Assembly (NCBI GenBank): GCA_964357975.1
Contig: CAYHNG010000007.1
Coordinates: 1 to 61,281, forward strand
Reading direction: 5' to 3'
DNA: 61,281 bases
From: an uncultured Pseudomonadales bacterium
Lineage (GTDB): Bacteria; Patescibacteriota; Microgenomatia; UBA1400; MFAQ01
Shown here: positions 1 through 61,281 of the stretch, piece after piece
Numbering within the stretch: position 1 is the first letter of the stretch
Layout: each line of letters starts with the position of its first letter
Position numbers and translations under genes: made by a program
Notes under the pieces: generated by a model
The model's input: the letters and a program-made list of their open reading frames with translations, nothing else
What the model was told of the DNA's origin: nothing
Databases searched by the model: none

Positions 1-7
1 AGAAACA

Positions 8-44
8 AGGAAACCCCGTGTGAAGGCCGAAGGCCGACACGGGG
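8..44. repeat. AGGAAACCCCG-hairpin repeat at the left window edge
   Basis: AGGAAACCCCGTGTGAAGG is followed by the 8-bp stem CCCCGTGT/ACACGGGG (14-21 and 37-44). The same 11-mer plus YRTGAAG occurs at 61238-61255. Confidence 0.55.
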
Positions 45-119
45 AGGACGTCATTGGTGCCCGATTGTGGCAAAGATAATTCTGTGATAGAGTAGATTTA
101 CTGAGTGTAATTGTAAAAA

Positions 120-350
120 ATGTTACAGAATGAAGGAGAGCTCGATCGGGTAATTAGAGTAGTGTTGGGAACACTACTTTTCTATGGAACCTATACCTCA
201 GTTGATAGTCCCGGAAAGTGGCTATTCTACCTGTTGTCTTTCCTGACAATTATTTCCGGATTCAGTGGTTACAGTAATCTATATAAAAAAATGGGAATTT
301 CAACAAAAACAAAAAGGAGCTCAAATTTTCAAAGTAATCCAAACTATTAG
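120..350 (+). CDS. small membrane protein, DUF2892/YgaP-like
   Basis: 76-aa ORF with two hydrophobic helices. The C-terminal ISGFSGYSNLYKKMGI resembles the DUF2892 signature. The 3' end overlaps convergent uppP by 30 nt. Confidence 0.5.
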   Translation: MLQNEGELDRVIRVVLGTLLFYGTYTSVDSPGKWLFYLLSFLTIISGFSGYSNLYKKMGISTKTKRSSNFQSNPNY

Positions 351-1091
351 AGCGAGAATAATGCGATAAACGGCAAAAGAAGAAAAATTATGTTTTTTGA
401 CGAATTCGATAAAGAACTTAACGGCAAGTAGAGAGGAAAGGAAGGAAAAGAGACAACCAATTAGAAGGATGAAATATTCTTGAGGAGAGAAAAATAAACC
501 TGAATTTAAGAGATCAAACCCGGTGGCGACAAGCATGGTGGGAATGGCGAGAAAAAAGGAAAACTCAACAGCCTGTGAGCGAGAAAGTCCGGTGGAAAGT
601 CCGCCAATGATGGCTGCGGCCGAGCGGGAGACACCCGGGATAACAGAGATAGACTGAACAAGGCCGATAGTCAATAATCGCTTAAGAGAAAGATTCTCCA
701 GACGTCCTTGTCCTTTGTTGATTTTTTTCCAGTTATCAATTAAGAGGAGAAATAAACCACCAAAAAAAAGAGAGTAGACAGTGATAAACGGATTTTCAAA
801 AAGAACATTGCGAATGATTTTGTAGAGGAAAAAGCCAATAACCCCTGTAGGGATAAAAGCAATGAAGGCCTGTTCCCAGATTTTGATTTTGGTAAAAAGA
901 ATTTTTCGATATAACCAAACTACGGCCATAATGGCTGATAGCTGGATAACAATATCAAAGGTTTTAGAAAACTCGGTAGGGTTAATGGAAAGAAATTTTT
1001 GAACAAGAATAAGATGTCCGGTACTGGAAATGGGCAAGAACTCGGTAAGGCCTTCAACAAGGGAAAGAATGAGGGCTTGAATAATGGTCAT
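321..1091 (-). CDS. uppP: undecaprenyl-diphosphate phosphatase
   Basis: N-terminal LVEGLTEFLPISSTGHLIL is the hallmark UppP/BacA motif and the protein is polytopic. TATAAT (1100-1105, minus) lies 8 nt from the ATG. Confidence 0.9.
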   Translation of the reverse strand: MTIIQALILSLVEGLTEFLPISSTGHLILVQKFLSINPTEFSKTFDIVIQLSAIMAVVWLYRKILFTKIKIWEQAFIAFIPTGVIGFFLYKIIRNVLFENPFITVYSLFFGGLFLLLIDNWKKINKGQGRLENLSLKRLLTIGLVQSISVIPGVSRSAAAIIGGLSTGLSRSQAVEFSFFLAIPTMLVATGFDLLNSGLFFSPQEYFILLIGCLFSFLSSLLAVKFFIEFVKKHNFSSFAVYRIILALIVWITLKI

Positions 1092-1123
1092 GAGCTTCTA
1101 TTATACGGAGTGTGTAGTGTAAC

Positions 1124-2530
1124 ATGGAAGAGATGAATCTCACTCCTTTAAAAAGATCTGTTTTGGTAGACCCACCTTCTTTTGGAAGGATGGTGGGGCC
1201 GAGCTTTATTTTGTTAGGCTTGGGGTTAGGAATTGGAGAATTAATACTCTGGCCATACTTAACGGCGAGTTATGGATTGGGCATAATATGGGGAGCTGTA
1301 GCCGGAATTACAATGCAGCTGTTTATTAATTTGGAGATTAGTAGGTACACTTTGGTTACCGGAGAAAGTGTTTTTGTGGGTCTTTCCAGAAAATTGGGGA
1401 AAGTAATTCCAATTTGGTTTATTGTTTCCACAATATTGCCTTGGATGTGGCCAGGAATTGTGCTGTCAGGTTCCCGGTTGTTGACTGCAGGATTGGGCTG
1501 GGGCAGATCGGATTTAGTGGGAGTAGTTGCCTTGCTCTTAATTGGGGCAATACTGAGTTTGGGGCCGGTGCTTTACGGGACTCAAGAAAAGTTGGAGAAG
1601 GTACTACTAATCTTTGGGGTTCCGTTTGTATTGGGTGTTTCCTGGTGGCTGGCAACAAAAACCGGGGTAACAGACTTAGCGTTTGGTTTGATGGGAAAAG
1701 GGAAGGGTTATTGGTTTTTCCCGGTGGGGTTACAAGCATCGGCTTTTTTGGGGGCAATTGTGTTTTCCGGAGCCGGAGGAAACTTGAATCTGGGTCAATC
1801 GCAGAATATCAAGGAAAAAGGTTATGGCATGGGACACGGTTCCGGCAGGATTACGAGTCTGTTGACGGGTAGCAAAGAGGAAATTGGATTAACCGGAAAA
1901 GACTTTGAGGTAAATAGTCGAAGCCTGACAATCTTTACTAAATGGTGGAAGCTAACCAATTTGGAACAAGGCTTGATTTTTTGGACAATGGGGGTGATTA
2001 CAATGATTTCTTTGTCTCTCTTGGCTTACGAAACTATATACGGCAAGACCGGTGGACTGAGTGGTGTGGACTTTGTGATTGCGGAAGCCGGTATTATCGG
2101 CCAGCAGACATCCTGGCTAATAGGGAGAGCTTTTTTAATAGTGCTGGGGTTAATGTTGTTTGCGACACAACTTTCGGTGTTAGGAACAACCGGAAAGATT
2201 TTGGCGGAGAACTGGGCGGTCCTTAACTACAATAAGTTTGAGTCCGATAAATTACCCAAATATTTTTATGGACTGCTTTGGAGTCAAATTGGTCTGATGC
2301 TTGCTGTCTTGGCTTTAGGATTTAAAGAACCTCTGCAGTTGGTTCTCGTTAGCGCAGTGCTCAATGCTTGGACGATGGTAATTTACTCGATTTTGATTCT
2401 TTGGTTAAATACAACCTCACTTCACTCAAAGCTAAGACCAACGAAGTGGAGGCGAGGAGTAATAACCCTGACAATTGTTTTTCTAACTGTTTTTGGGTTG
2501 TTGACACTCAAACAAACTTTCGGGCGGTAA
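1124..2530 (+). CDS. Nramp-related (APC-superfamily) membrane transporter
   Basis: 468 aa with about 11 TM segments. The N-terminal GPSFILLGLGLGIGELILWPYL...QLFINLEISRYTLVTGESV is Nramp-like, but I could not see the canonical DPGN motif. Confidence 0.5.
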   Translation: MEEMNLTPLKRSVLVDPPSFGRMVGPSFILLGLGLGIGELILWPYLTASYGLGIIWGAVAGITMQLFINLEISRYTLVTGESVFVGLSRKLGKVIPIWFIVSTILPWMWPGIVLSGSRLLTAGLGWGRSDLVGVVALLLIGAILSLGPVLYGTQEKLEKVLLIFGVPFVLGVSWWLATKTGVTDLAFGLMGKGKGYWFFPVGLQASAFLGAIVFSGAGGNLNLGQSQNIKEKGYGMGHGSGRITSLLTGSKEEIGLTGKDFEVNSRSLTIFTKWWKLTNLEQGLIFWTMGVITMISLSLLAYETIYGKTGGLSGVDFVIAEAGIIGQQTSWLIGRAFLIVLGLMLFATQLSVLGTTGKILAENWAVLNYNKFESDKLPKYFYGLLWSQIGLMLAVLALGFKEPLQLVLVSAVLNAWTMVIYSILILWLNTTSLHSKLRPTKWRRGVITLTIVFLTVFGLLTLKQTFGR

Positions 2531-2541
2531 GACAGTCAGAT

Positions 2542-3192
2542 CTACTCAGCAAACGAGGCGAGTTTTTTGAGTTTTTCCTGATTGTGAACTGTAAATTGGG
2601 TTCTTTTGGTGGAAATAATACCCAGTTTCTGTAATCGACTCATCTGAACGCTAGTGGTTTCTCGAGTCAGACCGACCAAGCTGGCGATCATCCGGTGAGT
2701 GGCGGGGAAATTAACAATTAACTGGCCATTGCGGACATCTCCGTAATCACGAACCATTTGAACAAGAACTGAGGCTACTTTGTTTATGGCACTGCCATTA
2801 ATGATGCCTCCTTGGTTGGTGATATAAAGTAGAAGAGAGGAGAAGAAGAAGTCCATGATAATGGCTGACATCTCAGGGTTCTTGTCTAAGAAACTCTTAA
2901 ATTCTTGCTTGGGGATGATGTAGGTTTCGGCTGAGGTGATAGCTTGCAAGTAAAGATTATTTCGAGAATTGGTAAAGAAATGAATGACAGAAAAGAGAAA
3001 CAGGGGTTTAAAAACGTTCAGTGTATTTTCACCAAAGGGTATTTTGGTATAGGCTCTAACATAACCAGACTTCATAAAGTAGATATTTTCAATTTTATCT
3101 CCCGGTTTGAAGACGATCGAATTTTTGGAGATTTTTTGGGTGGGGAACTGGGAAAAGAATTTTTTTAGTTGTGAATAGTCTGCTTTGGTCAT
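2542..3192 (-). CDS. Crp/Fnr family transcriptional regulator
   Basis: Has a cNMP-binding-type beta-roll (FKPGDKIENIYFMKSGYVRAY) and a C-terminal HTH (HRMIASLVGLTRETTSVQMSRLQKLGIIS). Confidence 0.8.
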   Translation of the reverse strand: MTKADYSQLKKFFSQFPTQKISKNSIVFKPGDKIENIYFMKSGYVRAYTKIPFGENTLNVFKPLFLFSVIHFFTNSRNNLYLQAITSAETYIIPKQEFKSFLDKNPEMSAIIMDFFFSSLLLYITNQGGIINGSAINKVASVLVQMVRDYGDVRNGQLIVNFPATHRMIASLVGLTRETTSVQMSRLQKLGIISTKRTQFTVHNQEKLKKLASFAE

Positions 3193-3202
3193 ACAGATGA
3201 GT

Positions 3203-3232
3203 ATTATAACAACACTGTTTTATAATAGGCAA
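3203..3232 (-). promoter_or_regulatory. sigma70-type promoter of the crp/fnr gene
   Basis: The minus strand reads TTGCCT-18 nt-TATAAT-10 nt-ATG. The -35 complement is at 3227-3232 and the -10 complement at 3203-3208. A small AACAcTGTT palindrome lies in the spacer. Confidence 0.4.
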
Positions 3233-3251
3233 GCTAGAGGCTTACGGTTTT

Positions 3252-3908
3252 TCAGGATTTAGGCGTGGTTCCAAAAATTATAACCGGCGTTCCCGGATTA
3301 TCTTTGGTAGCGACCCCTGAACTTTTACCTTCCGGTAGTTCGGGATCGGCCCAGTTATAAAGAATACCGGCTTCGGAAGTTTTCATATTGACACAGCCAT
3401 GAGACATGGGGTGGCCAAAGTTATTGTGCCAATAGGTACCGTGTAGGGAAAAACCTCTAGAGGCCGGAATTTGGCTATTACCGAAAAACATAGTATAAGG
3501 GACATTTGGAAGATAGTAGTATGTGTGAAGAGCGGCAGATCCACCACTCATTTTGATAAAGCGAAATTTGTTGGCGATCCTGAAGGTGCCAGTAGGAGTC
3601 CGACCCCATTTGCCGGTAGAGACCAGAAAGTTATAGACAAGATTGTTGCCCTCGTAAGCGTAAAGCCTTTGGTTGGCAAGATCGACATAGATAATTTTTT
3701 CCCCAGTCGATTCTCCCAAGACTTTGGGTGGAAGTGGGACATTGGCCGTATAAGTAGGTATGCTGATGGGGGAGTTGTTAAAAACGGCACCCGATAGGGA
3801 AGGATCGTAATCCGGTTGAACCTCATAATGATTGGTCTGGTCCGTAGCTTTGATGATGAAGAAGGAAATGCCGATGACTATAAGGCTGGTAATGAACACT
3901 TTATTCAT
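3252..3908 (-). CDS. L,D-transpeptidase (YkuD domain), membrane anchored
   Basis: Catalytic motif HGTYWHNNFGHPMSHGCVNM (His...Ser-x-Gly-Cys) and an N-terminal TM. The extended -10 TGtTACACT ends 6 nt before the ATG. Confidence 0.85.
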   Translation of the reverse strand: MNKVFITSLIVIGISFFIIKATDQTNHYEVQPDYDPSLSGAVFNNSPISIPTYTANVPLPPKVLGESTGEKIIYVDLANQRLYAYEGNNLVYNFLVSTGKWGRTPTGTFRIANKFRFIKMSGGSAALHTYYYLPNVPYTMFFGNSQIPASRGFSLHGTYWHNNFGHPMSHGCVNMKTSEAGILYNWADPELPEGKSSGVATKDNPGTPVIIFGTTPKS

Positions 3909-3927
3909 AGAATTAGTGTAACAAATA

Positions 3928-4671
3928 TTATAGTTTTAAGCTAACCAACAGAAAACGGGAGACCCCAAAAAGATCCTTTTCCGCAGAGACTTGGAGAGTC
4001 TTGGGAATAGAAAAGGTGTTTATAGTTTGAGTGTCATCGATCTCAAAAAGAGCAACCCCTTTGGTAGATAAGAAGTGAGGAATTTGCTTTAACAACCGAT
4101 TGATAAAGACTGCCCCGTCATGCCCACCATCTAAAGCGGATAGAGGTTCGAAGTCTTTGACCGAGTGTGGAAGTGCGGGGATATTGTCTGAGGGAATATA
4201 AGGAAGATTGGCCAAAATGATATCAAACTTAACGTGGGGGTAATTGTCCAGGAGATCCGATTCCTGGAAAAACAAGTTGACCGGTGAGGGTAATAGGCGT
4301 TCGGCATTCTCCCGGGCAGTACTTAGGGCTGATGGAGAGATGTCCGAGAGATAAAGAGTGTAGGGAGTCTGCTGTTTTTGTAGAGCGGAGGCTAAAGATA
4401 AACCAAGACAGCCTGAACCGGTTCCAATATCGGCTATGGCGGGGTGTTCGAGAACTTGAGTCTGGACATGTTCGAGAGCAAGTTGGACAAGCTTTTCCGA
4501 TTCGAGACGGGGAATCAATACTGACGGGTTTACTAAAAAATCCAGATCACGGAATTCGACATGACCGGTAACATATTCCACCGGCTGTTCGTCGATGGAA
4601 GTAGGGGGTTTTGAAAAGCCATATTTTCGGAGATGGTTTAGCTCATATGGAGAAAATGTACGTTGGTTCAT
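3928..4671 (-). CDS. prmC: release-factor glutamine N5-methyltransferase
   Basis: Contains VEYVTGHVEFRDLDFLVNPSVLIPRLESE, the SAM motif DIGTGSGC, and NLPYIP (an NPPY variant). The ORF extends to 4779, but the ATG at 4671 (MNQRTF...) removes a 104-nt overlap with the upstream gene. Confidence 0.8.
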   Translation of the reverse strand: MNQRTFSPYELNHLRKYGFSKPPTSIDEQPVEYVTGHVEFRDLDFLVNPSVLIPRLESEKLVQLALEHVQTQVLEHPAIADIGTGSGCLGLSLASALQKQQTPYTLYLSDISPSALSTARENAERLLPSPVNLFFQESDLLDNYPHVKFDIILANLPYIPSDNIPALPHSVKDFEPLSALDGGHDGAVFINRLLKQIPHFLSTKGVALFEIDDTQTINTFSIPKTLQVSAEKDLFGVSRFLLVSLKL

Positions 4672-4675
4672 CTGG

Positions 4676-5431
4676 TCAGGGAGTGGAAAAGGTATATTCG
4701 GAAGTAGTGACCGGTTTTTCGTCAGGATCGAGGATAATGACGTATTTAAAGAGAGTTCCGGGGGGAAGCTCTTCGACACTGAGAAGGTGGTTGGTTGTTG
4801 GAGTGGAGGAAACCGTAAAAATGTCAGAGAGGCCTTCGGTAAAACGAATCGAAGTTTTGACCTGTCGTTGAGTGGAGAAGGAAATAAGAACTTGAGTGGA
4901 GGAGATGGGGGTAATGAGGGGAGAGGTAAGGATCTCCGAAGCTTTGATCCGTGTCTCTTGTGTGGTGGTAGCCTGTTCCAAGATAGAAGGTAGCAAAGTA
5001 GCCAATGAAAAGATGACTAAGATAGGAATCAAGACAGCAAAAGCCGACTTTAAGGGAATCCCCCAAAGTTTGTGGTAATAAATCTTGGATTGTTGGGCTT
5101 GTTTAAAAAGATAAAGTTGGTTCTTGGGGAAAAAATCACCATGATTATTGGGGCAAGTAAAAACGGTGACTGTTTGAGGAACAGAATCATCCTTGATGCC
5201 CGACATTGGCTGACCGCATTTTGGGCAGACAGGGTTGGTTGCTGGGACAGCCTGACTTTTGGGAATGATAGAGTCAACATTTCTGGTGGTTTCAAGGGTC
5301 AGAAAGTTGGCGAGATAAGGGTCTATTAAATGCCCACCACAGTTAAGGCATTCTTCAATAGAGTGAAAGTGGCCATCGGAAGTTTCAATTTCTATAGCCG
5401 ATAGGGAATGGTGACAGTGGGGGCAGTCCAT
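4676..5431 (-). CDS. zinc-ribbon membrane protein, function unknown
   Basis: Two CxxC pairs sit at the N-terminus (CPHCHH...CLNCGG) and a second ribbon follows (CPKCG...CPNNHG). There is one TM and a C-terminal Ser/Thr-rich beta-type domain. I chose the start at 5431 because TAGAAT (5439-5444, minus) lies 7 nt upstream. The ORF itself opens at 5440. Confidence 0.45.
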   Translation of the reverse strand: MDCPHCHHSLSAIEIETSDGHFHSIEECLNCGGHLIDPYLANFLTLETTRNVDSIIPKSQAVPATNPVCPKCGQPMSGIKDDSVPQTVTVFTCPNNHGDFFPKNQLYLFKQAQQSKIYYHKLWGIPLKSAFAVLIPILVIFSLATLLPSILEQATTTQETRIKASEILTSPLITPISSTQVLISFSTQRQVKTSIRFTEGLSDIFTVSSTPTTNHLLSVEELPPGTLFKYVIILDPDEKPVTTSEYTFSTP

Positions 5432-5539
5432 ACAAACCATTCTAGCAAATAATGGCAGCTTAATTTCTATCTTGTTGGTTAGACTTCTGCACCTCTCATG
5501 GTTATTTCGATGGTTAGGTTCTGGTAAACTGAAAGATAT

Positions 5540-6886
5540 ATGAAGTTGAAATTTTTGGGGGCGGCAAAGACGGTGACAGGATCTAACTTTTTTCTAACAG
5601 GAGAAAATACGGGTTTAATGGTGGATTTTGGGATGTTCCAAGGTAAGCCTGAGGAGGTAGGTTTAAATACAATTAAGCCAAGCATAGATTTTAGTAAACT
5701 GTCGGCGGTGTTGCTGACCCACGCTCATTTGGATCATTGCGGAAGGCTACCCCTACTAGCTCACTATGGTTTTAAGGGGCCGATATTTATGACGGAGGCG
5801 ACGAAAGCATTGGCCGAACTCGTGCTCTATGATGCGGCAAAGATTGCTAAAGAGGCAGAAGCGAAATCGATACTGTATACCGACGAAGATGTCGAGGTTA
5901 TTTTGAAACAGGTTTCGCTGGTCGAGTACGATAAACAATTTGATGTGGGAGATTTTTCGGTTACTTTTGTCGACGCCGGTCACATACTGGGATCAGCCAG
6001 CATAGTTGTGGAAGAAAGAGCAACTCGCAAAAGAGTGGTCTTTAGTGGTGACTTGGGAAATACCCCCGAACCGTTGTTATCTCCGACTCACTTTGTCACT
6101 AAGGCGAATATGGCAGTGGTGGAGTCTACTTATGGAGACGAAACTCATGGCCCAAGAAAAGAAGTGGAAGATTTGGCAAGAATCATCAGCAAAGCCGAGA
6201 CAACGAAAGGGACTGTCTTAATTCCGTCATTTTCAATCGAAAGAGCGCAGGAACTGTTGTACATCTTTGATCAACTAAAGAAGGAGGGGCGAATGGACAG
6301 CAAGACGCCTGTATTTTTGGACAGCCCTATGGCTATTAGAGCGACCGAGGTGTTTCGTGACTTCCCTCAACTGTATAGTAAAGACTTACAGCGTCAAAAT
6401 AAGAGTGACGATCCCTTTGACTTTCCTGGCCTGGTAGTTTGCGACACCATAGAGAAAAGCAAACAGATAAAAAACTACGATGGAGTAAAAGTAATCGTAG
6501 CGGGTAGTGGAATGATGAGTGGCGGAAGAGTGATTCATCACGCAATTAACTATCTGGGAGATCCCAACACACAACTGGTGATAGTGGGTTATCAGGCAGA
6601 AGGAACTTTGGGCAGAGAGATTTTAGACGGAGCAAGTAGTGTCAACATTTGGGGGAATTGGATAAACATTAAGGCTGAAATTTTGGAGATTAAAACTATG
6701 AGTGCTCATGCAGATCAGGGACAGGTTTTATCGTGGCTTAAGAAAATTGAAGGCCTGGAGGAAATAGCTCTAATTCATGGTGAGGAACTTCCTCGTTTGG
6801 TGCTGAGTGAAAAGGTACACATCGAACTACCAGGTGTTAAAGTAATATTGCCGATAGTCAATCAGGAAGTAGATTTAAAACTCTAA
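5540..6886 (+). CDS. MBL-fold beta-CASP ribonuclease (RNase J/CPSF-like)
   Basis: Has the HxHxDH motif (LLTHAHLDHCGRLP), beta-CASP spacing, and a C-terminal SAHAD motif. Confidence 0.8.
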   Translation: MKLKFLGAAKTVTGSNFFLTGENTGLMVDFGMFQGKPEEVGLNTIKPSIDFSKLSAVLLTHAHLDHCGRLPLLAHYGFKGPIFMTEATKALAELVLYDAAKIAKEAEAKSILYTDEDVEVILKQVSLVEYDKQFDVGDFSVTFVDAGHILGSASIVVEERATRKRVVFSGDLGNTPEPLLSPTHFVTKANMAVVESTYGDETHGPRKEVEDLARIISKAETTKGTVLIPSFSIERAQELLYIFDQLKKEGRMDSKTPVFLDSPMAIRATEVFRDFPQLYSKDLQRQNKSDDPFDFPGLVVCDTIEKSKQIKNYDGVKVIVAGSGMMSGGRVIHHAINYLGDPNTQLVIVGYQAEGTLGREILDGASSVNIWGNWINIKAEILEIKTMSAHADQGQVLSWLKKIEGLEEIALIHGEELPRLVLSEKVHIELPGVKVILPIVNQEVDLKL

Positions 6887-7407
6887 TGAAAAAAATTCTA
6901 TCTATTTTTTGGATGGTGCTGATATTTTTCTCAGTTAGTGTGGTTTTTGCGCAGGAACTGACTTTGACGCGAGTGGGTGTACTGTCAACGGTGGGAGTTG
7001 ACTATACCAACATAAATTATTCGGGGGCGATTCCCTCGATGGAAGGAACGGCGTCGCCTTCGTCAACAGTCTATATAAAAATTAAGACTTCGACGGATGC
7101 CACAATGGCTGCCAGTCCGAGCGGCGCTTGGAGTTTTACTCCCGGTGTTTTGGATCCGGGAAATAACTCTGTCGTGATTACTTCCGGTCTGGACTCGATT
7201 ACTTTTCTACTAAGTTATAACGCTACTCCTGCAGCGGTACCGACTGCTACGCCAACCGCAACTCCGACGCCGATGCCTACAGAACTACCCGCAAGCGGCG
7301 TTTGGGAATATTATCTGCCAATTGTGGGGATGGGATTGGTAATTTTCTTCTTTGGAAAGTTTTTAAAGAATCAGATGTTGTTCTGGGAGGGGAAGAAGCG
7401 TAGATAG
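6886..7407 (+). CDS. secreted surface protein with an LPxTG-like (LPASG) C-terminal sorting signal
   Basis: Has an N-terminal signal peptide and a Thr/Pro linker (PTATPTATPTPMPTE). This is followed by LPASG, a hydrophobic segment, and a KKRR tail. The ATG overlaps the preceding stop by 1 nt. Confidence 0.45.
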   Translation: MKKILSIFWMVLIFFSVSVVFAQELTLTRVGVLSTVGVDYTNINYSGAIPSMEGTASPSSTVYIKIKTSTDATMAASPSGAWSFTPGVLDPGNNSVVITSGLDSITFLLSYNATPAAVPTATPTATPTPMPTELPASGVWEYYLPIVGMGLVIFFFGKFLKNQMLFWEGKKRR

Positions 7408-7457
7408 ATCTCGGTTCCCAGATTTCAGATGCCAGATGATTGAAGTTGTGGTTAAAT
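7404..7457 (+). repeat. promoter-associated repeat module, copy 1
   Basis: Reads AGATCTCGgttcccagATTTCAGATGCcAGatgattgaagTTGTGGTTAAAT. It matches 50507-50544 apart from two insertions. Confidence 0.6.
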
Positions 7458-7466
7458 ATGTTACCT

Positions 7467-8138
7467 ATGGCAAAGGATGGAAACAAAATTGAAGTAATTT
7501 ATGATGTGGAGACCAAAAACTTCTTCAACGACTCCGATTTGAAGAATCCTGAGGACTTGGGGATCTCGGTGGTATCTGCGTATAGGAGGGAGCTTGATAG
7601 TGATTTGAGGGAAATTTCCGGTGAGATGAAAAGTTTTTGGACACCGGATGCGGCGCCGAAACTAACTGAATACGATTTATTTTTCGATGATATGTGGAGT
7701 TGGTTTGAGGAGGCAGATAGAATCATAGGATATAACTCCTTTGGGTTTGATAATCCAGCAATGAATGGGATTTACGAAAAAGGAGACTTTACCAAACTGA
7801 AACATTTTGATGTTCTGGACATGATCAGATTATCTTTTGGCCATAGAGTGAAGCTAGATAGTGTGGCGAAAGAAACTTTGGGACAAGGAAAGATTGCCGG
7901 AGGAGCAGACGCGGTAATGTGGTGGGCGAAAGGGGACCCGGAAAGCTTGGCCAATCTTAAAAAATATTGTGAGATGGATGTGGAGGTGACCAAAGGGGTG
8001 TATGACTATGGAATGAAGAACAAGAAACTTATGTTCAAAGATAGATGGAACGAATTGAGGGAAATTGAGGTAGATTTTTCCTATCCGGCCGAGGTAGTTA
8101 TAGCACCACCGGCAGAGGTTCAGATGGGGCTGTTTTAG
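7467..8138 (+). CDS. DEDDy-type 3'-5' exonuclease (RNase H-like fold)
   Basis: Exo I is VIYDVETKNF, Exo II is IIGYNSFGFDNPAM, and Exo III is YCEMDVEVTKGVYDY. The ORF opens at TTG 7440, but a TGgTTAAAT -10 box at 7449-7457 makes ATG 7467 the likelier start. Confidence 0.55.
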   Translation: MAKDGNKIEVIYDVETKNFFNDSDLKNPEDLGISVVSAYRRELDSDLREISGEMKSFWTPDAAPKLTEYDLFFDDMWSWFEEADRIIGYNSFGFDNPAMNGIYEKGDFTKLKHFDVLDMIRLSFGHRVKLDSVAKETLGQGKIAGGADAVMWWAKGDPESLANLKKYCEMDVEVTKGVYDYGMKNKKLMFKDRWNELREIEVDFSYPAEVVIAPPAEVQMGLF

Positions 8139-8159
8139 GTCAACAGATATAATTAGTTG

Positions 8160-8567
8160 ATGAACGATACAAAAAAGGTTGCGGTGTGCGTTATTTTTGA
8201 TGAAATGGGGAGAATATTACTTCAGAGGCCAAGTGCGTTAAAGAACTTTGGAGAGTACCAAATGGCTTGGTATCCGCCAACTGGACATGTAAAGGAGGGG
8301 GAGACGGTAGAACAAGCGCTAGTAAGAGAAGCGTATGAGGAATTGAATATTATTGTTAAGCCTGTTGAACTAATTTCTGAATGGCAGCAGGATATTCCTG
8401 GAGAGATTGCATATTGGTGGAAGTGTAAGATCGTAGGTGGGGAAATAATGGATGGGGAAGAAATTGGTGAGCACAGGTATTTTACTCTCGATGAGGCTAA
8501 AAAAATTAAAACGTGGCCGGCAGAGAAAAAGTTTTTTGAAGAATTCTTTTGGAATAATCGGATATAG
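8160..8567 (+). CDS. NUDIX hydrolase
   Basis: Nudix box GHVKEGETVEQALVREAYEELNI. TATAAT at 8148-8153 ends 6 nt before the ATG. Confidence 0.8.
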   Translation: MNDTKKVAVCVIFDEMGRILLQRPSALKNFGEYQMAWYPPTGHVKEGETVEQALVREAYEELNIIVKPVELISEWQQDIPGEIAYWWKCKIVGGEIMDGEEIGEHRYFTLDEAKKIKTWPAEKKFFEEFFWNNRI

Positions 8568-8575
8568 AATAACTT

Positions 8576-8992
8576 ATGGAGCAAAATGCGATTAAGGACT
8601 TGTTGGCGATGCAGTACGGAAATGCCGCGATAGAGGTAATAGACGTATCGGCGCCAGACTTAAAAAGAGTATTTTATCGAGAGGCCATTGAAGAACTAAT
8701 TCCTTTATTGGAGGCGGACAAACTAACTCTGGTAGCGGTAAGGCTGACCAAAGACTTTATACCATTGACTATGGAGTGGAGATTGGAAGCCGGTAGTGAA
8801 TCAAAGAATAATCTTGAGACGGGGGAAGCCGTTAAATATAAGTACCAAGTAGCCGGAAACTTTGAACCAATTTTTAGTGGACAGATGACAGTTTTAATGA
8901 AGGAATATTATGACCTGGAAACAGGGGACACGAGTTTTGGGGACACCGTGGCACAGTATAACAACGAAAAAGAGGACTGGGAGTATCAGTAG
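8576..8992 (+). CDS. hypothetical protein
   Basis: 138-aa acidic soluble ORF with no motif I recognise. TAGAAT at 8565-8570 ends 5 nt before the ATG. Confidence 0.5.
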   Translation: MEQNAIKDLLAMQYGNAAIEVIDVSAPDLKRVFYREAIEELIPLLEADKLTLVAVRLTKDFIPLTMEWRLEAGSESKNNLETGEAVKYKYQVAGNFEPIFSGQMTVLMKEYYDLETGDTSFGDTVAQYNNEKEDWEYQ

Positions 8993-9000
8993 AGAAAGAG

Positions 9001-9040
9001 TTGACCAAGCAATGATACTTGGAGTATAATAGTCCAAGTA
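9001..9040 (+). promoter_or_regulatory. suf operon promoter with an overlapping palindromic operator
   Basis: TTGACC (9001-9006), an 18-nt spacer, and TATAAT (9025-9030). The perfect inverted repeat TACTTGGA-N9-TCCAAGTA (9016-9040) brackets the -10. A further CCAAG half-site lies at 9005-9009. Confidence 0.6.
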
Positions 9041-9041
9041 T

Positions 9042-9428
9042 ATGTTTACACTCACCAAGAAGGCTGATTATGGGATGGCTTTGCTCTCTGTCCTGGCTCA
9101 AAGGGGGCGGGGTAGGCGTGTTTCACTAAAAGAACTATCTGAGTTAGGCATGCCTAGGGCCTTTATGGCGAAGATTGCTGGTTCTCTAGTAGAAGCTGGA
9201 ATCTTGAACTCGAAAGAGGGTAAGGGTGGTGGCTTTAGCCTAAACTACGAACCAAAGGAAGTACAGATACGAGAGGCTCTTGAGGCTATTGAAGGTGAAG
9301 TTGAGCCGGTCAGTTGCCAGGCTTGTCCGATGGTCGGGGGTTGCGGCCAACAAGGGTTTATGGGCAGGTTGACCGGAGAGATCGTGGGACTACTGGAGAA
9401 ATATACGTTGGAGGATTTAATAAAATAA
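9042..9428 (+). CDS. Rrf2 family transcriptional regulator (IscR/SufR-like, probable Fe-S sensor)
   Basis: N-terminal wHTH (MFTLTKKADYGMALLSVLAQ) and a C-terminal Cys cluster with CxxCx5C spacing (SCQACPMVGGC). It is the first gene of the suf operon. Confidence 0.85.
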   Translation: MFTLTKKADYGMALLSVLAQRGRGRRVSLKELSELGMPRAFMAKIAGSLVEAGILNSKEGKGGGFSLNYEPKEVQIREALEAIEGEVEPVSCQACPMVGGCGQQGFMGRLTGEIVGLLEKYTLEDLIK

Positions 9429-9429
9429 T

Positions 9430-10155
9430 ATGCTAACAATACAAAAATTAAAGGTAAGGGTAGAAGACAAAGAAATCCTGAAAGGGATAGACTTGGAAAT
9501 TGGTGAGGGAGAGGTGCTTGCGCTTATGGGTCCGAACGGGTCGGGCAAATCGTCTCTCGCCAACACGCTGATCGGAAATCCGAAATACGAAGTGACTGAA
9601 GGAGAGATCGTGTTTGATGGGAAAAATATAAACGAGATGAAGCCTGAGGAGAGAGCTCGTTTGGGTATCATAATGGCGTTTCAGTATCCAGTGTCCATAC
9701 CGGGAGTCACGATTAGAGAAATGCTGTTAGCGTCTCTCCGAGCGAGGGGGTTAACTGTGAGTGCTCTGGATTTGAAAAAACAAATTGCCGAGGAGGCAGA
9801 AAAGCTGAAGATTGATCCGGCTCTGCTCAGTCGCAATCTCAATGAAGGGTTCAGTGGGGGAGAAAAAAAGAAAATGGAAATACTACAGATGAGGGTATTA
9901 ATACCGAGACTGCTTATTTTGGATGAAGTTGACTCTGGGTTGGATATTGATGCTTTGGCTCTGATTGCTCAGAACATAGTGGAGATGGTGAAGGATACAA
10001 CAATGAGTGTATTGGTAATCACACATTACCAAAGATTACTAAAATACCTAGTACCCAAGAAGGTGGTGGTGTTAAAAGCCGGATTGGTGGTCGATAAGGG
10101 GGGTAAAGAAATTGTGGATAACTTAGAAAAAGAGGGATATAAAATCTATGAGTAA
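9430..10155 (+). CDS. sufC: Fe-S cluster assembly ATPase SufC
   Basis: Walker [13 protein letters not shown] signature FSGGEKKK, and Walker [13 protein letters not shown]. It lies immediately upstream of sufB. Confidence 0.95.
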
Positions 10156-11560
10156 GAGTACTGATAAGGACAAGCTGTTACAGGAAGATACTTATGGTTT
10201 GGGACATACGGATGAGGTAGAGTATGAGTACCAGTCTCCGGTTGGCTTAAACAAAGAGTTGATATTAAAAATGTCGGCTTTAAAAATGGAACCGGAATGG
10301 ATGCTGGAGAGAAGATTAAAAGCTTTAAAAATATACGAAGAGATGCCCTTGCCCACTTGGGGTGGAGATCTCTCCCCTATTCATGCCGAAGACATCCATT
10401 ACTATACGAGACCAAAAATGGAGCAGGCGAAGTCTTGGGATCAAGTGCCGGACGCTATCAAGGAGACCTTCGAAAAAATTGGTGTTCCTGAAGCCGAACG
10501 AGAGATGCTAGCCGGAGTTAAGGGACAGTATGACTCTGAAGTAATCTATGGATCGCTGAAACGAAACCTGGCCGAAAAAGGGATTGTGTTTTTATCGATG
10601 GATGAAGGATTAAAACAGTACCCAGAACTGGTCAAGGAATATTTTGGAAAAGTGGTTCCGATTGGAGACAATAAACTAGCCGCCCTAAACAGTGCAGTGT
10701 GGAGTGGCGGATCATTTGTCTATGTTCCTAAAAATGTAGACGTGGGACTCCCCCTGCAGGCGTATTTTAGAATCAATACCGAAAGCGCCGGACAGTTTGA
10801 AAGAACTTTGATCATTGCAGATGAGGGTAGTAAGGTGCACTACATTGAGGGATGCTCTGCCCCATCATTTTCATCGGCCTCTTTGCATTCGGCGGTGGTG
10901 GAGATCTTTGTGAAGAAAGGAGCGAAGGTACAGTATTCAACCGTGCAAAATTGGTTTAAGAATGTATATAACTTGGTGACGAAAAGAGCTTGGGTGGAAG
11001 AGAACGCCGAAATGAAGTGGGTAGATGGAAACTTGGGATCAAAACTAACAATGAAATATCCCTCTTGTTTACTGGCAGGAAGAAAGGCACATGGTGAACT
11101 GCTGTCGATTGCTTGGGCCGGTGCAGGACAACATCAAGACACAGGAGCGAAAATGATTCATCTGGCTCCCGAAACAACCTCGCTGATTGTCAGTAAGTCG
11201 GTGAGTAAAGGAGGGGGAAGGGCGACATATCGAGGGATGGTGCAAATGGTACCTGGAGCGTACGGATCAAGATCTAAAGTGGTCTGTGATGCCTTGATTT
11301 TAGATGAAAAAAGTAGATCGGACACTTATCCAGTGAATAAAATCATGGAGAACGATGTCGTCTTGGAACACGAAGCGACAGTTAGCCGAGTCAGTGAAGA
11401 ACAGCTTTTGTATTTACAAAGTAGAGGCATTAATGCTGATGAGGCGGGTACAATGATCGTAAATGGATTTATGGAGCCGGTGATAAAAGAGATTCCCTTA
11501 GAATATGCCGTAGAGATGAATCGATTGGTGGGTCTAGAGATGGAGGGGAGTGTTGGGTAA
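10148..11560 (+). CDS. sufB: Fe-S cluster assembly scaffold SufB
   Basis: 470 aa with typical SufB blocks ([23 protein letters not shown] and [21 protein letters not shown]). Overlaps sufC by 8 nt. Confidence 0.95.
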
Positions 11561-11585
11561 AACTCAAAAATTCAAAAACTCAAAA
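11559..11585 (+). repeat. A-rich CTCAAAAA(W)TTCAAAAA low-complexity repeat (sufB-sufD spacer)
   Basis: Reads AAAACTCAAAAATTCAAAAACTCAAAAC. The 19-mer AAAACTCAAAAATTCAAAA recurs exactly at 12549-12567. Confidence 0.7.
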
Positions 11586-11589
11586 CATA

Positions 11590-12072
11590 ATGAATATACA
11601 AAGATTTAAATTAGATAAGCCGGGAGAAATTGATTTGGTCGTTCCCTTTGTGTCTCCAGGCGAAGAGCGGGAGATCTTAGGTGTGGTGTCGGCCATGGAA
11701 GCGGGAGAATACAAGGTAAGAGTGGTGGCTGACCATGTGGCGACGAACACTTTTGGAAGAGTAGTCATTAAGGGCGCGGCCGCCAATGGTGCCCACATTA
11801 GCATTGATGGCTTAGTGAAGATTGGAAAAGAGGCGAGGAAGACTGACAGCTTTTTGGAGATGAGGATACTGCTATTGGACAAACAAAGCAGCGCAGTGGC
11901 CGAGCCCAAGCTGGAAATTGAGAACAACGATGTAAAAGCTTCGCACGCCGCGACGGTCGGGAAAATTGATGAAGATCAGCTTTTCTATTTGGCAAGTAGA
12001 GGAATAGAAAGAGACGAAGCTAAAAGATTGATAGTTGAGGGGTTCCTAAAAGAGGTGGAGGGGGTAAAATAA
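11590..12072 (+). CDS. sufD: SufD-like protein, C-terminal beta-helix portion only (160 aa)
   Basis: KASHAATVGKIDEDQLFYLASRGIERDEAKRLIVEGFL matches the SufB/SufD C-terminal block. The protein is about one third of normal SufD length. Confidence 0.7.
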   Translation: MNIQRFKLDKPGEIDLVVPFVSPGEEREILGVVSAMEAGEYKVRVVADHVATNTFGRVVIKGAAANGAHISIDGLVKIGKEARKTDSFLEMRILLLDKQSSAVAEPKLEIENNDVKASHAATVGKIDEDQLFYLASRGIERDEAKRLIVEGFLKEVEGVK

Positions 12073-12076
12073 GCAT

Positions 12077-13387
12077 ATGTTTGATGTTGAAAAAGTCAGA
12101 AATGATTTTCCGATTTTGAAAAGAAAGATTCACGGTCATGATTTGGTGTTTCTGGATAGCGGGGCGACCAGCCAGAAACCGGAAAGTGTGATCAAGTCTA
12201 TGGATGACTTTTATCGAAAGACGAACGCTAATATTCACAGAGGGGTGTATGAAATGTCGGTAGAGTCTACCCGTCTGGTGGATGAAGCCAGAAAAAAAGT
12301 AGCCAATTTTATCGGTGCCAGACCGGAAGAAATTATCTTTACCAGGAATGCCAGTGAAAGTATAAATCTGGTGATGTATTCATGGGGAAAGGATAATGTA
12401 AACGAGGGAGATGCGGTGCTGGTGAGCAGATTGGAACATCATTCAAATTTGGTACCTTGGCAGGAGCTTTGCCGAGAAAGAAAAGCAGAACTGAGGATTA
12501 TTGATGTGGATGGGGAGGGGAAATTGATAGAAAAAACTCAAAAAATCAAAAACTCAAAAATTCAAAACGAGGTTGTTAATGAGAAAGGGTTGAAAGTAAG
12601 GTTGGATAGCTTTGAGAGTCTAATAGCGGATGGAAAGGTCAAGTTGTTTTCGGTCACGGGGGCGTCGAACGTACTGGGAACTTTGCCGGATACAAAAGCA
12701 ATGATCAAAACGATAAAGAGTAAATCCCCAGAAGCTAAAGTCTTGATCGATGCATCTCAGATGGTACCTCATATGAAGGTGGATATAAAAAACTTGGGGG
12801 CAGATTTTGTAGCTTTTTCGGGACACAAGATGCTTGGACCGACAGGAACGGGAGTACTTTGGGGGAAGAAAGAAATACTGTCAAAGATGAGACCGTTTTT
12901 ATATGGTGGCGATATGATCGGAGAGGTCAAAATCACGGGGGCTACTTGGGCAGAGATACCGAGTAGGTTTGAAGCCGGAACGCCAGACATTGCCGGCATA
13001 ATTGGACTAGGGGCGGCAGTGGATTATCTGGAAAATCTGGGAATGGATAATGTTCGAGAACACGAAAAAGAACTAATAAAATATGCACTGGAGAAAATGG
13101 CTAAATTGGAAGAAGAGGGCTTGGTAAAGCTCTATGGTCCGAGAGATATTGAAGAGAGAGGAGGAGCACTGGCATTTAATGTGGTAAATGTACATCCACA
13201 TGATGCGGCCCAAATCTTGGATGGTTTTGGTATTGCGGTGCGGTCCGGTCAGCACTGTGCGGCACCACTGGTCACCAGCTTTGGAGTGCCGGCGATGGTA
13301 AGAGCGACTTTCTATGTGTACAACACCAAGAAAGAAATTGATTATCTTGTGAGTAAAATAAGAGAAGTACCAAAAGTATTTGCCTAA
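12077..13387 (+). CDS. sufS: cysteine desulfurase SufS (class II aminotransferase V)
   Basis: PLP-lysine block FSGHKMLGPTGTGVLWG and active-site region RSGQHCAAPL. It carries an extra roughly 22-25 aa segment encoded by a low-complexity repeat (see findings). Confidence 0.9.
   Translation: MFDVEKVRNDFPILKRKIHGHDLVFLDSGATSQKPESVIKSMDDFYRKTNANIHRGVYEMSVESTRLVDEARKKVANFIGARPEEIIFTRNASESINLVMYSWGKDNVNEGDAVLVSRLEHHSNLVPWQELCRERKAELRIIDVDGEGKLIEKTQKIKNSKIQNEVVNEKGLKVRLDSFESLIADGKVKLFSVTGASNVLGTLPDTKAMIKTIKSKSPEAKVLIDASQMVPHMKVDIKNLGADFVAFSGHKMLGPTGTGVLWGKKEILSKMRPFLYGGDMIGEVKITGATWAEIPSRFEAGTPDIAGIIGLGAAVDYLENLGMDNVREHEKELIKYALEKMAKLEEEGLVKLYGPRDIEERGGALAFNVVNVHPHDAAQILDGFGIAVRSGQHCAAPLVTSFGVPAMVRATFYVYNTKKEIDYLVSKIREVPKVFA
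12531..12568 (+). repeat. the same A-rich repeat inside the sufS coding sequence
   Basis: AAAAAACTCAAAAAATCAAAAACTCAAAAATTCAAAAC is translated in frame as KTQKIKNSKIQN. Confidence 0.7.
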
Positions 13388-13393
13388 AGAAAG

Positions 13394-13801
13394 ATGACGG
13401 ATTACAAAGATATCATTATTGATCACTATAAAAATCCAAGAAATTTTGGTTCATTGGAAGATGCAGATATTAGTATGGACGAGTCGAATGCGTCGTGTGG
13501 AGATATGATACAAATTCAGGTGAAAATTGGGACAAGGAAGGAACCTGGGTTGCCACGCTCCGCTCGCAATGACGATGAAGTGATAAAAGAGATGAAATGG
13601 AGAGGGGTGGGGTGTGCGATTTCGACGGCGGCGGCCAGTATGCTGTCGGAGAAAATCGTGGGTATGAATAAAAAAGAACTTGAGGATTTTGGAGAAACCG
13701 GAATAGTAGAAATGCTTGGTGGAGAGGTAAACGCAGGTAGAATGAAGTGTGCTACACTCGCCTATCGTGGGATATTGAAAATATTTGAAAATAATAATTA
13801 A
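13394..13801 (+). CDS. sufU: SufU/IscU-type Fe-S/sulfur-transfer scaffold
   Basis: Contains HYKNPRNFG, CGD, GVGCAIS and RMKCATL cysteine blocks. A 14-aa insert lies between the first two Cys blocks and is encoded by an interspersed repeat. Confidence 0.85.
   Translation: MTDYKDIIIDHYKNPRNFGSLEDADISMDESNASCGDMIQIQVKIGTRKEPGLPRSARNDDEVIKEMKWRGVGCAISTAAASMLSEKIVGMNKKELEDFGETGIVEMLGGEVNAGRMKCATLAYRGILKIFENNN
13548..13575 (+). repeat. GATTGCC...TCGCAATGAC-family repeat copy inside the sufU coding sequence
   Basis: ggTTGCCACgctccgcTCGCAATGACGa has the same ends as the intergenic copies at 13806, 20604 and 48083. It is translated in frame as LPRSARNDD. Confidence 0.75.
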
Positions 13802-13805
13802 TATA

Positions 13806-13840
13806 GATTGCTGCGTCATGAGTGCATGACTCGCAATGAC
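13806..13840 (+). repeat. GATTGC...TCGCAATGAC-family repeat copy (sufU-dsbA spacer)
   Basis: Reads aGATTGCtgc-GTCATGagtgCATGAC-TCGCAATGAC, with an internal 6-bp hairpin. Confidence 0.7.
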
Positions 13841-13848
13841 AATAATTT

Positions 13849-14484
13849 ATGAATGATTGGAAATTGATTCTCAAAGTAACGATTGGCTGTGCGGGACTCT
13901 TGCTGGTAGTCCTTTGGGGTTTGTCGAAAATGGCCGGACCCGGAAATGCTCTGAAAGTGGACGAGAAAGTCCTTTTAGATGGAGCCAGATTTGTTAAAGA
14001 GAACGGGGAAACAAAAGTAACGGTAGTAAATTTTTCCGATATCCAATGTCCCGTGTGTAAGGAGGCAGATCGACAAACAAAAGAATTGTTCGATATGACT
14101 GGAGTAAGAATGGTGATGAGGCTTTTCCCTTTGCCGGCAACGCTTCATCGTTATGCCCTGATTTCGGCTAAGGCGGTGGAGGCTGCCAGGATCATGGGAA
14201 AGGGTTGGGAAATGACTGGCCTGATGTATGACAAACAAGAAGAATGGTCGGCGGCAGATAAACCGGAAGATCGATTTGCAGAGTATGCAAAAAGTCTTGG
14301 TCTGGATGAAAGAGTTTTTAGAGAAAAGTTAAACTCGGAGGAAGTGGCACAGAACGTACAGGCAGACGCCAACTTGGCGGCATCTTTACAGTTACCGGGA
14401 ACTCCGACGTTTTTTGTTAATGGGGAACAGGTGGGGACCACATTCGTAGTAGACAAGGTTAAACAATTATTGGAAGCTAAGTAG
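13849..14484 (+). CDS. membrane-anchored DsbA/thioredoxin-fold thiol:disulfide oxidoreductase
   Basis: N-terminal TM, CPVC active site (IQCPVCKEA), and C-terminal GTPTFFVNG typical of the DsbA/Trx fold. Confidence 0.7.
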   Translation: MNDWKLILKVTIGCAGLLLVVLWGLSKMAGPGNALKVDEKVLLDGARFVKENGETKVTVVNFSDIQCPVCKEADRQTKELFDMTGVRMVMRLFPLPATLHRYALISAKAVEAARIMGKGWEMTGLMYDKQEEWSAADKPEDRFAEYAKSLGLDERVFREKLNSEEVAQNVQADANLAASLQLPGTPTFFVNGEQVGTTFVVDKVKQLLEAK

Positions 14485-14485
14485 A

Positions 14486-15175
14486 ATGCAAATAGGTCTA
14501 CCCATACTGACGGTGACGGCTCTGGCTAATGGGATCAATCCGTGTGGTATAGGGATGATGATTACCTTTTTGGGTTATCTTCTGGTGTTCGGAGGAAAGG
14601 GTAAAGACAAAAAATGGCTATATAAGGTAGGAGTAGTCTACATCTTGAGTGTTTTTGTAACCTATCTGTTGCTGGGCTTGGTGTTTTATGGGGCGGCATA
14701 CTATCTGCAAAGATGGTGGTTGGCGGGAGTCTTTAAATATATTATTGGAGGGGCCATTGTGGTGGCCGGATTAATTCAACTAAAGGATGTTTTTTGGCAA
14801 GACCTACCGATTCATCTGCGAATGCCGAAGGTCGGGTTTGAAAGGATAAACAAGCTGATGGCGAAGACGAGTGTGGGGGTGGCTGCCTTGATCGGGATGC
14901 TGACAACAGTTTTTGCTACCCCTTGCATGATGCCACTGTATATAGGAACAACGGCTGTCATTGCCAGGTCCGGTCTACCCATGTTTCAAGTACTGGGGTT
15001 ATTCCTGTATTACAATTTGATTTTTATTCTACCCCTGATCTTGATTTTGGTGGCGATGAGTGAGGGAAGACAGGTGGTGGATATGAAGGAGTGGGAACAT
15101 AGAAATACCAAGTGGATGAGATTTGTCTTAGGGCTGGTGCTATTAATTGTAGGTATACTGATTATTAGGAGATAA
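14486..15175 (+). CDS. CcdA/DsbD-family thiol-disulfide electron-transfer membrane protein
   Basis: Six TM segments with the two membrane-embedded Pro-Cys motifs of the family (NPCGIGMM and TPCMMPLY). Confidence 0.6.
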   Translation: MQIGLPILTVTALANGINPCGIGMMITFLGYLLVFGGKGKDKKWLYKVGVVYILSVFVTYLLLGLVFYGAAYYLQRWWLAGVFKYIIGGAIVVAGLIQLKDVFWQDLPIHLRMPKVGFERINKLMAKTSVGVAALIGMLTTVFATPCMMPLYIGTTAVIARSGLPMFQVLGLFLYYNLIFILPLILILVAMSEGRQVVDMKEWEHRNTKWMRFVLGLVLLIVGILIIRR

Positions 15176-15191
15176 TATAATTAGAAACCGC

Positions 15192-15899
15192 ATGATACCG
15201 GAAAGAATAATTGGGAAAGTAGAGTACAAAGAAAATTTGGCCGGAAGTAATTATCTCGTCAGAATTGGTTTTGAAAAGAAAGTAGATTTTACGCCCGGTC
15301 AGTACGCCAGCTTGAAGGTGAGTGAAGACGGAGTCAGAAGATCATATTCCGTAGCCAGTTTGCCCGGGGAAAGAGTGATAGATCTGTTGGTGGACGTGAG
15401 TCCCATGGGGGTGGGTTCCAAGTATATACTCGGATTAAAGGTTGGTGATCACGTCGAAATATTGGGTTTTCTGGGAAAGTTTACTATAGACGATTCCGTA
15501 CTCCTCGAGGCCAAGCAAATACTTTTTTTGGCTACCGGAACCGGAATTGCGCCTTTGAGACCGATGATAGAAGACTTGCTTTACAAGAAGCGTTTTGGAG
15601 GAGAGACAAGAATTGTTTGGGGGATGAGACATGAAGAAGACCTGTATTGGCTAAAGGAAATGGACAATATTAATAGAGACTTCGATAATTTTAAGTTTGA
15701 CGTGGTGATCTCCAGACCAACAGAAGATTGGCCCGGACTTAAAGGACATATTGGGAACGTGGTGGATCGATTAATTCAAGATTGGAGTAAGACACTCGTC
15801 TATTTGTGTGGCTCCCCGGAGATGATAAACGAATCGGAAGAAAAACTAAAAACAAAAGGTGTACCTGAGAAATACATCTTTTATGAGAAATATTTTTAA
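15192..15899 (+). CDS. FNR-like FAD/NAD(P)H oxidoreductase
   Basis: FAD motif RSYSVAS, NAD(P) motif ATGTGIAPL, and C-terminal YLCGSPEM. No Fe-S domain is present. Confidence 0.75.
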   Translation: MIPERIIGKVEYKENLAGSNYLVRIGFEKKVDFTPGQYASLKVSEDGVRRSYSVASLPGERVIDLLVDVSPMGVGSKYILGLKVGDHVEILGFLGKFTIDDSVLLEAKQILFLATGTGIAPLRPMIEDLLYKKRFGGETRIVWGMRHEEDLYWLKEMDNINRDFDNFKFDVVISRPTEDWPGLKGHIGNVVDRLIQDWSKTLVYLCGSPEMINESEEKLKTKGVPEKYIFYEKYF

Positions 15900-15926
15900 T
15901 AAACTAAACGAGAGGAGGTGTAATGA

Positions 15927-16118
15927 ATGAGGAATAAGGATAAGCTGATGGTAGGCAAGATACTGATTTATGCTTCGATATTAGCGGTTCTGATGGCCTT
16001 GCTGGGTGCACTGGGGAGTGATCTGTGGTTAGCCAGCACACAATGGATGTTAGTGGGGCTAACTTTAGCGATTTGGGGGGTCTTTGTTTTGATTGAAGCA
16101 CAGTTTAAAATAAGGTGA
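15927..16118 (+). CDS. small two-TM membrane protein
   Basis: 63-aa ORF with a strong SD (GGAGGTG, 15914-20) 6 nt upstream. Its stop overlaps the next start. Confidence 0.4.
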   Translation: MRNKDKLMVGKILIYASILAVLMALLGALGSDLWLASTQWMLVGLTLAIWGVFVLIEAQFKIR

Positions 16119-16420
16119 TGGAAATGATTGAAGATAAGATACGCGAAGCCTTGAAAAAGGTAATTGATCCGGAGCTTGGAGTAAGTATCGTGGATTTGGG
16201 ATTAATTTACGATATACGATACGAGAACGGAGATGCAGAAATTGAGATGACTCTGACTAGTCCTGGTTGCCCTCTTGCGCCAGTGATAGATAAACAAGTT
16301 AGAGAAGCTATCAAAAATGTTCGAGAAGTTAAAAACGTGACGGTTGAGCTGGTCTGGGATCCGCCATGGAGCAAAGACGCCATGTCGGAGGAACTAAGGG
16401 CCGAGTTAGGTATCGATTAA
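16118..16420 (+). CDS. DUF59/SufT-like Fe-S assembly protein
   Basis: Contains IREALKKVIDPELGVSIVDLGLIYDI and the TSPGCPLA cysteine motif. The start could be GTG 16115, ATG 16118 or ATG 16124. Confidence 0.8.
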   Translation: MEMIEDKIREALKKVIDPELGVSIVDLGLIYDIRYENGDAEIEMTLTSPGCPLAPVIDKQVREAIKNVREVKNVTVELVWDPPWSKDAMSEELRAELGID

Positions 16421-16592
16421 TTTATCTTGGGTTCGAAGCCCGCCAAAAACCATACTCACGCGTTACTATCTCGTCCCGCCTCCAGGTAGGCGGGATACCT
16501 TTCAGCTCGTATGTACATGTTCCGTGTGGTTTGTTGGCTAGTCTTCTGCACCCTGCAATAAAATAATCGCTTGGTTTGATATAGTAGAGGTA

Positions 16593-17030
16593 ATGAAAGT
16601 AATATTGGGGGCGGATCATGGAGGATTTAAGATGAAAGAGTTAATTAAGCAATGGCTGGCCGCTGAAGGATATACGGCGGAGGATGCCGGAGCCGAAAAT
16701 TTAGTGGTTGAGGATGACTATGTATATTTTGCCAAACAAGCAGTAAAAGCGGTAACTTCTTCAGGTGACAGAGTGATATTGTTTTGTCGGAATGGATTTG
16801 GAATGGTAATTGCAGCGAATCGATTTGCGGGAATGAGGTGCGGACTGGCTTTTGACGATGAAGCGGTGAAAAAGGGTCGGACGGATGATGATATAAATGC
16901 ACTGGCTGTACCCTCCGATTATGTTGACGAAGTCTCGGTAAGGAGAATGATAAAAACCTTCTTAACCGTAGAAGCATCTCGCGAAGACAAATATAGAAGG
17001 AGAATTATGAAATTAGATAACTTAATTTAA
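16593..17030 (+). CDS. rpiB: ribose-5-phosphate isomerase B
   Basis: Contains MKVILGADHGGFKMKE and CRNGFGMVIAANR (catalytic Cys region). The extended -10 TGaTATAGT ends 7 nt before the ATG. Confidence 0.9.
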   Translation: MKVILGADHGGFKMKELIKQWLAAEGYTAEDAGAENLVVEDDYVYFAKQAVKAVTSSGDRVILFCRNGFGMVIAANRFAGMRCGLAFDDEAVKKGRTDDDINALAVPSDYVDEVSVRRMIKTFLTVEASREDKYRRRIMKLDNLI

Positions 17031-17722
17031 TGGTTACCATAGTCCCGGCCATATTGGAAAAAGATGTGACAGCGTTTGAAGAAAAGCTTAAAAAAGTTTG
17101 GGGTATAACGAAACGAGTACAGATGGATATAATTGACGGTAAGTTTGCTCCGGTGGAAACGGTAATTCCGGAAATCTTGCTGAATATCGATACAATTGTA
17201 GATTTTGAGGGTCAACTGATGGTAGATAAGCCGGAAGAGTGGATAGAAAGATGTGCGGCGTCAGGAATGACGGCACTATATGGACACGTTGAAATGATGG
17301 CAGATAGAGCTAAGTTTGTGGCCGATACAGAGGCCGCCGGAATGAAAGCCGGACTAGCCTTTGATATTGATACTCCACTTGAGGGGTTGGAGGAGATGAT
17401 CAACAACCTCGATGGAGTGCTTCTCATGAGTGTGAAGGCGGGAAGTCAGGGAATACAAAAGTTTGACGAAAGGGTGCTACCGAAGATAAAAAAAGTCCGA
17501 GAAATGAGTGAGTTTGTGAAGATTGTAGTGGATGGGGGTCTGAATGTAGAAAATATCAAGAAATGTCTGGCAGCCGAATGGGCTCAAGAAATTGCCGAAG
17601 ATGAGTTAAATAAAAGCTTTCTGGGAATGGAGTTTGCGGTTGGTTCCGACCTTCTGAATGCCGACAATGTTGAAGAGGAGCTAAAGAAATTGGAAAGTTT
17701 GGGAGTAGATTCAATGTTATAG
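17030..17722 (+). CDS. ribulose-phosphate 3-epimerase-like TIM-barrel protein (divergent)
   Basis: Shows the Rpe block order (PAIL, MDIIDGKFAP, LMV, LLMSV, VVDGG). Both His positions that I align to the Rpe metal ligands read Gln. Confidence 0.6.
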   Translation: MVTIVPAILEKDVTAFEEKLKKVWGITKRVQMDIIDGKFAPVETVIPEILLNIDTIVDFEGQLMVDKPEEWIERCAASGMTALYGHVEMMADRAKFVADTEAAGMKAGLAFDIDTPLEGLEEMINNLDGVLLMSVKAGSQGIQKFDERVLPKIKKVREMSEFVKIVVDGGLNVENIKKCLAAEWAQEIAEDELNKSFLGMEFAVGSDLLNADNVEEELKKLESLGVDSML

Positions 17723-17729
17723 TGGGTGT

Positions 17730-18353
17730 ATGACATTCAAGAACTTACTGGCGGTTACCATTTTTGGATTTGCGGACTGTCCGCCAGGTGATCCGTTATA
17801 CAGAGAAACGGTAGAGGTGACTAGAATGATTGCCGAGAGTGGACTGGAAGTGGTAAATGGAGGTGGACCGGGGGTGATGAGAGCCGCAACCGAGGGTGCG
17901 CATGAAGGGGGAGGAGTGGCTTCTGTAGCCACGTTTTATCCTAAGTTTATCGAAAACTTTGAAGGCAAAGATCCTCAGAATAAAGCGGACAAGGAGATCA
18001 TTATGAATAATTATGTTGACAGAACCATGAAATTGTTGGAGCTGGGGGATGCTTACGTAATCTTTAATGGAGGAACGGGAACTTTGTCGGAGTTTGGGAT
18101 GGCATGGGGTCTTGCTTACTTATATTTTGGTCATCATAAACCGTTAATTTTATATGGTGGGTTCTGGTATCCTATTGTCGAAGCGCTGGTGAAAAATATG
18201 AGAATTGGAGATAGGCCGGGTGCTTTGAGAGTTTACAAAATTGCGACGACGCCGGAACAGGTAATGGAATATCTCAAGGAGTTTGATTTAGAAATGCCTC
18301 CACACCAAGAGATTAAGGATGACTTGAGTGGTGAGAAGGCTTTTATGGAATAA
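17730..18353 (+). CDS. LOG family (TIGR00730) nucleotide phosphoribohydrolase-like protein
   Basis: Contains the GGGPGVM and NGGTGTLSE motifs. The extended -10 TGtTATAGT ends 6 nt before the ATG. Confidence 0.8.
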   Translation: MTFKNLLAVTIFGFADCPPGDPLYRETVEVTRMIAESGLEVVNGGGPGVMRAATEGAHEGGGVASVATFYPKFIENFEGKDPQNKADKEIIMNNYVDRTMKLLELGDAYVIFNGGTGTLSEFGMAWGLAYLYFGHHKPLILYGGFWYPIVEALVKNMRIGDRPGALRVYKIATTPEQVMEYLKEFDLEMPPHQEIKDDLSGEKAFME

Positions 18354-18360
18354 TAAAGAT

Positions 18361-19107
18361 ATGATCGACACAACGAGAATCGAGAAAAACGGAAAGGTGA
18401 TGCTATTGGCTTATGATCAGGGTTTTGAACACGGACCGGTTGACTTTAACGAGAAGAGTGTAGATCCGAACTATATTATGAATATAGCCCAAAACGGATA
18501 TTTTACAGGGATTGTATTTCAGGAAGGTGTGGCGGCAAAATACTACCAAAAAGAAAGTGGTGTGCCTCTAATAGTAAAGCTAAATGGAAAAACTTCATTC
18601 CAGGGAGACGAACCGCTTTCGTTACAATTATGTTCCGTGGGGAAAGCGGCCTCTTTGGGGGCTATTGGAGTTGGATATACTATCTACGTAGGAAGCGAGA
18701 ACGAAGAACAAATGTTGGTGGAGTTCTCCAAAATAGAAGATGAAGCACATGCAAGAGGCATGATTGTAATAGCCTGGATGTATCCAAGAGGGAAAAAGGT
18801 TTATGGCAGAGAGTCAGACCGAGATGTGGTGGCATATGGAGCCAGAATTGGGATGGAACTTAATGCCGACTTTGTAAAAGTGCCTTATACGGGAGATGCG
18901 GAAAGTTTTAGCTGGACGGTAAGAGCGGCAGGAAAGACGGGGGTTTTGGCACAAGGCGGAAAGAAAGTGGACTGGGAAAATCTAGACATAGAAATAGAAG
19001 GAGCAATGAAGGCTGGGGCTAAAGGAATAGCAATCGGAAGAAATGTCTGGCAAGATCCAGACCCTACTGAGATTTCCCGAAAATTGTCGGAAATTGTGTT
19101 TAAGTAA
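18361..19107 (+). CDS. class I fructose-bisphosphate aldolase, archaeal/DhnA type
   Basis: Contains MLLAYDQGFEHGP, a Schiff-base Lys region (ADFVKVPYTG), and GIAIGRNVWQ. The ORF opens at 18328, but ATG 18361 follows the previous stop. Confidence 0.75.
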   Translation: MIDTTRIEKNGKVMLLAYDQGFEHGPVDFNEKSVDPNYIMNIAQNGYFTGIVFQEGVAAKYYQKESGVPLIVKLNGKTSFQGDEPLSLQLCSVGKAASLGAIGVGYTIYVGSENEEQMLVEFSKIEDEAHARGMIVIAWMYPRGKKVYGRESDRDVVAYGARIGMELNADFVKVPYTGDAESFSWTVRAAGKTGVLAQGGKKVDWENLDIEIEGAMKAGAKGIAIGRNVWQDPDPTEISRKLSEIVFK

Positions 19108-19540
19108 AGAGGCGTTTGAAGAGACGATCGAGGCGGTAACCCCATTTTTTCCAGAAGTCGCCGAAATATATGATATTTAAGAGAAGCAGGGTGATGATGA
19201 CAATGGCATCGTAGGTGGACCGATCTCGGTAAACATCTTCAAGCTGGATCCACATGGCAAATTCATCGAAAGCCAAGCCTAAGCCAAGTCCGTACAAAAC
19301 GGCGAGTTGGAGTTTAAGTTTGTTGGTTCTTTCCAAAACCAGACTGAGGAAGCCGACGATGCCTAGAATAAATATTCCATAGGCAAAATGATGAACATGA
19401 ACACCTCTGACGACAATAAGTGTGTTGGGAAAAAGTCCAGTAAAGATTCGGGAGGCGGCAAAGGTGACGAGAAAACTAATAAGTATCAAGAAAGGGATTT
19501 CTTTGCCCGTTTTGGGCCGCAATAAGTGCCACGGTCTCAT
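19100..19540 (-). CDS. hypothetical four-TM membrane protein
   Basis: 146-aa hydrophobic ORF, convergent with the aldolase gene and overlapping it by 8 nt. Confidence 0.5.
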   Translation of the reverse strand: MRPWHLLRPKTGKEIPFLILISFLVTFAASRIFTGLFPNTLIVVRGVHVHHFAYGIFILGIVGFLSLVLERTNKLKLQLAVLYGLGLGLAFDEFAMWIQLEDVYRDRSTYDAIVIITLLLLNIIYFGDFWKKWGYRLDRLFKRLFT

Positions 19541-19603
19541 ATCTGATATTTTACATTTTATTGTGATACTTTTCAGGTTTGTGCTGGCTGATAGAATGGA
19601 GAT

Positions 19604-20587
19604 ATGCAGAAAGTTATCGTGGTTGGGGCGGCGGTAGTGGACGTGTTACTGAAGTCCAAAGCGCTGAAGACAATAAAGGGCCACCAAATGCCTGGAGGTT
19701 TGGCAATGTGTGAGGTGGTAGGTGGAAAGCTGGAAGCCGAAGAGAGTATGGTATCCAGTGGTGGCGGGGGAACAAATGTGGCTGTGGGACTTCGCCGATT
19801 GGGAGAAGCAGTCAAGATGATTTCGAGAATTGGAAACGATGATCTGGGGGAAGTAATGACAAAACAGCTAGAGAAAGAGGGGTTGGATTTGTCACTGCTA
19901 CAAAAAGGGAATGGGAAAACGGGTTTGTCGGTGGTCTTAGTGTCGACTGATGGAGCGAGATCAATCGTAACCTATCGGGGTGAAAGTGGCTTAATTGATT
20001 CCAGCAAGATCAATTGGCAAGAAATAATTAAAGCAGATTGGATACAGGTTTCATCGCTAGGTGGGGAAATGCAGTTTTTAGAAGACTTGATATTGTTTGC
20101 TTTCAATAACGGAGTAAAGATTGGCTTTAATCCAGGCAGAAAGGAGCTTGATCAAAAAGACAGACTGGTAAAGGTGATTCCCAAGCTTGACTTTTTTAAC
20201 TTGAATCGGATGGAGGCAAGCGTGTTGACCGGAGTAAGTTATGAAGATGAAAAAGAAATTGTAAAAAAAATAGCGGATTATGGGTGTAGGGTTACGGCGA
20301 TTACCGACGGCAAGAAGGGGGCAAGTGTGGTAGTCAACCGAACTTGGATAAAAATGGATGCTTTTCCGGTCGACTCTGTTGACGATACCGGGGCGGGAGA
20401 CGCATTTGTGTGTGGGATTGTAGCCGGGATACTTCAACACAAGAAACCCGAAGAATACTTAAAGATGGGGTTAGGCAGTGGCGCAAGCCAGGTGATGAAG
20501 TTGGGAGCGAAAGACGGGCTGCTTTATAAAAATGATATGGGAAGGTGGATGGCGAAGAAGTTGAAAATGGTGGAGGAAAATATTTAA
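19604..20587 (+). CDS. PfkB/ribokinase-family carbohydrate kinase
   Basis: N-terminal GAAVVD, GGGGTNVA, and C-terminal DTGAGDAF motifs. The extended -10 TGaTAGAAT ends 6 nt before the ATG. Confidence 0.8.
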   Translation: MQKVIVVGAAVVDVLLKSKALKTIKGHQMPGGLAMCEVVGGKLEAEESMVSSGGGGTNVAVGLRRLGEAVKMISRIGNDDLGEVMTKQLEKEGLDLSLLQKGNGKTGLSVVLVSTDGARSIVTYRGESGLIDSSKINWQEIIKADWIQVSSLGGEMQFLEDLILFAFNNGVKIGFNPGRKELDQKDRLVKVIPKLDFFNLNRMEASVLTGVSYEDEKEIVKKIADYGCRVTAITDGKKGASVVVNRTWIKMDAFPVDSVDDTGAGDAFVCGIVAGILQHKKPEEYLKMGLGSGASQVMKLGAKDGLLYKNDMGRWMAKKLKMVEENI

Positions 20588-20603
20588 AATGTTCGTGGTT
20601 TGA

Positions 20604-20640
20604 GATTGCCACACCCGCCGCGCGGCGGGTTCGCAATGAC
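20604..20640 (+). repeat. GATTGCC...TCGCAATGAC-family repeat copy
   Basis: Reads GATTGCCACa-CCCGCCGcgCGGCGGG-tTCGCAATGAC, with an internal perfect 7-bp stem. It lies between the pfkB-type kinase stop and the next promoter. Confidence 0.75.
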
Positions 20641-20666
20641 GATATTGATTGTGGTTAAATGAAGGT

Positions 20667-21653
20667 ATGGAAAAGCCAAAAATATTTGTAACTCATGTTT
20701 TTCTGGGAAAGTTTGTGGAAAGACTAAGAGATAAGTATGAAGTGGTTGTTTGGCCCGGAAAGGATATCGGACGAGAGGACCTATTAAAAGGAGTAAGGGG
20801 AAGTGTTGGAATAATTTCTCTGTTAACCGAGAAGATAGATGAAGAGGTCATGGAGTCGGCAGGTACTCAGCTGAAAGTAGTGAGTAATTACGCAGTAGGG
20901 TTTGACAATATTGACGTGCCTGCGGCAACCAAAAGAGGTATTTGTGTGACTAACACTCCAGGTGTCTTGACCGAATCGGTGGCCGAAGAGGTGTTGGCAC
21001 TAACTCTGGCGTTGTTTAGAAGAATTGTGGAAGGTGACCGATTGATTAGGTCAGGAAAGTACAAAGGGTGGGAGCCTGATTTACTGCTGGGAACAGGGAT
21101 TAAGGACAAAGTAATGGGCATCGTAGGTTTGGGGAGAATAGGACGATGGACGGCAAGGATGTCCAGTGCTTTGGGCATGAAAGTAATATATTTCAATCGA
21201 CACAGGGATGAAGAGTTCGAGGAGGAGTATAGCGTAGCTTACCACACCCTCGATCAATTATTGGAGAAATCTGATGTGGTTAGTATATCTGTCCCTTTGA
21301 CCAATGAGACTAGACATATGGTAGGTGAAAGGGAGATCAAGCTGATGAAGCCTACGGCGTTACTGATCAATACAGCTAGAGGACCTATTGTAGACCAGAA
21401 GTTTTTAATCAAAGCCTTGAAAGAAAAATGGATTGCAGGGGCAGGACTGGACGTCTTTGAAGACGAAATGCACATACCAGAAGAGCTCAGAGATCTCTCC
21501 AATACAATACTTACCCCTCATACCGCATCGGCGACGATAGAAGCTCGTGCGGCGATGGCAAAGATTGTCGTAGATAATATGGCCGATGCGATTGAAGACA
21601 AACAGCCATCGTGCTTGGTAAACCCAGATGTTTGGCAACACAAACTTGATTAA
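20667..21653 (+). CDS. D-isomer-specific 2-hydroxyacid dehydrogenase (glyoxylate/hydroxypyruvate reductase-like)
   Basis: NAD motif GIVGLGRIGR plus the catalytic blocks INTARGPIVD and TPHTASAT. The ORF opens at TTG 20649, but TGgTTAAAT ends 6 nt before ATG 20667. Confidence 0.85.
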   Translation: MEKPKIFVTHVFLGKFVERLRDKYEVVVWPGKDIGREDLLKGVRGSVGIISLLTEKIDEEVMESAGTQLKVVSNYAVGFDNIDVPAATKRGICVTNTPGVLTESVAEEVLALTLALFRRIVEGDRLIRSGKYKGWEPDLLLGTGIKDKVMGIVGLGRIGRWTARMSSALGMKVIYFNRHRDEEFEEEYSVAYHTLDQLLEKSDVVSISVPLTNETRHMVGEREIKLMKPTALLINTARGPIVDQKFLIKALKEKWIAGAGLDVFEDEMHIPEELRDLSNTILTPHTASATIEARAAMAKIVVDNMADAIEDKQPSCLVNPDVWQHKLD

Positions 21654-21654
21654 T

Positions 21655-21939
21655 ATGAATGACGAGGAAAAATTATTGGAGGTTCCATTAGATGAGGATG
21701 AAAATATTGGTGATCAGCCAAGTAAGAGGGTAAAGCGGAAGAAGTCGAAGGAGGAAAGGTTGGCCGACAGAAAGGTAATATTTTGGACGCTTCTGGCAGT
21801 TGTGGGGATGACGATCTTTTTTTGGACGTGGCCAAGAATAAAAGGGTATAAGTTTGGATGGCCGGAATACGTGGGGGGTAAGCCGAAAGTTGAGTTGCCA
21901 AAACCGGAATGGAAAAATTATGTTGAGTACAAACTATAA
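21655..21939 (+). CDS. hypothetical single-TM protein
   Basis: Acidic then basic N-terminus followed by one TM. I chose ATG 21655 because it lies 2 nt after the preceding stop. The ORF opens at 21628. Confidence 0.45.
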   Translation: MNDEEKLLEVPLDEDENIGDQPSKRVKRKKSKEERLADRKVIFWTLLAVVGMTIFFWTWPRIKGYKFGWPEYVGGKPKVELPKPEWKNYVEYKL

Positions 21940-24207
21940 AATTTGGGGGGTTGGTGAGTTTTGAGAAGAAGGTGTAGGATGAAGACGTCGTTCGATATCT
22001 GCTGGGTCACAGGCAAACTTGGGTTCCGTTCCCTGAACAAAATAATCAACTCTTGTCGGACAGCCGGTACATGTTAGAGTTCCGGTGAGAATGCAAATGG
22101 GAACTCTAATAAGGTCTTCCGGTAGGGTGAGGTTTTTTGGTTCCTGGTTGGTGGACAGTATGTGGCTAAATATTTTGGCCCAAATTGGTGAGGCACCAGT
22201 AATACCTGAAGCAATTTGGGACATGGGAGTATTGTCGTTGTTTCCGACCCAAGTGGCGACGAGAAAATTTTGAGTGTAACCGATAGTCCAATTGTCCCTT
22301 AAATCATTACTCGTACCGGTTTTGACGGCGACTTTAGCCGCTTTGATATTCAAGATGGAGTTTGTCCCGAAGGCCGGACTTCTAGCCGAATTGTCACTAA
22401 GGATGTCGGTGATGAAATATGCGGTGGTGGAAGAAATGGCGGTCTTGGGATTGCAGTTGCTGTCATCGGCGTTGGCAGTAGGACCTTCGGCGATACTTTT
22501 GGTAAAGGTTGGACAACTGGAGAGATGGAAGTTTTTACCGCCTGGTTTTTCAATTTTTATGATGGTATTGAGGGGGGTACTGATGCCTTGATTGGCAAAG
22601 GCCGAATAGGCGGTCGCTAGGTCAACCATTTTGACCTCCAAACTACCGAGAGACATAGAAAGGCCATAGCGATGAGGGTCCGTCCAGGTACTAATCCCCA
22701 ATTTTTGGGCGAAATCGGCGAAATTCGCCGGACCGTTTTGGGCGAGGATAAGAACCGAGGGAATATTGTATGAGCTGGCGAGGGCTTGTCGGAGGGTAAT
22801 TGTGCCATGAAATTTTCCATCATAGTTTTTTGGCGTCCAGGTTTCTTGTCCGGAAAGCCTGATGGAAACTGGACGATCTTCGATAATGGATGCTGGACCG
22901 TGTCCGTTTTCAAAATATAAAGCATAATTTAGAGGTTTGATAGAGCTTCCCGGCTGTCTCAAAGACATGGTGAGATTTACTTGTCCGTTTTGTTTGAGAT
23001 TAAAGTAATCTTTTGAACCGACCATGGCGAGCACCTCTCCGGTTTTTGGATTGGTTACTAAGGCTGAGCCGTTTCCGACATTTAAAGGTTTGAGTTTTTC
23101 AATTTCGGTTGTAACAATTTTTTGAACCTGGTTTTGGAGATTAGAATCCAGGGTAGTGTAAACTTTCAGGCCACCCTGAGTAACCTCGTTTTCTCCTAAT
23201 TGGTCAACCAACAGACTCTTTACCAACATGACAAAATGTGGGGCCTTGATTTCTATTTTGGCAGACTGGAAATCGAGTTTTTCCTCAAGAGACCGGGAGA
23301 GTTCAGTTTCGGAAATAAAACCCTCTTTGAACATCTGGTGTAGAACCCATTGCTGTCTGGAGACTGCCAGCTCGGGTTGGTCACCGAAAGGCGAGTATTT
23401 GCTGGGAGCTCTAGTGAGGCCCGCCAAATAGGCCGCCTGAGCCAGGTTTAGGTCTTGAGCGTCGGTATTAAAATATTGACGGGCTGCTTCTTGAATTCCA
23501 TAAGCCGGTCCACCAAAACCAATTTGGTTGAGATACATTTCAAAGATTTTATCTTTTGAAAAAAGTCGTTCTGTTTCGATGGCGAGAATGATCTCTTTGA
23601 CTTTTCTGATGATAGTTTTTTCAGGAGTAAGGATGGTATTTTTGATGAGCTGTTGAGTGATGGTTGAACCTCCTTCCAGTTTGTCGTCGAAGACATTTTT
23701 ATAAGCGGCGCGGAGAAGTCCGGACAAGGAAAATCCATTGTGAAAATAAAAATCTTTGTCTTCGGCGGAAAGAAATGCATCTTTGACATATTGGGGAAGT
23801 GAATCCAAATTGACCAGAGTCCTGTTTTCGTCTTTATAAATTTTATATAATATAATTCCGTTTCGGTCGAATATTTGGGTGGTTAACTTTGAGGGATATT
23901 GAGAAAGTAATTTTGGGTTGGGTAGTGTGTAGAATACTTTGAAATAAATAAGAATGATTAGAACGAAGAGCGAGGTAATGAACAATATATAGCGAAAGTT
24001 GACTTTGGAGAAATTAAAATAGTTTGATCGAAAACGTGGTAGATGGGGTATGTCTATCCGAATAGAAGAAAGAATGTTGGAGAGGACGCGGTTTAATAAG
24101 ATGATGAGATAACCGATAACCGAAATGAGAAAAACCAGAAAATTGAAGACAGGATGACCCAAGACAGAGAGAAAGTTGTGTAAGTTAGCGGCTTTCTTTT
24201 TTAACAT
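21934..24207 (-). CDS. class A penicillin-binding protein (GT51 glycosyltransferase + transpeptidase)
   Basis: GT51 motifs are EDKDFYFHNGFS and GGSTITQQL. Transpeptidase motifs are GSSIKP (SxxK), SYN, and KTGTS. Confidence 0.9.
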   Translation of the reverse strand: MLKKKAANLHNFLSVLGHPVFNFLVFLISVIGYLIILLNRVLSNILSSIRIDIPHLPRFRSNYFNFSKVNFRYILFITSLFVLIILIYFKVFYTLPNPKLLSQYPSKLTTQIFDRNGIILYKIYKDENRTLVNLDSLPQYVKDAFLSAEDKDFYFHNGFSLSGLLRAAYKNVFDDKLEGGSTITQQLIKNTILTPEKTIIRKVKEIILAIETERLFSKDKIFEMYLNQIGFGGPAYGIQEAARQYFNTDAQDLNLAQAAYLAGLTRAPSKYSPFGDQPELAVSRQQWVLHQMFKEGFISETELSRSLEEKLDFQSAKIEIKAPHFVMLVKSLLVDQLGENEVTQGGLKVYTTLDSNLQNQVQKIVTTEIEKLKPLNVGNGSALVTNPKTGEVLAMVGSKDYFNLKQNGQVNLTMSLRQPGSSIKPLNYALYFENGHGPASIIEDRPVSIRLSGQETWTPKNYDGKFHGTITLRQALASSYNIPSVLILAQNGPANFADFAQKLGISTWTDPHRYGLSMSLGSLEVKMVDLATAYSAFANQGISTPLNTIIKIEKPGGKNFHLSSCPTFTKSIAEGPTANADDSNCNPKTAISSTTAYFITDILSDNSARSPAFGTNSILNIKAAKVAVKTGTSNDLRDNWTIGYTQNFLVATWVGNNDNTPMSQIASGITGASPIWAKIFSHILSTNQEPKNLTLPEDLIRVPICILTGTLTCTGCPTRVDYFVQGTEPKFACDPADIERRLHPTPSSQNSPTPQIL

Positions 24208-24278
24208 GGATCAAGAACTTTTTTTAGGAAAGGGTGCAAAGGAACTTATTTAATTGTAGATCCGGTAAACCAAAAAGA

Positions 24279-25496
24279 CTAGGGGGTGGAAAGGTTTTTT
24301 ATGGGTTGCCATAAGTCGTCGTAGGGGGTTTCGTATCCGAGTGCCCATATAGCAATACCGCCTAAATTAGCCGACTTGACCAATTTAATTTTTTGTTCAA
24401 TCGACTGAGAGTTTTCAAATTGAATTTGAAAGATTTTACCATTTTTTTCATATGTCAGATAAGGACTAAGAGAAACGTTCGACCACTCTGCCGAAAGAGA
24501 GGCGATTTCTGGATCGGAGAATAAGGACCGAATGCGTTGGTAACTTGCAAGAGCTCCGGTTTTAGGATAAGTATTGGCGAGATACTCTTTGCCGGCCGTT
24601 TGCCACTCGTAGCCATAAAATGGAATACCGAGTAGAACCTTTTCCGAAGGTAAAATTTTGATTATTTGTGAAACGTGAGTAACTATATCCTGTTCTAGGC
24701 AGGGAAGTTGGCTGTTTGATGTCAAGATACATTTTCCGGTGATCGGGGCGATTGGACCCGCCTGAGTCGAGCTCTTTCGGTAGTAATCATAAGCCATAAC
24801 GATAAAATGATCGACGGATTGATTTAAGGCGGAAAGATCCCAAAGGCGATATTTTTCGGCAGAGTCGGCAAAAACATCAACATCTATCTGACATCTAGGA
24901 TTGACAGAGAGGCAAGTCTGCTTGAGTTTTTTAACAAATTGGGTAAAACCATCTCTAGTTTCCGGACCAGGTTCTCCCACAAATTCGAAGTCGACATTTA
25001 TATCGTCAAAGTGTCTATCTTGATAGACTTCGATAATGGAATGAATGGCGGCCGATGATGTTAGTTGATCTACGGTAAGGGAGTCGATAAGTTTAGGAGA
25101 CATGGCCGTAACAGTCAAAACACTTTTTTGACCGAGCAGCTTGGTTTGATAGAGGAGTTTTTCAAAGGAGGTGGAATTTAGTTTATTCCAGCCCGGTTCT
25201 TGTTCTTTCTTGGCGTTTGTCTTATTGATACTACCATCTGGGTTGAGATCAACGGCAAAATAGGCAAAGTGGGTGAGTAAACCAATGTTTAATTGATCGG
25301 CCCACTTAAGATTCCAGTAAGGAAAAAAGCCATAGATAATTTTCTTGGATTTCACTGATGGTGCATTACCGATCATAACTTCAATTAAAGCTACGGGGCT
25401 GACCAAGGGTAGTGCGTTTTGCCAGAATTTATAAGCCGTGATACCACTAAAGATAAGTCCAAGTAGAAGAAAAAATAGTCTAGTTTTGCGGAACAT
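24279..25496 (-). CDS. membrane-anchored glycoside hydrolase family 18 protein
   Basis: N-terminal TM and the GH18 catalytic motif DDINVDFEF (DxxDxDxE). Overlaps the upstream PBP gene by 17 nt. Confidence 0.75.
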   Translation of the reverse strand: MFRKTRLFFLLLGLIFSGITAYKFWQNALPLVSPVALIEVMIGNAPSVKSKKIIYGFFPYWNLKWADQLNIGLLTHFAYFAVDLNPDGSINKTNAKKEQEPGWNKLNSTSFEKLLYQTKLLGQKSVLTVTAMSPKLIDSLTVDQLTSSAAIHSIIEVYQDRHFDDINVDFEFVGEPGPETRDGFTQFVKKLKQTCLSVNPRCQIDVDVFADSAEKYRLWDLSALNQSVDHFIVMAYDYYRKSSTQAGPIAPITGKCILTSNSQLPCLEQDIVTHVSQIIKILPSEKVLLGIPFYGYEWQTAGKEYLANTYPKTGALASYQRIRSLFSDPEIASLSAEWSNVSLSPYLTYEKNGKIFQIQFENSQSIEQKIKLVKSANLGGIAIWALGYETPYDDLWQPIKNLSTP

Positions 25497-27858
25497 TGGT
25501 TGGAGATATGGCCGGCATGTAGTTGTATGGGGTTATAGCTCTGAATTGAAATTTTGAATAATCCACGATGGTTGGTGGCCACTGAACGTGCCCCTTGTCA
25601 TCAATTGGGTAGACACAGTCCAGACAAAAATCTGAAGAAAAAGGATCAGAAACAACGGTATGTTCTTCCAAATCACGGTCGACGGTTTCATCACCAGGAA
25701 GGATCGGGTATTTGTCCGATCGTCTGACCCAAACTTGTTTACGAGTGGGATAGTTGCTTTGTCCTAGCGGCAAGATACCGTTGATAAAATACTCGGAATG
25801 CGATTCACACTGGTTCTCTTGTTGAGCCAGAAATCCGGTAAGATTGCAGATTTGATAGTTTGTGATGCCTTCCGGTTTTGATAATGGTTTGTCTTTGATG
25901 TTTTGTAAAACTTTCTTCATGATGATGTTCCAAATGGGAGAGGCTCCAGTAACACCAGAGGCAACATAGCTCATGGAAGAGTTGTCATTATTCCCGACCC
26001 ACGTGGCCGCTAAATAGTCAGGAGTGTATCCAATGGTCCAGTTATCCTTCAAGTCGTTGGTGGTGCCCGTTTTAACCGAGACGGTGTGACCCGGTATGAC
26101 GAGTTTGCTACCGGTTCCAAAGGCTGCCGACCTAGCTCCGTTGTCGGCAAGGATGTCGGATATGATAAAGGTGACTTCGAGGGGTAGGGTAACTTTGGGA
26201 TCCGTAGGGATAGAGAGTTCTGAGGAACTCTTTTGATTTTCCCAGAAATCGGCCCACTTTAACGGCATGACAGAGACCAAGTTGGTCATCTGTTCAAGTT
26301 GAAATTCTTCCAAAATTTTTCCGTCGTAGGTTTCTACTTTAAGGACCGATATTAAGGGAACAGTAACTCCTCGATTGGCGAAAGTGCCGAAGGCCTTCGC
26401 CATGTCGTACATGGTTACCTCTCCACCTCCAAGCGTAAGTGAAAGTCCAAAACGGCTTTGGTCTGTCCAGGAAGAAATACCCATTGCCGAGGCTGTAGCT
26501 ATAAAGGAATCAAGTCCGTTGAGAGCCAGCATCTTGACTGCCGGAATATTAAGAGAGTTGGCTAAGGACTGTCTCTTAGATACGGGGCCTCTAAAGGAGC
26601 CGTCGTAGTTTTTGGGACAATATTGTTTTTGGCCTGTTACATTGAAACACGTGGGAACGTCTAGATAGGTAGTGCTGGCGGTCCAACCGTTAAGCAGGCC
26701 TGTGGCATAATTTATGGGCTTGATAGATGATCCAGGTTGACGAAGGGAGGTAACAATATTAACCTGGCCGTCGATAGCGTCGTCATAATAGTCTTTTGAT
26801 CCAACCAGAGTCAATATTTCTCCGGTATTTGGGTGGGTAACCAAGGCACCACCGTTACTGATTCTTAGTTTGGCAATTTTGTTCATTTCGGCAGATAGAG
26901 ACGCTTGAATATAATTTTGAAGATCAAGATCGAGCGTGGTGGTTACAATTAATCCACCAAGATTAACCTTATCTTCGCCATATTTTTGAACCAAATTATC
27001 TCGAACCATGAGGGCAAAATGGGGAGCATTAATAGAAATATTTTTTTTGGCATACACCATTTTTTCGCTCTTGGCTGCTTCTGCCTGTTCTTTGGTAATG
27101 TAGCCATCTTCTTGCATACGACGCAAAACCTCAGCCTGGCGATTAAGAGCAAGTTCCGGATTGGCTCCAAACGGTGAGTAACGGGTTGGTGATTGGGGCA
27201 ATCCTGCAAGAAGTGCGGATTGTGCCAGGTCGAGATCTTTGGCACTTTTACCGAAATAGGTCTGCGACGCAGACTCGATTCCATAAGTGGTTCCCCCATA
27301 AGGAGTGTAGTTGAGATATAGTTCCAGAATTTGATCTTTGGTGTAATAGAACTCGGTGGCTAATGACAAGACAGCTTCGCGAACTTTTCTGGTGAGGGTG
27401 CGCTGGGTATCGGAGAGTAGAGAGTTTTTGACTAGTTGCTGAGTGATGGTGGAACCTCCGGCAAGGCGTTTTCCTTTGGTAAGAGCGTTGAAGGCGGCGC
27501 GGATAATGCCTGTAATATCAACGCCGTGGTGAGAATAGAAATTTTTGTCCTCGATAGCGATAGTAGCCTTTTTGACATAATCAGGAATATCTTTTGAAGC
27601 GATAGGGGTTCTTCGATACTCCGAATAAACTTCGTAAAGCAATTTTCCGTTTCTATCCAAAATCTTGGTACTGATTGGAGCGGGGGTTTTGACTAATTTG
27701 GCGGGGCTAGGAACATCTTTAAGCAGAAAGAAGAGGGTGATTAAAAAGAGTCCGGTAACGATTAAGAAAATTTGCAATAAAGTAAAACGGCGATAGCCAA
27801 TAATTTTTCGGTAGCTTTTTTCAATCGATTGAAGAATTGCTTTTCTGCTGACGGGCAT
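25480..27858 (-). CDS. class A penicillin-binding protein (second copy)
   Basis: Contains EDKNFYSHHGVD, GGSTITQQL, GSSIKP, SLN and KTGTT. TATAAT lies 9 nt upstream of the ATG. Confidence 0.9.
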   Translation of the reverse strand: MPVSRKAILQSIEKSYRKIIGYRRFTLLQIFLIVTGLFLITLFFLLKDVPSPAKLVKTPAPISTKILDRNGKLLYEVYSEYRRTPIASKDIPDYVKKATIAIEDKNFYSHHGVDITGIIRAAFNALTKGKRLAGGSTITQQLVKNSLLSDTQRTLTRKVREAVLSLATEFYYTKDQILELYLNYTPYGGTTYGIESASQTYFGKSAKDLDLAQSALLAGLPQSPTRYSPFGANPELALNRQAEVLRRMQEDGYITKEQAEAAKSEKMVYAKKNISINAPHFALMVRDNLVQKYGEDKVNLGGLIVTTTLDLDLQNYIQASLSAEMNKIAKLRISNGGALVTHPNTGEILTLVGSKDYYDDAIDGQVNIVTSLRQPGSSIKPINYATGLLNGWTASTTYLDVPTCFNVTGQKQYCPKNYDGSFRGPVSKRQSLANSLNIPAVKMLALNGLDSFIATASAMGISSWTDQSRFGLSLTLGGGEVTMYDMAKAFGTFANRGVTVPLISVLKVETYDGKILEEFQLEQMTNLVSVMPLKWADFWENQKSSSELSIPTDPKVTLPLEVTFIISDILADNGARSAAFGTGSKLVIPGHTVSVKTGTTNDLKDNWTIGYTPDYLAATWVGNNDNSSMSYVASGVTGASPIWNIIMKKVLQNIKDKPLSKPEGITNYQICNLTGFLAQQENQCESHSEYFINGILPLGQSNYPTRKQVWVRRSDKYPILPGDETVDRDLEEHTVVSDPFSSDFCLDCVYPIDDKGHVQWPPTIVDYSKFQFRAITPYNYMPAISPTNVPQN

Positions 27859-27914
27859 GGTGGTTACATTATACCCTTCGTTCGACGGGTAAGCCCGTAT
27901 GTTACTATTTAGTT

Positions 27915-28496
27915 GTGAAGCGGTTATGGTATTACTATTTTTATTTATTGCTTTTTTGGGGAAGTTTCCGATATTTTGTACGTTTACCGGATGTTGTCGA
28001 AGAACTATGGTTCAAACCGGTTATTTGGTTGATGCCCCTTTTTTGGTGGCAAGTTTCCTTGAAGGATAAAAGGGTGCAGATGTTTGGAAATAGGCTGAGA
28101 AGCTCGGTTTTGTTGGGGGTTATTATAGGAGCAGGGTATTTTTTCTTGGTTAGACGATTAAATTTATTGGGAATAAGGTGGGAAACAAGTTTACTTGGAA
28201 TTGTATTGGCAACGGCCGTAACGGAAGAATTGGTTTTTAGTGGTTTTGTGGCCGGGTATTTGGAAAAAATTCAGAAGGGAAGACTAATCAATTTGCTCAT
28301 AGTCGGTTTGATGGTCGCGGTTATTAAAATGCCTATTTTATTATTTTTTTATAAATTAGGGATGATGGATTTGTCAGGAGTGATATTGTTTGCATGGGCG
28401 AGTGGGGTAATAAATGCTTGGATTAGAGTAGAAACAGGAAATGTGTCAGGATCAATCTTGGCTAGGATGGGGATGAATCTGGCTGTACTGGGGTAA
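27915..28496 (+). CDS. CPBP-family (CAAX-type) intramembrane protease
   Basis: Polytopic, with the TEELVFSGF (EExxxR/G-type) motif. GTG start with the extended -10 TGtTACTAT ending 6 nt upstream. Confidence 0.65.
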   Translation: MKRLWYYYFYLLLFWGSFRYFVRLPDVVEELWFKPVIWLMPLFWWQVSLKDKRVQMFGNRLRSSVLLGVIIGAGYFFLVRRLNLLGIRWETSLLGIVLATAVTEELVFSGFVAGYLEKIQKGRLINLLIVGLMVAVIKMPILLFFYKLGMMDLSGVILFAWASGVINAWIRVETGNVSGSILARMGMNLAVLG

Positions 28497-28503
28497 TTTT
28501 TGG

Positions 28504-28531
28504 TTAAAAAAACTCTCCCCAAAGGGAGAGT
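28504..28531 (-). terminator. Rho-independent terminator of the 203-aa orphan gene
   Basis: The minus strand reads AACTCTCCC-TTTG-GGGAGAGTT followed by TTTTT. On the plus strand no U-tract follows the hairpin. Confidence 0.7.
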
Positions 28532-28545
28532 TGAAGATGGCTGTT

Positions 28546-29157
28546 TTATTCCGCCTCAGGGAAAAAGCTTCGGGTGGAAGTTGCCGGAATAGTATAGATA
28601 GTTTCCGATTTGGCTTGTTCCGGATATCTTTTTGAAATTAACCCTGTTATCTGGTCAATTAACCAAAAATTGAGCTGTTGGTTGTTAGGGTTTTTCAGGC
28701 TGGAGTTCCAGTTTATCAAGTGAGTAAGGTCGTTCCGATGGGTAAGGTGGAGGTATGGGAAGACCTCGCTCTCCTTACTTTTACAAAAAGTGGCGGTGAT
28801 GACAAACTCCCTGTGTTCTATGTAAAAACGATATCTTAGACCCGGAATCTCGAAACGTTGGCGATAACCCGGTAATCCTTGATGATCGATAATAAAGACC
28901 GGGTTGTAGCCTTCAATGAGTTCACCTTCAAGTGGAAGTTGCCCCTTGATGATTCTTGTTGCCGAGAATGTTTGGTGAAGATCACGAATAACGGTCCTGA
29001 TGATCATATCCAAGTCCGTATGTTCAAGATAACGACTAAGGTCAGCTTGAGCTCTTGTTAACTCAGCAGTCTGTTGGGCTCGGTTGGCTCGGTTGAGAAC
29101 GTCTTGTTCGGCTACGTATTTCTGTCGCCATGCTTCAAGCGTGGGATCTATAGGCAC
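28546..29157 (-). CDS. hypothetical protein (coiled-coil N-terminus)
   Basis: 203 aa with a GTG start preceded by AGGAG 7 nt upstream. Its own extended -10 (TGcTACAAT, complement of 29203-29211) and terminator make it a monocistronic unit. Confidence 0.5.
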   Translation of the reverse strand: MPIDPTLEAWRQKYVAEQDVLNRANRAQQTAELTRAQADLSRYLEHTDLDMIIRTVIRDLHQTFSATRIIKGQLPLEGELIEGYNPVFIIDHQGLPGYRQRFEIPGLRYRFYIEHREFVITATFCKSKESEVFPYLHLTHRNDLTHLINWNSSLKNPNNQQLNFWLIDQITGLISKRYPEQAKSETIYTIPATSTRSFFPEAE

Positions 29158-29338
29158 AGTAATCTCCTTTGGTTTAAGGTGCGATACAGAGAATAATGGA
29201 GAATTGTAGCACAGGGGTCTTTTTGAAGAAGATTTTGCGGAGATTGGCCTCGATGAGATGGTCTGATATCTTGCGAATGAGTTGACATACTAGGGGTGGT
29301 GGATGAAGATTTATGACAACGCTAAATGTTGTGTGTTT

Positions 29339-29821
29339 ATGAACTGTCCATATTGTAATAATGTAGAAACTAATGTCCTGGAAAGTAGAGGTCTTCCGGG
29401 ATCTGAAGCTGTTCGGAGAAGAAGGCAGTGTAAAAAATGTGAGAAGAGATTTACAACCCATGAGAAAGTGGTGAATATTGACCTAAAAGTGATAAAAAAA
29501 AACGGAAAGATCGAACAGTACGATAGAGAGAAGCTGTTAAAAGGGGTGGGCAAGGCTTGTTATAAAAGAAGAGTGGAAAAAACCGATATTGAGAATTTGG
29601 TTGATGAGATTGAATGTAAGATGCTGAATCGAAAAACGATTGAAATAAAGTCCAGTGAAATTGGCAAGATGGTATTGAATAGATTGAGAAGACTGGATGA
29701 GTTGGCGTATCTAAGATTTGCCAGTGTTTATATGGATTTTAATAATGCGGATGAGTTTAAACAGTTTATTTTGGCACCCATAACAATTACAAACCAATCA
29801 AAAATATATGAAAAGCAGTAA
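29339..29821 (+). CDS. nrdR: transcriptional repressor NrdR
   Basis: Zinc ribbon MNCPYCN...CKKCEKRFTTHE followed by an ATP-cone. The ORF opens at 29303, but the conserved N-terminus starts at 29339. Confidence 0.9.
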   Translation: MNCPYCNNVETNVLESRGLPGSEAVRRRRQCKKCEKRFTTHEKVVNIDLKVIKKNGKIEQYDREKLLKGVGKACYKRRVEKTDIENLVDEIECKMLNRKTIEIKSSEIGKMVLNRLRRLDELAYLRFASVYMDFNNADEFKQFILAPITITNQSKIYEKQ

Positions 29822-32078
29822 AGCAAGGAAAGTAGTAGAGGTTAAAATTGAGTTTCCCAGTACTATTGTAAAAAGAGATGGGCGAGTGGTCCCGTTTGAA
29901 ATACAAAAAATCGAAAAAGCAATTTCGTCTTGTTTTGATGATCTGGGTAAAGAACCGTCGACACCGGTTGGTGAGCTGGCCAAGAGAGTCGTCAATATTA
30001 TCGGGGCAAAATATAGTAAACCGACAGTTGAACAGGTTCAAGATACAGTAGAGTTGGTGCTACAAGCCTCAGGAGAGTTTGAAGCTGCCAAAAACTACAT
30101 TATCTATAGAGTAGAGCACGCCAAAATGAGAGATACCCGGCCAATCCCAAAGGAAGTGGCAAAGGCATTTTCTGATAGTGATGTCTATTTTGAAAATCAG
30201 ATTCAGAAATTCCAGTTCTTTGATAAGTATTCGCGATTTAATTATGATCTGGGACGACGGGAAACCTGGAAAGAGACAGTGGACAGATCGGTTGATTTCT
30301 TACATGAGTTGTCCGGAGGAAAACTAGAAAGTGGAGTGTACAAACGAATTCGCAATTCAATATTGGAAATGAAGGCAACTCCTTCGATGAGACTCCTGGC
30401 AATGGCCGGACCGGCAGCAAGGAGAAATAATATCAGCATATACAATTGTTCTTACCAGCCGGTGGACAGCATAGATTCTTTTGTCGAGGCGCTTATTATT
30501 TCAATGAATGGTTGTGGGGTTGGCTTCTCGGTAGAAAATAAATATGTTGAAAGCCTTCCCAGGGTTAAACGACAGGATGGTTTGGAGACAAAGCAAATGC
30601 TCATTGAGGACTCAACGGAGGGCTGGGCTGCTGCCTTGAGAGCGGGCTTACAAACTTGGTTCGATGGTGGAGATATAAAGTTTGACTATACGGCCCTTCG
30701 TCCGGCCGGAGCAATACTAAGAACAAAAGGTGGACGATCTTCAGGCCCGGAACCCTTGAGAAGGATGATGGAATTTGTAAGAGAACGAATATTTGCCCGT
30801 CAGGGGAGTTTTCTGAGATCGATTGATGCTCACGATATGATGTGCGAGGTGGGGAATGCGGCAGTGTCAGGAGGAATGCGAAGAACAGCAATGATCTCTC
30901 TCTTTGATTTTGACGATAAAGAGATGTGGGAATGTAAATCAGGAGATTTTGAAAGAGACAATAGTCAGAGATGGAATGCAAATAACAGTGCAGTTTGGCC
31001 ATTATCCGGTTTAACTCAGCTGGAGGTGACTAAGCAGATGTTGGAGATGGTTAAGTCCGGGCGAGGCGAACCAGGTATTTTTAACCGTCAGTCAGCACTA
31101 GATATGAGACCGGCAAGAAGAGCTCCGGCAGAATTTGGGACAAACCCTTGTGGGGAGATTATTCTTAGACCTTATGAGTTTTGTAATCTTTCAATTGCTA
31201 TTGCCAGGAAAGACGATACATATGAGACCTTGAAAGATAAAGTTGAGATAGCATCGATAATTGGAACGATTCAGGCTATGGCCACAAACTTTTCCGGTTT
31301 GAGACCTTCTTGGAAGAAAAATTGTGAGGAGGAAAGGTTGTTGGGTGTAGACATTAACGGACAGATGGATAGTCAAGTAGCTCAAGATCCAGCGGTTCAG
31401 AATAGATTAAGACAAGTTGCTGTTGAAACAAACAGGGTTTTGGCAGAAAAGTTGGGAATAAATCAGGCGGCGGCGGTAACGTGTGTGAAACCTTCTGGAA
31501 ACTCTTCACAGCTTTTTAATTGCGCATCGGGGATACACGCCAGATGGTCACCCTATTATGTTAGGAATATCAGAGTAAGTAGCCATTCTTCCATATATAA
31601 GGTTTTGAAATCCGAAAGTGTGCCGATGGATCCTGAAAACGGTCAAGTACCGGAAACGGCCAACACTTGGGTAATTCATTTTCCGGTGAAATCTCCCGAT
31701 GGAGCAGTGACCAGAAAAAGTTTTTCGGCGACGGCACAATGCGAATATTGGATGAGAAATAAGATCAATTGGACAGAACATAATCCAAGTGTGACGATAA
31801 CCTACCATCCGGATGAGGTGATAGATCTCATCAAATGGGTTTGGGAACATAGAAACTTGATTGGAGGAATGTCGTTCCTACCGGCCTTTGATGCAGCATA
31901 TTCGCAAATGCCTTACCAAGAGATTGGCAAAGAAGAGTATGAAAAACTAAAGGAAGGTTTCCCTGCAATAGATTTTAGTAAGCTCTACCGATATGAAGAA
32001 GAGGATTATACAAAGGCGGCTCAAGAACTAGCCTGTGTAGCAGGGTGCGACATAGATCCAACTGAGGGGAAAATATAA
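29808..32078 (+). CDS. nrdJ: class II (adenosylcobalamin-dependent) ribonucleotide reductase
   Basis: N-terminal ATP-cone (VVKRDGRVVPFEIQKIEKAI) and the active-site block GTNPCGEI. It is a 756-aa single chain and overlaps nrdR by 14 nt. Confidence 0.9.
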   Translation: MKSSKARKVVEVKIEFPSTIVKRDGRVVPFEIQKIEKAISSCFDDLGKEPSTPVGELAKRVVNIIGAKYSKPTVEQVQDTVELVLQASGEFEAAKNYIIYRVEHAKMRDTRPIPKEVAKAFSDSDVYFENQIQKFQFFDKYSRFNYDLGRRETWKETVDRSVDFLHELSGGKLESGVYKRIRNSILEMKATPSMRLLAMAGPAARRNNISIYNCSYQPVDSIDSFVEALIISMNGCGVGFSVENKYVESLPRVKRQDGLETKQMLIEDSTEGWAAALRAGLQTWFDGGDIKFDYTALRPAGAILRTKGGRSSGPEPLRRMMEFVRERIFARQGSFLRSIDAHDMMCEVGNAAVSGGMRRTAMISLFDFDDKEMWECKSGDFERDNSQRWNANNSAVWPLSGLTQLEVTKQMLEMVKSGRGEPGIFNRQSALDMRPARRAPAEFGTNPCGEIILRPYEFCNLSIAIARKDDTYETLKDKVEIASIIGTIQAMATNFSGLRPSWKKNCEEERLLGVDINGQMDSQVAQDPAVQNRLRQVAVETNRVLAEKLGINQAAAVTCVKPSGNSSQLFNCASGIHARWSPYYVRNIRVSSHSSIYKVLKSESVPMDPENGQVPETANTWVIHFPVKSPDGAVTRKSFSATAQCEYWMRNKINWTEHNPSVTITYHPDEVIDLIKWVWEHRNLIGGMSFLPAFDAAYSQMPYQEIGKEEYEKLKEGFPAIDFSKLYRYEEEDYTKAAQELACVAGCDIDPTEGKI

Positions 32079-32081
32079 GAA

Positions 32082-32134
32082 CTCAAGAAACCTGCCTCGC
32101 GGCAAGGCGGCTCAAGAACTCAAGAGCTCAAGCA
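32082..32134 (+). repeat. CTCAAGAR octamer repeats downstream of nrdJ
   Basis: CTCAAGAA is at 32082-89. The tandem run CTCAAGAA CTCAAGAG CTCAAGCA is at 32111-32134. A GC-rich segment (CCTGCCTCGCGGCAAGGCGG) lies between them. Confidence 0.55.
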
Positions 32135-32185
32135 GGATAATGATATTATCTGTATGATTGTGATGTTATTTGAGGTGGTTTTGAA

Positions 32186-32332
32186 ATGGATTTGACAGAA
32201 GCAAAAAGTTGGTATTTAATGGTAGTAGGTAATTTTGATTACTATCAGTGTTTTGTTGACATTGCTAATGGTGTGTTTGCGTCGTTTTTTGCCCCTTTAT
32301 CGCCCCCTTTTGTGTTTTTTTTGACGAGTTGA
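32186..32332 (+). CDS. possible 48-aa hydrophobic peptide (not in the supplied ORF track)
   Basis: Encodes MDLTEAKSWYLMVVGNFDYYQCFVDIANGVFASFFAPLSPPFVFFLTS. GAGGTGG (32172-78) sits 7 nt before the ATG. It lies in the 412-nt gap after nrdJ. Confidence 0.25.
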   Translation: MDLTEAKSWYLMVVGNFDYYQCFVDIANGVFASFFAPLSPPFVFFLTS

Positions 32333-32490
32333 GTGTCTCTCCGGTGTTCAGCCACCAGACAGTGGAATATCTTTATAGTTTTTCTATATTTGACATGATG
32401 ACAAGGTGGTTCGTGGTAAAAAGATTGGTTCCGGTAAGGAAACTAGGGTTTTGATTGAGATTTTGATTTAAAAAATTGGTATAGTTAGAT

Positions 32491-32841
32491 ATGCCTGCTT
32501 TGGGTAAGGAAACAGAACGTCAGCTAACTTCGGATGAAGTGGCCTTGAAGGAAATTCAGGGTTATATTGACAGAGCTGAGCACCAAGTAGAGACACAACA
32601 ACCCCAACTAAACAGACCACAGCAGACTGCGGTGACGTCTCAAGTAAGCCAGCCAACCGTCGGCAAAGGAGTGGCCGGTGTGGCCCCGGCGATAGAGGCG
32701 AAAAAAATTACGCTTCCAATGAATCAAATCGAGGTGGAGAAAGGTCTGCAACAAAATATCAAGGAAGGGGTGAGGTGGTTATCCGAATGGTGTGTGATGA
32801 TGATAAAAAAATACCCAGGTAGAGTGTTTTATATGCCTTAA
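32491..32841 (+). CDS. hypothetical protein with a Gln/Pro-rich centre
   Basis: 116 aa. The extended -10 TGgTATAGT ends 5 nt before the ATG. The stop is 6 nt before the ATPase gene, so the two are probably co-transcribed. Confidence 0.45.
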   Translation: MPALGKETERQLTSDEVALKEIQGYIDRAEHQVETQQPQLNRPQQTAVTSQVSQPTVGKGVAGVAPAIEAKKITLPMNQIEVEKGLQQNIKEGVRWLSEWCVMMIKKYPGRVFYMP

Positions 32842-32847
32842 TAAAAA

Positions 32848-35169
32848 ATGATCGACTTAAACTTTTGGATTCAATACTTATTTGTAATTTTTTTGGGGAT
32901 AGCCTTTTTGGCCGCAACGATGATTGCGGCGTGGATGCTGTTTGTGATCTGGATCAGAAACAGAAACAGAGAAGAGGTAAGTATGAACTTTGTATTGTTG
33001 GAAATTGCAGTACCAAGAGATAACGAAGTAAAGGTGGACGCAGTAGAACAAATGTTTGCATCTCTCTTCTCTATCAAGAAGGGTGGTTTCTGGCAAAAGT
33101 TTGAATCTCAACAACACCTATCTTTGGAGATAGTGGGGAAAAAAGAGGATATTAGATTTTATGTATCGTGCCACAAAAAGAATGCAGAATTGGTGGAGAA
33201 ACTAATTTCCGGAACTTATCCGGGAACTCATGTAAAACAAGTTGATGAGTACAATATTTTTTATAAGGATGCCAAAATTGATTTTGCGGAATTGACCCTA
33301 AAAAACGAAAGTTTTAAGCCGATAAAAGGGTATAAAGAATTACCCGTAGACTCCCTGTCTTCAATTACGTCAGCAATGGCCAAGTTTAACGATAATGAGG
33401 CGGCGGCGATTCAAATAATTATTTCTCCGGCAGAATCAAGCTGGAGTAAGTCCGGTTTTGGTTATGTTTCCAAATTGAAAAAAGAAGAGGCCGATCCGGA
33501 GAAAGCCAAATTCAAAATGAACCCGCAAGACATGGAGGCGATCACAAATAAGTGTACTAAAGTTGGCTTTTTGACGAGCATCAGAATTATTAGTGTATCT
33601 CCGACACTGGAACAGGCAAAAGCTAACCTGAGTAATCTAAAGGGAACATTTTCACAATTTGCCGGTAATCAAAATTCGTTTTCGGGGAACAAAATCAGAT
33701 TTAAACAGTCTTTTATGTTGGATTTTATTTATCGATATCAAAATTTATGGGGTTTGAACTCGATATTATCTATTGATGAGCTGGCGACTGTCTGGCATTT
33801 ACCAAATAAAACAATAGAAACTCCGCATATCTTTTGGTTGACGGCAAAAACCGCTCCAGCCTCCGGCGAATTCCCCGAAAGCGGTTTGTGGTTGGGACGA
33901 TCGATATATAGAGGTCAAGAAAGAAATATATATATGGGTGAAACAGACAGAATGAAGCACCTGTATATCATTGGAAGAACCGGTACCGGAAAGACAGAAC
34001 TCTTGAAGTCAATGATTATTCAAGATATGAGAGCGGGAAAGGGGTTGTGTTTTATGGAGCCACATGGTGATGGTATTGAAGAGCTTTTGGAGCTGGTACC
34101 TCCGGAAAGAGCTGAGGACGTAATTTTATTTGATCCATCCGATAAAGAGAGACCTGTTGGTCTAAATTTGCTCGAGGTGGCGAATTATGACGAGATGCAC
34201 ATTGTGGCTTCTTCAATCATTAACTTGATGTATAAACTCTATGACCCACACCGAACGGGAATGGTGGGGCCGAGATTCGAGCACGCAATCAGAAATGCCA
34301 TGCTCACTGTGGCGATGGTACCGGGCGCGACCTTTGTCGAGGTTAACAGGGCTTTAACCGACCAGAAATATGTTCAAGAAATTTTACCCTTGGTCAAAGA
34401 TCCGATTGTAAAGCGCTACTGGACCGACCAAATAGCTCAAACCAGTGATTTTCACAAGTCAGAAACCCTTGATTATATTGCCTCAAAATTCGGCCGCTTT
34501 GTAACAAACGAGATGATACGTAACATCATCGGTCAGTCGAAGAGCGCCTTGAATTTTAGAACGGCTATGGATGAAGGAAAGATTGTGTTCCTTAAACTAG
34601 CTAAAGGATTGTTGGGAGAAGAGGACTCAAATTTCTTAGGTAATGTTTTGGTACCAAAACTGCTGGCGGCAGCGCTTTCGCGTCAGGAGGTTCCAAAAGA
34701 GCAGCGACGTCCTTTCTACCTGTACGTGGACGAGTTTCAGAACTTTGCGACGCCGGACTTTGCCCAGATGCTTTCCGAAGTCCGTAAATACGGAATTGGT
34801 CTGGTGCTGGCCAATCAGTTCGTCAGCCAGATTGATGAACAGGTGAGAGACGCTATCTTCGGTAACTGTGGAACTCTAATGACCTATCGTGTGGGTGTCC
34901 AAGACGCAGCTATTCTATCTAAAGAGTTTGAAGGAGTCTTCAACGAAACCGATCTGTCGAATATTCCGGCCCAAAACATATATGTAAAAACAATTGTCAA
35001 CGGTACTCCCGTGCCACCATTCTCGATGAATGTAGGAAGAGACTTGAAGGCAGAGAAGGCACAGGGTAGCCCAGAGATAGCCAGAATGGTAAAAGAATTA
35101 TCCAGATTGAAATTCGGGAGGGATGTGGCAGAAGTGTCGGAGGAAATTGAGAAGAGATCAAACTTGTAA
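32848..35169 (+). CDS. membrane-anchored VirD4/TraG/TraD-like (type IV coupling protein-type) P-loop ATPase
   Basis: N-terminal TM hairpin, Walker A GRTGTGKT, Walker B-like YLYVDEFQNFAT (resembles the TraG/TraD C-terminal DEFxN block), and LVLANQF. The family-level call is made by motif only. Confidence 0.6.
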   Translation: MIDLNFWIQYLFVIFLGIAFLAATMIAAWMLFVIWIRNRNREEVSMNFVLLEIAVPRDNEVKVDAVEQMFASLFSIKKGGFWQKFESQQHLSLEIVGKKEDIRFYVSCHKKNAELVEKLISGTYPGTHVKQVDEYNIFYKDAKIDFAELTLKNESFKPIKGYKELPVDSLSSITSAMAKFNDNEAAAIQIIISPAESSWSKSGFGYVSKLKKEEADPEKAKFKMNPQDMEAITNKCTKVGFLTSIRIISVSPTLEQAKANLSNLKGTFSQFAGNQNSFSGNKIRFKQSFMLDFIYRYQNLWGLNSILSIDELATVWHLPNKTIETPHIFWLTAKTAPASGEFPESGLWLGRSIYRGQERNIYMGETDRMKHLYIIGRTGTGKTELLKSMIIQDMRAGKGLCFMEPHGDGIEELLELVPPERAEDVILFDPSDKERPVGLNLLEVANYDEMHIVASSIINLMYKLYDPHRTGMVGPRFEHAIRNAMLTVAMVPGATFVEVNRALTDQKYVQEILPLVKDPIVKRYWTDQIAQTSDFHKSETLDYIASKFGRFVTNEMIRNIIGQSKSALNFRTAMDEGKIVFLKLAKGLLGEEDSNFLGNVLVPKLLAAALSRQEVPKEQRRPFYLYVDEFQNFATPDFAQMLSEVRKYGIGLVLANQFVSQIDEQVRDAIFGNCGTLMTYRVGVQDAAILSKEFEGVFNETDLSNIPAQNIYVKTIVNGTPVPPFSMNVGRDLKAEKAQGSPEIARMVKELSRLKFGRDVAEVSEEIEKRSNL

Positions 35170-35176
35170 GCCTGGA

Positions 35177-35187
35177 TGGTATAAAAT
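35177..35187 (+). promoter_or_regulatory. extended -10 promoter of tRNA-Ile
   Basis: ATGGTATAAAATAG lies 11-13 nt upstream of the tRNA 5' end. The same ATGGTA(TA)AAATAG string precedes the tRNA at 37150. Confidence 0.5.
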
Positions 35188-35198
35188 AGCTGGTAATT

Positions 35199-35272
35199 GG
35201 GTCGATAGCTCAGCTGGTTAGAGCGCGAAGCTTATACCTTCGATGTCGTAGGTCCGAATCCTACTCGACCCA
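35199..35272 (+). tRNA. tRNA-Ile, anticodon UAU
   Basis: Hand-folded cloverleaf:
- Acceptor GGGTCGA/TCGACCC.
- D arm GCTC-AGCTGGTTA-GAGC.
- Anticodon arm CGAAG-CTTATAC-CTTCG, giving anticodon TAT.
- T arm GTAGG-TCCGAAT-CCTAC.
- Discriminator A, with no encoded CCA. Confidence 0.85.
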
Positions 35273-35275
35273 CCC

Positions 35276-35644
35276 ATGAAAGGAAAGACAAAAACCACGA
35301 AGGTTAAAGTTAAACAAGACAGGCTTTTGAGGGTATCTCAAACGAAGAACGAGCTTGATGATTATGTGGGCAACAACTGGCCACAGGAAATGCTGATAAG
35401 CGGAAACCTAGAACTGGGAAAGAGCGGAAATCCGGTGACTGTTTATTTGGAAGATGAGGTCACGGGCGAGCAACTGGAAGTGTCCGGGGTAAAAAATGCC
35501 TTTTTGATACTGGAAGATACCAGAAGAACCTCCTCCGGTTGGTTGGCATTGGCTGTGGGCTCTATAGAGAAAATGGGTGATGTCTTAGGGTTTTTATCCC
35601 AAACAACTTTAGATACCATCAAAAAACTGACAAAGAAACATTAG
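35276..35644 (+). CDS. hypothetical protein
   Basis: 122 aa with a Lys-rich N-terminus. The ATG begins 4 nt after the tRNA end. The 3' end overlaps the convergent recombinase gene by 4 nt. Confidence 0.4.
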   Translation: MKGKTKTTKVKVKQDRLLRVSQTKNELDDYVGNNWPQEMLISGNLELGKSGNPVTVYLEDEVTGEQLEVSGVKNAFLILEDTRRTSSGWLALAVGSIEKMGDVLGFLSQTTLDTIKKLTKKH

Positions 35645-36516
35645 AGATCGACGATCTTTGGTTTGTCTTTGGCCGGTTTCTCAGAGATAAATTCGAGATA
35701 TTTTTCGGTGGTAGAAAGTCTTTTGTGACCAACAAGCTTGCTAATGTAGACCAAAGGACTACCGGAAGTCAGCTGTTGAGCAATAAAGGTGTGTCTAAGA
35801 TCGTTGACCTTGGCGTTTTCGATGCCGGCGATGTGAAAATAGCGATCAAGATTGGAACGAATATTTCTGATAAGGAAAGCGTTGCCCGTCTTAGTAATAA
35901 AGACGCTATTGTTAGCACTTTTGGGTCGAACGGCCAAATATTTGTCTAGAGCCTCTCTGGCAGGTTGGTTGATGGGGGTAACTCTTTCAGGGTGTGATTC
36001 GTAAGCTCTGATAGTGACTTGATTGGTATTTTTGTCGATATCGGTAATTTTAAGGTTGGCCAATTCAGAGATACGCATACCTGTTTGAAGGAGAATCTCC
36101 ACGATAGCCGCCATTCTGACATCTTCGCGGCAGGCGTCTCGAAGGGCACGGTATTCGATCTTGTTCAGGATTCTGGGCGGTTTGATATCATATTTGGGGT
36201 GAGAAACACCAATTGAAGGATTTTCGGAAATAAGTCCGTTTGTTTGAACATAGGAGAAGAAAGACTTGATAGAGTTAATCTTTCTGGAAATTGATTTGGT
36301 GGTGTAGCTATTTTCCGCCAAATGAGCCTTAAAGGAGTCAATGCTCTCTTTGGTAACCTCCTTGAGGTTGGTAATATTGGACTTGGCTACAAAATCAGCC
36401 AGTTGCTCGATATCTTTCGAATAGGCTAAGATGGTAGCGGAAGCTCTGCCTTGCTGTGCAAGGTGGTTCTTAAAGGCTGAGACGGCCTGTTTGATATTGA
36501 GTTCGTTTTGGTCCAT
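35641..36516 (-). CDS. tyrosine recombinase/integrase (XerC/XerD-like)
   Basis: N-terminal SAM-like domain. The catalytic set is GMRISELANL (Arg), LRHTFIAQ (His-x-x-Arg region), and VGHKRLSTTEKYL (His...Tyr). Confidence 0.8.
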   Translation of the reverse strand: MDQNELNIKQAVSAFKNHLAQQGRASATILAYSKDIEQLADFVAKSNITNLKEVTKESIDSFKAHLAENSYTTKSISRKINSIKSFFSYVQTNGLISENPSIGVSHPKYDIKPPRILNKIEYRALRDACREDVRMAAIVEILLQTGMRISELANLKITDIDKNTNQVTIRAYESHPERVTPINQPAREALDKYLAVRPKSANNSVFITKTGNAFLIRNIRSNLDRYFHIAGIENAKVNDLRHTFIAQQLTSGSPLVYISKLVGHKRLSTTEKYLEFISEKPAKDKPKIVDL

Positions 36517-36573
36517 TTTTGTTATAAATATATTATGGCTCTAATTATAACACTCTAGGTTACAAAAAAGCAA

Positions 36574-36942
36574 GTGGGTAAAACAAACACGGTAAATAGG
36601 CATGAAAGAGGGTGGTATGGAGCCCTGTTCCTGGTGGTGGCTTGGTTACTGATCCTTTCGCTTTCGAGGGATGTTTGGCAAATAAGGCTGGGCTTTAACA
36701 GAATTTTGGAGGCAACCAGGAGATTGGAAGTAGAACAGGCAAAAAATGACGCTTTAAAGGCTAAGCTGAACTTGGTCATGACGGATGACTTTAGAGAAAA
36801 GATTATCAGGGAGAAGCTGAATATGCAAAAAGAGGGAGAGATTTTGGCTGTGATGCCCGAAAAAGCTTTGATCCGGGAGGTTGCAGAAAGAACAAGTCCG
36901 GTACCTAATTGGAGAAAGTGGTGGAATCTGGTATCCCCGTAG
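36574..36942 (+). CDS. FtsB/DivIC-type septum formation initiator
   Basis: Single TM followed by a coiled coil and IREKLNMQKEGEIL, typical of the DivIC/FtsB family. GTG start. Confidence 0.6.
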   Translation: MGKTNTVNRHERGWYGALFLVVAWLLILSLSRDVWQIRLGFNRILEATRRLEVEQAKNDALKAKLNLVMTDDFREKIIREKLNMQKEGEILAVMPEKALIREVAERTSPVPNWRKWWNLVSP

Positions 36943-36970
36943 GAATGTCAGGTCCGAGAGGTTTTCGGTA

Positions 36971-37046
36971 TGGTTGCGGGTCTAGGGTTCCGCCCCCCAG
37001 TTAAGCAGGATTATGAGCCCTGCAAGATACTTACCTTCCACCCGCA
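36971..37046 (-). tRNA. divergent initiator-like tRNA (CAU) with aberrant D and T loops
   Basis: 76 nt on the minus strand, folded by hand:
- Acceptor TGCGGGT/ACCCGCA (7 bp), then A and CCA. The 3' end GCAACCA matches that of E. coli tRNA-fMet.
- Anticodon arm CAGGG-CTCATAA-TCCTG, with a GGG run before the loop.
- An A11:U24-type pair is present.
- The D loop is TAAGTA (no GG) and the T loop is GGCGGAA (no TTC).
- An extended -10 lies 16 nt upstream. Confidence 0.5.
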
Positions 37047-37062
37047 AAAGACGAACATCCAT

Positions 37063-37071
37063 ATTATAGCA
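37063..37071 (-). promoter_or_regulatory. extended -10 (TGcTATAAT) for the minus-strand tRNA-like gene
   Basis: The reverse complement of 37063-37071 reads TGCTATAAT, and 16 nt separate it from the tRNA-like 5' end at 37046. Confidence 0.55.
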
Positions 37072-37109
37072 TGAGTGAGCGTAATTTGGCTGCTATGGTG
37101 CCTTCAAAA

Positions 37110-37118
37110 TGGTAAAAT
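37110..37118 (+). promoter_or_regulatory. extended -10 (TGgTAAAAT) for tRNA(CAU)/trpS
   Basis: TGGTAAAAT lies 31 nt upstream of the tRNA 5' end. Confidence 0.5.
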
Positions 37119-37149
37119 AGGGCTTGGATCGCCTTTTGGAGCCGATCAT

Positions 37150-37221
37150 GGCAGGGTAGCTCAGTGGTAGAGCAAGGTCTTCATAAGGCCGAGGTCACGG
37201 GTCCGACCCCCGTCCCTGCTA
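37150..37221 (+). tRNA. tRNA with CAU anticodon (elongator Met, or Ile2 if lysidinylated)
   Basis: Hand-folded cloverleaf:
- Acceptor GGCAGGG/CCCTGCT, with a G1-U72 wobble.
- D arm GCTC-AGTGGTA-GAGC.
- Anticodon loop TTCATAA.
- T arm ACGGG-TCCGACC-CCCGT.
- No encoded CCA.
It is not initiator-like, having no 1:72 mismatch and no GGG/CCC anticodon stem. Confidence 0.8.
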
Positions 37222-37246
37222 CTTTAGAGAGAGAAACGACAAATAT

Positions 37247-38245
37247 ATGAAAAAAAGAATACTGACAGGAGACAGGCCAAGTGGAAAATTACATTTAGGT
37301 CACTACGTTGGTTCTCTGGCAAACAGAGTTAAGCTTCAGGAAGAATACGACCAGTATGTTTTGATAGCCGATGTACAAGCTCTAACCGACAATTATGAAC
37401 ATCCGGAAAGGGTGGCTAATTCTGTACGTGAATTGGTTTTGGATTATGTGGCTGCAGGTATTGATCCGACAAAATCTACAATTGTCTTACAATCTCAGAT
37501 CCCGGCGATTGCCGAGCTGACTGTATTTTATCTAAATCTGGTGAGCCTAAACCGGGTGCTACGAAACCCAACAGTAAAAGCCGAGATCGAACAAAAAGGC
37601 TTCGGAGACTCAATTCCCGCCGGATTTGCAATGTATCCTGTATCTCAAGCGGCTGATATAACGGCCTTTGAGGCCAATTTGGTCCCCGTGGGTGAGGATC
37701 AGCTGCCCATGATAGAGCAGACCAGAGAGATTGTCAGAAAATTTAACGGTCTGTACGGGGAAACTCTCATCGAACCGGAAGGCTTAATAAGCGAATTTCC
37801 AAGACTGGTGGGTTTGGACGGAAAGGCAAAGATGAGTAAAAGTCTGAGTAATGGAATTTATCTATCTGATGGTACAGAAGAAGTTAGAAAAAAGGTAATG
37901 AGCATGTACACTGATCCAAACAGATTAAAGCCATCGGATCATGGTACGGTAGAGGGCAACCCGGTCTTTATTTATCATGACGCGTTTAATCCTAACGTGG
38001 AAGAGGTGAATGATTTGAAAAAAAGATACCGTTCAGGGATGGTCGGGGATGTAGAGGTTAAGCAAAAACTTGTTGTAGCGATAAACAATTTATTGGAACC
38101 AATGAGGAGCAGGCGAGCCGAATTGGAAAATCACCCGGAAAGAATTGAGGCCATCTTAAGGGATGGGGTGGAAAATGGTCGAAAAGTTTCCCAAGAAGTT
38201 CTGATAAAAGTGAAAGCGGCAATGAAGATAAATTACGATTTTTAA
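37247..38245 (+). CDS. trpS: tryptophan--tRNA ligase
   Basis: HIGH-type GKLHLGHY, a KMSKS motif, and a size of 332 aa. Confidence 0.95.
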
Positions 38246-38246
38246 A

Positions 38247-38582
38247 ATGAAAGAATTAATTGCTTACGGAGACTTTGAAAAGTTGGACATTAGATCCGGA
38301 AAAGTTATTTCGGCTTCTGTGCCAGAATGGAGCGAAAAATTGATTCGATATGTGGTGGATTTGGGCGAAGAGATAGGGGAAAGAGTCTTGTTTTCGGGAA
38401 TCAGAAAGTGGTACCAACCGGAAGATCTAACGGGAAAAATAATTCCGGTAATTGTAAACATGGCACCCAAAAAAATGGGAGAAGAGGAATCTCAGGGTAT
38501 GGCGCTAATGGTAGACGGAAGTGAGGGTCCAATAATGATATTTTTGCCTGAATCGGTTATACCAGGATCGGTGATAAGATAG
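38247..38582 (+). CDS. tRNA-binding domain protein (CsaA/EMAP-like OB fold)
   Basis: Contains FEKLDIRSGKVISA...VIVNMAPKKMGEEESQGMAL, which is typical of the MetRS C-terminal/CsaA fold. Confidence 0.8.
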   Translation: MKELIAYGDFEKLDIRSGKVISASVPEWSEKLIRYVVDLGEEIGERVLFSGIRKWYQPEDLTGKIIPVIVNMAPKKMGEEESQGMALMVDGSEGPIMIFLPESVIPGSVIR

Positions 38583-38593
38583 GGAGATCAAAT

Positions 38594-40474
38594 ATGCAAC
38601 AACAGATAAAACCAGAGACTAAGAAAGTTGAATTTAAGTTCAATTTAAATTTGAGAAGAATAATGATATGGGTTTTGATACTATTCCTTTTTTTGCCCGG
38701 ATTAATTAAATTTATTTTAGGGTCTACCGGGGCGGTAAAAGAACTGCCACTATCAACAGCTATTGCTGAGATTAAGGCCGGAAAGGTGGATGAGGTTCAA
38801 ATTAGAGGTCAAGAACTAATTCTGCTTTATCCTAAAGACAGTTCCGGTAATCAAATTCTCGGTATGTCCCGTAAAGAAGATGGCGCCAGTTTTATGGATC
38901 AGTTACAAAAGGCGGGCGTGGATGAAAGTAAAGTAAAGGTGGAGGTTGTATCTCAAGATTTTATTAATGGATTCTGGAACATCATGTCGCTTGTCTTGCC
39001 GATCGTGGGATTTGGAGTGCTAATGTATTATCTAATGAGAAGACAGGGTGGTGGTGGAGACATGTTTGGGATCGGAAAGAGTAAAGCTAAACTCTTTGCT
39101 AAAGGAAAACAGAATGTGAAGTTTTCGGATGTTGCCGGGGTGGATGAAGCCAAGAAAGAACTGGAAGAAGTAGTCGACTTTTTGAAAAATCCTAAAAAAT
39201 ACCGTGATCTGGGTGCAAGGACGCCTAAGGGTGTGCTCTTGACCGGACCGGCCGGCGTAGGAAAAACTTTATTGGCCAGGGCAGTTGCCGGGGAAGCCGG
39301 GGTTCCGTTCTTCTCTATGGCTGGGTCGGAATTCATGGAAATGTTGGTTGGCGTTGGTGCCAGCAGAGTAAGAGACTTATTTGAAACAGCCAAAAGAGCC
39401 AATCCCTCGATAATATTTATTGACGAGGTAGATGCGATAGGAAGAACACGCGGGGGAAGTGGTGGTTTTGGTGGTCATGATGAAAGAGAACAGACACTGA
39501 ATCAAATATTGGTGGAAATGGATGGCTTTACACAGTCGGATAATGTGATTGTTCTGGCGGCGACAAACAGACCCGACGTGCTGGATCCGGCTTTGGTAAG
39601 ACCCGGACGTTTTGATCGTAGAGTAACCTTGGATTTACCCGATATCGCAGGTAGAAAAGCGATATTGGAAATTCATAAAAAAGGTAAACCATTTGTAAAA
39701 GAATTAAATTGGAGTAAGGTAGCCGAAAGAACGGTCGGATTTTCCGGAGCCGATATTGAAAACATGCTGAATGAGTCCGCGATATTAGCGGCGCGAGACA
39801 ACCAAAAAGAGATAGAAATGAAAGATATTGAAGAAGCAGCCATGAAAGTTAAAATGGGTCCTGAGAAAAAAAGACTGCAATCTAAACTTGAACAAAAAAT
39901 GACAGCATACCATGAGGCCGGTCATGCAGTGGTAGGCCACCTGTTGATGGGAACTGATCCGATTCATAGAATAAGCATCGTCTCGCGTGGAATGGCTCTT
40001 GGGTTTACCATGAGTCGGCCAAAAACCGATAAGTATCAACAAACACTATCCGAATTGAAAGATGAAATAGCGATGATGTTGGGCGGAAGAGCGGCCGAAA
40101 AAATCGTTTTTAATGAACTTACGGCCGGAGCGTCCAGTGACATTGAAAGAGCGACGATATTGGCTAGAAGGATGGTGGTGGACTTTGGAATGAGTGAGCT
40201 TGGGCCAGTATCCTTAAACCAAACGATAGACACAAACGCTTGGGGGTACTCGGTGGGTGATAGTGTCAGGTTGTCGGAAGCCACACAGGCCAAGGTGGAT
40301 CTGGAAATTAAGAAGTTTATGGACGAAGGATATAAAGTGGCCGAAGACTTGGTGAAAAAGAATAGAAAAATATTGGATAAATTGGTCGATAGATTGATTA
40401 AGGTTGAGACAATTGAACAGGAAGAGTTTGAGGCTATTGTAGGTAAAGCCAAACCATCAATAGAAGAAAAATGA
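38594..40474 (+). CDS. ftsH: ATP-dependent zinc metalloprotease FtsH
   Basis: Walker A GPAGVGKT, Walker B IIFIDEVD, SRH region, and Zn motif HEAGHA. Confidence 0.95.
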   Translation: MQQQIKPETKKVEFKFNLNLRRIMIWVLILFLFLPGLIKFILGSTGAVKELPLSTAIAEIKAGKVDEVQIRGQELILLYPKDSSGNQILGMSRKEDGASFMDQLQKAGVDESKVKVEVVSQDFINGFWNIMSLVLPIVGFGVLMYYLMRRQGGGGDMFGIGKSKAKLFAKGKQNVKFSDVAGVDEAKKELEEVVDFLKNPKKYRDLGARTPKGVLLTGPAGVGKTLLARAVAGEAGVPFFSMAGSEFMEMLVGVGASRVRDLFETAKRANPSIIFIDEVDAIGRTRGGSGGFGGHDEREQTLNQILVEMDGFTQSDNVIVLAATNRPDVLDPALVRPGRFDRRVTLDLPDIAGRKAILEIHKKGKPFVKELNWSKVAERTVGFSGADIENMLNESAILAARDNQKEIEMKDIEEAAMKVKMGPEKKRLQSKLEQKMTAYHEAGHAVVGHLLMGTDPIHRISIVSRGMALGFTMSRPKTDKYQQTLSELKDEIAMMLGGRAAEKIVFNELTAGASSDIERATILARRMVVDFGMSELGPVSLNQTIDTNAWGYSVGDSVRLSEATQAKVDLEIKKFMDEGYKVAEDLVKKNRKILDKLVDRLIKVETIEQEEFEAIVGKAKPSIEEK

Positions 40475-41379
40475 AGAAGCTTATTTTGATTGACGGCAAC
40501 GCTCTACTTCACCGAGCTTACCACGCCTATCCACCTCTGAGTACGCCAAGTGGAGAGCTGATAAATGCCGTCTATGGATTTTCTTCGATGCTGCTTTCGG
40601 TGATTGATAAGCTTTCTCCTACCCATGTGGCCGTAGCATGGGACTTGAAGGGACCAACTTTTAGAAAACAAGAGTTCGAAGAGTATAAAGCCAACAGAAA
40701 ACCGATGGATGACGATTTAGCCACTCAGATTGATAGAACAAAAGAGGTCGTGAAGAAGTTAAATATTCCACAGTTTGCAATTGAGGGTTTTGAAGCCGAT
40801 GATATTATTGGGACGTTAGCGAGACTAGCTTTGAAAGAAGAAGACACACAGATTGTAATAGTGACCGGTGACCGAGACTCACTTCAATTGATTAAAGAAC
40901 AGAAGGTAGTGGTCTACCTGCCGGTTCAAAATCATCATGCACAATCGGTGGTCTTTGATGAAGAGAAAGTAAAAGAAGTATACGGATTAACACCTGAGCA
41001 AATAATTGATCTGAAGAGTTTGATGGGGGATCCGTCAGATAATATTCCGGGAGTAAAGGGTGTCGGTAAGGTGACGGCGACAAAATTAATTCAGCAATTT
41101 GGAAGCATGAAGAAACTCTACGAAAGTCTGGATGATCCCCGAATTGTACCCAGAATAAAAGCCTTGCTTGAAGCCGAGAAGGAAATGGCAGAAAAAAGCT
41201 ACTATTTGGCAAAAATCGATAACGAGGTGCCTTTGAAATTGAATTGGGAAGATTGTTTATTAACCGATTATGACAAGAGCGAAGTGATCAAATTATTTGA
41301 GGAGTTAAACTTTAAAAGTTTGATTGGAAAGTTGCCTAAGGACTCATGGGAAAGAGAGGTTCAAGACGTTTTTATATGA
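40471..41379 (+). CDS. stand-alone 5'-3' exonuclease/flap endonuclease (Pol I N-terminal domain type)
   Basis: Contains LILIDGNALLHRAYHA, VTGDRDSLQL, and the H3TH block GDPSDNIPGVKGVGKVTA. No polymerase domain is present. Confidence 0.85.
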   Translation: MKKLILIDGNALLHRAYHAYPPLSTPSGELINAVYGFSSMLLSVIDKLSPTHVAVAWDLKGPTFRKQEFEEYKANRKPMDDDLATQIDRTKEVVKKLNIPQFAIEGFEADDIIGTLARLALKEEDTQIVIVTGDRDSLQLIKEQKVVVYLPVQNHHAQSVVFDEEKVKEVYGLTPEQIIDLKSLMGDPSDNIPGVKGVGKVTATKLIQQFGSMKKLYESLDDPRIVPRIKALLEAEKEMAEKSYYLAKIDNEVPLKLNWEDCLLTDYDKSEVIKLFEELNFKSLIGKLPKDSWEREVQDVFI

Positions 41380-42488
41380 AAGTCGCACTTGTTCATGACT
41401 ATATCAAAGAGTTCGGTGGGGCAGAAAGGGTGCTGAGAGTTCTGGCAGACATGTACCCAAAGGCACCAATTTTTACGGCATTTCGAGTTAAGGGTTCGAC
41501 GTGTGACAAAGAATTTAAAGATAGGAAGATTGTGGAAAGCCGTCTAGCGTTTCTGATTAAATATGGAAATCTCTATAGCCCTTTGAGGTTTTTGGTCCCA
41601 CTTATCTGGAGTTCACTGGATTTGTCGGAGTATGATCTGGTGATTACCTCGTGTTCTTCGTATTTCGCGAGAGGATTCAAAGTATCTCCAAAAACCGTTG
41701 TGGTTGCTTATTGCCATACTCCTCCGCGTTTCTTGTATGGATATGAGACTAGTATTAATTTACAGAAATATTGGATTGTACGGGTATACGCAACAATTGT
41801 TAACCATTTTTTGAGAATATTTGACTGGCATTCCGCCCAGAGGGTAAATAAGTGGATAGTAAATTCGGAGAATGTGAGGAAAAGGGTCTGGAAGTTTTAC
41901 CGAAAAGAGGCCGAGAAAGTCTGCCCGCCGGTAGAAGTGGAAAAATTCATTAAACGCAGTGAAGGCATCAAGAAGGAAAATTATTTTTTAATTGTATCCC
42001 GATTGGTAGGAGCTAAGGGGTTGGTGGAAGCGGCCGAAGCAGCTAAACACATTGGGTTAAAACTTAAAATTGTCGGGGAGGCTGTTGGCTATTCTACGGT
42101 TAAGAGAGAGCTGGAAAAAATTGAAGACGTCGAACTTTTGGGAAGAATTTCCGATAAGGAGATGATGGGATTATATGCAAAAGCAAAAGGATTCATTGCT
42201 TTAGCTAAAGATGAAGATTTTGGTATGACAGTGGTCGAGGCGATGGCTTCCGGAACACCGGTGATTGCTTTTAACGGTGGCGGTTTCAAAGAAACCGTCG
42301 TGGACGGTGAGACGGGACTGTTAATAGATAGTACTGATACGCGGACGCTCGAACTGGCGATGAAGAAGTTTGAAGGAGTGAGCTGGAAAAGAAAGGATCT
42401 GATCAGACAGTCAAGAAAATTTTCCAGAGATTTGTTCGAGAAAAAAATTCGGAAAATCGTTGGTAAGATGAAAGCGGATGAGAAATAA
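41376..42488 (+). CDS. GT4-family (GT-B) glycosyltransferase
   Basis: Contains MKVALVHDYIKEFGGAERV and the E-x7-E region EDFGMTVVEAMASGTPVIA. The ATGA overlap with the previous stop supports the start at 41376. Confidence 0.8.
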   Translation: MKVALVHDYIKEFGGAERVLRVLADMYPKAPIFTAFRVKGSTCDKEFKDRKIVESRLAFLIKYGNLYSPLRFLVPLIWSSLDLSEYDLVITSCSSYFARGFKVSPKTVVVAYCHTPPRFLYGYETSINLQKYWIVRVYATIVNHFLRIFDWHSAQRVNKWIVNSENVRKRVWKFYRKEAEKVCPPVEVEKFIKRSEGIKKENYFLIVSRLVGAKGLVEAAEAAKHIGLKLKIVGEAVGYSTVKRELEKIEDVELLGRISDKEMMGLYAKAKGFIALAKDEDFGMTVVEAMASGTPVIAFNGGGFKETVVDGETGLLIDSTDTRTLELAMKKFEGVSWKRKDLIRQSRKFSRDLFEKKIRKIVGKMKADEK

Positions 42489-43035
42489 TTCTGCCCTGAA
42501 GGTATTGTTTGTCAGCAATGCGGTGTATGTGTTTGCTGCCTTGCTGTTGGGACCGTTATATGCTGTTTATGTTCAGAAAATTGGTGGAGGAGTTTTGCTG
42601 GTAAGTGTCTCAACGGCAGTATTTTATGTGGCTTCAACACTTTTTCTACTTTTTGTGGCCAGATTCGGTGACCGTGTCCGCGAAAAAGAGTTAATGCTGG
42701 CGGCAAGCTATATTATTAGAGGATTAGGCTTTTTGAGCTATATTTTTATTAGCAGTGCGTTGTTTTTGATTTTGATTCAAGTATTATTTGGTTTAGCCGA
42801 ATCACTGGGGACACCGACCTTTGGAACACTGTTTGCGAAACATGTTGATAGGAAGGAAGAAGTAATGGAATACTCCGATTGGGCGATGGTCTCAAATTTG
42901 GTTATGGCGTTAGGGACGATACTGGGCGGTTTTCTGGTAAGTAGTTTGGGGTTCAATTTCTTGTTTGTGACGATAGGCGCTTTGTGTTTTATCTCAGCCG
43001 GATATATATTATTTACGCCGAAGGAAGTTCTGTAG
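42478..43035 (+). CDS. half-size (six-TM) MFS-like protein
   Basis: 185 aa with a motif A-like ARFGDRVREKE between TM2 and TM3. It corresponds to only one MFS six-helix bundle. Confidence 0.5.
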   Translation: MRNNSALKVLFVSNAVYVFAALLLGPLYAVYVQKIGGGVLLVSVSTAVFYVASTLFLLFVARFGDRVREKELMLAASYIIRGLGFLSYIFISSALFLILIQVLFGLAESLGTPTFGTLFAKHVDRKEEVMEYSDWAMVSNLVMALGTILGGFLVSSLGFNFLFVTIGALCFISAGYILFTPKEVL

Positions 43036-43036
43036 T

Positions 43037-43885
43037 ATGCCTGAATTACCCGAGGTGGAAACAATTAGTCGCCAGCTGAATGAATCCATCAGCGGGCGTA
43101 CGGTGTCGCAGGTAGAAGTGTTAAGACAAAGAAGTTTTTGGGGGGACGAAAAAAAAATTATTGATTGGAAGGTAGAATCAGTTTCCAGAAAATCTAAGTT
43201 GATAGAGATTCGTTTTTCAAATCAGACAGAGATGATAATTGTCCACCTGAAGATGACCGGTCAGCTAATATTTGTTGACGGAACAAAGAGGGTTGTCGGT
43301 GGGCATCCCACTCCTGATTGGGTTAACGAATTACCTTCAAAACATACGCGGGTGATTTGGAAATTTAAGGATGGCGCAAGACTATATTTTAACGATATGA
43401 GAGTTTTTGGATGGATGAAAATTGTGTCCAAAGAAAAATATGAAAATGAGATTCGAAAACAATCTCCCGATATTATCGATCGAGGATTTACCGATGAATA
43501 TCTGTTTGATATATTAAAGAAAACAAAAAAAACCATAAAATTTGTATTGCTGGACCAGGAGAAGATGGGTGGATTGGGTAACATCTACGTGAATGATGCG
43601 CTGTTCCTAGCCGGCATTAGGCCCGACAGAAAAGCGGATAGCCTGAGTTGGGAAGAAGGTCGGCGATTGCACAAAGCGGCGGTAAAGGTAATTCGAGACG
43701 GTATCAAATATGGAGGGGCCAGCGCCAGTAATTATGTACAAGTCACGGGCTTGGGTGGAACTTACCAGGACCATTTTCTGGTTTACAAAAAAGATGGCCA
43801 AAAATGTACGAAGTGCGGGGAGACAATAAAAAAAATTAAACTGGGAGGGCGAGGATCTTTCTACTGCCCAAATTGTCAGAGGTGA
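43037..43885 (+). CDS. mutM: formamidopyrimidine-DNA glycosylase
   Basis: N-terminal MPELPEVE, an H2TH, and the C-terminal zinc finger CTKCG...YCPNCQ. Confidence 0.95.
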   Translation: MPELPEVETISRQLNESISGRTVSQVEVLRQRSFWGDEKKIIDWKVESVSRKSKLIEIRFSNQTEMIIVHLKMTGQLIFVDGTKRVVGGHPTPDWVNELPSKHTRVIWKFKDGARLYFNDMRVFGWMKIVSKEKYENEIRKQSPDIIDRGFTDEYLFDILKKTKKTIKFVLLDQEKMGGLGNIYVNDALFLAGIRPDRKADSLSWEEGRRLHKAAVKVIRDGIKYGGASASNYVQVTGLGGTYQDHFLVYKKDGQKCTKCGETIKKIKLGGRGSFYCPNCQR

Positions 43886-43899
43886 AGTAGAATGGCAGA

Positions 43900-44520
43900 A
43901 TGCCCATTCCGTTTATCGTGAAGACAGCCAAAGGTTTGAGTTCGAGATCTGTAGAGGAAGCCAACTTGTGGTCGAGAATAATTCATGGTGTGATGAAGCG
44001 AAAGGCTGATGAGATGTGGAAACATATCGGGAAATATGTCAAAGGGAAAAAAATTCTGGATGTGGGGATGGGTAGTGGATCGATTGCTTGTTTACTGAAC
44101 AAGAAGGGCTTAACGGTAACTAGTGTAGATGTGGCAAACCTGAGTATATATGAAGATCTGAAGCCGGTGATCTATGGCGGACACAAATTGCCTTTTAAGG
44201 ATAATCAATTTGACACGGCAGTGATTATCCATGTACTTCATCATTGTGAGGATGGGTTGGAAGTGCTGAAGGAAGCAAAGCGAGTAGCGAAGAGAGTGGT
44301 GTTTATTGAAGATACATATAGAAACGCGGTAGAGTGGTTTTTTGATGCCGTGTTTGATTCATTGGGGAATTTTGAGTTTTGGTGGCATACATATCGAAAG
44401 GTTTCCGAATGGAAAGAAATACTTCACAGAAACGGGTGGAAAGTGAAGGCGTTTGAAGAATGGAGCGAGATGGGCATTGCGTCTCTGTATGGTCGATATT
44501 GTATGTTTGTAATTGAGTAA
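43900..44520 (+). CDS. class I SAM-dependent methyltransferase
   Basis: Motif I ILDVGMGSGS and post-I/II spacing. TAGAAT ends 6 nt before the ATG. Confidence 0.75.
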   Translation: MPIPFIVKTAKGLSSRSVEEANLWSRIIHGVMKRKADEMWKHIGKYVKGKKILDVGMGSGSIACLLNKKGLTVTSVDVANLSIYEDLKPVIYGGHKLPFKDNQFDTAVIIHVLHHCEDGLEVLKEAKRVAKRVVFIEDTYRNAVEWFFDAVFDSLGNFEFWWHTYRKVSEWKEILHRNGWKVKAFEEWSEMGIASLYGRYCMFVIE

Positions 44521-44546
44521 ACCTTCTTACGTGTAGAATAAGGGCA

Positions 44547-45596
44547 ATGTTGAAAAAAGTTGTCTTAAGTGATTTCAGAAATTATAAGAACGCCGAGTAT
44601 GACTTTTCCGATGGAGTAAATCTGGTGGTGGGTCAGAATGCTAAAGGGAAAACAAATTTGTTAGAGGCGATCTATCTTTTGGGAGTAGGTGATAGCTTTC
44701 GGGCCAAGAGAACGGAAGAAATGGTGGCGTTTGGTCAAGAACTTGGCCGGGTAAGTGGGGAAATAGAGTTACCAAAAGACGACAAGCTGATGTTGGAAGT
44801 AATTGTGAACGGGGGTTTGGTTATGGGGAAAGTGGTGAATAAGAGAAAGTATCTGATCGATGGGGTGTCGCGGAGGAGGCAAGATATATTAGGAATACTG
44901 CCCTTGGTACTTTTTCGTCCGGAAGACGTGGAGCTGATTAGCGGACCCCCGGATGTAAGAAGAAAGTTCTTGGACAGACTCCTAATCCAAGTAGATAAAA
45001 TTTACAGTAACAGTCTTGCCACATACGATCAGGCGCTAAGAAGAAGGAATCGACTGCTGGATGCCATCCGCGAGGGTAGTGCCAGTCCTTATTCATTAAC
45101 ATTTTGGGATGGACTACTAATTAAACACGGGCAAGTGATTCAGGAAAAGAGACGGGAATTGGTGGAATACATAAATGAACTGTTTGGGAAAAGTGAGCTG
45201 TTCAGAGAACTGACGGTAACATACGACATGAGTGCGATGAGTGAGACCAGATTGTCGCAATATAAAGAATCAGAACTGGCCGTAGGATATACGCTGGTAG
45301 GACCTCACAAGGATGACTTTCAGGTAAAAGCGGAGACTAGAGATTTGGCAGTTTATGGATCCAGAGGTGAGCAAAGGATGGCAGTACTGGCTTTAAAGAT
45401 GGGAGAAATCTATTTTATGGAAGAAAAAGGGAATAGAAAGGTGCTTTTGTTACTGGATGATATTTTTTCCGAACTGGATGAGGTGCACAAAGAAGAAGTA
45501 CTAAGAGTAATGTCCGGCAGACAGGTGGTGGTGACGACCGCTGACGAAGGAGATGTGGTGATGTTTAAGAAAATGAAGACGATCAGGCTTTCTTAG
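44547..45596 (+). CDS. recF: DNA replication/repair protein RecF
   Basis: Contains LSDFRNYKN, Walker A GQNAKGKTNLLEAI, signature GSRGEQR, and Walker B LLLLDDIFSELD. Confidence 0.9.
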   Translation: MLKKVVLSDFRNYKNAEYDFSDGVNLVVGQNAKGKTNLLEAIYLLGVGDSFRAKRTEEMVAFGQELGRVSGEIELPKDDKLMLEVIVNGGLVMGKVVNKRKYLIDGVSRRRQDILGILPLVLFRPEDVELISGPPDVRRKFLDRLLIQVDKIYSNSLATYDQALRRRNRLLDAIREGSASPYSLTFWDGLLIKHGQVIQEKRRELVEYINELFGKSELFRELTVTYDMSAMSETRLSQYKESELAVGYTLVGPHKDDFQVKAETRDLAVYGSRGEQRMAVLALKMGEIYFMEEKGNRKVLLLLDDIFSELDEVHKEEVLRVMSGRQVVVTTADEGDVVMFKKMKTIRLS

Positions 45597-45855
45597 TATC
45601 CAATCTCTCAAGAATGCGGGCGGTCTGGATGGTAATGAGAACAGCTACGGTGGTAATAAAGATGGCGTACACGAAAAGTGAGATAACTCCTGAGCCTTTG
45701 GCAAAGTAGGGTTTTACGAAGACCGAAACATACTCTTTGATAGCTTCGTTCCAGGCCAGAGCGGCGACCAGACCGAAAGAGGTTGAGACGAGATTGATAA
45801 TTTGGACAACAATCGCTTTGTGTAGGGCAGTGGTAGGCTTCATTTTGGTTTCCAT
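45583..45855 (-). CDS. small two-TM membrane protein
   Basis: The METKMKPTT... start is chosen because TATAAT (45862-67, minus) lies 6 nt upstream. The upstream part of the 179-aa ORF overlaps the nnrD start region and looks non-coding. Confidence 0.5.
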   Translation of the reverse strand: METKMKPTTALHKAIVVQIINLVSTSFGLVAALAWNEAIKEYVSVFVKPYFAKGSGVISLFVYAIFITTVAVLITIQTARILERLDTKKA

Positions 45856-45959
45856 AACTGTATTATATACGTGGAAGATAATGGCCAATCTCACCGATCG
45901 GTAGGATAGGTTGTTAGGGCAAACTCCGCAACGACTAAGATTGGTGTAAGATATACACG

Positions 45960-46838
45960 ATGAATATAGAAACATTTGATCCGAGTTGGTTTGAAGAAAG
46001 CAAGACGTTGCGAGGAGAAAAAAGTAAATATACAAAAGGGGTGACCGGCGGAGGAGTAACGATAATTGGGGGGAGTAAGCTATTTCATGGTGCCCCCTTG
46101 ATTGCATTAAAAGCCGCCTCAAGAATTGTGAGCATGGTTTATTTTGCCAGTCCGGATGAGGACCGGGAAGTTGCGGAAAGAATTAAATCTTCTTTGTTAA
46201 ACTTTATTTGGGTACCCTACACAGACGTGGTGAGATATGTGGCGAAATCCGAATCGGTATTAATAGGTCCGGGAATGATGAGAAGCCATATTAGTGAACA
46301 CGGTTTTGTGTGCGATAGTGAGGGTGAGCAAACAAGGCAACTAAGTACAAGCTTGTTTAAAGAATGTCCTGATCAAAAATGGGTGGTAGACGGCGGTACT
46401 TTACAGGTAACTAAATTAGGTGAGTTGCCTAATGGGGCGGTGGTGTCTCCAAATAAAAGAGAGTTCGTAATGTTATTCGGGGAAGAAATGAAAGATGGTC
46501 CGGAGGAGAGAGCCGAGCAAATTTTTCGACTGGCAAAGGAACATGGTTTGGTGATATTGACAAAAGATGAAGTGTCGATGGTAAGCGATGGAGTAAGAGT
46601 GGTGAAGATTCACGGAGGTAACGAGGGGTTGGTCAAAGGTTGTACCGGTGACTTGATTGCCGGAATTATTGTCGGATTTTTGGCTAAGGACACGGGCTTA
46701 TTTGCGGCGGCAGCAGCCTCATATTTGACCAAGAAGGCCGCTGAAAAATTGGCGGAAAAAAGAGGTTGGATGTTTAATGCCGATGATGTGGTAGATACGG
46801 TACCGGAAATATATGGTGAAATAGTTCACGGTTTGTAG
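45960..46838 (+). CDS. nnrD: ADP/ATP-dependent NAD(P)H-hydrate dehydratase (YjeF C-terminal type)
   Basis: Contains GGSKLFHGAPLIALKAASR and GCTGDLIAGIIVGFLA. Confidence 0.8.
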   Translation: MNIETFDPSWFEESKTLRGEKSKYTKGVTGGGVTIIGGSKLFHGAPLIALKAASRIVSMVYFASPDEDREVAERIKSSLLNFIWVPYTDVVRYVAKSESVLIGPGMMRSHISEHGFVCDSEGEQTRQLSTSLFKECPDQKWVVDGGTLQVTKLGELPNGAVVSPNKREFVMLFGEEMKDGPEERAEQIFRLAKEHGLVILTKDEVSMVSDGVRVVKIHGGNEGLVKGCTGDLIAGIIVGFLAKDTGLFAAAAASYLTKKAAEKLAEKRGWMFNADDVVDTVPEIYGEIVHGL

Positions 46839-46848
46839 CTATTAGTTA

Positions 46849-48003
46849 TTGGATGGAAGTTTTGAGTTGAGATATTCCGCAGAGAATGCGATAATTGATT
46901 TAATGTTTTCTCCGGCATTTAAAATTACCAATAAAACCTTGCTAAACCTGATTGAGGTTGAAGTGGCTGGGATGATCGTACGGTTGTCGAGATTACAGTC
47001 TGACTGGGAATTTAGATTAAAGCAAGAAGGTTTGGTGCGAAGGGTTTACAGCATGGCAAGATTTTCGACGAACGATTTGGGTATCGACGATGTGGCCAAG
47101 ATTGTAAAAGATGAGCCGGGTCGAGATGATAAGGCTCACATGGTAGCCCTAAGAACGGGTGTGGTTGGAAAAGAAAAAGATGTACAACAGGTGCTGAATT
47201 TGTTAAATGTAAACAGATTGGTAGAACAACTGGCCTTTTTGTCCGGAAAATTTAAACAGGGTGAGTTTGGAGAGAAAGATCTCTCTCAAATCAATACCTT
47301 GTTGGGAGAAAGGTTGGTTTTACCGGATGATGCTGGACGGTTGAGGAATAAAGAAGTGGATGGTCCAATATCGGTTTTGCCGCTAGCAGTTGAAGTGCCC
47401 TTTCAAATTGAAGATTTGCTTGGATGGTTTGATGGTACCAATAAGAATGAAATACATCCGATAAATAAAGCGGGAGTAATGTTTTACGAATTATTGAGAA
47501 TCAGTCCCTATCAGGAGAACAATTTACTGACAGCAATATGTTTTTATCAACTATTGTTGTCTTCGGAGGGTTATGGATTCAAGGGCCTTTGGTCGATCGA
47601 AGAAGAGATTCTTAAGAACAGTGAGACTTTTCAACAGGCGGTATCTTCAGTAGACAGGAATGGTGGAGAGCTGACTATCTGGTTGGAGTTTCTTAATAGA
47701 TGTCTTTCCGAGTCGGCAGAAAAAATGCAAACAAAGATAATGAACCTGGTAGGTGATGCACCAATTTTCAAATCCGATGGCGGCCGAGTAGTATCACTGA
47801 CAGAGAGGCAAATTGTCATAATGGAAGAGATGACTCTGAAGAATGAAGTGACCATAAAGGAGACAAGGAGCATTTTGCCTATGGTTTCGGACGATACAAT
47901 TCTGCGGGATTTGAAAGATTTGATCGATAAGAAGCTGATACGTAAGAAGGGGAAAACAAAAGGGGCGCTTTATGTGATGGGAAAGGCTAGGAGCTATCGA
48001 TAA
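46849..48003 (+). CDS. Fic-domain-like protein with a degenerate active site and a C-terminal wHTH
   Basis: Fic-like helices are present (HPINKAGVMFYELLRI). The HxFx(D/E)GNGRxxR position reads SPYQENNLLTAI (47503-47538). The C-terminus is a DeoR/MarR-like wHTH. The start is TTG, or a downstream ATG is possible. Confidence 0.55.
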   Translation: MDGSFELRYSAENAIIDLMFSPAFKITNKTLLNLIEVEVAGMIVRLSRLQSDWEFRLKQEGLVRRVYSMARFSTNDLGIDDVAKIVKDEPGRDDKAHMVALRTGVVGKEKDVQQVLNLLNVNRLVEQLAFLSGKFKQGEFGEKDLSQINTLLGERLVLPDDAGRLRNKEVDGPISVLPLAVEVPFQIEDLLGWFDGTNKNEIHPINKAGVMFYELLRISPYQENNLLTAICFYQLLLSSEGYGFKGLWSIEEEILKNSETFQQAVSSVDRNGGELTIWLEFLNRCLSESAEKMQTKIMNLVGDAPIFKSDGGRVVSLTERQIVIMEEMTLKNEVTIKETRSILPMVSDDTILRDLKDLIDKKLIRKKGKTKGALYVMGKARSYR

Positions 48004-48010
48004 AATTTAC

Positions 48011-48027
48011 CTTCGGTTCGAAGTGCT
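48011..48027. repeat. TTCGG..TTCGAAGTGC motif copy
   Basis: cTTCGGTTCGAAGTGCt shares the exact 10-mer TTCGAAGTGC with 58102-58111. Confidence 0.5.
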
Positions 48028-48034
48028 AATTATT

Positions 48035-48115
48035 GTCATTGCGAGTCTTGTATTCAAGCCGAAGCAATCTCTCATGGTCGGGGATTGCCACGTCGGAGTA
48101 CCTCCTCGCAATGAC
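48035..48115. repeat. head-to-head dimer of the same repeat family
   Basis: Has the form GTCATTGCGAG-N15-GAAGCAATCTC-N11-GGGATTGCCAC-N13-CTCGCAATGAC. The 11-bp termini are perfect reverse complements, and the internal GCAATC/GATTGC also pair. Confidence 0.8.
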
Positions 48116-48138
48116 GTGGTGATTGATATACTACAAGT

Positions 48139-49848
48139 ATGTTGTTTAAAGACTTTGCCGGGTATTTGGAGAAACTGGAAAAGATTTCTTCCCGATTAGA
48201 AATCACCAAAGTGCTGGCGGAACTAATTGAGAAAATGTCTGTGGAAGAAACTGATAAAGGAGTGTATCTAACTTTGGGTCAACTGGGGCCGGACTTTGAT
48301 AATAAAGAGTTTAATATGGCAGTAAAGATGGTATTACGGAGTGTGGTAGATGGGACAGGTCTATCGGTTAAAGAGATAGAGCATAAATATAAAGCTAAGG
48401 GAGATGTGGGCTTGGTAGTTGAAGAATTGGATTTTAAAAAAGACTCAACCGTGAAATATTCGATATCTGAAGTTTTTGAGAAGCTGAAAATTATGGCTGA
48501 TGAGGGTGGTGGAGGAAGTCAAGAGCGAAAGGTGGCTAGACTGTCTGAGTTACTACTGACAACATCTAATTTGGAGAGAAAGTTTATTGCCAGAATGGTG
48601 ATAGGAAAGTTGCGTCTTGGCTTTTCGGAAAAAACTATTTTTGACGCATTGTCACAGATGACCAGTGGCGGAAAGACACTAAGAAAAGAGTTGGATAATG
48701 CTTTTCAAATTTACCCAGATCCAGGATATATTACTCAAATAGTAAAGGAAAAGGGAATGCTGGGACTGAAAAATATTAAGGTGAAGACGGGAGTACCGGT
48801 GGTTCCAGCCTTGTGCCAGAGATTGAATAACTACAAGGAGATAGTGGAGAAGATGGGGGTGGTGGCAATAGAGAGAAAGTACGACGGAACAAGAGTACAA
48901 ATCCACTTTAACAAAAAAAAGAACGAGGTTCGGACCTATACCAGAAATTTGGAAGAGTCCAGTCCGATGTTTCCGGAACTTCAGGATATGAAGGAATGGA
49001 TAAAGGCAGACGAAGTAATTCTGGACTGTGAGGCTGTGGGATATGAAAGAAAAACCAACAAAGTCCTACCATTTCAGATAACTATCACCAGAAAGAGAAA
49101 ACATGATGTGGCAGAAACGGCAAAATCTATTCCTCTAAGGTTCTTTGTGTTTGACATGTTGAGCTTGAATGGAGCCAGCCTAATTGAGAAACCCTATTTT
49201 GAAAGAAGAAAAGAGTTGGCAAAAATAATCAAAGCAAATGAAACGTTAGTGACTGACGACTATTTTAAAACCGATGATCCAACCGAAGTTCAGGAGATGC
49301 ATGATAAATTTTTGAAGGAAGGGTTTGAGGGAGCGGTAATCAAAATGTGGGAGGGAGAGTATTTGCCTGGTCGACAAGGTTGGAACTGGGTCAAAATCAA
49401 AGAGGCTGAAGGAACTTCGGGAAAACTGTCCGATACTTTGGACTTGGTAATTTTGGGATATTATTTGGGAAGGGGAAAACGATCAGACTTTGGAATAGGG
49501 GCGTTTCTGGTGGGTCTCACGAAGGAAGACAAATGGGTATCGATTGCGAAAATAGGAACAGGGCTGACCGATGTCGAGTTCCGAGATTTAAAGAAGAGTT
49601 TAGATGAGCATAAAACCAAAGAGAAGCCGGAAAACTATCTTGTTTCGGGCACTCTAATACCTGAAGTATGGGTGGAGCCCTTCGTTGTGGTAGAAGTGGC
49701 GGCTGATGAGATAACTAAGAGTCCTAACCACGCAGGGGGTCTGGCACTGAGGTTTCCCAGACTGGTGAAGTTCCGCGAGGATAAAGGACCCAAACAGGCC
49801 ACCACCTGGAAAGAAGTGGAGGAGATAGCCAAATTATCTACCGTCTAA
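48139..49848 (+). CDS. ATP-dependent DNA ligase, three-domain Lig1/archaeal type
   Basis: Motif I ERKYDGTRVQI (adenylation Lys), motifs EGAVIK and WVKIK, an N-terminal DNA-binding domain, and a C-terminal OB fold. The extended -10 TGaTATACT ends 6 nt before the ATG. Confidence 0.85.
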   Translation: MLFKDFAGYLEKLEKISSRLEITKVLAELIEKMSVEETDKGVYLTLGQLGPDFDNKEFNMAVKMVLRSVVDGTGLSVKEIEHKYKAKGDVGLVVEELDFKKDSTVKYSISEVFEKLKIMADEGGGGSQERKVARLSELLLTTSNLERKFIARMVIGKLRLGFSEKTIFDALSQMTSGGKTLRKELDNAFQIYPDPGYITQIVKEKGMLGLKNIKVKTGVPVVPALCQRLNNYKEIVEKMGVVAIERKYDGTRVQIHFNKKKNEVRTYTRNLEESSPMFPELQDMKEWIKADEVILDCEAVGYERKTNKVLPFQITITRKRKHDVAETAKSIPLRFFVFDMLSLNGASLIEKPYFERRKELAKIIKANETLVTDDYFKTDDPTEVQEMHDKFLKEGFEGAVIKMWEGEYLPGRQGWNWVKIKEAEGTSGKLSDTLDLVILGYYLGRGKRSDFGIGAFLVGLTKEDKWVSIAKIGTGLTDVEFRDLKKSLDEHKTKEKPENYLVSGTLIPEVWVEPFVVVEVAADEITKSPNHAGGLALRFPRLVKFREDKGPKQATTWKEVEEIAKLSTV

Positions 49849-49862
49849 GGTAAAATTAAGGA

Positions 49863-50504
49863 ATGGAAATACTTAAACTGATCTTGGACTTCTTTTTGCA
49901 TATAGATAAGAACTTGGTTTTGGTGATTGCTCAGTATGGGACAATGACATATCTGATTCTGTTCTTGGTGATATTCATGGAGACGGGATTGGTGGTTACT
50001 CCCTTTTTACCCGGTGACTCTTTGTTGTTTGCCGCAGGCGCCTTGTCGGCGATGGGGTCCTTTAATCTTTTGTTTCTTTATCTATTGATGGTGGCGGCGG
50101 CCGTACTCGGTGATTCCGTAAATTATTTTATCGGCGATAAACTTGAAAAAAAGATTTTTGATGGTCGAAGTAAGTTCTTTAAGAAAGAGTATTTGGAACA
50201 AGCGGAAGAGTTTTATCAAAGACATGGTGGAAAGGCAATCGTATTTGCCAGGTTTGTGCCAATAGTCAGAACTTTTGCACCGTTTGTGGCCGGGATTAGT
50301 AAGATGCATTATGGAAAATTTGTATTTTATAACGTCATTGGGGGTATCTCTTGGGTAACCATTTTTTTAATCGGCGGGTACGTGTTCGGTAACTTCCCTT
50401 TTGTGAAAGAGAATTTTCATTATGTGGCGCTGATGATTGTGTCAATTTCGGTAGTGCCAATTTTGATTGAGGTGGGAAAAAGAAAAAAAGAAAATAGATC
50501 CTGA
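49863..50504 (+). CDS. DedA family membrane protein
   Basis: Contains ETGLVVTPFLPGDSLLFAAGAL and RFVPIVRTFAPFVAG. Confidence 0.85.
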   Translation: MEILKLILDFFLHIDKNLVLVIAQYGTMTYLILFLVIFMETGLVVTPFLPGDSLLFAAGALSAMGSFNLLFLYLLMVAAAVLGDSVNYFIGDKLEKKIFDGRSKFFKKEYLEQAEEFYQRHGGKAIVFARFVPIVRTFAPFVAGISKMHYGKFVFYNVIGGISWVTIFLIGGYVFGNFPFVKENFHYVALMIVSISVVPILIEVGKRKKENRS

Positions 50505-50506
50505 TG

Positions 50507-50544
50507 AGAGATCTCGAATTTCAGATGCTAGTTGTGGTTAAATA
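50507..50544 (+). repeat. promoter-associated repeat module, copy 2
   Basis: Reads AGATCTCGaATTTCAGATGCtAGTTGTGGTTAAAT. The 3' part TTGTGGTTAAAT also occurs at 20649-20660. Confidence 0.6.
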
Positions 50545-50549
50545 GAGGT

Positions 50550-51515
50550 ATGCTTCTGGATATTTTATGGGGAATTGTTCTGATTCTGATTATGGTAATT
50601 TCTTCCGGAGCTACTGTAGACATATTCGAAAAGCTGGCTCATGACATTAGAGTAAACCGATTAATGTTGGCGACAATACTAGTCGGATTTTCAACTTCGT
50701 TGCCGGAGTTGTTTGTAGGACTAGCCGCTGCCTTTAGAGGGCAACCACAAATAGCATTGGGAGATATTGTAGGAGCTAATTTGGCAAATTTGAGCTGGAT
50801 TATTGGTGGCGCGGCTTTGCTGTTTGGTGCCGTTCCGGTAATTGGAGAGTATCTGCGGAAAGAGCTTTGGATCACAATGGGAATCGCGATGACGCCCTTC
50901 TTGTTGATGTTAGACGGTAAACTAACTAGATTGGATGGATTGGTGCTGGTGTTTTTGTACTTATTTTATATAAACAACTTAGTTCACCATGGTAGCTCGC
51001 CATTGAAGCATTTGAAGCTTTCCGGGAGGAAAATTGTCGTTCATCGATTACATACTCGAATGGAACCGGTAGTACAAACACTGAAGTTGGTGATGGGGTT
51101 GGGAGTTTTGGGGGTGAGCGCCTGGATGTTAGTGAACGTCGCTGTAAAAGTGTCCGGGTCTTTGGGGGTGAGCGCCTTTTTCATTGGGCTAATAATCTTG
51201 GCAATGGGAACGACCTTGCCGGAGTTAGTCCTGACTATCATGGCCTCCGAAAAAAGAGAGATATCCCTAATATTGGGAAATATTTTGGGTAGTGTAGTGG
51301 TAAATTCGACTTTGATATTAGGAATAATTGTTCTTGTTAGTCCAATTGGATATACAGACTCTCTTCAAAGGGGTATTTCGGGATTGTTTCTGATTATCAT
51401 TTTAGGTCTGTTCTGGTTATTCACCAAATCTAAACACAAACTGGAAAGATGGGAAGGGGCGGTTTTGGTAGGTATCTACGCTATGTTTGTAGGCATTCAG
51501 CTAATGCTGGCTTAG
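50550..51515 (+). CDS. Ca2+/cation (Na+) antiporter, CaCA/YrbG family
   Basis: The alpha-1 repeat is GDIVGANLANL and the alpha-2 repeat is GNILGSVVVNSTL. The ORF opens at TTG 50532, but TGgTTAAAT ends 6 nt before ATG 50550. Confidence 0.8.
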   Translation: MLLDILWGIVLILIMVISSGATVDIFEKLAHDIRVNRLMLATILVGFSTSLPELFVGLAAAFRGQPQIALGDIVGANLANLSWIIGGAALLFGAVPVIGEYLRKELWITMGIAMTPFLLMLDGKLTRLDGLVLVFLYLFYINNLVHHGSSPLKHLKLSGRKIVVHRLHTRMEPVVQTLKLVMGLGVLGVSAWMLVNVAVKVSGSLGVSAFFIGLIILAMGTTLPELVLTIMASEKREISLILGNILGSVVVNSTLILGIIVLVSPIGYTDSLQRGISGLFLIIILGLFWLFTKSKHKLERWEGAVLVGIYAMFVGIQLMLA

Positions 51516-52384
51516 GTCTGACTTTCTTCCAGGCTAAGAAGGGCGCGTATACGATCGGTGATTTTGGTCTTTTCCCCTTTTTTCTTAAAGGCTAGTTGGA
51601 TGAGTTTGGTAAGACCAGGAGTAATTCTGGTCTCTTCTTCGAGATATCCCCCTCCCATGGGATATTCTTTTTTTTGGTTTACCTTTTGATTGGTGAAAAA
51701 TTTTAGGTTAAGAACGGCGTATTTTTGAAGCATTTTTAATTTTCCGATTTTTCTAAAACGTCGAAAGGAATAAACAAAACGTGGTTCCCGAATTACTCCA
51801 AAAGTGTGTCCTTTGTGATGGCTACGATTGACGAACTCCGTATCTTCAGCAAATCCTACCTTTGGGTTGAAGCCTCCTATACTTTTAAAAATACTTTTTT
51901 TGCAGCCGATAAGCGCGCCATAGGCGGCTGGTTGATTGAGAAGTGAGGCGGTTTCAATCATGATATTCATATAACTCGCGATGGCTTTGTCTGAGGCAGT
52001 GACGGAGTCAGGAATGAACCAATTGGTGAAAAGGTCCAGTGGTTTAACATGTAGCTGGTACTTGACCCCTTCGAGAAAGTATTTGGGGAGTCTGTTGTCG
52101 GCATCGTTAAATAAAAGATACTTTCCGATTGCTTTATCTGCCCCCATGTTTCGTTGAATTGAAACATTACGAACGCTTGAGGAGAGAATTGTTAAAGAAG
52201 GAAGCTTTTTCTTAAACAAATTGGCTTTTTTAACGGTATTGTCTTTTGATTTACCATCAACAAGAATTACTTCAAAGTCTTGGGTGGTTTGTTTTGCCAA
52301 GTCATCGAGCAAAAGGGGGAGGTACTTCTCTTCGTTCAGGGCGGGGATAACTACTGAAAAAAAGGGTTTTTTGGTAACAATCAT
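51512..52384 (-). CDS. GT2-family glycosyltransferase
   Basis: Contains FSVVIPALNEEKYL, a DGKSKD-type nucleotide-binding region, and FNDADN (DxD). Confidence 0.8.
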   Translation of the reverse strand: MIVTKKPFFSVVIPALNEEKYLPLLLDDLAKQTTQDFEVILVDGKSKDNTVKKANLFKKKLPSLTILSSSVRNVSIQRNMGADKAIGKYLLFNDADNRLPKYFLEGVKYQLHVKPLDLFTNWFIPDSVTASDKAIASYMNIMIETASLLNQPAAYGALIGCKKSIFKSIGGFNPKVGFAEDTEFVNRSHHKGHTFGVIREPRFVYSFRRFRKIGKLKMLQKYAVLNLKFFTNQKVNQKKEYPMGGGYLEEETRITPGLTKLIQLAFKKKGEKTKITDRIRALLSLEESQT

Positions 52385-52944
52385 AAGTGGATTATAGAGG
52401 ATAGTTCGATAATAAAAGGGGTAAGCGCTAAAGTGCTGACCATATCAAGGAAATAGTGTTGTTTGGTGGTCAAGGTGGAGAAACTGATGGCCATGAGAAG
52501 AAAGTAGAAAATGGTCCAGAATTGTGGATAGAGTTGAGCTAAATAGAAACAAGAAACAAAGGAATGAAGCACATGTCCGCTGGGCAAGCCGTTACAATCA
52601 CGATCATGGCTGTATATCAAATTCAATAGCTGAAGATTACGACTTGATTGCGGTTTAATCTCCGGACGGCAAACACCGTTGGGCAAGACTTTCCAAACGA
52701 GGGTAGCAATAGCCGTTCCAGCAATTTGAGTGATTAAAAAGGGGATAGCAAAGCGTGAGTTCCAGATAAACAAAATTGAGGCAGGGACCAACAGATAATA
52801 AGAAATATAGATCCAGACTGTCCAGGGAATCAAGGAGATATGATCGTCTATTGGTAGATTTAACCTATATTTTGGTTTTTGTCGATTGAGGGGAAGATAT
52901 AATAAGATGGTTAACGCCAGTATGAGCAGAAGAAATGCTTTCAC
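52381..52944 (-). CDS. PAP2-superfamily phosphatase/phosphotransferase
   Basis: Contains the LPSGHVLHS and QHYFLDM motifs with six TM segments. GTG start with TATAAT 7 nt upstream. Overlaps the GT2 gene by 4 nt. Confidence 0.65.
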   Translation of the reverse strand: MKAFLLLILALTILLYLPLNRQKPKYRLNLPIDDHISLIPWTVWIYISYYLLVPASILFIWNSRFAIPFLITQIAGTAIATLVWKVLPNGVCRPEIKPQSSRNLQLLNLIYSHDRDCNGLPSGHVLHSFVSCFYLAQLYPQFWTIFYFLLMAISFSTLTTKQHYFLDMVSTLALTPFIIELSSIIHL

Positions 52945-52977
52945 AAAAAGGATTATAAGGGATAAAATGAAACATAA

Positions 52978-53508
52978 ATGAAACTAATTGTTGGGCTGGG
53001 TAATCCGGGGAACGAGTATCTAAATACACGACATAATGCCGGTTTCGTGTTTGTGGATCAGATGGCGGGAGGAGTCCGATTCTTGTCGGAAAATAAGTTT
53101 GAGTCTTTAGTTTGTAGGGATAAGGATGTTCTTTTTGTAAAACCACAAACGTTTATGAACGAGTCCGGTAGAGCGGTAAGGAAAGTGATGGATTATTACA
53201 AGCTTTCCGTAAGTGATTTGATATTGGTTCATGACGATTTGGATTTGAAACTGGGTGAGTACAAAATACAAACCGGAGTAGGTCCTAAGGTGCATAATGG
53301 GGTGAGCTCGGTAGAAACGAGTTTGCCGGACAAGAACTTTTTGAGAGTGAGGCTAGGTGTAGACAATCGTGGTGAATTGGGTAGAGCTGTATCCGGATCA
53401 GATTACGTGCTGGGAAAATTTGGTAAAGAAGAGGTTGAAGAGTTGGAAGAAACTATCGAAGAGGCAGCGGACGAACTATTGGTAGCTTTGGGCTTGAATG
53501 GAGAATAG
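52978..53508 (+). CDS. pth: peptidyl-tRNA hydrolase
   Basis: Contains MKLIVGLGNPGNEYLNTRHNAGF and VHDDLDL. Confidence 0.95.
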   Translation: MKLIVGLGNPGNEYLNTRHNAGFVFVDQMAGGVRFLSENKFESLVCRDKDVLFVKPQTFMNESGRAVRKVMDYYKLSVSDLILVHDDLDLKLGEYKIQTGVGPKVHNGVSSVETSLPDKNFLRVRLGVDNRGELGRAVSGSDYVLGKFGKEEVEELEETIEEAADELLVALGLNGE

Positions 53509-55290
53509 TTCTTTATAGCGCCCAGCCTTACTCATCAGCTCTTCGTGACTACCGTATTCAACTGCTTGGCCTTTTTCCAATACCAAGATTTTGTCGGCTT
53601 TTCTGACGGTACTGAAACGGTGAGACACTAGAAAAACAATTTTGTCTTGGGCAACTCTCAAGACATCGGCAAATATTTGTTCTTCCGACTCCGGATCTAC
53701 GTTTGAAGTGGGTTCATCTAGGATAAGAATCTCTGCATTTCGATACAGGATCCGAGACAGAGCTACTCTTTGCCACAACCCTTTTGATGGCTCCACGCCA
53801 CCGGAGAATTCTTTATCAAGAGGATTTTTAAAGCCCAAAGGTAGAGATTTTACAAAGTCGATGATGCCGGTAAGCTTGGCGGCTTTCTTTATAGCGATCT
53901 TGGTTTTCTTTTTGTCGATATCTCCGAAGTGAATATTATCTTCGACTGAGAAGGGGTACTGGGCGAAGTCTTGGAAAAGAGCCGAGAGTTGATGACGATA
54001 ATCCTTCAATTGGTATTTTTGGATGTTAACACCGTTCAACAGAATCTCGCCTTTTTGAGGTTCGTAAAAACGACAGATCAACTTAATCAGGGTAGTTTTA
54101 CCGGCACCGTTTTCTCCGACAATGGCAATATTGTCTTTGGGATTTACCTTAAAAGACACTCCCCGAAGAATCCAGTCAGAAGAGTGGCCGTACCTAAACC
54201 AAACATCACGAAATTCAATACCATCGGCTAAGGAATCAGGAAGAGAGAGGCCACCAGTTTGATCCTCCTCCGGAAGAGCCATAAACTTTTGGTAATCCGT
54301 AATAAAAAGATAGTTTTGGAAAACGTCGTTGGCTTGTCTGATGAGGCGCCGAATGTTTCCAATGAACCGTTCAATAGACGTACTGGTGATCTGAGCTGTT
54401 CCGAGAGTAAGAAGCTGAATGATGGCTAGATAGTAGAGATATAGTCTGGTACCGGTTTGGAAAATGGCCATTGGTATCTCGGCATACTGTCTTTTTTTGG
54501 CATATTTGGTGCTGATAACACGGCGTCTGTTAAAGTTTTCATTGGCCATTTTAACCCGCCGATTGAGAAGGACCTCAACGTGACCGAGAATTTTGTTTTC
54601 GTACAAATATCGACCTTTGATGGCGAAGTCTTCGAGGGCGCTCCAAACTCTCCACTTGGGTGAAAATTCAGTGCTTAGGGCATGCCACTCCTTGGACGCG
54701 TTGACACCGATCATAATATTCGGAAGAGCTAAGATGATACAAGGAATTATGATGAGGGGCTGAAAAGAGAAGATGGGAATGGCAGTAGCGATAATGGTAA
54801 AAATTATCTCCGGAAAAGTAGAGATGGGTATGATAAGAGACCAAACGGAGCGTCCCGTATTGTCCATAACTTTTTGTTGGAGATTTCTGGTTTCGGGAGA
54901 TTCAGCGGTAGAAACTGCCAACAGATTGATTTTTCTGGACAGAGTAACCTGGATCTTTTCCGATAAAACATGGGAAATATAGTCACTATAGATGCCATCT
55001 ATTTCACTGAGAATTTGTTGTATCCGGTCTATGACCAGTCCAACACCAGCGGCAATTATCATAACCCTGAGACCGTTGGAGACATCGTGGGTGGTGATTG
55101 AGGAGATGACCGAGTCGATAAGGGCTTTGCTGACCAGGAGAGAAGGGTAAACCAACGCCCCATTGAGAGCATTGGCCAGAGTGACTTTGATAAGAACTAT
55201 TTTGTTCATATCCCAGACAATTTTTACCGTAGAAAAGTAGGTGATGAAGAATTCTCTAAGATTTTCGGCGGTTTTGGAAAGTTTGGACAT
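53476..55290 (-). CDS. ABC exporter, fused permease/ATPase (MsbA-like)
   Basis: Six-TM domain, Walker A GENGAGKTT, and Walker B ILILDEPTS. The signature region reads FSGGVEPSKGLWQRVALSR, which is about 6 aa longer than the usual LSGGQxQR. Confidence 0.85.
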   Translation of the reverse strand: MSKLSKTAENLREFFITYFSTVKIVWDMNKIVLIKVTLANALNGALVYPSLLVSKALIDSVISSITTHDVSNGLRVMIIAAGVGLVIDRIQQILSEIDGIYSDYISHVLSEKIQVTLSRKINLLAVSTAESPETRNLQQKVMDNTGRSVWSLIIPISTFPEIIFTIIATAIPIFSFQPLIIIPCIILALPNIMIGVNASKEWHALSTEFSPKWRVWSALEDFAIKGRYLYENKILGHVEVLLNRRVKMANENFNRRRVISTKYAKKRQYAEIPMAIFQTGTRLYLYYLAIIQLLTLGTAQITSTSIERFIGNIRRLIRQANDVFQNYLFITDYQKFMALPEEDQTGGLSLPDSLADGIEFRDVWFRYGHSSDWILRGVSFKVNPKDNIAIVGENGAGKTTLIKLICRFYEPQKGEILLNGVNIQKYQLKDYRHQLSALFQDFAQYPFSVEDNIHFGDIDKKKTKIAIKKAAKLTGIIDFVKSLPLGFKNPLDKEFSGGVEPSKGLWQRVALSRILYRNAEILILDEPTSNVDPESEEQIFADVLRVAQDKIVFLVSHRFSTVRKADKILVLEKGQAVEYGSHEELMSKAGRYKELFSIQAQSYQ

Positions 55291-55313
55291 AAACGTGGAT
55301 AATTATTATTATA

Positions 55314-55610
55314 ATGGGATTACCGATGAATAAACCAGGCTTTAGTTCGATGACGAAAATTCTCGATAAATACGAACTGGACGAGACGAAGCAAAAAAGG
55401 ATAAGCCGGGAGTGGCAGGACTATGCATATCGCCTAGCGGTCGCGCTTGACGATACAAAACATACTGCAATTTATATGAGAATAGTAAAAAGTATGCCAC
55501 GAGAACTTATCGAAAAGGCCAAGAGCTTTGTGATGGATGCCGGTGCCAGAAGTAAGGGAAAAATGTTTATGTGGAAGCTTAAACAGCTTAAGGATGAAGC
55601 GGGGCAATGA
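55314..55610 (+). CDS. hypothetical protein
   Basis: 98-aa basic, helical ORF. The start could instead be ATG 55326, because TATAAT (55310-15) overlaps the first ATG. Confidence 0.4.
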   Translation: MGLPMNKPGFSSMTKILDKYELDETKQKRISREWQDYAYRLAVALDDTKHTAIYMRIVKSMPRELIEKAKSFVMDAGARSKGKMFMWKLKQLKDEAGQ

Positions 55611-55630
55611 CAATGAGATAAGATGGTTGG

Positions 55631-56881
55631 GTGAATAGGAAATTTAATGTTGGATTATTTTTGGGGGGAGTTTGGGGAAGAGCTATTGTACTGTCAACTA
55701 TGTTGTTTTTTGTTTATTTGGGAGACGGGATCTTGAGTGATTGGGTGCCTTCTTTTATACAAGGCTCGGTAAACAGCTCATTGGTAATGGGACTGATAAT
55801 TTCGTTTTCATCGTTGGTCGGTTTTGGTGCCGACTTAATATTTCCTCAACTATTAAAGGGTATAAAAACAAGGAAAATATTACTCATGGCGATTGGGTCC
55901 AGCTTGGTATTTTGCGGAGTTCTTTTATGGAGCATTGCCTGGCCCTGGTTAGTTTTATTATTGATAGCGATGGGAATTTGGGGGATATATTATGAATTCT
56001 TAGGTTTTGGGGGACAGGCATTTGTGTCGGAATCCATACCGACGGCTTCCAGGTCCGGAGTTTGGGCGATAATGGGGGCTTTCAAAAGTCTTGCCTATTT
56101 TATTGGTCCGGTGATTGGTAGTTACCTGGCAATTAGTAAAGGTGATTATTGGGTAGTGGCAGTGGCGACGGTGTGTGTTGTTTTGGGGTATTTCTTTTGG
56201 ATGATTATGGGAAGGAACAAAAAAGAGGTGACCATAGAGACACCGTTCGAAAGAGTTAGCATTCTAAAGGAAATAAAATACTGGTGGACTTTGATAGAAC
56301 ACGTTTGGCCGGTGTTAGTAATTAGTCTGACGATGGGGGTAGTGGATGCCACCTACTGGACAACCGGAACGGTTTTTTCCGACAACTTGGCAAAACAAAC
56401 TTGGTGGGGTGGGCTATTCTTGCCTTTTTATACTTTACCAATGGTGTTTGTCGGCGTAGTAATTGCCAGATGGGGGGTGTATAGGGGAAAGAAGAAGTTA
56501 GCTGAAATTTTTATGTTAATTTCCGGTGTTCTGTTGGCCTTAGTTGGATTGAGCGACAGCGTGGCCGTGGTGTTAATTATCTCTTTGTTAGTGGGAACAA
56601 TGTTGTCATTTTCGTGGCCTCTAACAGATGCGGTATATTCGGATATTGTTAGCCGGATGGGAAGCGAGGGCAAACACATGGTGGGTTTGTCCGGATCAAC
56701 CATTAGTGTGGCATATATTATTGGTCCGGTGTTAGCAGGGTTGATTTCCCAGTTCGTGGGTGAAAAAAATACCTTTGTGGCTATGGGTGTGGTCATGGTA
56801 CTGGTTGCTTGCGTGTTGTTAGCTGTAACCCCTAAGAAGCTTAGATTACCCCAGTCAGAGATAAGGTCATGGGACGATTAA
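55631..56881 (+). CDS. MFS transporter
   Basis: 416 aa with 12 predicted TM segments. GTG start with TAAGAT ending 6 nt upstream. Confidence 0.7.
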   Translation: MNRKFNVGLFLGGVWGRAIVLSTMLFFVYLGDGILSDWVPSFIQGSVNSSLVMGLIISFSSLVGFGADLIFPQLLKGIKTRKILLMAIGSSLVFCGVLLWSIAWPWLVLLLIAMGIWGIYYEFLGFGGQAFVSESIPTASRSGVWAIMGAFKSLAYFIGPVIGSYLAISKGDYWVVAVATVCVVLGYFFWMIMGRNKKEVTIETPFERVSILKEIKYWWTLIEHVWPVLVISLTMGVVDATYWTTGTVFSDNLAKQTWWGGLFLPFYTLPMVFVGVVIARWGVYRGKKKLAEIFMLISGVLLALVGLSDSVAVVLIISLLVGTMLSFSWPLTDAVYSDIVSRMGSEGKHMVGLSGSTISVAYIIGPVLAGLISQFVGEKNTFVAMGVVMVLVACVLLAVTPKKLRLPQSEIRSWDD

Positions 56882-56901
56882 TGTTAGAATGAGATCAAGG
56901 T

Positions 56902-57456
56902 ATGATTAAAAACAAGGTAGCAATCCATGAATTTGTCTTGTTTGGCGTTTTTGTTTTCTTAATATTGGTTAAAATAGTCACCGGAAATTTTGTTTTTGGT
57001 CTAGATTTGCTGTGGTGGCTTTTGGGTGGGGTGATTGGTTTTCTATTTGTCTTTAGCGATCGATTTGTATACAGCTTTCTCATGAAGCCTGATGAGGCGT
57101 TGGGGACAAGACTAAAGGATTTGTTTGGTAGAAATAAGTTTGTGGAAGGAATGATTACCTTGTTAAACGAAAGGCATGAGCAAAAAGAATTGGTGATGAG
57201 AAGCTTCTTGTTCTTAGTGGTCTGGTTGGTTTTGGCTTTGTTGACTGTGACCAGTGTGTCGAGCGCCTTTGCGAGAGGGTTTATGCTGGGTATTGGAATT
57301 CATTTGGTTTTCGACTTAATTTATGACTATTTTTGGAATCATGCCCGATTTGATCTTTGGTTTTGGCAGATAAAAAGAGAGGTGAGTTCAGAAGAAAAAA
57401 GATGGTTCGTAATACTAGTGCCGGTGATTTTTGGATTGTTGGCGCTGAACTTTTAA
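56902..57456 (+). CDS. hypothetical polytopic membrane protein
   Basis: 184 aa with about 5 TM segments and no recognisable motif. Confidence 0.45.
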   Translation: MIKNKVAIHEFVLFGVFVFLILVKIVTGNFVFGLDLLWWLLGGVIGFLFVFSDRFVYSFLMKPDEALGTRLKDLFGRNKFVEGMITLLNERHEQKELVMRSFLFLVVWLVLALLTVTSVSSAFARGFMLGIGIHLVFDLIYDYFWNHARFDLWFWQIKREVSSEEKRWFVILVPVIFGLLALNF

Positions 57457-57464
57457 GATGATGA

Positions 57465-57494
57465 TTGACAGGTGTATACCACAGGGGGTATATT
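57465..57494 (+). promoter_or_regulatory. promoter plus palindromic operator of the CsoR-family gene
   Basis: TTGACA (57465-70), an 18-nt spacer, and TATATT (57489-94). The inverted repeat TATACC-N6-GGTATA (57475-57492) fills the spacer and overlaps the first four bases of the -10. The -10 ends 6 nt before ATG 57501. Confidence 0.6.
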
Positions 57495-57500
57495 GATAGA

Positions 57501-57728
57501 ATGACAATAGAAGAAAAAAAGAAATTGCAGGTAGCCCTGAAAAGAATTCAGGGTCAGGTGGGGGGAATTGAGAAAATGATATCAGAGGATAAACAGTGCG
57601 AGGCGGTGGTAACTCAAGTGGTAGCCTCGATGAGCTCTCTAAAAAGCGTAGCCAAAGCTTTGTTGGCTGACGCTATGGATAGTTGTAACAAAGAAGAATA
57701 TGCTAAGTTATTAAAGAGATTTCTTTAA
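57501..57728 (+). CDS. CsoR/RcnR/CstR-family metal- or thiol-sensing repressor
   Basis: LKRIQGQVGGIEKMISEDKQCEAVVTQV...LLADAMDSC matches the DUF156 fold. The ORF opens at TTG 57465, which is itself the -35 hexamer, so ATG 57501 is preferred. Confidence 0.8.
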   Translation: MTIEEKKKLQVALKRIQGQVGGIEKMISEDKQCEAVVTQVVASMSSLKSVAKALLADAMDSCNKEEYAKLLKRFL

Positions 57729-57751
57729 TCATTAATTAATATAAACAAACA

Positions 57752-58075
57752 ATGTCTGTAGCAAAATTTACCGACCAAAACTTTAACGATGAGGTTCTTA
57801 AGTCTGAGACCCCCGTATTAGTAGACTTTTATGCCGATTGGTGTGGGCCATGTCGCTTGGTATCTCCTATTGTGGATGAGCTAGCAAACACTTATGAAGG
57901 TAAAATTAAAGTGGGAAAGGTGGACGTGGATGCCAACTCCAAAGTAGCGGGGGACTATGGTGTCATGAGTATTCCAACAGTAATTCTTTATCAAAAGGGC
58001 AAAGAGGTAACGAGACAAGTAGGTTTTGGAGGCAAGGATGCCTATATCCAAATGATTGAGAAGATTATTAAGTAA
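57752..58075 (+). CDS. trxA: thioredoxin
   Basis: WCGPC active site, 107 aa. Confidence 0.95.
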   Translation: MSVAKFTDQNFNDEVLKSETPVLVDFYADWCGPCRLVSPIVDELANTYEGKIKVGKVDVDANSKVAGDYGVMSIPTVILYQKGKEVTRQVGFGGKDAYIQMIEKIIK

Positions 58076-58084
58076 ATTGAAATT

Positions 58085-58222
58085 TTTCTAATTTTCGGCG
58101 TTTCGAAGTGCGCAAAATGACGTGCTCGACCTCCGTCCCTCGAGTACGAGTGCGGATCCGCTCCGCGCGACATTTTGCTTGCCCTTCTGCAGCGCCTAAT
58201 AAAATTCGAAAAACCGAAATAT
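58085..58222. repeat. about 140-nt imperfect palindromic element between trxA and trxB
   Basis: Three arm pairs can be read:
- ATTTTCGGCGTTTCGAA (58091-) pairs with TTCGAAAAACCGAAAT (58205-).
- GCAAAATG pairs with CATTTTGC.
- The central arms are CTCGA-N10-TCGAG.
It also contains the TTCGAAGTGC motif. Confidence 0.65.
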
Positions 58223-58237
58223 AGTTTTTGTAAAATA

Positions 58238-59209
58238 ATGGTGGAAGAAAAAAAGTGGGATGTGATTATTATTGGAGGTGGGCCAAGCGGCTATACAGCT
58301 GCCTTGTATTTGTCGCGGGCAACATTATCTGTTTTGGTGCTTGCCGGAGTGAGGGCGGGGGGACAGCTCATGAATACGACTGAAGTGGAAAATTTTCCGG
58401 GATTTAAGGACGGGGTTATGGGGCCAGACCTGATGATGAATATGGAAGCTCAAGCAAAAAAGTTCGGGGCTGAAGTGCGGTATGAGGATGTCGCAAAAGT
58501 AGAGCTGGTTGGTGAAACAAAAAAGGTTTGGGTGGGAGATAAAAAAATTGAGGCGAAAGCAGTGATTATCTCGACAGGGGCATCTTCTAAAATGCTTGGA
58601 TTGGGTGAGGAAAAGTGGATGGGGAAAGGGGTAAGCACTTGTGCTGTCTGTGATGCGGCCTTCTTTAAAGAAAAAATTACCACTGTGGTAGGTGGAGGGG
58701 ACGCGGCTATGGAAGATGCTTTGGCTCTGGCAAAATATGCGAGCGAAGTATATTTGATTCACCGAAGAGATTCTTTTAAAGCCAGCAAGATAATGCAAGA
58801 GAGGGTGACAACAAATCCGAAAATAAAAATAATTTGGAAAAGTGAGGTGGTAGAAGTTAAGGGATCGGAAAAACTGGAAGGAATAAAAATTAAGAATGTG
58901 GAGACCGGATTGACAACCGATATGGTAGTTGATGGATTGTTTTTAGCTATTGGGCATTTCCCCGCAACCGAACTGTTTAATAGTCAAGTGGATCTGGACG
59001 AAAAAGGTTTCTTGAAAACGGGAATAACAAATGGGAATGCTAATGTTTGGCTTGAAGGGTACCCCACCATGACTTCTGTAGATGGAGTTTTTGGCTGTGG
59101 TGATGTGGTGGACTTCAGGTATAAGCAGGCAATCACCGCGGCGGGTATGGGATGTCAGGCGGCACTAGACGCAGAAAAATATTTAACGGGAAAGGTCTCT
59201 AGCTATTAA
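58238..59209 (+). CDS. trxB: thioredoxin-disulfide reductase
   Basis: Contains GGGPSG, the redox-active CAVCD, and GGGDAAMEDA. The ORF opens at 58175 inside a palindromic repeat, and the conserved N-terminus starts at MVEEKKWDVIIIGGG. Confidence 0.9.
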   Translation: MVEEKKWDVIIIGGGPSGYTAALYLSRATLSVLVLAGVRAGGQLMNTTEVENFPGFKDGVMGPDLMMNMEAQAKKFGAEVRYEDVAKVELVGETKKVWVGDKKIEAKAVIISTGASSKMLGLGEEKWMGKGVSTCAVCDAAFFKEKITTVVGGGDAAMEDALALAKYASEVYLIHRRDSFKASKIMQERVTTNPKIKIIWKSEVVEVKGSEKLEGIKIKNVETGLTTDMVVDGLFLAIGHFPATELFNSQVDLDEKGFLKTGITNGNANVWLEGYPTMTSVDGVFGCGDVVDFRYKQAITAAGMGCQAALDAEKYLTGKVSSY

Positions 59210-59211
59210 GC

Positions 59212-59814
59212 ATGACCGATGTGTTACTAACGGATGATGATCTGAAAAACAGGGTAAGTAAGTTGATGATTGAGTTCATGAATAATGTAGATGACGGGTC
59301 GGATAACGGTGAGTTGCAAGACGTAGTAAACAGTAAGGATGAAATAGTGGGGACTCTACCGAGAGGGGTTATTTGGGATAATAACTTACAAGCAAACACC
59401 CGTGTTGTAAACATATTTGTCGTCAATAGTAGCAAGAAGATATTGCTTCCTGTCAGATCCTTGAAGAAAAGATATCTGCCAGGAGGTTTTGATTTTTCTT
59501 GTGGTGAGAATTTAAAGGCGGGAGAGGAGTATGAACAAGCTGCAATCAGAGGGCTGAGAGAGGAGCTGGGGTTAACTGGTTTGATTGTGGGTTTGGTTGG
59601 TTCTTTTAAACCAAGTCTCGACAATGGTTTCTTTTGTTTTGGTAAGGTTTATAAAACTGAAGTGGGTGCTGGGGAGGTAGTAAAGATTAATCATGACGAA
59701 GTAGCTGAGATTCGATGGGTTAGCCAACAAGAAGTTAAAAAGATGCTGATTGATCAGAAAGAAAAATTCAAAAGAGACTACAAATCAATTTTTGAATTGG
59801 CTTTTAATTCTTAG
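59212..59814 (+). CDS. NUDIX hydrolase
   Basis: Nudix box GENLKAGEEYEQAAIRGLREELGL. Confidence 0.75.
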   Translation: MTDVLLTDDDLKNRVSKLMIEFMNNVDDGSDNGELQDVVNSKDEIVGTLPRGVIWDNNLQANTRVVNIFVVNSSKKILLPVRSLKKRYLPGGFDFSCGENLKAGEEYEQAAIRGLREELGLTGLIVGLVGSFKPSLDNGFFCFGKVYKTEVGAGEVVKINHDEVAEIRWVSQQEVKKMLIDQKEKFKRDYKSIFELAFNS

Positions 59815-60852
59815 GATTCTAGCAACCGATTGATCTAGTTTTGTTTTATCGAGAGCTCCGCTGTTGTAGGCGGTGGTTATTTTTTGAAAAAGGGGCTGAG
59901 GGTCGATTCCCTGTAAAAGAATCATATCTTCGCCGGCACGGAGACTTTCGATGGCGGCTTGGTCTTGAGGAATACCGACACCAGACATGGAAAGAGAGTC
60001 GGTCAGAAAGATTAGGTCGTTTCCGCTAGGAAGGGCAGATCTCAGTTTATCTAAAACGATATAACTGATACTGGCCGGCTTTTTATCCAGCTCCGGGATG
60101 ACGATATGCCCAATCATAACAATTCTGGCGCCATTGTTGATAGTGTCAATAAAGGGAATCAAGTCAAAATTTTTTATTTCTTCCCAACTGTAGTTAAGAG
60201 ACCCAGTTTTCTTGTGAGTATCGGAGTCGACTCGTCCGTGACCGGGAAGATGTTTTATGACTCCGACTATGCCTTGCATCTGTAGAGCCTTAAGGTATTC
60301 GGAGGCTTTGACGCCATCAATGGTAGGGTCATCGGAGAAGGACCGATTCTCGATCACAGGATTGTTTTTGGTGATGTCGGCTACAGGAGCAAGGTCTACG
60401 TTGAAACCTAAATCTTTAAGAGTTCTCCCGTGTTGCTCACCCCAGTAGGACACCGTATTCTCCTCTGCCATCTTTCGCGGTGAAGGAGAATCGTCTTTAA
60501 TCCTGGCGACTTTGCCGCCTTCTTGATCCACCATAATCCACGAAAGCGGGTCTTGTTTGTGAATTGATTGGTTGTTGCTAAAAATATCATTTTCGGTTAG
60601 GCCTTCGGTGTTGCTTTTTGAGTAGATGATATTGCCGCAACTCTCTAAGACCTTGAGTGCTTTTTTGAGTGTTTTTCCGTCGTAACTACAGACAAAGGTT
60701 TGACGAATCTTTTCCTCCAAAGTCATCCCGGATATTTGCTCAGTGATTGGATCAATGGCGGGCAGGCTACTGGTGGAGATAAAAGAGGGCAGTTTTCCGC
60801 CAAAAAACAGATTGGCAATGAGGGTAATAATTATTACCATCGGTTTGGGCAT
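59785..60852 (-). CDS. nagZ: GH3 beta-N-acetylhexosaminidase (NagZ-like), membrane/secreted
   Basis: Contains MVDQEGGKVARI, KHLPGHG, and a D-H dyad region. The start at MPKPMVIIITL (signal/TM) is supported by TATAGT (60860-65, minus) 7 nt upstream. The ORF opens at 60993. Confidence 0.75.
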   Translation of the reverse strand: MPKPMVIIITLIANLFFGGKLPSFISTSSLPAIDPITEQISGMTLEEKIRQTFVCSYDGKTLKKALKVLESCGNIIYSKSNTEGLTENDIFSNNQSIHKQDPLSWIMVDQEGGKVARIKDDSPSPRKMAEENTVSYWGEQHGRTLKDLGFNVDLAPVADITKNNPVIENRSFSDDPTIDGVKASEYLKALQMQGIVGVIKHLPGHGRVDSDTHKKTGSLNYSWEEIKNFDLIPFIDTINNGARIVMIGHIVIPELDKKPASISYIVLDKLRSALPSGNDLIFLTDSLSMSGVGIPQDQAAIESLRAGEDMILLQGIDPQPLFQKITTAYNSGALDKTKLDQSVARILRIKSQFKN

Positions 60853-60950
60853 GAATTTAACTATACTAGAAAGGGTTGCCAGAGTGCCATTGCACGATTG
60901 ACTTATAGTGTTATAATTAGGTATTCTGAACATGAAAAATGGAGGTGTAT

Positions 60951-61199
60951 ATGAATGGGTGGCAGGATGAGGTGAAAAAAGTCTTGCGTCCACTGTTGAT
61001 GTGTTCAGTGGAACAGCGATACCAGCTTTTTATGTCAACTGAGTTTGGCAAGAAAGTAGTAGACTACCTAGATTTGCAAGGAAGTGTGCGGAACGTGATG
61101 GAAAATGTGATTAAATTTCTGTCGAAGGTGACTGACAGTGAAAAGGAGTTTCTGGCTGAATTCTCAAAATTGCCCAAGCCGGAATGGTACAAAGAATAG
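60951..61199 (+). CDS. hypothetical protein
   Basis: About 82 aa. GGAGGTG (60941-47) sits just upstream of ATG 60951. The ORF opens at 60939. It is followed by a clean terminator. Confidence 0.45.
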   Translation: MNGWQDEVKKVLRPLLMCSVEQRYQLFMSTEFGKKVVDYLDLQGSVRNVMENVIKFLSKVTDSEKEFLAEFSKLPKPEWYKE

Positions 61200-61206
61200 A
61201 TGAATG

Positions 61207-61230
61207 TCCCTCAGAAATGAGGGATTTTTT
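61207..61230 (+). terminator. Rho-independent terminator
   Basis: Reads TCCCTCA-GAAA-TGAGGGA followed by TTTTTT. Confidence 0.8.
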
Positions 61231-61237
61231 GTGCCCA

Positions 61238-61281
61238 GGAAACCCCGCATGAAGCTTCAACTGCGAGCGAAGCGAGGCGAT
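61238..61281. repeat. AGGAAACCCCG repeat at the right window edge (truncated by the window end)
   Basis: Reads AGGAAACCCCGCATGAAGCttcaactgcgagcgaagcgaggcgat. The 5' 18 nt match positions 8-25 at 16 of 18 positions. Confidence 0.55.

Follow-up and report, generated by a model that had tools for sequence, protein, structure and literature searches.

Hexamers of the TAnnnT type that lie a few bases upstream of many start codons in the window (the whole stretch of DNA analysed, 61,281 nt) are very probably -10 boxes of sigma-70 promoters. On this reading of the sequence, many genes would be leaderless and others would be led by a Shine-Dalgarno (SD) sequence or coupled to their neighbours. Across the genome, about a fifth of genes have a box at spacer 6 (5-8) from an ATG or GTG, and the share is about a third among transcription units and among genes needing their own promoter. 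The host is an ultra-small groundwater bacterium, Candidatus Collierbacteria of the candidate phyla radiation (CPR), with a 1.1-Mb genome of 43% GC.

Genome-wide signal

Start codons were picked blindly as the first ATG/GTG/TTG of each ORF (longest ORF) for 1156 genes called by a crude dicodon caller. TAnnnT ended exactly 6 nt before the start in 178 of these 1156 genes and at spacers of 5, 7 and 8 in 68, 63 and 55 genes, respectively; the remaining offsets gave about 22-37 genes. Thus the hexamer is commoner at spacer 6 than at neighbouring offsets, and it also exceeds chance, as the original prediction expected: 300 dinucleotide shuffles gave 32.4 +/- 5.6 at spacer 6 (z = 26). In the window alone, 23 genes have the hexamer at spacers 5-8, versus 8.0 +/- 2.6 in shuffles. 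TA[TC]nnT, which cannot be an in-frame stop, still peaks (70 vs about 15), as does TGnTAnnnT (58 vs about 3), and no peak was observed at 5210 internal in-frame ATGs. A -10 box lies near the start in 39% of divergent genes, compared with 10-16% in decoys. Individual sites are not all certain, because chance alone would give about 125 (about a third) of the 346 strict TAnnnT matches at spacers 5-8.

Promoter character and conservation of the hexamer

The box has the consensus TGnTAnAAT, and a Gram-positive-like T-R-T-G frequently occupies -17 to -14; T at -17 and -15 and G at -14 are seen upstream of the boxes, and a pyrimidine occupies -1 in about 70%. The TGn extension accompanies 32% of start-proximal hexamers versus 6.5% genome-wide, and the -35 element is mostly poor or weak. 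The spacer-6 peak matches the distance from a -10 box to the transcription start site (TSS). This signal is found at 17.7% of ATG, 20% of GTG and 4% of TTG starts, the pattern to be expected when the codon's first base serves as the TSS purine. Furthermore, 20 of the 47 tRNA genes have TA[AGT]AAT ending 8-11 nt upstream of their mature 5' end. Because tRNA genes carry the motif yet are untranslated, the motif is transcriptional. SD-led genes, for example rpoD, have the same motif 26-65 nt upstream, and the box signal is weak before genes that abut a neighbour. The genome encodes one canonical group-1 sigma factor with regions 2, 3 and 4.

Comparison with a genome of the same genus (G002) revealed that the spacer-6 TAnnnT is retained in 89 of 101 ortholog pairs (88%), versus roughly 45% at other offsets, and each of the 17 TAnnnT sites of the window for which G002 has an ortholog still has a box at spacer 5-8 there. 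Identity over the 101 pairs is 54% at -40 to -18; 89%, 96% and 93% at T-12, A-11 and T-7; 57-74% in the spacer; and 85% at -1. From codon 2 on, it is 90% at codon positions 1+2 and 67% at position 3. This codon-periodic conservation sets in with codon 2 and is not seen further upstream, which supports the start codons; protein family profiles also align from residues 1-3 of the proposed proteins. All five start corrections made in the original prediction hold. Those to 20667, 50550 and 57501 agree with the ends of NCBIfam profiles, that from 5440 to 5431 fits an upstream ATG that is out of frame in G002, and that from 60993 to 60852 removes a 47-codon extension that is not conserved and has an in-frame stop in G002. 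The leaderless reading is thus supported by spacing, TGn, tRNA genes, the start-codon purine and conservation, all of them features of sequence.

Sites in the window

The 22 hexamers listed originally, with their start codons and spacer lengths, all match the sequence. Nineteen fit TAnnnT, whereas two TTAAAT boxes (20655, 50538) and TATAAA (57740) fall outside it and therefore lack an essential base, A-11 or T-7. On the plus strand, boxes with a TGn extension precede rpiB (TATAGT, spacer 7, ATG; 16580..16595; NCBIfam profile match from residue 1), a LOG/TIGR00730 family gene (TATAGT, spacer 6, ATG; 17718..17732; same box and spacer in G002, within a differing flank), a divergent gene for a ribokinase-family sugar kinase (TAGAAT, spacer 6, ATG; 19592..19606; same hexamer in G002 with an altered spacer sequence), and the ATP-dependent DNA ligase gene (TATACT, spacer 6, ATG; 48127..48141), where G002 shares all 18 nt preceding the ATG at 48139 and has an unrelated flank. 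Two more TGn boxes are kept in G002: TACTAT at spacer 6 from the GTG of a divergent gene (27903..27917) and TATAGT at spacer 5 from an ATG (32480..32493), preceded by a 412-nt spacer. The Nudix hydrolase gene has TATAAT at spacer 6 from ATG (8148..8162), and its upstream gene ends 21 nt before; at 8565..8578 (TAGAAT, spacer 5, ATG), the upstream gene has the TAG of the hexamer as its stop codon.

Elsewhere on this strand, the hexamer differs from its G002 equivalent. This is the case for a SAM methyltransferase (TAGAAT, spacer 6, ATG; 43888..43902; TAAAAT in G002), recF (TAGAAT, spacer 7, ATG; 44534..44549; profile match from residue 2; TAAAAT), DedA (TAAAAT, spacer 6, ATG; 49851..49865; profile match from residue 1; TACAAT) and an MFS transporter (TAAGAT, spacer 6, GTG; 55619..55633; TAAAAT). 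The two TTAAAT boxes, both preceded by TGg and at spacer 6 from ATG, belong to glyoxylate reductase (20655..20669, within the motif TGTGGTTAAAT) and a Ca/Na antiporter (50538..50552). Among the listed sites, a consensus -35 occurs only at the CsoR/RcnR-type repressor gene (TTGACA-18-TATATT, spacer 6, ATG; 57489..57503). At the thioredoxin start 57752 (57737..57754), TATAAA (57740-45) lies at spacer 6 without T-7, and an alternative box, TAATAT at spacer 9, would give a 3-nt leader.

On the minus strand, the listed sites are the divergent gene uppP (TATAAT, spacer 8, ATG; 1089..1105), TGn-TACACT at spacer 6 from ATG (3906..3920; TACAAT in G002), TGn-TAGAAT at spacer 7 from ATG (5429..5444; the ATG at 5440 lies in the box), a 90-aa DUF5654 protein (TATAAT, spacer 6, ATG; 45853..45867), a PAP2 phosphatase (TATAAT, spacer 7, GTG; 52942..52957; box and spacer identical in G002) and a beta-N-acetylhexosaminidase-like protein with a weak NagZ match (TATAGT, spacer 7, ATG; 60850..60865).

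Four further boxes, absent from the earlier list, were found at sufS (plus strand; TAAAAT, spacer 6, ATG; 12065..12079), at the divergent partner of the gene starting at 19604 (minus; TAAAAT, spacer 7, ATG; 19538..19553), at the NAD(P)H-hydrate dehydratase gene (plus; TAAGAT, spacer 7, ATG; 45947..45962) and at a gene with a 4-nt overlap with its upstream neighbour (minus; TATAAT, spacer 6, ATG; 52382..52396). The suf operon promoter, TTGACC-18-TATAAT (9004..9044, plus strand), lies 11 nt before the Rrf2 ATG and would leave a near-leaderless Rrf2 gene with a leader of 4-5 nt.

Many of the genes described as operon-leading are only 7-26 nt behind a same-strand gene. Their promoters therefore lie within the 3' end of that neighbour, and read-through transcripts with internal SD-less AUGs must exist.

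Shine-Dalgarno-led and abutting genes

GGAG at spacer 5-7 occurs in 109 of 669 spaced genes and in at least 10% of genes; SD matches number 158 versus about 42 in decoys and are concentrated in genes with an upstream spacer of at least 50 nt. In the window, GGAGGTG precedes the ATG at 15927 (15914..15929, plus strand), AAAGGAG lies 7 nt before the GTG at 29157 (29155..29170, minus strand), and the ATG at 60951 has both a TTGACT / TGt-TATAAT promoter and a GGAGGTG, with a leader of about 27 nt (60897..60953, plus strand). All four SD examples given originally are present, although sufS, with GGAGG about 16 nt from its ATG, also has the spacer-6 TAAAAT. It was also proposed that internal or overlapping genes carry SDs, but this does not hold as a rule: where a same-strand neighbour is less than 10 nt away, genes show no SD excess (5% vs 5% in decoys), and the sequence ahead of internal genes is A-rich and without SD.

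The 3' end of the genome's own 16S rRNA (C15) is GGATCACCTCCTTTCT, a canonical anti-SD tail, so the anti-SD that the original prediction wished to see checked is still carried. The tail is likewise canonical in relatives of the same genus, family and order, and loss of CCUCC was seen neither in this genome nor in these relatives. Anti-SD loss has been reported for some Parcubacteria (PMC9297842). The intact tail rules out the class of SD-free genomes, and the regime is mixed, contrary to an SD-free reading.

Proposed mechanism and alternatives

We infer the TSS positions and the leaderless route of translation from the motif, its spacing, its conservation and its context. The hexamers would be -10 elements of the housekeeping sigma-70 promoter, and with only 5-8 bases between box and start codon, the AUG most likely forms the 5' end of the mRNA. 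RNA polymerase would use the first base of the start codon, A or G, as its start point, and the resulting mRNA would have no 5' UTR and no space for an SD. A ribosome with initiator tRNA may then bind the 5'-terminal AUG or GUG. In a second group (at least 10% of genes), the promoter would lie 26-65 nt upstream and a GGAG-type SD would pair with the intact anti-SD. Genes that abut or overlap an upstream neighbour have neither signal and probably depend on coupling or re-initiation.

The boxes could be real promoters whose TSS usually falls a few bases short of the start codon, or an upstream promoter could dominate, leaving leaders of 1-6 nt or ordinary ones. TAnAAT at spacers 7-12 is indeed above background (22, 26, 13, 9, 11 and 11 genes vs about 4), boxes at spacer 9-11 occur in the window (starts 5540, 9042, 27858, 52978 and 57752), and many boxes are directly behind a same-strand gene. 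However, the mode of exactly 6, the conserved pyrimidine at -1, the purine start and the exclusion of TTG starts make this unlikely, and leaders of up to 5 nt are usually treated as leaderless anyway.

It is much less probable that the hexamer acts in translation, as a non-SD ribosome-binding motif on the mRNA like that of Bacteroidetes (GeneMarkS-2 group B), although it occupies the position of a ribosome-binding site and internal genes have A-rich, SD-free upstream regions. The same motif precedes tRNA genes and stands far upstream of SD-led genes, its TGn extension and invariant T/A/T positions are the anatomy of a -10 box, and it is absent before TTG starts; it is also weak before abutting genes, whereas the group-B motif precedes all genes (PMC6028130). 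Least probable of all is an artefact of AT-rich intergenic DNA, in-frame TAA/TAG stops and starts chosen to fit the motif. In-frame stops do cause a period-3 ripple at spacers 0, 3, 9 and 12, and the earlier reader shifted five starts to fit, but the blindly chosen starts, the TA[TC]nnT peak, the offset and shuffle controls, the lack of excess in E. coli (below) and the conservation in G002 refute it.

Breadth across genomes

Extended boxes of the form TGnTAnnnT-N6-ATG number 81 versus 22 in this genome, and genus, family and order relatives have a 4.5-7x excess. E. coli shows no excess (1.06x), and the spacer-12 control gave about 1x. Of 201 Patescibacteria genomes, 127 have the motif at 2x the control or more, and an excess occurs in about two thirds of the sampled families; 45 genomes in 32 families combine the excess (median 2.6x) with an intact anti-SD. 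It is somewhat more probable than not that Patescibacteria/CPR as a phylum share leaderless initiation from extended -10 promoters, possibly as an ancestral trait, and that this coexists with an intact anti-SD in many families. If so, CPR would be the largest bacterial clade of the leaderless-rich kind, and heavy leaderless use may have predated the anti-SD loss of some Parcubacteria rather than resulted from it. We found no literature report of leaderless -10 placement for this phylum.

Comparison with known systems

The leaderless mechanism is known from mycobacteria and Deinococcus, and mycobacteria use GTG as well as ATG starts, as does this genome. The present case is a known kind of system, GeneMarkS-2 'group C', in a new lineage. 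Group C comprises Actinobacteria including Mycobacterium tuberculosis, M. smegmatis, Streptomyces and Corynebacterium (PMC6028130). As in group C, first genes have a Pribnow box at 6-8 nt from their start, leaderless and SD-led starts occur together with an intact anti-SD, and roughly 25-50% of transcripts would be leaderless. That the motif is a promoter element, also a group C feature, is seen in TGn, tRNA genes, SD-led genes and the conservation of T-12/A-11/T-7. Unlike group C, the genome is a small one (1.1 Mb, 43% GC) of the Patescibacteria/CPR phylum, its promoters combine an extended -10 box (TGn / TRTG) with little in the way of a -35, the box is often squeezed into the final codons of the gene before, and the transcription starts are predicted from sequence.

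In Deinococcus deserti / D. radiodurans, 167 of 262 mapped genes are leaderless (cited in PMC6028130). Deinococcus shares with this genome a box of the TAnnnT type that precedes the start codon by about 6-7 nt in a large fraction of genes, although the leaderless share is lower here. Neither D. radiodurans, in the control panel, nor this genome was found to have bS21, and bS21 absence is unlinked to the box signal across Patescibacteria.

As in archaeal leaderless transcription (GeneMarkS-2 group D), the mRNA would begin at the start codon and internal genes rely on other signals, but the archaeal TATA box is about 26 nt upstream, whereas here a sigma-70 -10 box lies at about 10 nt. Group B of Bacteroidetes likewise has an AT-rich motif near start codons and no GGAGG; that motif, however, is on the mRNA before all genes, internal ones included, whereas the motif here precedes tRNA genes, is weak at abutting genes and has -10 anatomy. 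Bacillus and other Gram-positives have extended -10 or '-16 region' TRTG promoters, in which T-17, R-16, T-15 and G-14 precede TAnAAT and dependence on the -35 is reduced. The same T-R-T-G lies upstream of the box here, although TRTG promoters of Firmicutes normally drive leadered, SD-dependent mRNAs.

Genome and gene calls

The assembly consists of 31 contigs (1.14 Mb, completeness 97%), and the window is one entire contig of 61 kb. The relatives of its RecF at 75-90% identity all belong to Candidatus Collierbacteria, a lineage of Microgenomates within the candidate phyla radiation (CPR)/Patescibacteria. The coding share of the genome is about 89%, and the gaps between genes are tiny. Genes were called by a simple dicodon score, and the first ATG, GTG or TTG of each ORF was taken as the start; upstream signals were ignored in this choice to avoid circularity. 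GC skew is very strong in the window, where (G-C)/(G+C) is about +0.19 to +0.33 over the full contig, and reaches +/-0.34 on other contigs. The G-rich strand carries most genes.

A hexamer at a fixed distance from start codons

The original prediction was that a TAnnnT-type -10 box ends 5-8 nt, mostly 6 nt, before many start codons, leaving leaderless mRNAs. Among 1156 blind ORF starts in the genome, TAnnnT was found with a spacer of 6 nt in 178. Spacers of 5, 7 and 8 nt accounted for 68, 63 and 55 genes, and the remaining offsets for only about 22-37 each, so that the hexamer is far commoner at spacer 6 than at neighbouring offsets. Dinucleotide shuffling of the 40 upstream bases gave 32.4 +/- 5.6 at spacer 6 (z = 26). 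Within the window, a box at spacer 5-8 preceded 23 genes, versus 8.0 +/- 2.6 after shuffling. A small period-3 ripple arises from in-frame stop codons. Nevertheless, an artefact of such stops or of AT-richness is ruled out by the shuffles, by the peak of TA[TC]nnT, which cannot be a stop (70 vs about 15), and by internal in-frame ATGs (n = 5210), which showed no peak. More specific forms stood out further (TGnTAnnnT, 58 vs about 3; TAnAAT, 81 vs about 4), and ORFs of at least 150 aa gave an equivalent picture. The observation holds and departs strongly from chance.

All 22 hexamers predicted in the window match the sequence as written, together with their start codons and spacers. Nineteen fit TAnnnT; the others are two TTAAAT and one TATAAA. 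The TGn extension, described as frequent, is carried by 8 of these 19 sites, and a consensus -35 by just one (57501). At 8565-8570 and 17718-17723, the upstream gene's stop codon lies within the hexamer (the TAG of TAGAAT and the TAG inside TATAGT, respectively); the same six bases would terminate one reading frame and drive transcription of the following gene. The two TTAAAT "boxes" belong to the 11-mer TGTGGTTAAAT, whose three genome copies all lie in the window (7447-7457, 20650-20660 and 50533-50543). Each copy is at a gene start and adjoins TTG; both copies that were compared with the same-genus genome G002 are kept there. Two readings of this motif are possible, a weak -10 of the extended type (TGgTTAAAT) and a binding site.

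Five ORF-track starts had been reassigned on the basis of the hexamer. At 20667 (glyoxylate reductase), 50550 (antiporter) and 57501 (CsoR-like repressor), NCBIfam profiles align from residue 1-3, as they do for UppP, RpiB, RecF, DNA ligase and DedA. For the start at 5431, the rival ATG falls in another reading frame in G002; for that at 60852, the 47-codon extension lacks conservation and is broken by a stop in G002. In our own ORF list, one start moved from 8157 to the box-adjacent 8160. For all six, the start codon next to the box is the better choice. The DNA ligase (48139-49848) is ATP-dependent and, with a TIGR00574 match of 381 bits, of the archaeal/eukaryotic Lig type, in a bacterial genome.

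Conservation and breadth

From G002, a complete genome, 920 kb was used, and 532 ortholog pairs with the present genome were lined up on the start codon. Of the 101 pairs with a spacer-6 TAnnnT in this genome, 89 (88%) have it at the identical position in G002, and retention at other offsets was roughly 45% (range 8%-76%). Per-base identity was 54% over -40 to -18, 89%, 96% and 93% at T-12, A-11 and T-7, 57-74% in the spacer and 85% at -1. From codon 2 onward, first and second codon positions were 90% identical and third positions 67%. This indicates that selection on the box matches that on amino-acid-changing positions, and that coding constraint starts at the proposed ATG. All 17 predicted TAnnnT sites with a G002 ortholog retain a box at spacer 5-8, often between unrelated flanks (e.g., 48139, 17730 and 19604).

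The pattern TGNTANNNT-N6-ATG occurred 81 times in this genome, versus 22 for a composition-matched backward control. The corresponding counts were 76 vs 17 in G002, 58 vs 12 in a genome of the same family, 86 vs 12 in one of the same order, and 72 vs 68 in E. coli K-12. Across 201 Patescibacteria genomes the totals were 10,186 vs 4,487, with a median ratio of 2.4; 127 of the genomes, and 66 of 98 families, reached at least 2x. A spacer-12 version of the pattern gave about 1x. One family, f25 (9 genomes of 0.9-1.6 Mb), showed no excess of TGnTAnnnT-N6-ATG (412 vs 434), and neither bS21 nor a canonical anti-Shine-Dalgarno (anti-SD) match was found in it. f25 must use start signals other than those seen elsewhere in the phylum.

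Promoter or translation signal

Five lines of evidence favour reading the hexamer as a promoter element and not as a translation signal. Its sequence logo shows an extended -10 promoter (T-17 51%, T-15 46%, G-14 51%, T-1 51%), with TGn on 32% of spacer-6 hexamers versus 6.5% of all genomic TAnnnT. In 20 of 47 tRNA genes, TA[AGT]AAT ends 8-11 nt 5' of the mature tRNA end; tRNAs are never translated, yet they carry the box. For tRNA-Ile (window 35198-35276), TATAAAAT ends 10 nt upstream. Ahead of SD-bearing genes the box recurs at a distance of 26-65 nt, and the sigma factor gene is preceded by TGtTAAAAT-AGGAG-N8-ATG. The spacer-6 signal accompanies 17.7% of ATG, 20% of GTG and only 4% of TTG starts, which fits the first base of the start codon being a purine transcription start site. 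Finally, one canonical group-1 sigma-70 is encoded, with regions 2, 3 and 4. A strong -35 was rejected as a regular companion of the box, because at least 5/6 matches to TTGACA occurred in only 25 of 347 boxes, versus 6 in a shifted control.

With the -10 box so close to the mature end of those 20 tRNAs, pre-tRNA 5' leaders would be only about 1-4 nt long, nearly leaderless themselves. The tRNA-Ile at 35198-35276 has the anticodon TAT (ARAGORN), which is unusual in bacteria, and adjoins a tyrosine recombinase-type region. Bacteria normally decode AUA via a CAT tRNA with lysidine modification.

Gene context and ribosomal factors

For strict hits of TAnnnT at spacer 5-8, with decoy offsets in brackets, the frequency was 39% (10-16%) in divergent genes and, behind a same-strand gene, 42% (10%) at gaps of 10-49 nt, 28% (11%) at gaps of at least 50 nt and 15% (6-9%) at gaps below 10 nt. 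In the same order, SD frequencies were 16% (3%), 8% (5%), 24% (4-5%) and 5% (5%). After subtraction of chance hits, roughly 19% of the genes in the genome are of the leaderless type, a share that lies between about a quarter and a third among genes with upstream space of their own; SD-led genes make up about 10% of all genes. The idea that internal genes use SD is not general, since SD accompanies long spacers and abutting genes show no SD excess; permitting any start within 50 codons did not increase it. The 320 genes lying less than 10 nt behind a same-strand gene also have little -10 excess, and their upstream bases are merely A-rich. Their starts suggest SD-independent coupling or re-initiation.

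Could the loss of a ribosomal component explain the arrangement? The anti-SD is lost in part of Parcubacteria, and bS21 is often lost in Collierbacteria (PMC9297842). An Rfam SSU search of this genome gave no match, a false negative, since a 3' fragment of 16S is present at a contig end (C15 23980-24603, about 620 nt). This fragment reads GGATCACCTCCTTTCT and carries the canonical anti-SD intact, and canonical tails are likewise found in relatives from the same genus, family and order; anti-SD loss is thus ruled out for the lineage. Among the 45 genomes (32 families) with a canonical tail, the median pattern ratio is 2.6. bS1 and IF3 are encoded here. bS21 was not found in the genome, nor matched in four bacterial controls including the leaderless-rich Deinococcus and Corynebacterium. 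Its loss is rejected as the cause, because bS21 is present in 166 of the 201 Patescibacteria genomes, including genomes with the strongest signal, and does not correlate with the signal; f25, without bS21, is also without the signal.

Comparison with known systems

Judged from sequence data, leaderless mRNAs are the best explanation of these boxes, and a likely one. CPR bacteria account for much of bacterial diversity, and their ribosomes are reduced; to our knowledge, hardly any work exists on how they initiate transcription and translation. Should a third of their transcription units be leaderless, this would help explain how genes are packed with almost no intergenic DNA. Start calling in thousands of assembled genomes should change, constructs meant for expression in those few CPR strains that can be cultivated could follow the simple rule TGnTAnAAT-N6-ATG, and the debate on ancestral leaderless initiation gains a deep-branching lineage. 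Our literature search for leaderless reports in CPR/Patescibacteria found only incidental mentions. In group C of GeneMarkS-2, a Pribnow box lies 6-8 nt before the starts of first genes and SD serves other genes; the group takes in 90% of Actinobacteria and 97% of Deinococcus-Thermus (PMC6028130). The arrangement in this genome is that of group C. Thus, the mechanism itself is already well known, and what is new is the lineage.

Follow-up and report, generated by a model that had tools for sequence, protein, structure and literature searches.

The source organism is an ultra-small groundwater bacterium, and the window (the whole stretch of DNA analysed, 61,281 nucleotides) carries on its minus strand, at 37046..36971, 76 nt that we read directly as UGCGGGUGGAAGGUAAGUAUCUUGCAGGGCUCAUAAUCCUGCUUAACUGGGGGGCGGAACCCUAGACCCGCAACCA. 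These 76 nt hold a candidate initiator tRNA gene with anticodon CAU and an encoded CCA. An extended -10 element precedes the gene, and a canonical elongator tRNA-Met is its divergent neighbour; a tRNA-Ile(UAU) and one further tRNA also lie nearby. The features of the locus are as follows:

37063..37071, minus strand: extended -10 element TGCTATAAT, read directly, 16 nt upstream of the tRNA 5' end
37047..37062, minus strand: spacer and 5' leader, from the -10 element to the mature 5' end, containing a GTTCG motif
36974..37046, minus strand: candidate initiator tRNA gene, positions 1-73, anticodon CAU, supported by the minimum-energy cloverleaf, covariation and custom model R1
37040..37046, minus strand: 5' strand of the acceptor stem, UGCGGGU, pairing with ACCCGCA at 36975-36981 (U1-A72, G2-C71, C3-G70)
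37038..37039, minus strand: G8 G9 connector, with G in place of U8, the same in 23/23 homologues
37024..37037, minus strand: D arm, 5-bp stem AAGGU/AUCUU and 4-nt loop AAGU (A18 G19 in standard numbering), with an A11:U24-type pair
37005..37023, minus strand: anticodon arm, 6-bp stem GCAGGG/UCCUGC including pair 26:44 and the wobble G31.U39, loop CUCAUAA
37015-37013, minus strand: anticodon CAU, within the CUCAUAA loop
37001..37004, minus strand: variable region UUAA, 4 nt, from the homologue alignment
36982..37000, minus strand: T arm, 6-bp stem CUGGGG/CCCUAG, loop GGCGGAA (G54 G55 C56 G57 G58 A59 A60)
36971..36973, minus strand: encoded CCA, present in the source genome and not conserved
37150..37222, plus strand: canonical elongator tRNA-Met(CAU), the divergent neighbour, found by ARAGORN and scoring 58.2 bits with RF00005
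35641-36516: tyrosine recombinase gene, about 0.5 kb from the candidate

The first-pass annotation of this DNA had described the minus strand from 37046 to 36971 as a 76-nt cloverleaf. This cloverleaf is the unconstrained minimum-energy fold of the candidate (-30.4 kcal/mol), and the annotated 7-bp acceptor stem, D stem AAGG/UCUU, CUCAUAA anticodon arm and 6-bp T stem CUGGGG/CCCUAG are all present in it. Shuffled candidates folded at -23.9 +/- 2.8 kcal/mol (z -2.3), with an equally good fold in 4 of 200 shuffles. Covariation was scored in 23 distinct homologues over 24 pairs, giving 552 pair cells, 99.8% of which are paired, against 33-59% in slid controls of the alignment. Both sides change in 11 of the 24 pairs, a count equalled by 0 of 500 shuffles, and the acceptor, D, anticodon and T stems all show covariation. 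The RNAalifold consensus of the homologues likewise has the four arms of a cloverleaf, its acceptor stem being 7 bp long and its anticodon loop 7 nt. The annotation had proposed to look for the homologous locus in related genomes, where lack of conservation would speak against the tRNA; what we found there is a strongly conserved fold with compensatory changes. These results support that the candidate is a real structured RNA under purifying selection.

The homologues also corrected the architecture in several places. Pair 7:66 of the acceptor stem is G-C in 12, U-A in 9 and C-G in 2 of the 23, and A73, G2:C71 and C3:G70 are invariant columns. In the D stem, both partners vary at 10:25 and at 11:24 (11:24 is A-U in 22 homologues and G-C in one), and the invariant closing pair U-A gives a 5-bp stem and a 4-nt loop N-A-G-U; the annotated absence of GG from the D loop stands, its length of 6 nt does not. 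Pair 26:44 is G-C, and U-A in one relative. Because it is paired, the anticodon stem has 6 bp, no nucleotide 26 is left unpaired, and the variable region has 4 nt and not the 5 nt first proposed. Double-sided changes affect 4 of the 6 pairs in the anticodon stem and 4 of the 6 in the T stem. The loop CUCAUAA, with the U33 and the purine 37 of the initiator class, is invariant in 23/23 distinct homologues. C56 and G57 of the T loop are invariant among the homologues, and the T-loop variants of relatives include AGCGUAA, GGCGUAA, AUCGAAA and UUCAAUU. With a T stem of 6 bp, the acceptor and T helix reaches 13 bp in place of the usual 12.

In the core of the candidate, G8, A18, G54, G55 and G58 replace U8, G18, T54, Psi55 and A58, and G19 and C56 are kept. 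The T loop GGCGGAA and the U1-A72 pair, both listed as deviations at the first pass, are real; G8 was absent from that list. The T loops of the 47 other tRNAs of the genome read GTTC in 40 cases and GTCC in 7. Few nucleotides in biology are better conserved than U8, G18, T54, Psi55 and A58, and the known exceptions are tRNAs of organelles and those with specialised functions, tRNA-Pyl and tRNA-Sec among them. Since several of these near-universal nucleotides are replaced, standard tRNA finders miss the candidate. ARAGORN with default settings missed it in the window, in its own genome and in the closed genome of a relative from the same genus (G002), and in relaxed mode (-ps80) returned 602 calls on G002, mostly spurious, and still missed the locus. 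The Rfam model RF00005, whose gathering threshold is 29 bits, gave no match at the locus at gathering or at E<=10, whether 701 nt or the whole genome was searched. The annotation had suggested both programs and had counted a covariance-model score below noise against its reading, and this is the score that RF00005 returned. A custom model, R1, scored the candidate at 101.7 bits.

A homologue is present in 36/36 sampled genomes of the family (Candidatus Collierbacteria, Microgenomates, CPR). The pattern was matched in 45 species-level genomes, mostly Candidatus Collierbacteria where a lineage is given, and in 11 of the order's families model R1 scored 79 bits or more. Searches with R1 found a single copy per genome. 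Another species of the genus carries a copy with 100% identity to the candidate, the sequence change of the gene across the families of the order tracks relatedness, and its divergent pairing with the elongator tRNA-Met is kept in relatives, including the closed G002. In 14 of 79 related loci the anticodon loop is interrupted after U33, between CU and CAUAA, by a group I intron, with RF00028 scores of 69.5, 68.8 and 51.8 bits in the intron-bearing relatives L028, L029 and L030. Group I introns in the anticodon loop show that evolution treats the candidate as a tRNA. Cyanobacterial tRNA-fMet genes with a group I intron, from Synechocystis and Gloeobacter, are among those cited in PMC8450103; compared with these, the window's own gene copy is intronless, the insertion point in relatives corresponding to its U33 (37016), and it is hidden by its tRNA body.

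The extended -10 element that had been placed 16 nt upstream is read at 37071-37063, and TGnTAnnnT recurs in 42 of the 44 distinct upstream regions of homologues, where it mostly ends 16-17 nt upstream of the tRNA gene. A generic two-hexamer promoter scan left the element of the candidate unflagged; such a scan misses an extended -10 because there is no -35. GTTC occurs in the last 20 nt of 33 of the 44 upstream regions, and the leader would measure about 10 nt. At the 3' end, A73 and C74 are constant across 57 intronless homologous loci, and ACCA is found in just 13 of these, the rest having ACAC, ACAA, ACTA or ACAT. The discriminator A of the annotation is thus a constant feature, and the CCA that followed it, though encoded here, is not conserved, and on this ground we reject a functional meaning for its being encoded. 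The genome contains RNase P RNA and two PF01743 nucleotidyltransferase genes (CCA-adding enzyme genes).

We then asked which tRNA could initiate translation in these genomes. The genome of the candidate (97% complete) has one other CAT tRNA, the neighbouring elongator. In G002 (1,089,434 bp), ARAGORN reports 47 tRNAs with a single CAT, again the elongator beside the candidate locus, and every RF00005 hit is accounted for. A canonical initiator elsewhere, which the annotation had named as evidence against its reading, is therefore absent from the closed genome. We also considered a canonical initiator split by an intron in G002 and rejected it, the sole strong group I intron there splitting tRNA-Asn. 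A third CAU tRNA is not to be expected, since tRNA-Ile(UAU) decodes AUA. The genes fmt (contig C8, 32621-33412) and def are present, as for E. coli tRNA-fMet, and adjacent. The candidate has 52 matches to E. coli tRNA-fMet versus 46 to the E. coli elongator, and the neighbouring tRNA-Met is nearer the E. coli elongator than the initiator. This neighbour has a weak G1.U72 pair, G2:C71, C3:G70 and A73; the last three, being common to both tRNAs, do not discriminate the initiator.

Known initiator hallmarks are partly relaxed in the candidate. In tRNA-fMet, the C1xA72 mismatch is a determinant of formylation, EF-Tu exclusion and Pth resistance, and the anticodon stem has consecutive G:C pairs at 29:41, 30:40 and 31:39 (PMC11231383). 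Pair 1:72 of the candidate is a Watson-Crick U-A in the window and in 22 of the 23 homologues; elsewhere it is A-U (G044, G118, G038) or UxU (G051), so that it is always weak. Weak 1:72 pairs are reported to be acceptable to Fmt. The window has two of the three G:C pairs (G29:C41 and G30:C40, with G31.U39 as the third pair); A29:U41 appears in 8 of the 23 homologues, leaving G30:C40 as the sole invariant among pairs 29-31. Elongator tRNAs have Y11:R24, and the candidate has the A11:U24 of initiators, which is not constant in the class, since the type B relatives described below have U11:A24. The first-pass reading of an unusual initiator tRNA of the lineage is supported by the covariation, by the sole other CAU tRNA being an elongator and by orthology, and the candidate is very probably the single initiator tRNA (tRNA-fMet, anticodon CAU) of this lineage.

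Sister families contain initiators of 70-71 nt, which we call type B, with the same acceptor and anticodon arms as the candidate and often with C1xA72. They are found by ARAGORN, score 41-53 bits with RF00005, and have U8A9, G18G19, a 5-bp T stem and a UUCGAnU T loop. Type B initiators share with the candidate G31.U39, the 26:44 pairing and a short variable region, and likewise do not have the full three G:C pairs. Type B is evidently an ancestor-like form of the candidate. Intermediates between both forms occur in G054, G080 and family f46, whose initiator combines C1xA72, G8G9 and G55 in one tRNA; for the G054 intermediate, the best match in the Rfam clan is the tRNA-Sec model, with a score of 20.2 bits that falls short of the threshold.

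Positions 18 and 55 change together. Among 60 distinct sequences, with the T-loop register set by hand for 6-bp T stems, A18 with G55 occurs in 42, G18 with U55 in 16 and G18 with C55 in 2, with no other combination, and two further genomes from other classes obey the same rule. This distribution indicates that the G18:U55 tertiary contact is replaced by a covarying A18:G55. With G19 and C56 invariant and A18:G55 in place, the elbow is probably still formed, and A18:G55, G54/G58 and G8 could together give a stable L-shape. Loss of TruB was considered as the cause of G55 and rejected: TruB is absent in family f1, yet G038 has both TruB and a G55 initiator.

Compared with E. coli tRNA-fMet (metZWV/metY type), the candidate shares CAU in CUCAUAA, A73, G2:C71, C3:G70, G4:C69 and A11:U24. 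Its acceptor stem differs from the CGCGGGG/CCCCGCA of E. coli at 1 and 7:66 only, and the anticodon arm of some relatives, UCGGGCUCAUAAUCCGA, is one base off that of E. coli. Unlike tRNA-fMet, the candidate has a paired U1-A72, G31.U39 and hence two of the three G:C pairs, G8 and not U8, a 4-nt D loop with A18 and not G18, a paired 26:44, a 6-bp T stem and a T loop GGCGGAA in place of T-Psi-C-R-A, and it scores below noise with RF00005. Animal mitochondrial tRNAs and tRNA-Pyl, the latter with a 6-bp anticodon stem and without G18G19 and T-Psi-C, are like the candidate in their short D loop, short variable region and compact core. However, tRNA-Pyl differs in anticodon and identity, its acceptor and D stems are separated by a single nucleotide, its T stem measures 5 bp, and it is an elongator delivered by EF-Tu, with no homology to the candidate. 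Its D loop has 5 nt and its variable loop 3 nt (PMC11467909). With tRNA-Sec the candidate has in common a 13-bp acceptor/T stack, a long D stem with a 4-nt loop and a 6-bp anticodon stem. The acceptor/T split of bacterial tRNA-Sec is 8/5, compared with 7/6 in the candidate, which has no long variable arm, reads CAU and not UCA, and implies no SelB system; the resemblance is one of shape only.

Animal mitochondria use one tRNA-Met for initiation and elongation, and the neighbour at 37150-37222 could in principle do the same, in which case the candidate would be a conserved CAU tRNA employed otherwise, for instance as an elongator with a special task or as a regulator or primer resembling a tRNA. 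The weak G1.U72, G2:C71, C3:G70 and A73 of the neighbour would suit this arrangement, as would the paired 1:72 and incomplete G:C set of the candidate and its rejection by general tRNA models. We nevertheless regard it as unlikely: intermediates link the candidate to sister orthologues that have C1xA72 and the same arms, each of the two tRNAs resembles its own E. coli counterpart, no homologue departs from the candidate's anticodon loop, A73, G2:C71 or C3:G70, and its 1:72 pair is weak in every form observed.

The annotation had left room for a decaying or repurposed tRNA gene, a reading that we reject on the covariation, the conservation and the promoter. That the candidate is a decaying pseudogene, or an intergenic sequence that folds like a tRNA by chance, would fit the silence of ARAGORN and RF00005 and a single-sequence z of merely -2.3, but has practically no probability left for a locus conserved in 36/36 sampled family genomes and beyond, with 11 compensatory pairs, 99.8% of cells paired, a conserved promoter and full identity in another species of the genus, and given that the closed genome, were the candidate discounted, would have no initiator. 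The tyrosine recombinase gene about 0.5 kb off and the tRNA-Ile(UAU) and other tRNA nearby are compatible with a tRNA-like part of a mobile element or phage, serving as integration target or carried as cargo. This origin is very improbable, because in relatives the gene likewise stands divergent to the elongator tRNA-Met, each genome has one copy, and the gene is spread over the families of the order with a divergence that tracks relatedness.

For the candidate as the initiator tRNA, the following pathway can be proposed. The gene would be transcribed from its own extended -10 promoter, whose conservation is observed; RNase P would trim the leader of about 10 nt, and a CCA-adding enzyme would complete or repair the CCA end. 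MetRS may charge the tRNA through CAU and A73, and Fmt may formylate it through G2:C71, C3:G70 and the weak U1:A72, after which IF2 would deliver it to the P site of the ribosome. Since initiator tRNAs bypass both EF-Tu and the A site, they may be able to tolerate such rebuilding in these reduced genomes. A more far-reaching proposal, which we put forward tentatively and consider possible though on balance doubtful, is that the 13-bp acceptor/T helix, and not a 1x72 mismatch, bars EF-Tu and marks the initiator, in a tRNA with a compact core resembling that of tRNA-Pyl or tRNA-Sec, G8 for U8 and an elbow built on A18:G55 with G-G, A-U or G-U at 54/58, and that all protein synthesis in Collierbacteria and related Patescibacteria starts in this way. 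If this were true, bacteria would have solved initiator identity structurally in a second way, and RNase P, the CCA-adding enzyme, Fmt, IF2 and the contacts in the ribosomal P and E sites would be expected to have co-adapted.

A literature search returned no description of such a tRNA in CPR, Patescibacteria or Microgenomates. With the candidate, free-standing bacterial genomes would have a cytoplasmic tRNA that is essential and yet dispenses with core nucleotides, with a covarying replacement contact. It would thereby offer a natural experiment on what the tRNA elbow and initiator identity need, in a setting where both hallmarks, the 1:72 mismatch and the run of three G:C pairs, are relaxed. 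Within one class, compact initiators that standard tools detect grade into the candidate form, which provides a testable evolutionary path. Standard pipelines would score these genomes as lacking an initiator, affecting completeness checks and CPR tRNA censuses. The candidate may also be of interest in synthetic biology, for the design of orthogonal initiator tRNAs.

Read from the window, the minus strand from 37046 to 36971 is UGCGGGUGGAAGGUAAGUAUCUUGCAGGGCUCAUAAUCCUGCUUAACUGGGGGGCGGAACCCUAGACCCGCAACCA, and its unconstrained fold is a cloverleaf of -30.4 kcal/mol (shuffles, mean -23.9 +/- 2.8; z = -2.3) in which every stem listed in the first-pass annotation is present. The upstream element proposed there, TGCTATAAT, was likewise found at 37071-37063 of the minus strand, 16 nt 5' of the candidate. 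The locus and its surroundings comprise the following features:

35198-35276: tRNA-Ile(UAU)
35641-36516, minus strand: tyrosine recombinase, XerC/D-like, 291 aa, which together with the next gene flanks the tRNA cluster
36574-36942, plus strand: small FtsB-like coiled-coil membrane protein, converging on the candidate, with about 30 nt from its stop codon to the tRNA 3' end
37046-36974, minus strand: candidate CAU cloverleaf, followed by CCA to 36971
37150-37222, plus strand: canonical elongator tRNA-Met(CAU), divergent to the candidate

ARAGORN called only tRNA-Ile(UAU) and tRNA-Met(CAU) in the window, not the candidate, and Rfam returned the same two tRNAs and nothing at the candidate. A permissive Rfam search (E<=10) over 36700-37400 gave no match at the locus, and RF00005 run at the same threshold across the whole source genome (GCA_964357975.1) missed it as well. 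The possibility, foreseen in the first-pass annotation, of a covariance-model score below noise was thus borne out for RF00005, but this is the model's failure and not the gene's.

Homologous loci with compensatory substitutions were found in relatives. In a blastn comparison with 60 relatives, the element was present in all 36 sampled genomes of the same family, and another species of the genus carries it with 100% identity; with each species represented by one genome, an exact-pattern scan matched 45 genomes, and the homologous loci with a stated lineage belong mostly to Candidatus Collierbacteria (Microgenomates/OP11, Patescibacteria). In a gap-free alignment of 23 distinct 74-nt homologues, 99.8% of the 552 pair cells were standard on the cloverleaf and 11 of the 24 pairs had changed on both sides; these pairing and covariation values were reached by 0/500 shuffles, slid controls were 33-59% paired, and RNAalifold independently gave the same cloverleaf. 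The AAGG/TCTT pairs first proposed for the D stem were retained, but covariation extends this stem to 5 bp with a 4-nt loop in place of the 6-nt loop claimed, and the variable loop, initially put at 5 nt, comes to 4 nt since 26:44 pairs. A genomically encoded CCA is not conserved, being found in 13 of 57 homologous loci.

Anatomy of the candidate as refined by the covariation.
Acceptor stem: 7 bp
Connector: G8G9
D arm: 5-bp stem, 4-nt loop N-A-G-U
Anticodon stem: 6 bp, since 26:44 pairs, G-C to U-A
Anticodon loop: invariant CUCAUAA
Variable region: 4 nt
T arm: loop of 7 nt on a stem of 6 bp
Discriminator: A73

An extended -10 of the form TGnTAnnnT was present in 42 of the 44 distinct upstream regions of the homologues, usually 16-17 nt 5' of the tRNA start, and a GTTC(G) motif lay between the -10 and the tRNA 5' end (window 37047-37062, minus strand) in 33 of them. 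This leader motif could be related to the transcription start, to RNase P or to T-loop pairing.

The source genome spans 1.14 Mb in 31 contigs, of which contig 7 is the window, and is 97% complete; in it ARAGORN identified 47 tRNAs and a CAT anticodon in just one, the elongator at 37150-37222. AUA is read by tRNA-Ile(UAU), so two CAU tRNAs are needed, an elongator and an initiator, and one was detected. We also analysed in full the closed genome of a relative from the same genus, G002 (MFAS01000001.1, 1,089,434 bp, no N), where ARAGORN found 47 tRNAs and tmRNA, the single CAT tRNA being the elongator that adjoins the candidate's homologue, and where all 45 above-threshold RF00005 matches coincide with ARAGORN calls. 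An intron-split canonical initiator hidden in G002 was ruled out, as the one group I intron that scores strongly there (72.8 bits) sits in tRNA-Asn(GUU), which explains the one isoacceptor missing from that genome. No canonical initiator was therefore found elsewhere, either in the source genome (ARAGORN) or in G002 (ARAGORN, RF00005 and RF00028). The source genome encodes fmt (200.8 bits alone and 202.8 with neighbouring segments; cut-off 201.5) with def adjoining it, an RNase P RNA (118.8 bits) and two PF01743 nucleotidyltransferases. An initiator tRNA is indispensable to a bacterium that formylates, and this locus is the sole candidate.

To place it among known initiators, a custom covariance model, R1 (23 sequences), was run on samples of 151 genomes each of the order, the class and the phylum, and its scores within the order fell into groups. 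The rebuilt form of the candidate, type A (R1 >=79 bits, 74-75 nt), occurs in 11 of the order's families; beyond the order, two more families of the class carry it, as does one genome of another class (85 bits). Most other families of the class carry compact initiators of 70-71 nt, type B (R1 30-55 bits; for example CGCGGGGTAGTGTACGGTTGCACGCGAGGCTCATAATCTCGCAGACAAGGTTCGATTCCTTGCCCCGCAAC), which ARAGORN calls tRNA-Met and RF00005 scores at 41-53 bits. Type B shares its acceptor and anticodon arms with type A and retains U8A9, G18G19, a 5-bp T stem and the UUCGAUU loop, and in many cases also C1xA72, the mismatch characteristic of bacterial initiators (PMC11231383). Intermediates combine G8G9 with a canonical T arm (G054), a type A D arm and 6-bp T stem with a UUCAAUU loop (G080; 32.8 bits), or C1xA72 with G8G9 and a UGCGAAU loop (family f46). 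Compared with E. coli, the candidate matches tRNA-fMet at 52 positions and elongator tRNA-Met at 46, and its neighbour matches the elongator at 53 and tRNA-fMet at 48. These counts, type B and the intermediates indicate that the candidate, as judged from sequence, is an initiator tRNA orthologue with rebuilt D and T arms.

In several relatives, blastn matches were broken at the anticodon loop by inserts that proved to be group I introns (RF00028 69.5, 68.8 and 51.8 bits; threshold 50), present in 14 of 79 loci and every time after U33 (CU|CAUAA). A self-splicing intron at a fixed anticodon-loop site is the pattern of genuine tRNA genes. Cases of cyanobacterial tRNA-fMet genes with group I introns are among those cited in PMC8450103, and CPR tRNAs bearing such introns are difficult to detect (PMC8172020). 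Most introns of the candidate's homologues have a terminal G; a subgroup (L030, L086, L097 and L119) ends in ...CTGTATA or ...CTGAATA (CTGWATA) right before CATAA, without the final G that one would expect at the 3' splice site of a group I intron. In G002, tRNA-Asn(GUU) (145841-146193; loci L031-L085) is split after position 35 by its intron (RF00028), because of which ARAGORN reports no Asn tRNA there.

We next consider the elbow, with the register of 6-bp T stems set by hand. Among 60 distinct sequences of all types, 42 had A18 with G55, 16 had G18 with U55, two had G18 with C55 and none had any other combination, so that the G18:Psi55 contact appears to be replaced by A18:G55. The A18/G55 switch was seen on at least three structural backgrounds (the type B of G272, family f46 and type A) and also in G408 and G386, two additional genomes that belong to other classes, and a reversion was found within one genus, where G013 has AGGU with AUCGAAA and its congeners AAGU or GAGU with GGCGGAA or AGCGUGA. 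G19 and C56 are invariant, pointing to an outer elbow pair that is probably retained, while positions 54/58 are G-G, A-U, G-U, A-A or U-A. The Psi55 synthase TruB (TIGR00431) went undetected in three members of the family (the source genome and the closed genomes G002 and G013) and is present in three other genomes of the order; its loss as the cause of G55 was rejected, as G038 has TruB yet a G55 initiator. With G54 G55 C56 G57 G58, a 6-bp T stem and a 4-nt D loop, the window's candidate is among the most derived versions.

The first-pass annotation had offered either an unusual initiator tRNA or a decaying or repurposed tRNA gene. The candidate differs from E. coli initiators in the hallmark 1x72 mismatch and three G:C pairs and also falls outside the general tRNA core definition. 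It is a CAU tRNA gene, conserved, structured and with a promoter of its own, orthologous to initiators and the only candidate for that role; on these comparative data it very probably functions as an initiator tRNA, though as a variant and not a plain member. We found no description of such a tRNA in the literature searched on CPR, Patescibacteria and Microgenomates. RNase P would trim a leader of perhaps 10 nt, the CCA end would be completed, and the tRNA would be methionylated via CAU and A73, formylated with the aid of G2:C71, C3:G70 and a weak 1:72 pair, and used in the P site; Fmt accepts weak 1:72 pairs. Three features recall tRNA-Sec and tRNA-Pyl: a 13-bp acceptor/T stack, a long D stem capped by a tetraloop, and an anticodon stem of 6 bp. 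Speculatively, it may be these, in place of the 1x72 mismatch, that signal the exclusion of EF-Tu. In a reduced genome the initiator, which never uses EF-Tu or the A site, is for that reason the tRNA with the most freedom to drift.

Other tRNAs showed peculiarities of their own. The T loops of the source genome's other tRNAs read GTTC in 40 of 47 and GTCC in 7 of 47, the latter (C55 instead of U55, GTCCGA) including both window tRNAs at 35198-35276 and 37150-37222. The acceptor stem of the elongator begins with a G1.U72 wobble, as does that of L029, from a relative outside the genus. A class II tRNA with the anticodon loop UUACUAA, tRNA-Ser(ACU), stands beside a normal tRNA-Ser(GCU) in the source genome (C2:78606-78691, outside the window) and in G002 (153851-153937); an encoded A34 is unusual in a bacterial Ser tRNA, and both genomes use tRNA-Arg(GCG), not ACG. 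At about 664,100-664,800 of G002, a tRNA-Asp 3' fragment (…GAATCCCGTCAGCCTCGC…) occurs in two copies about 130 nt apart, which resemble duplicated attachment sites left by an integrated element.
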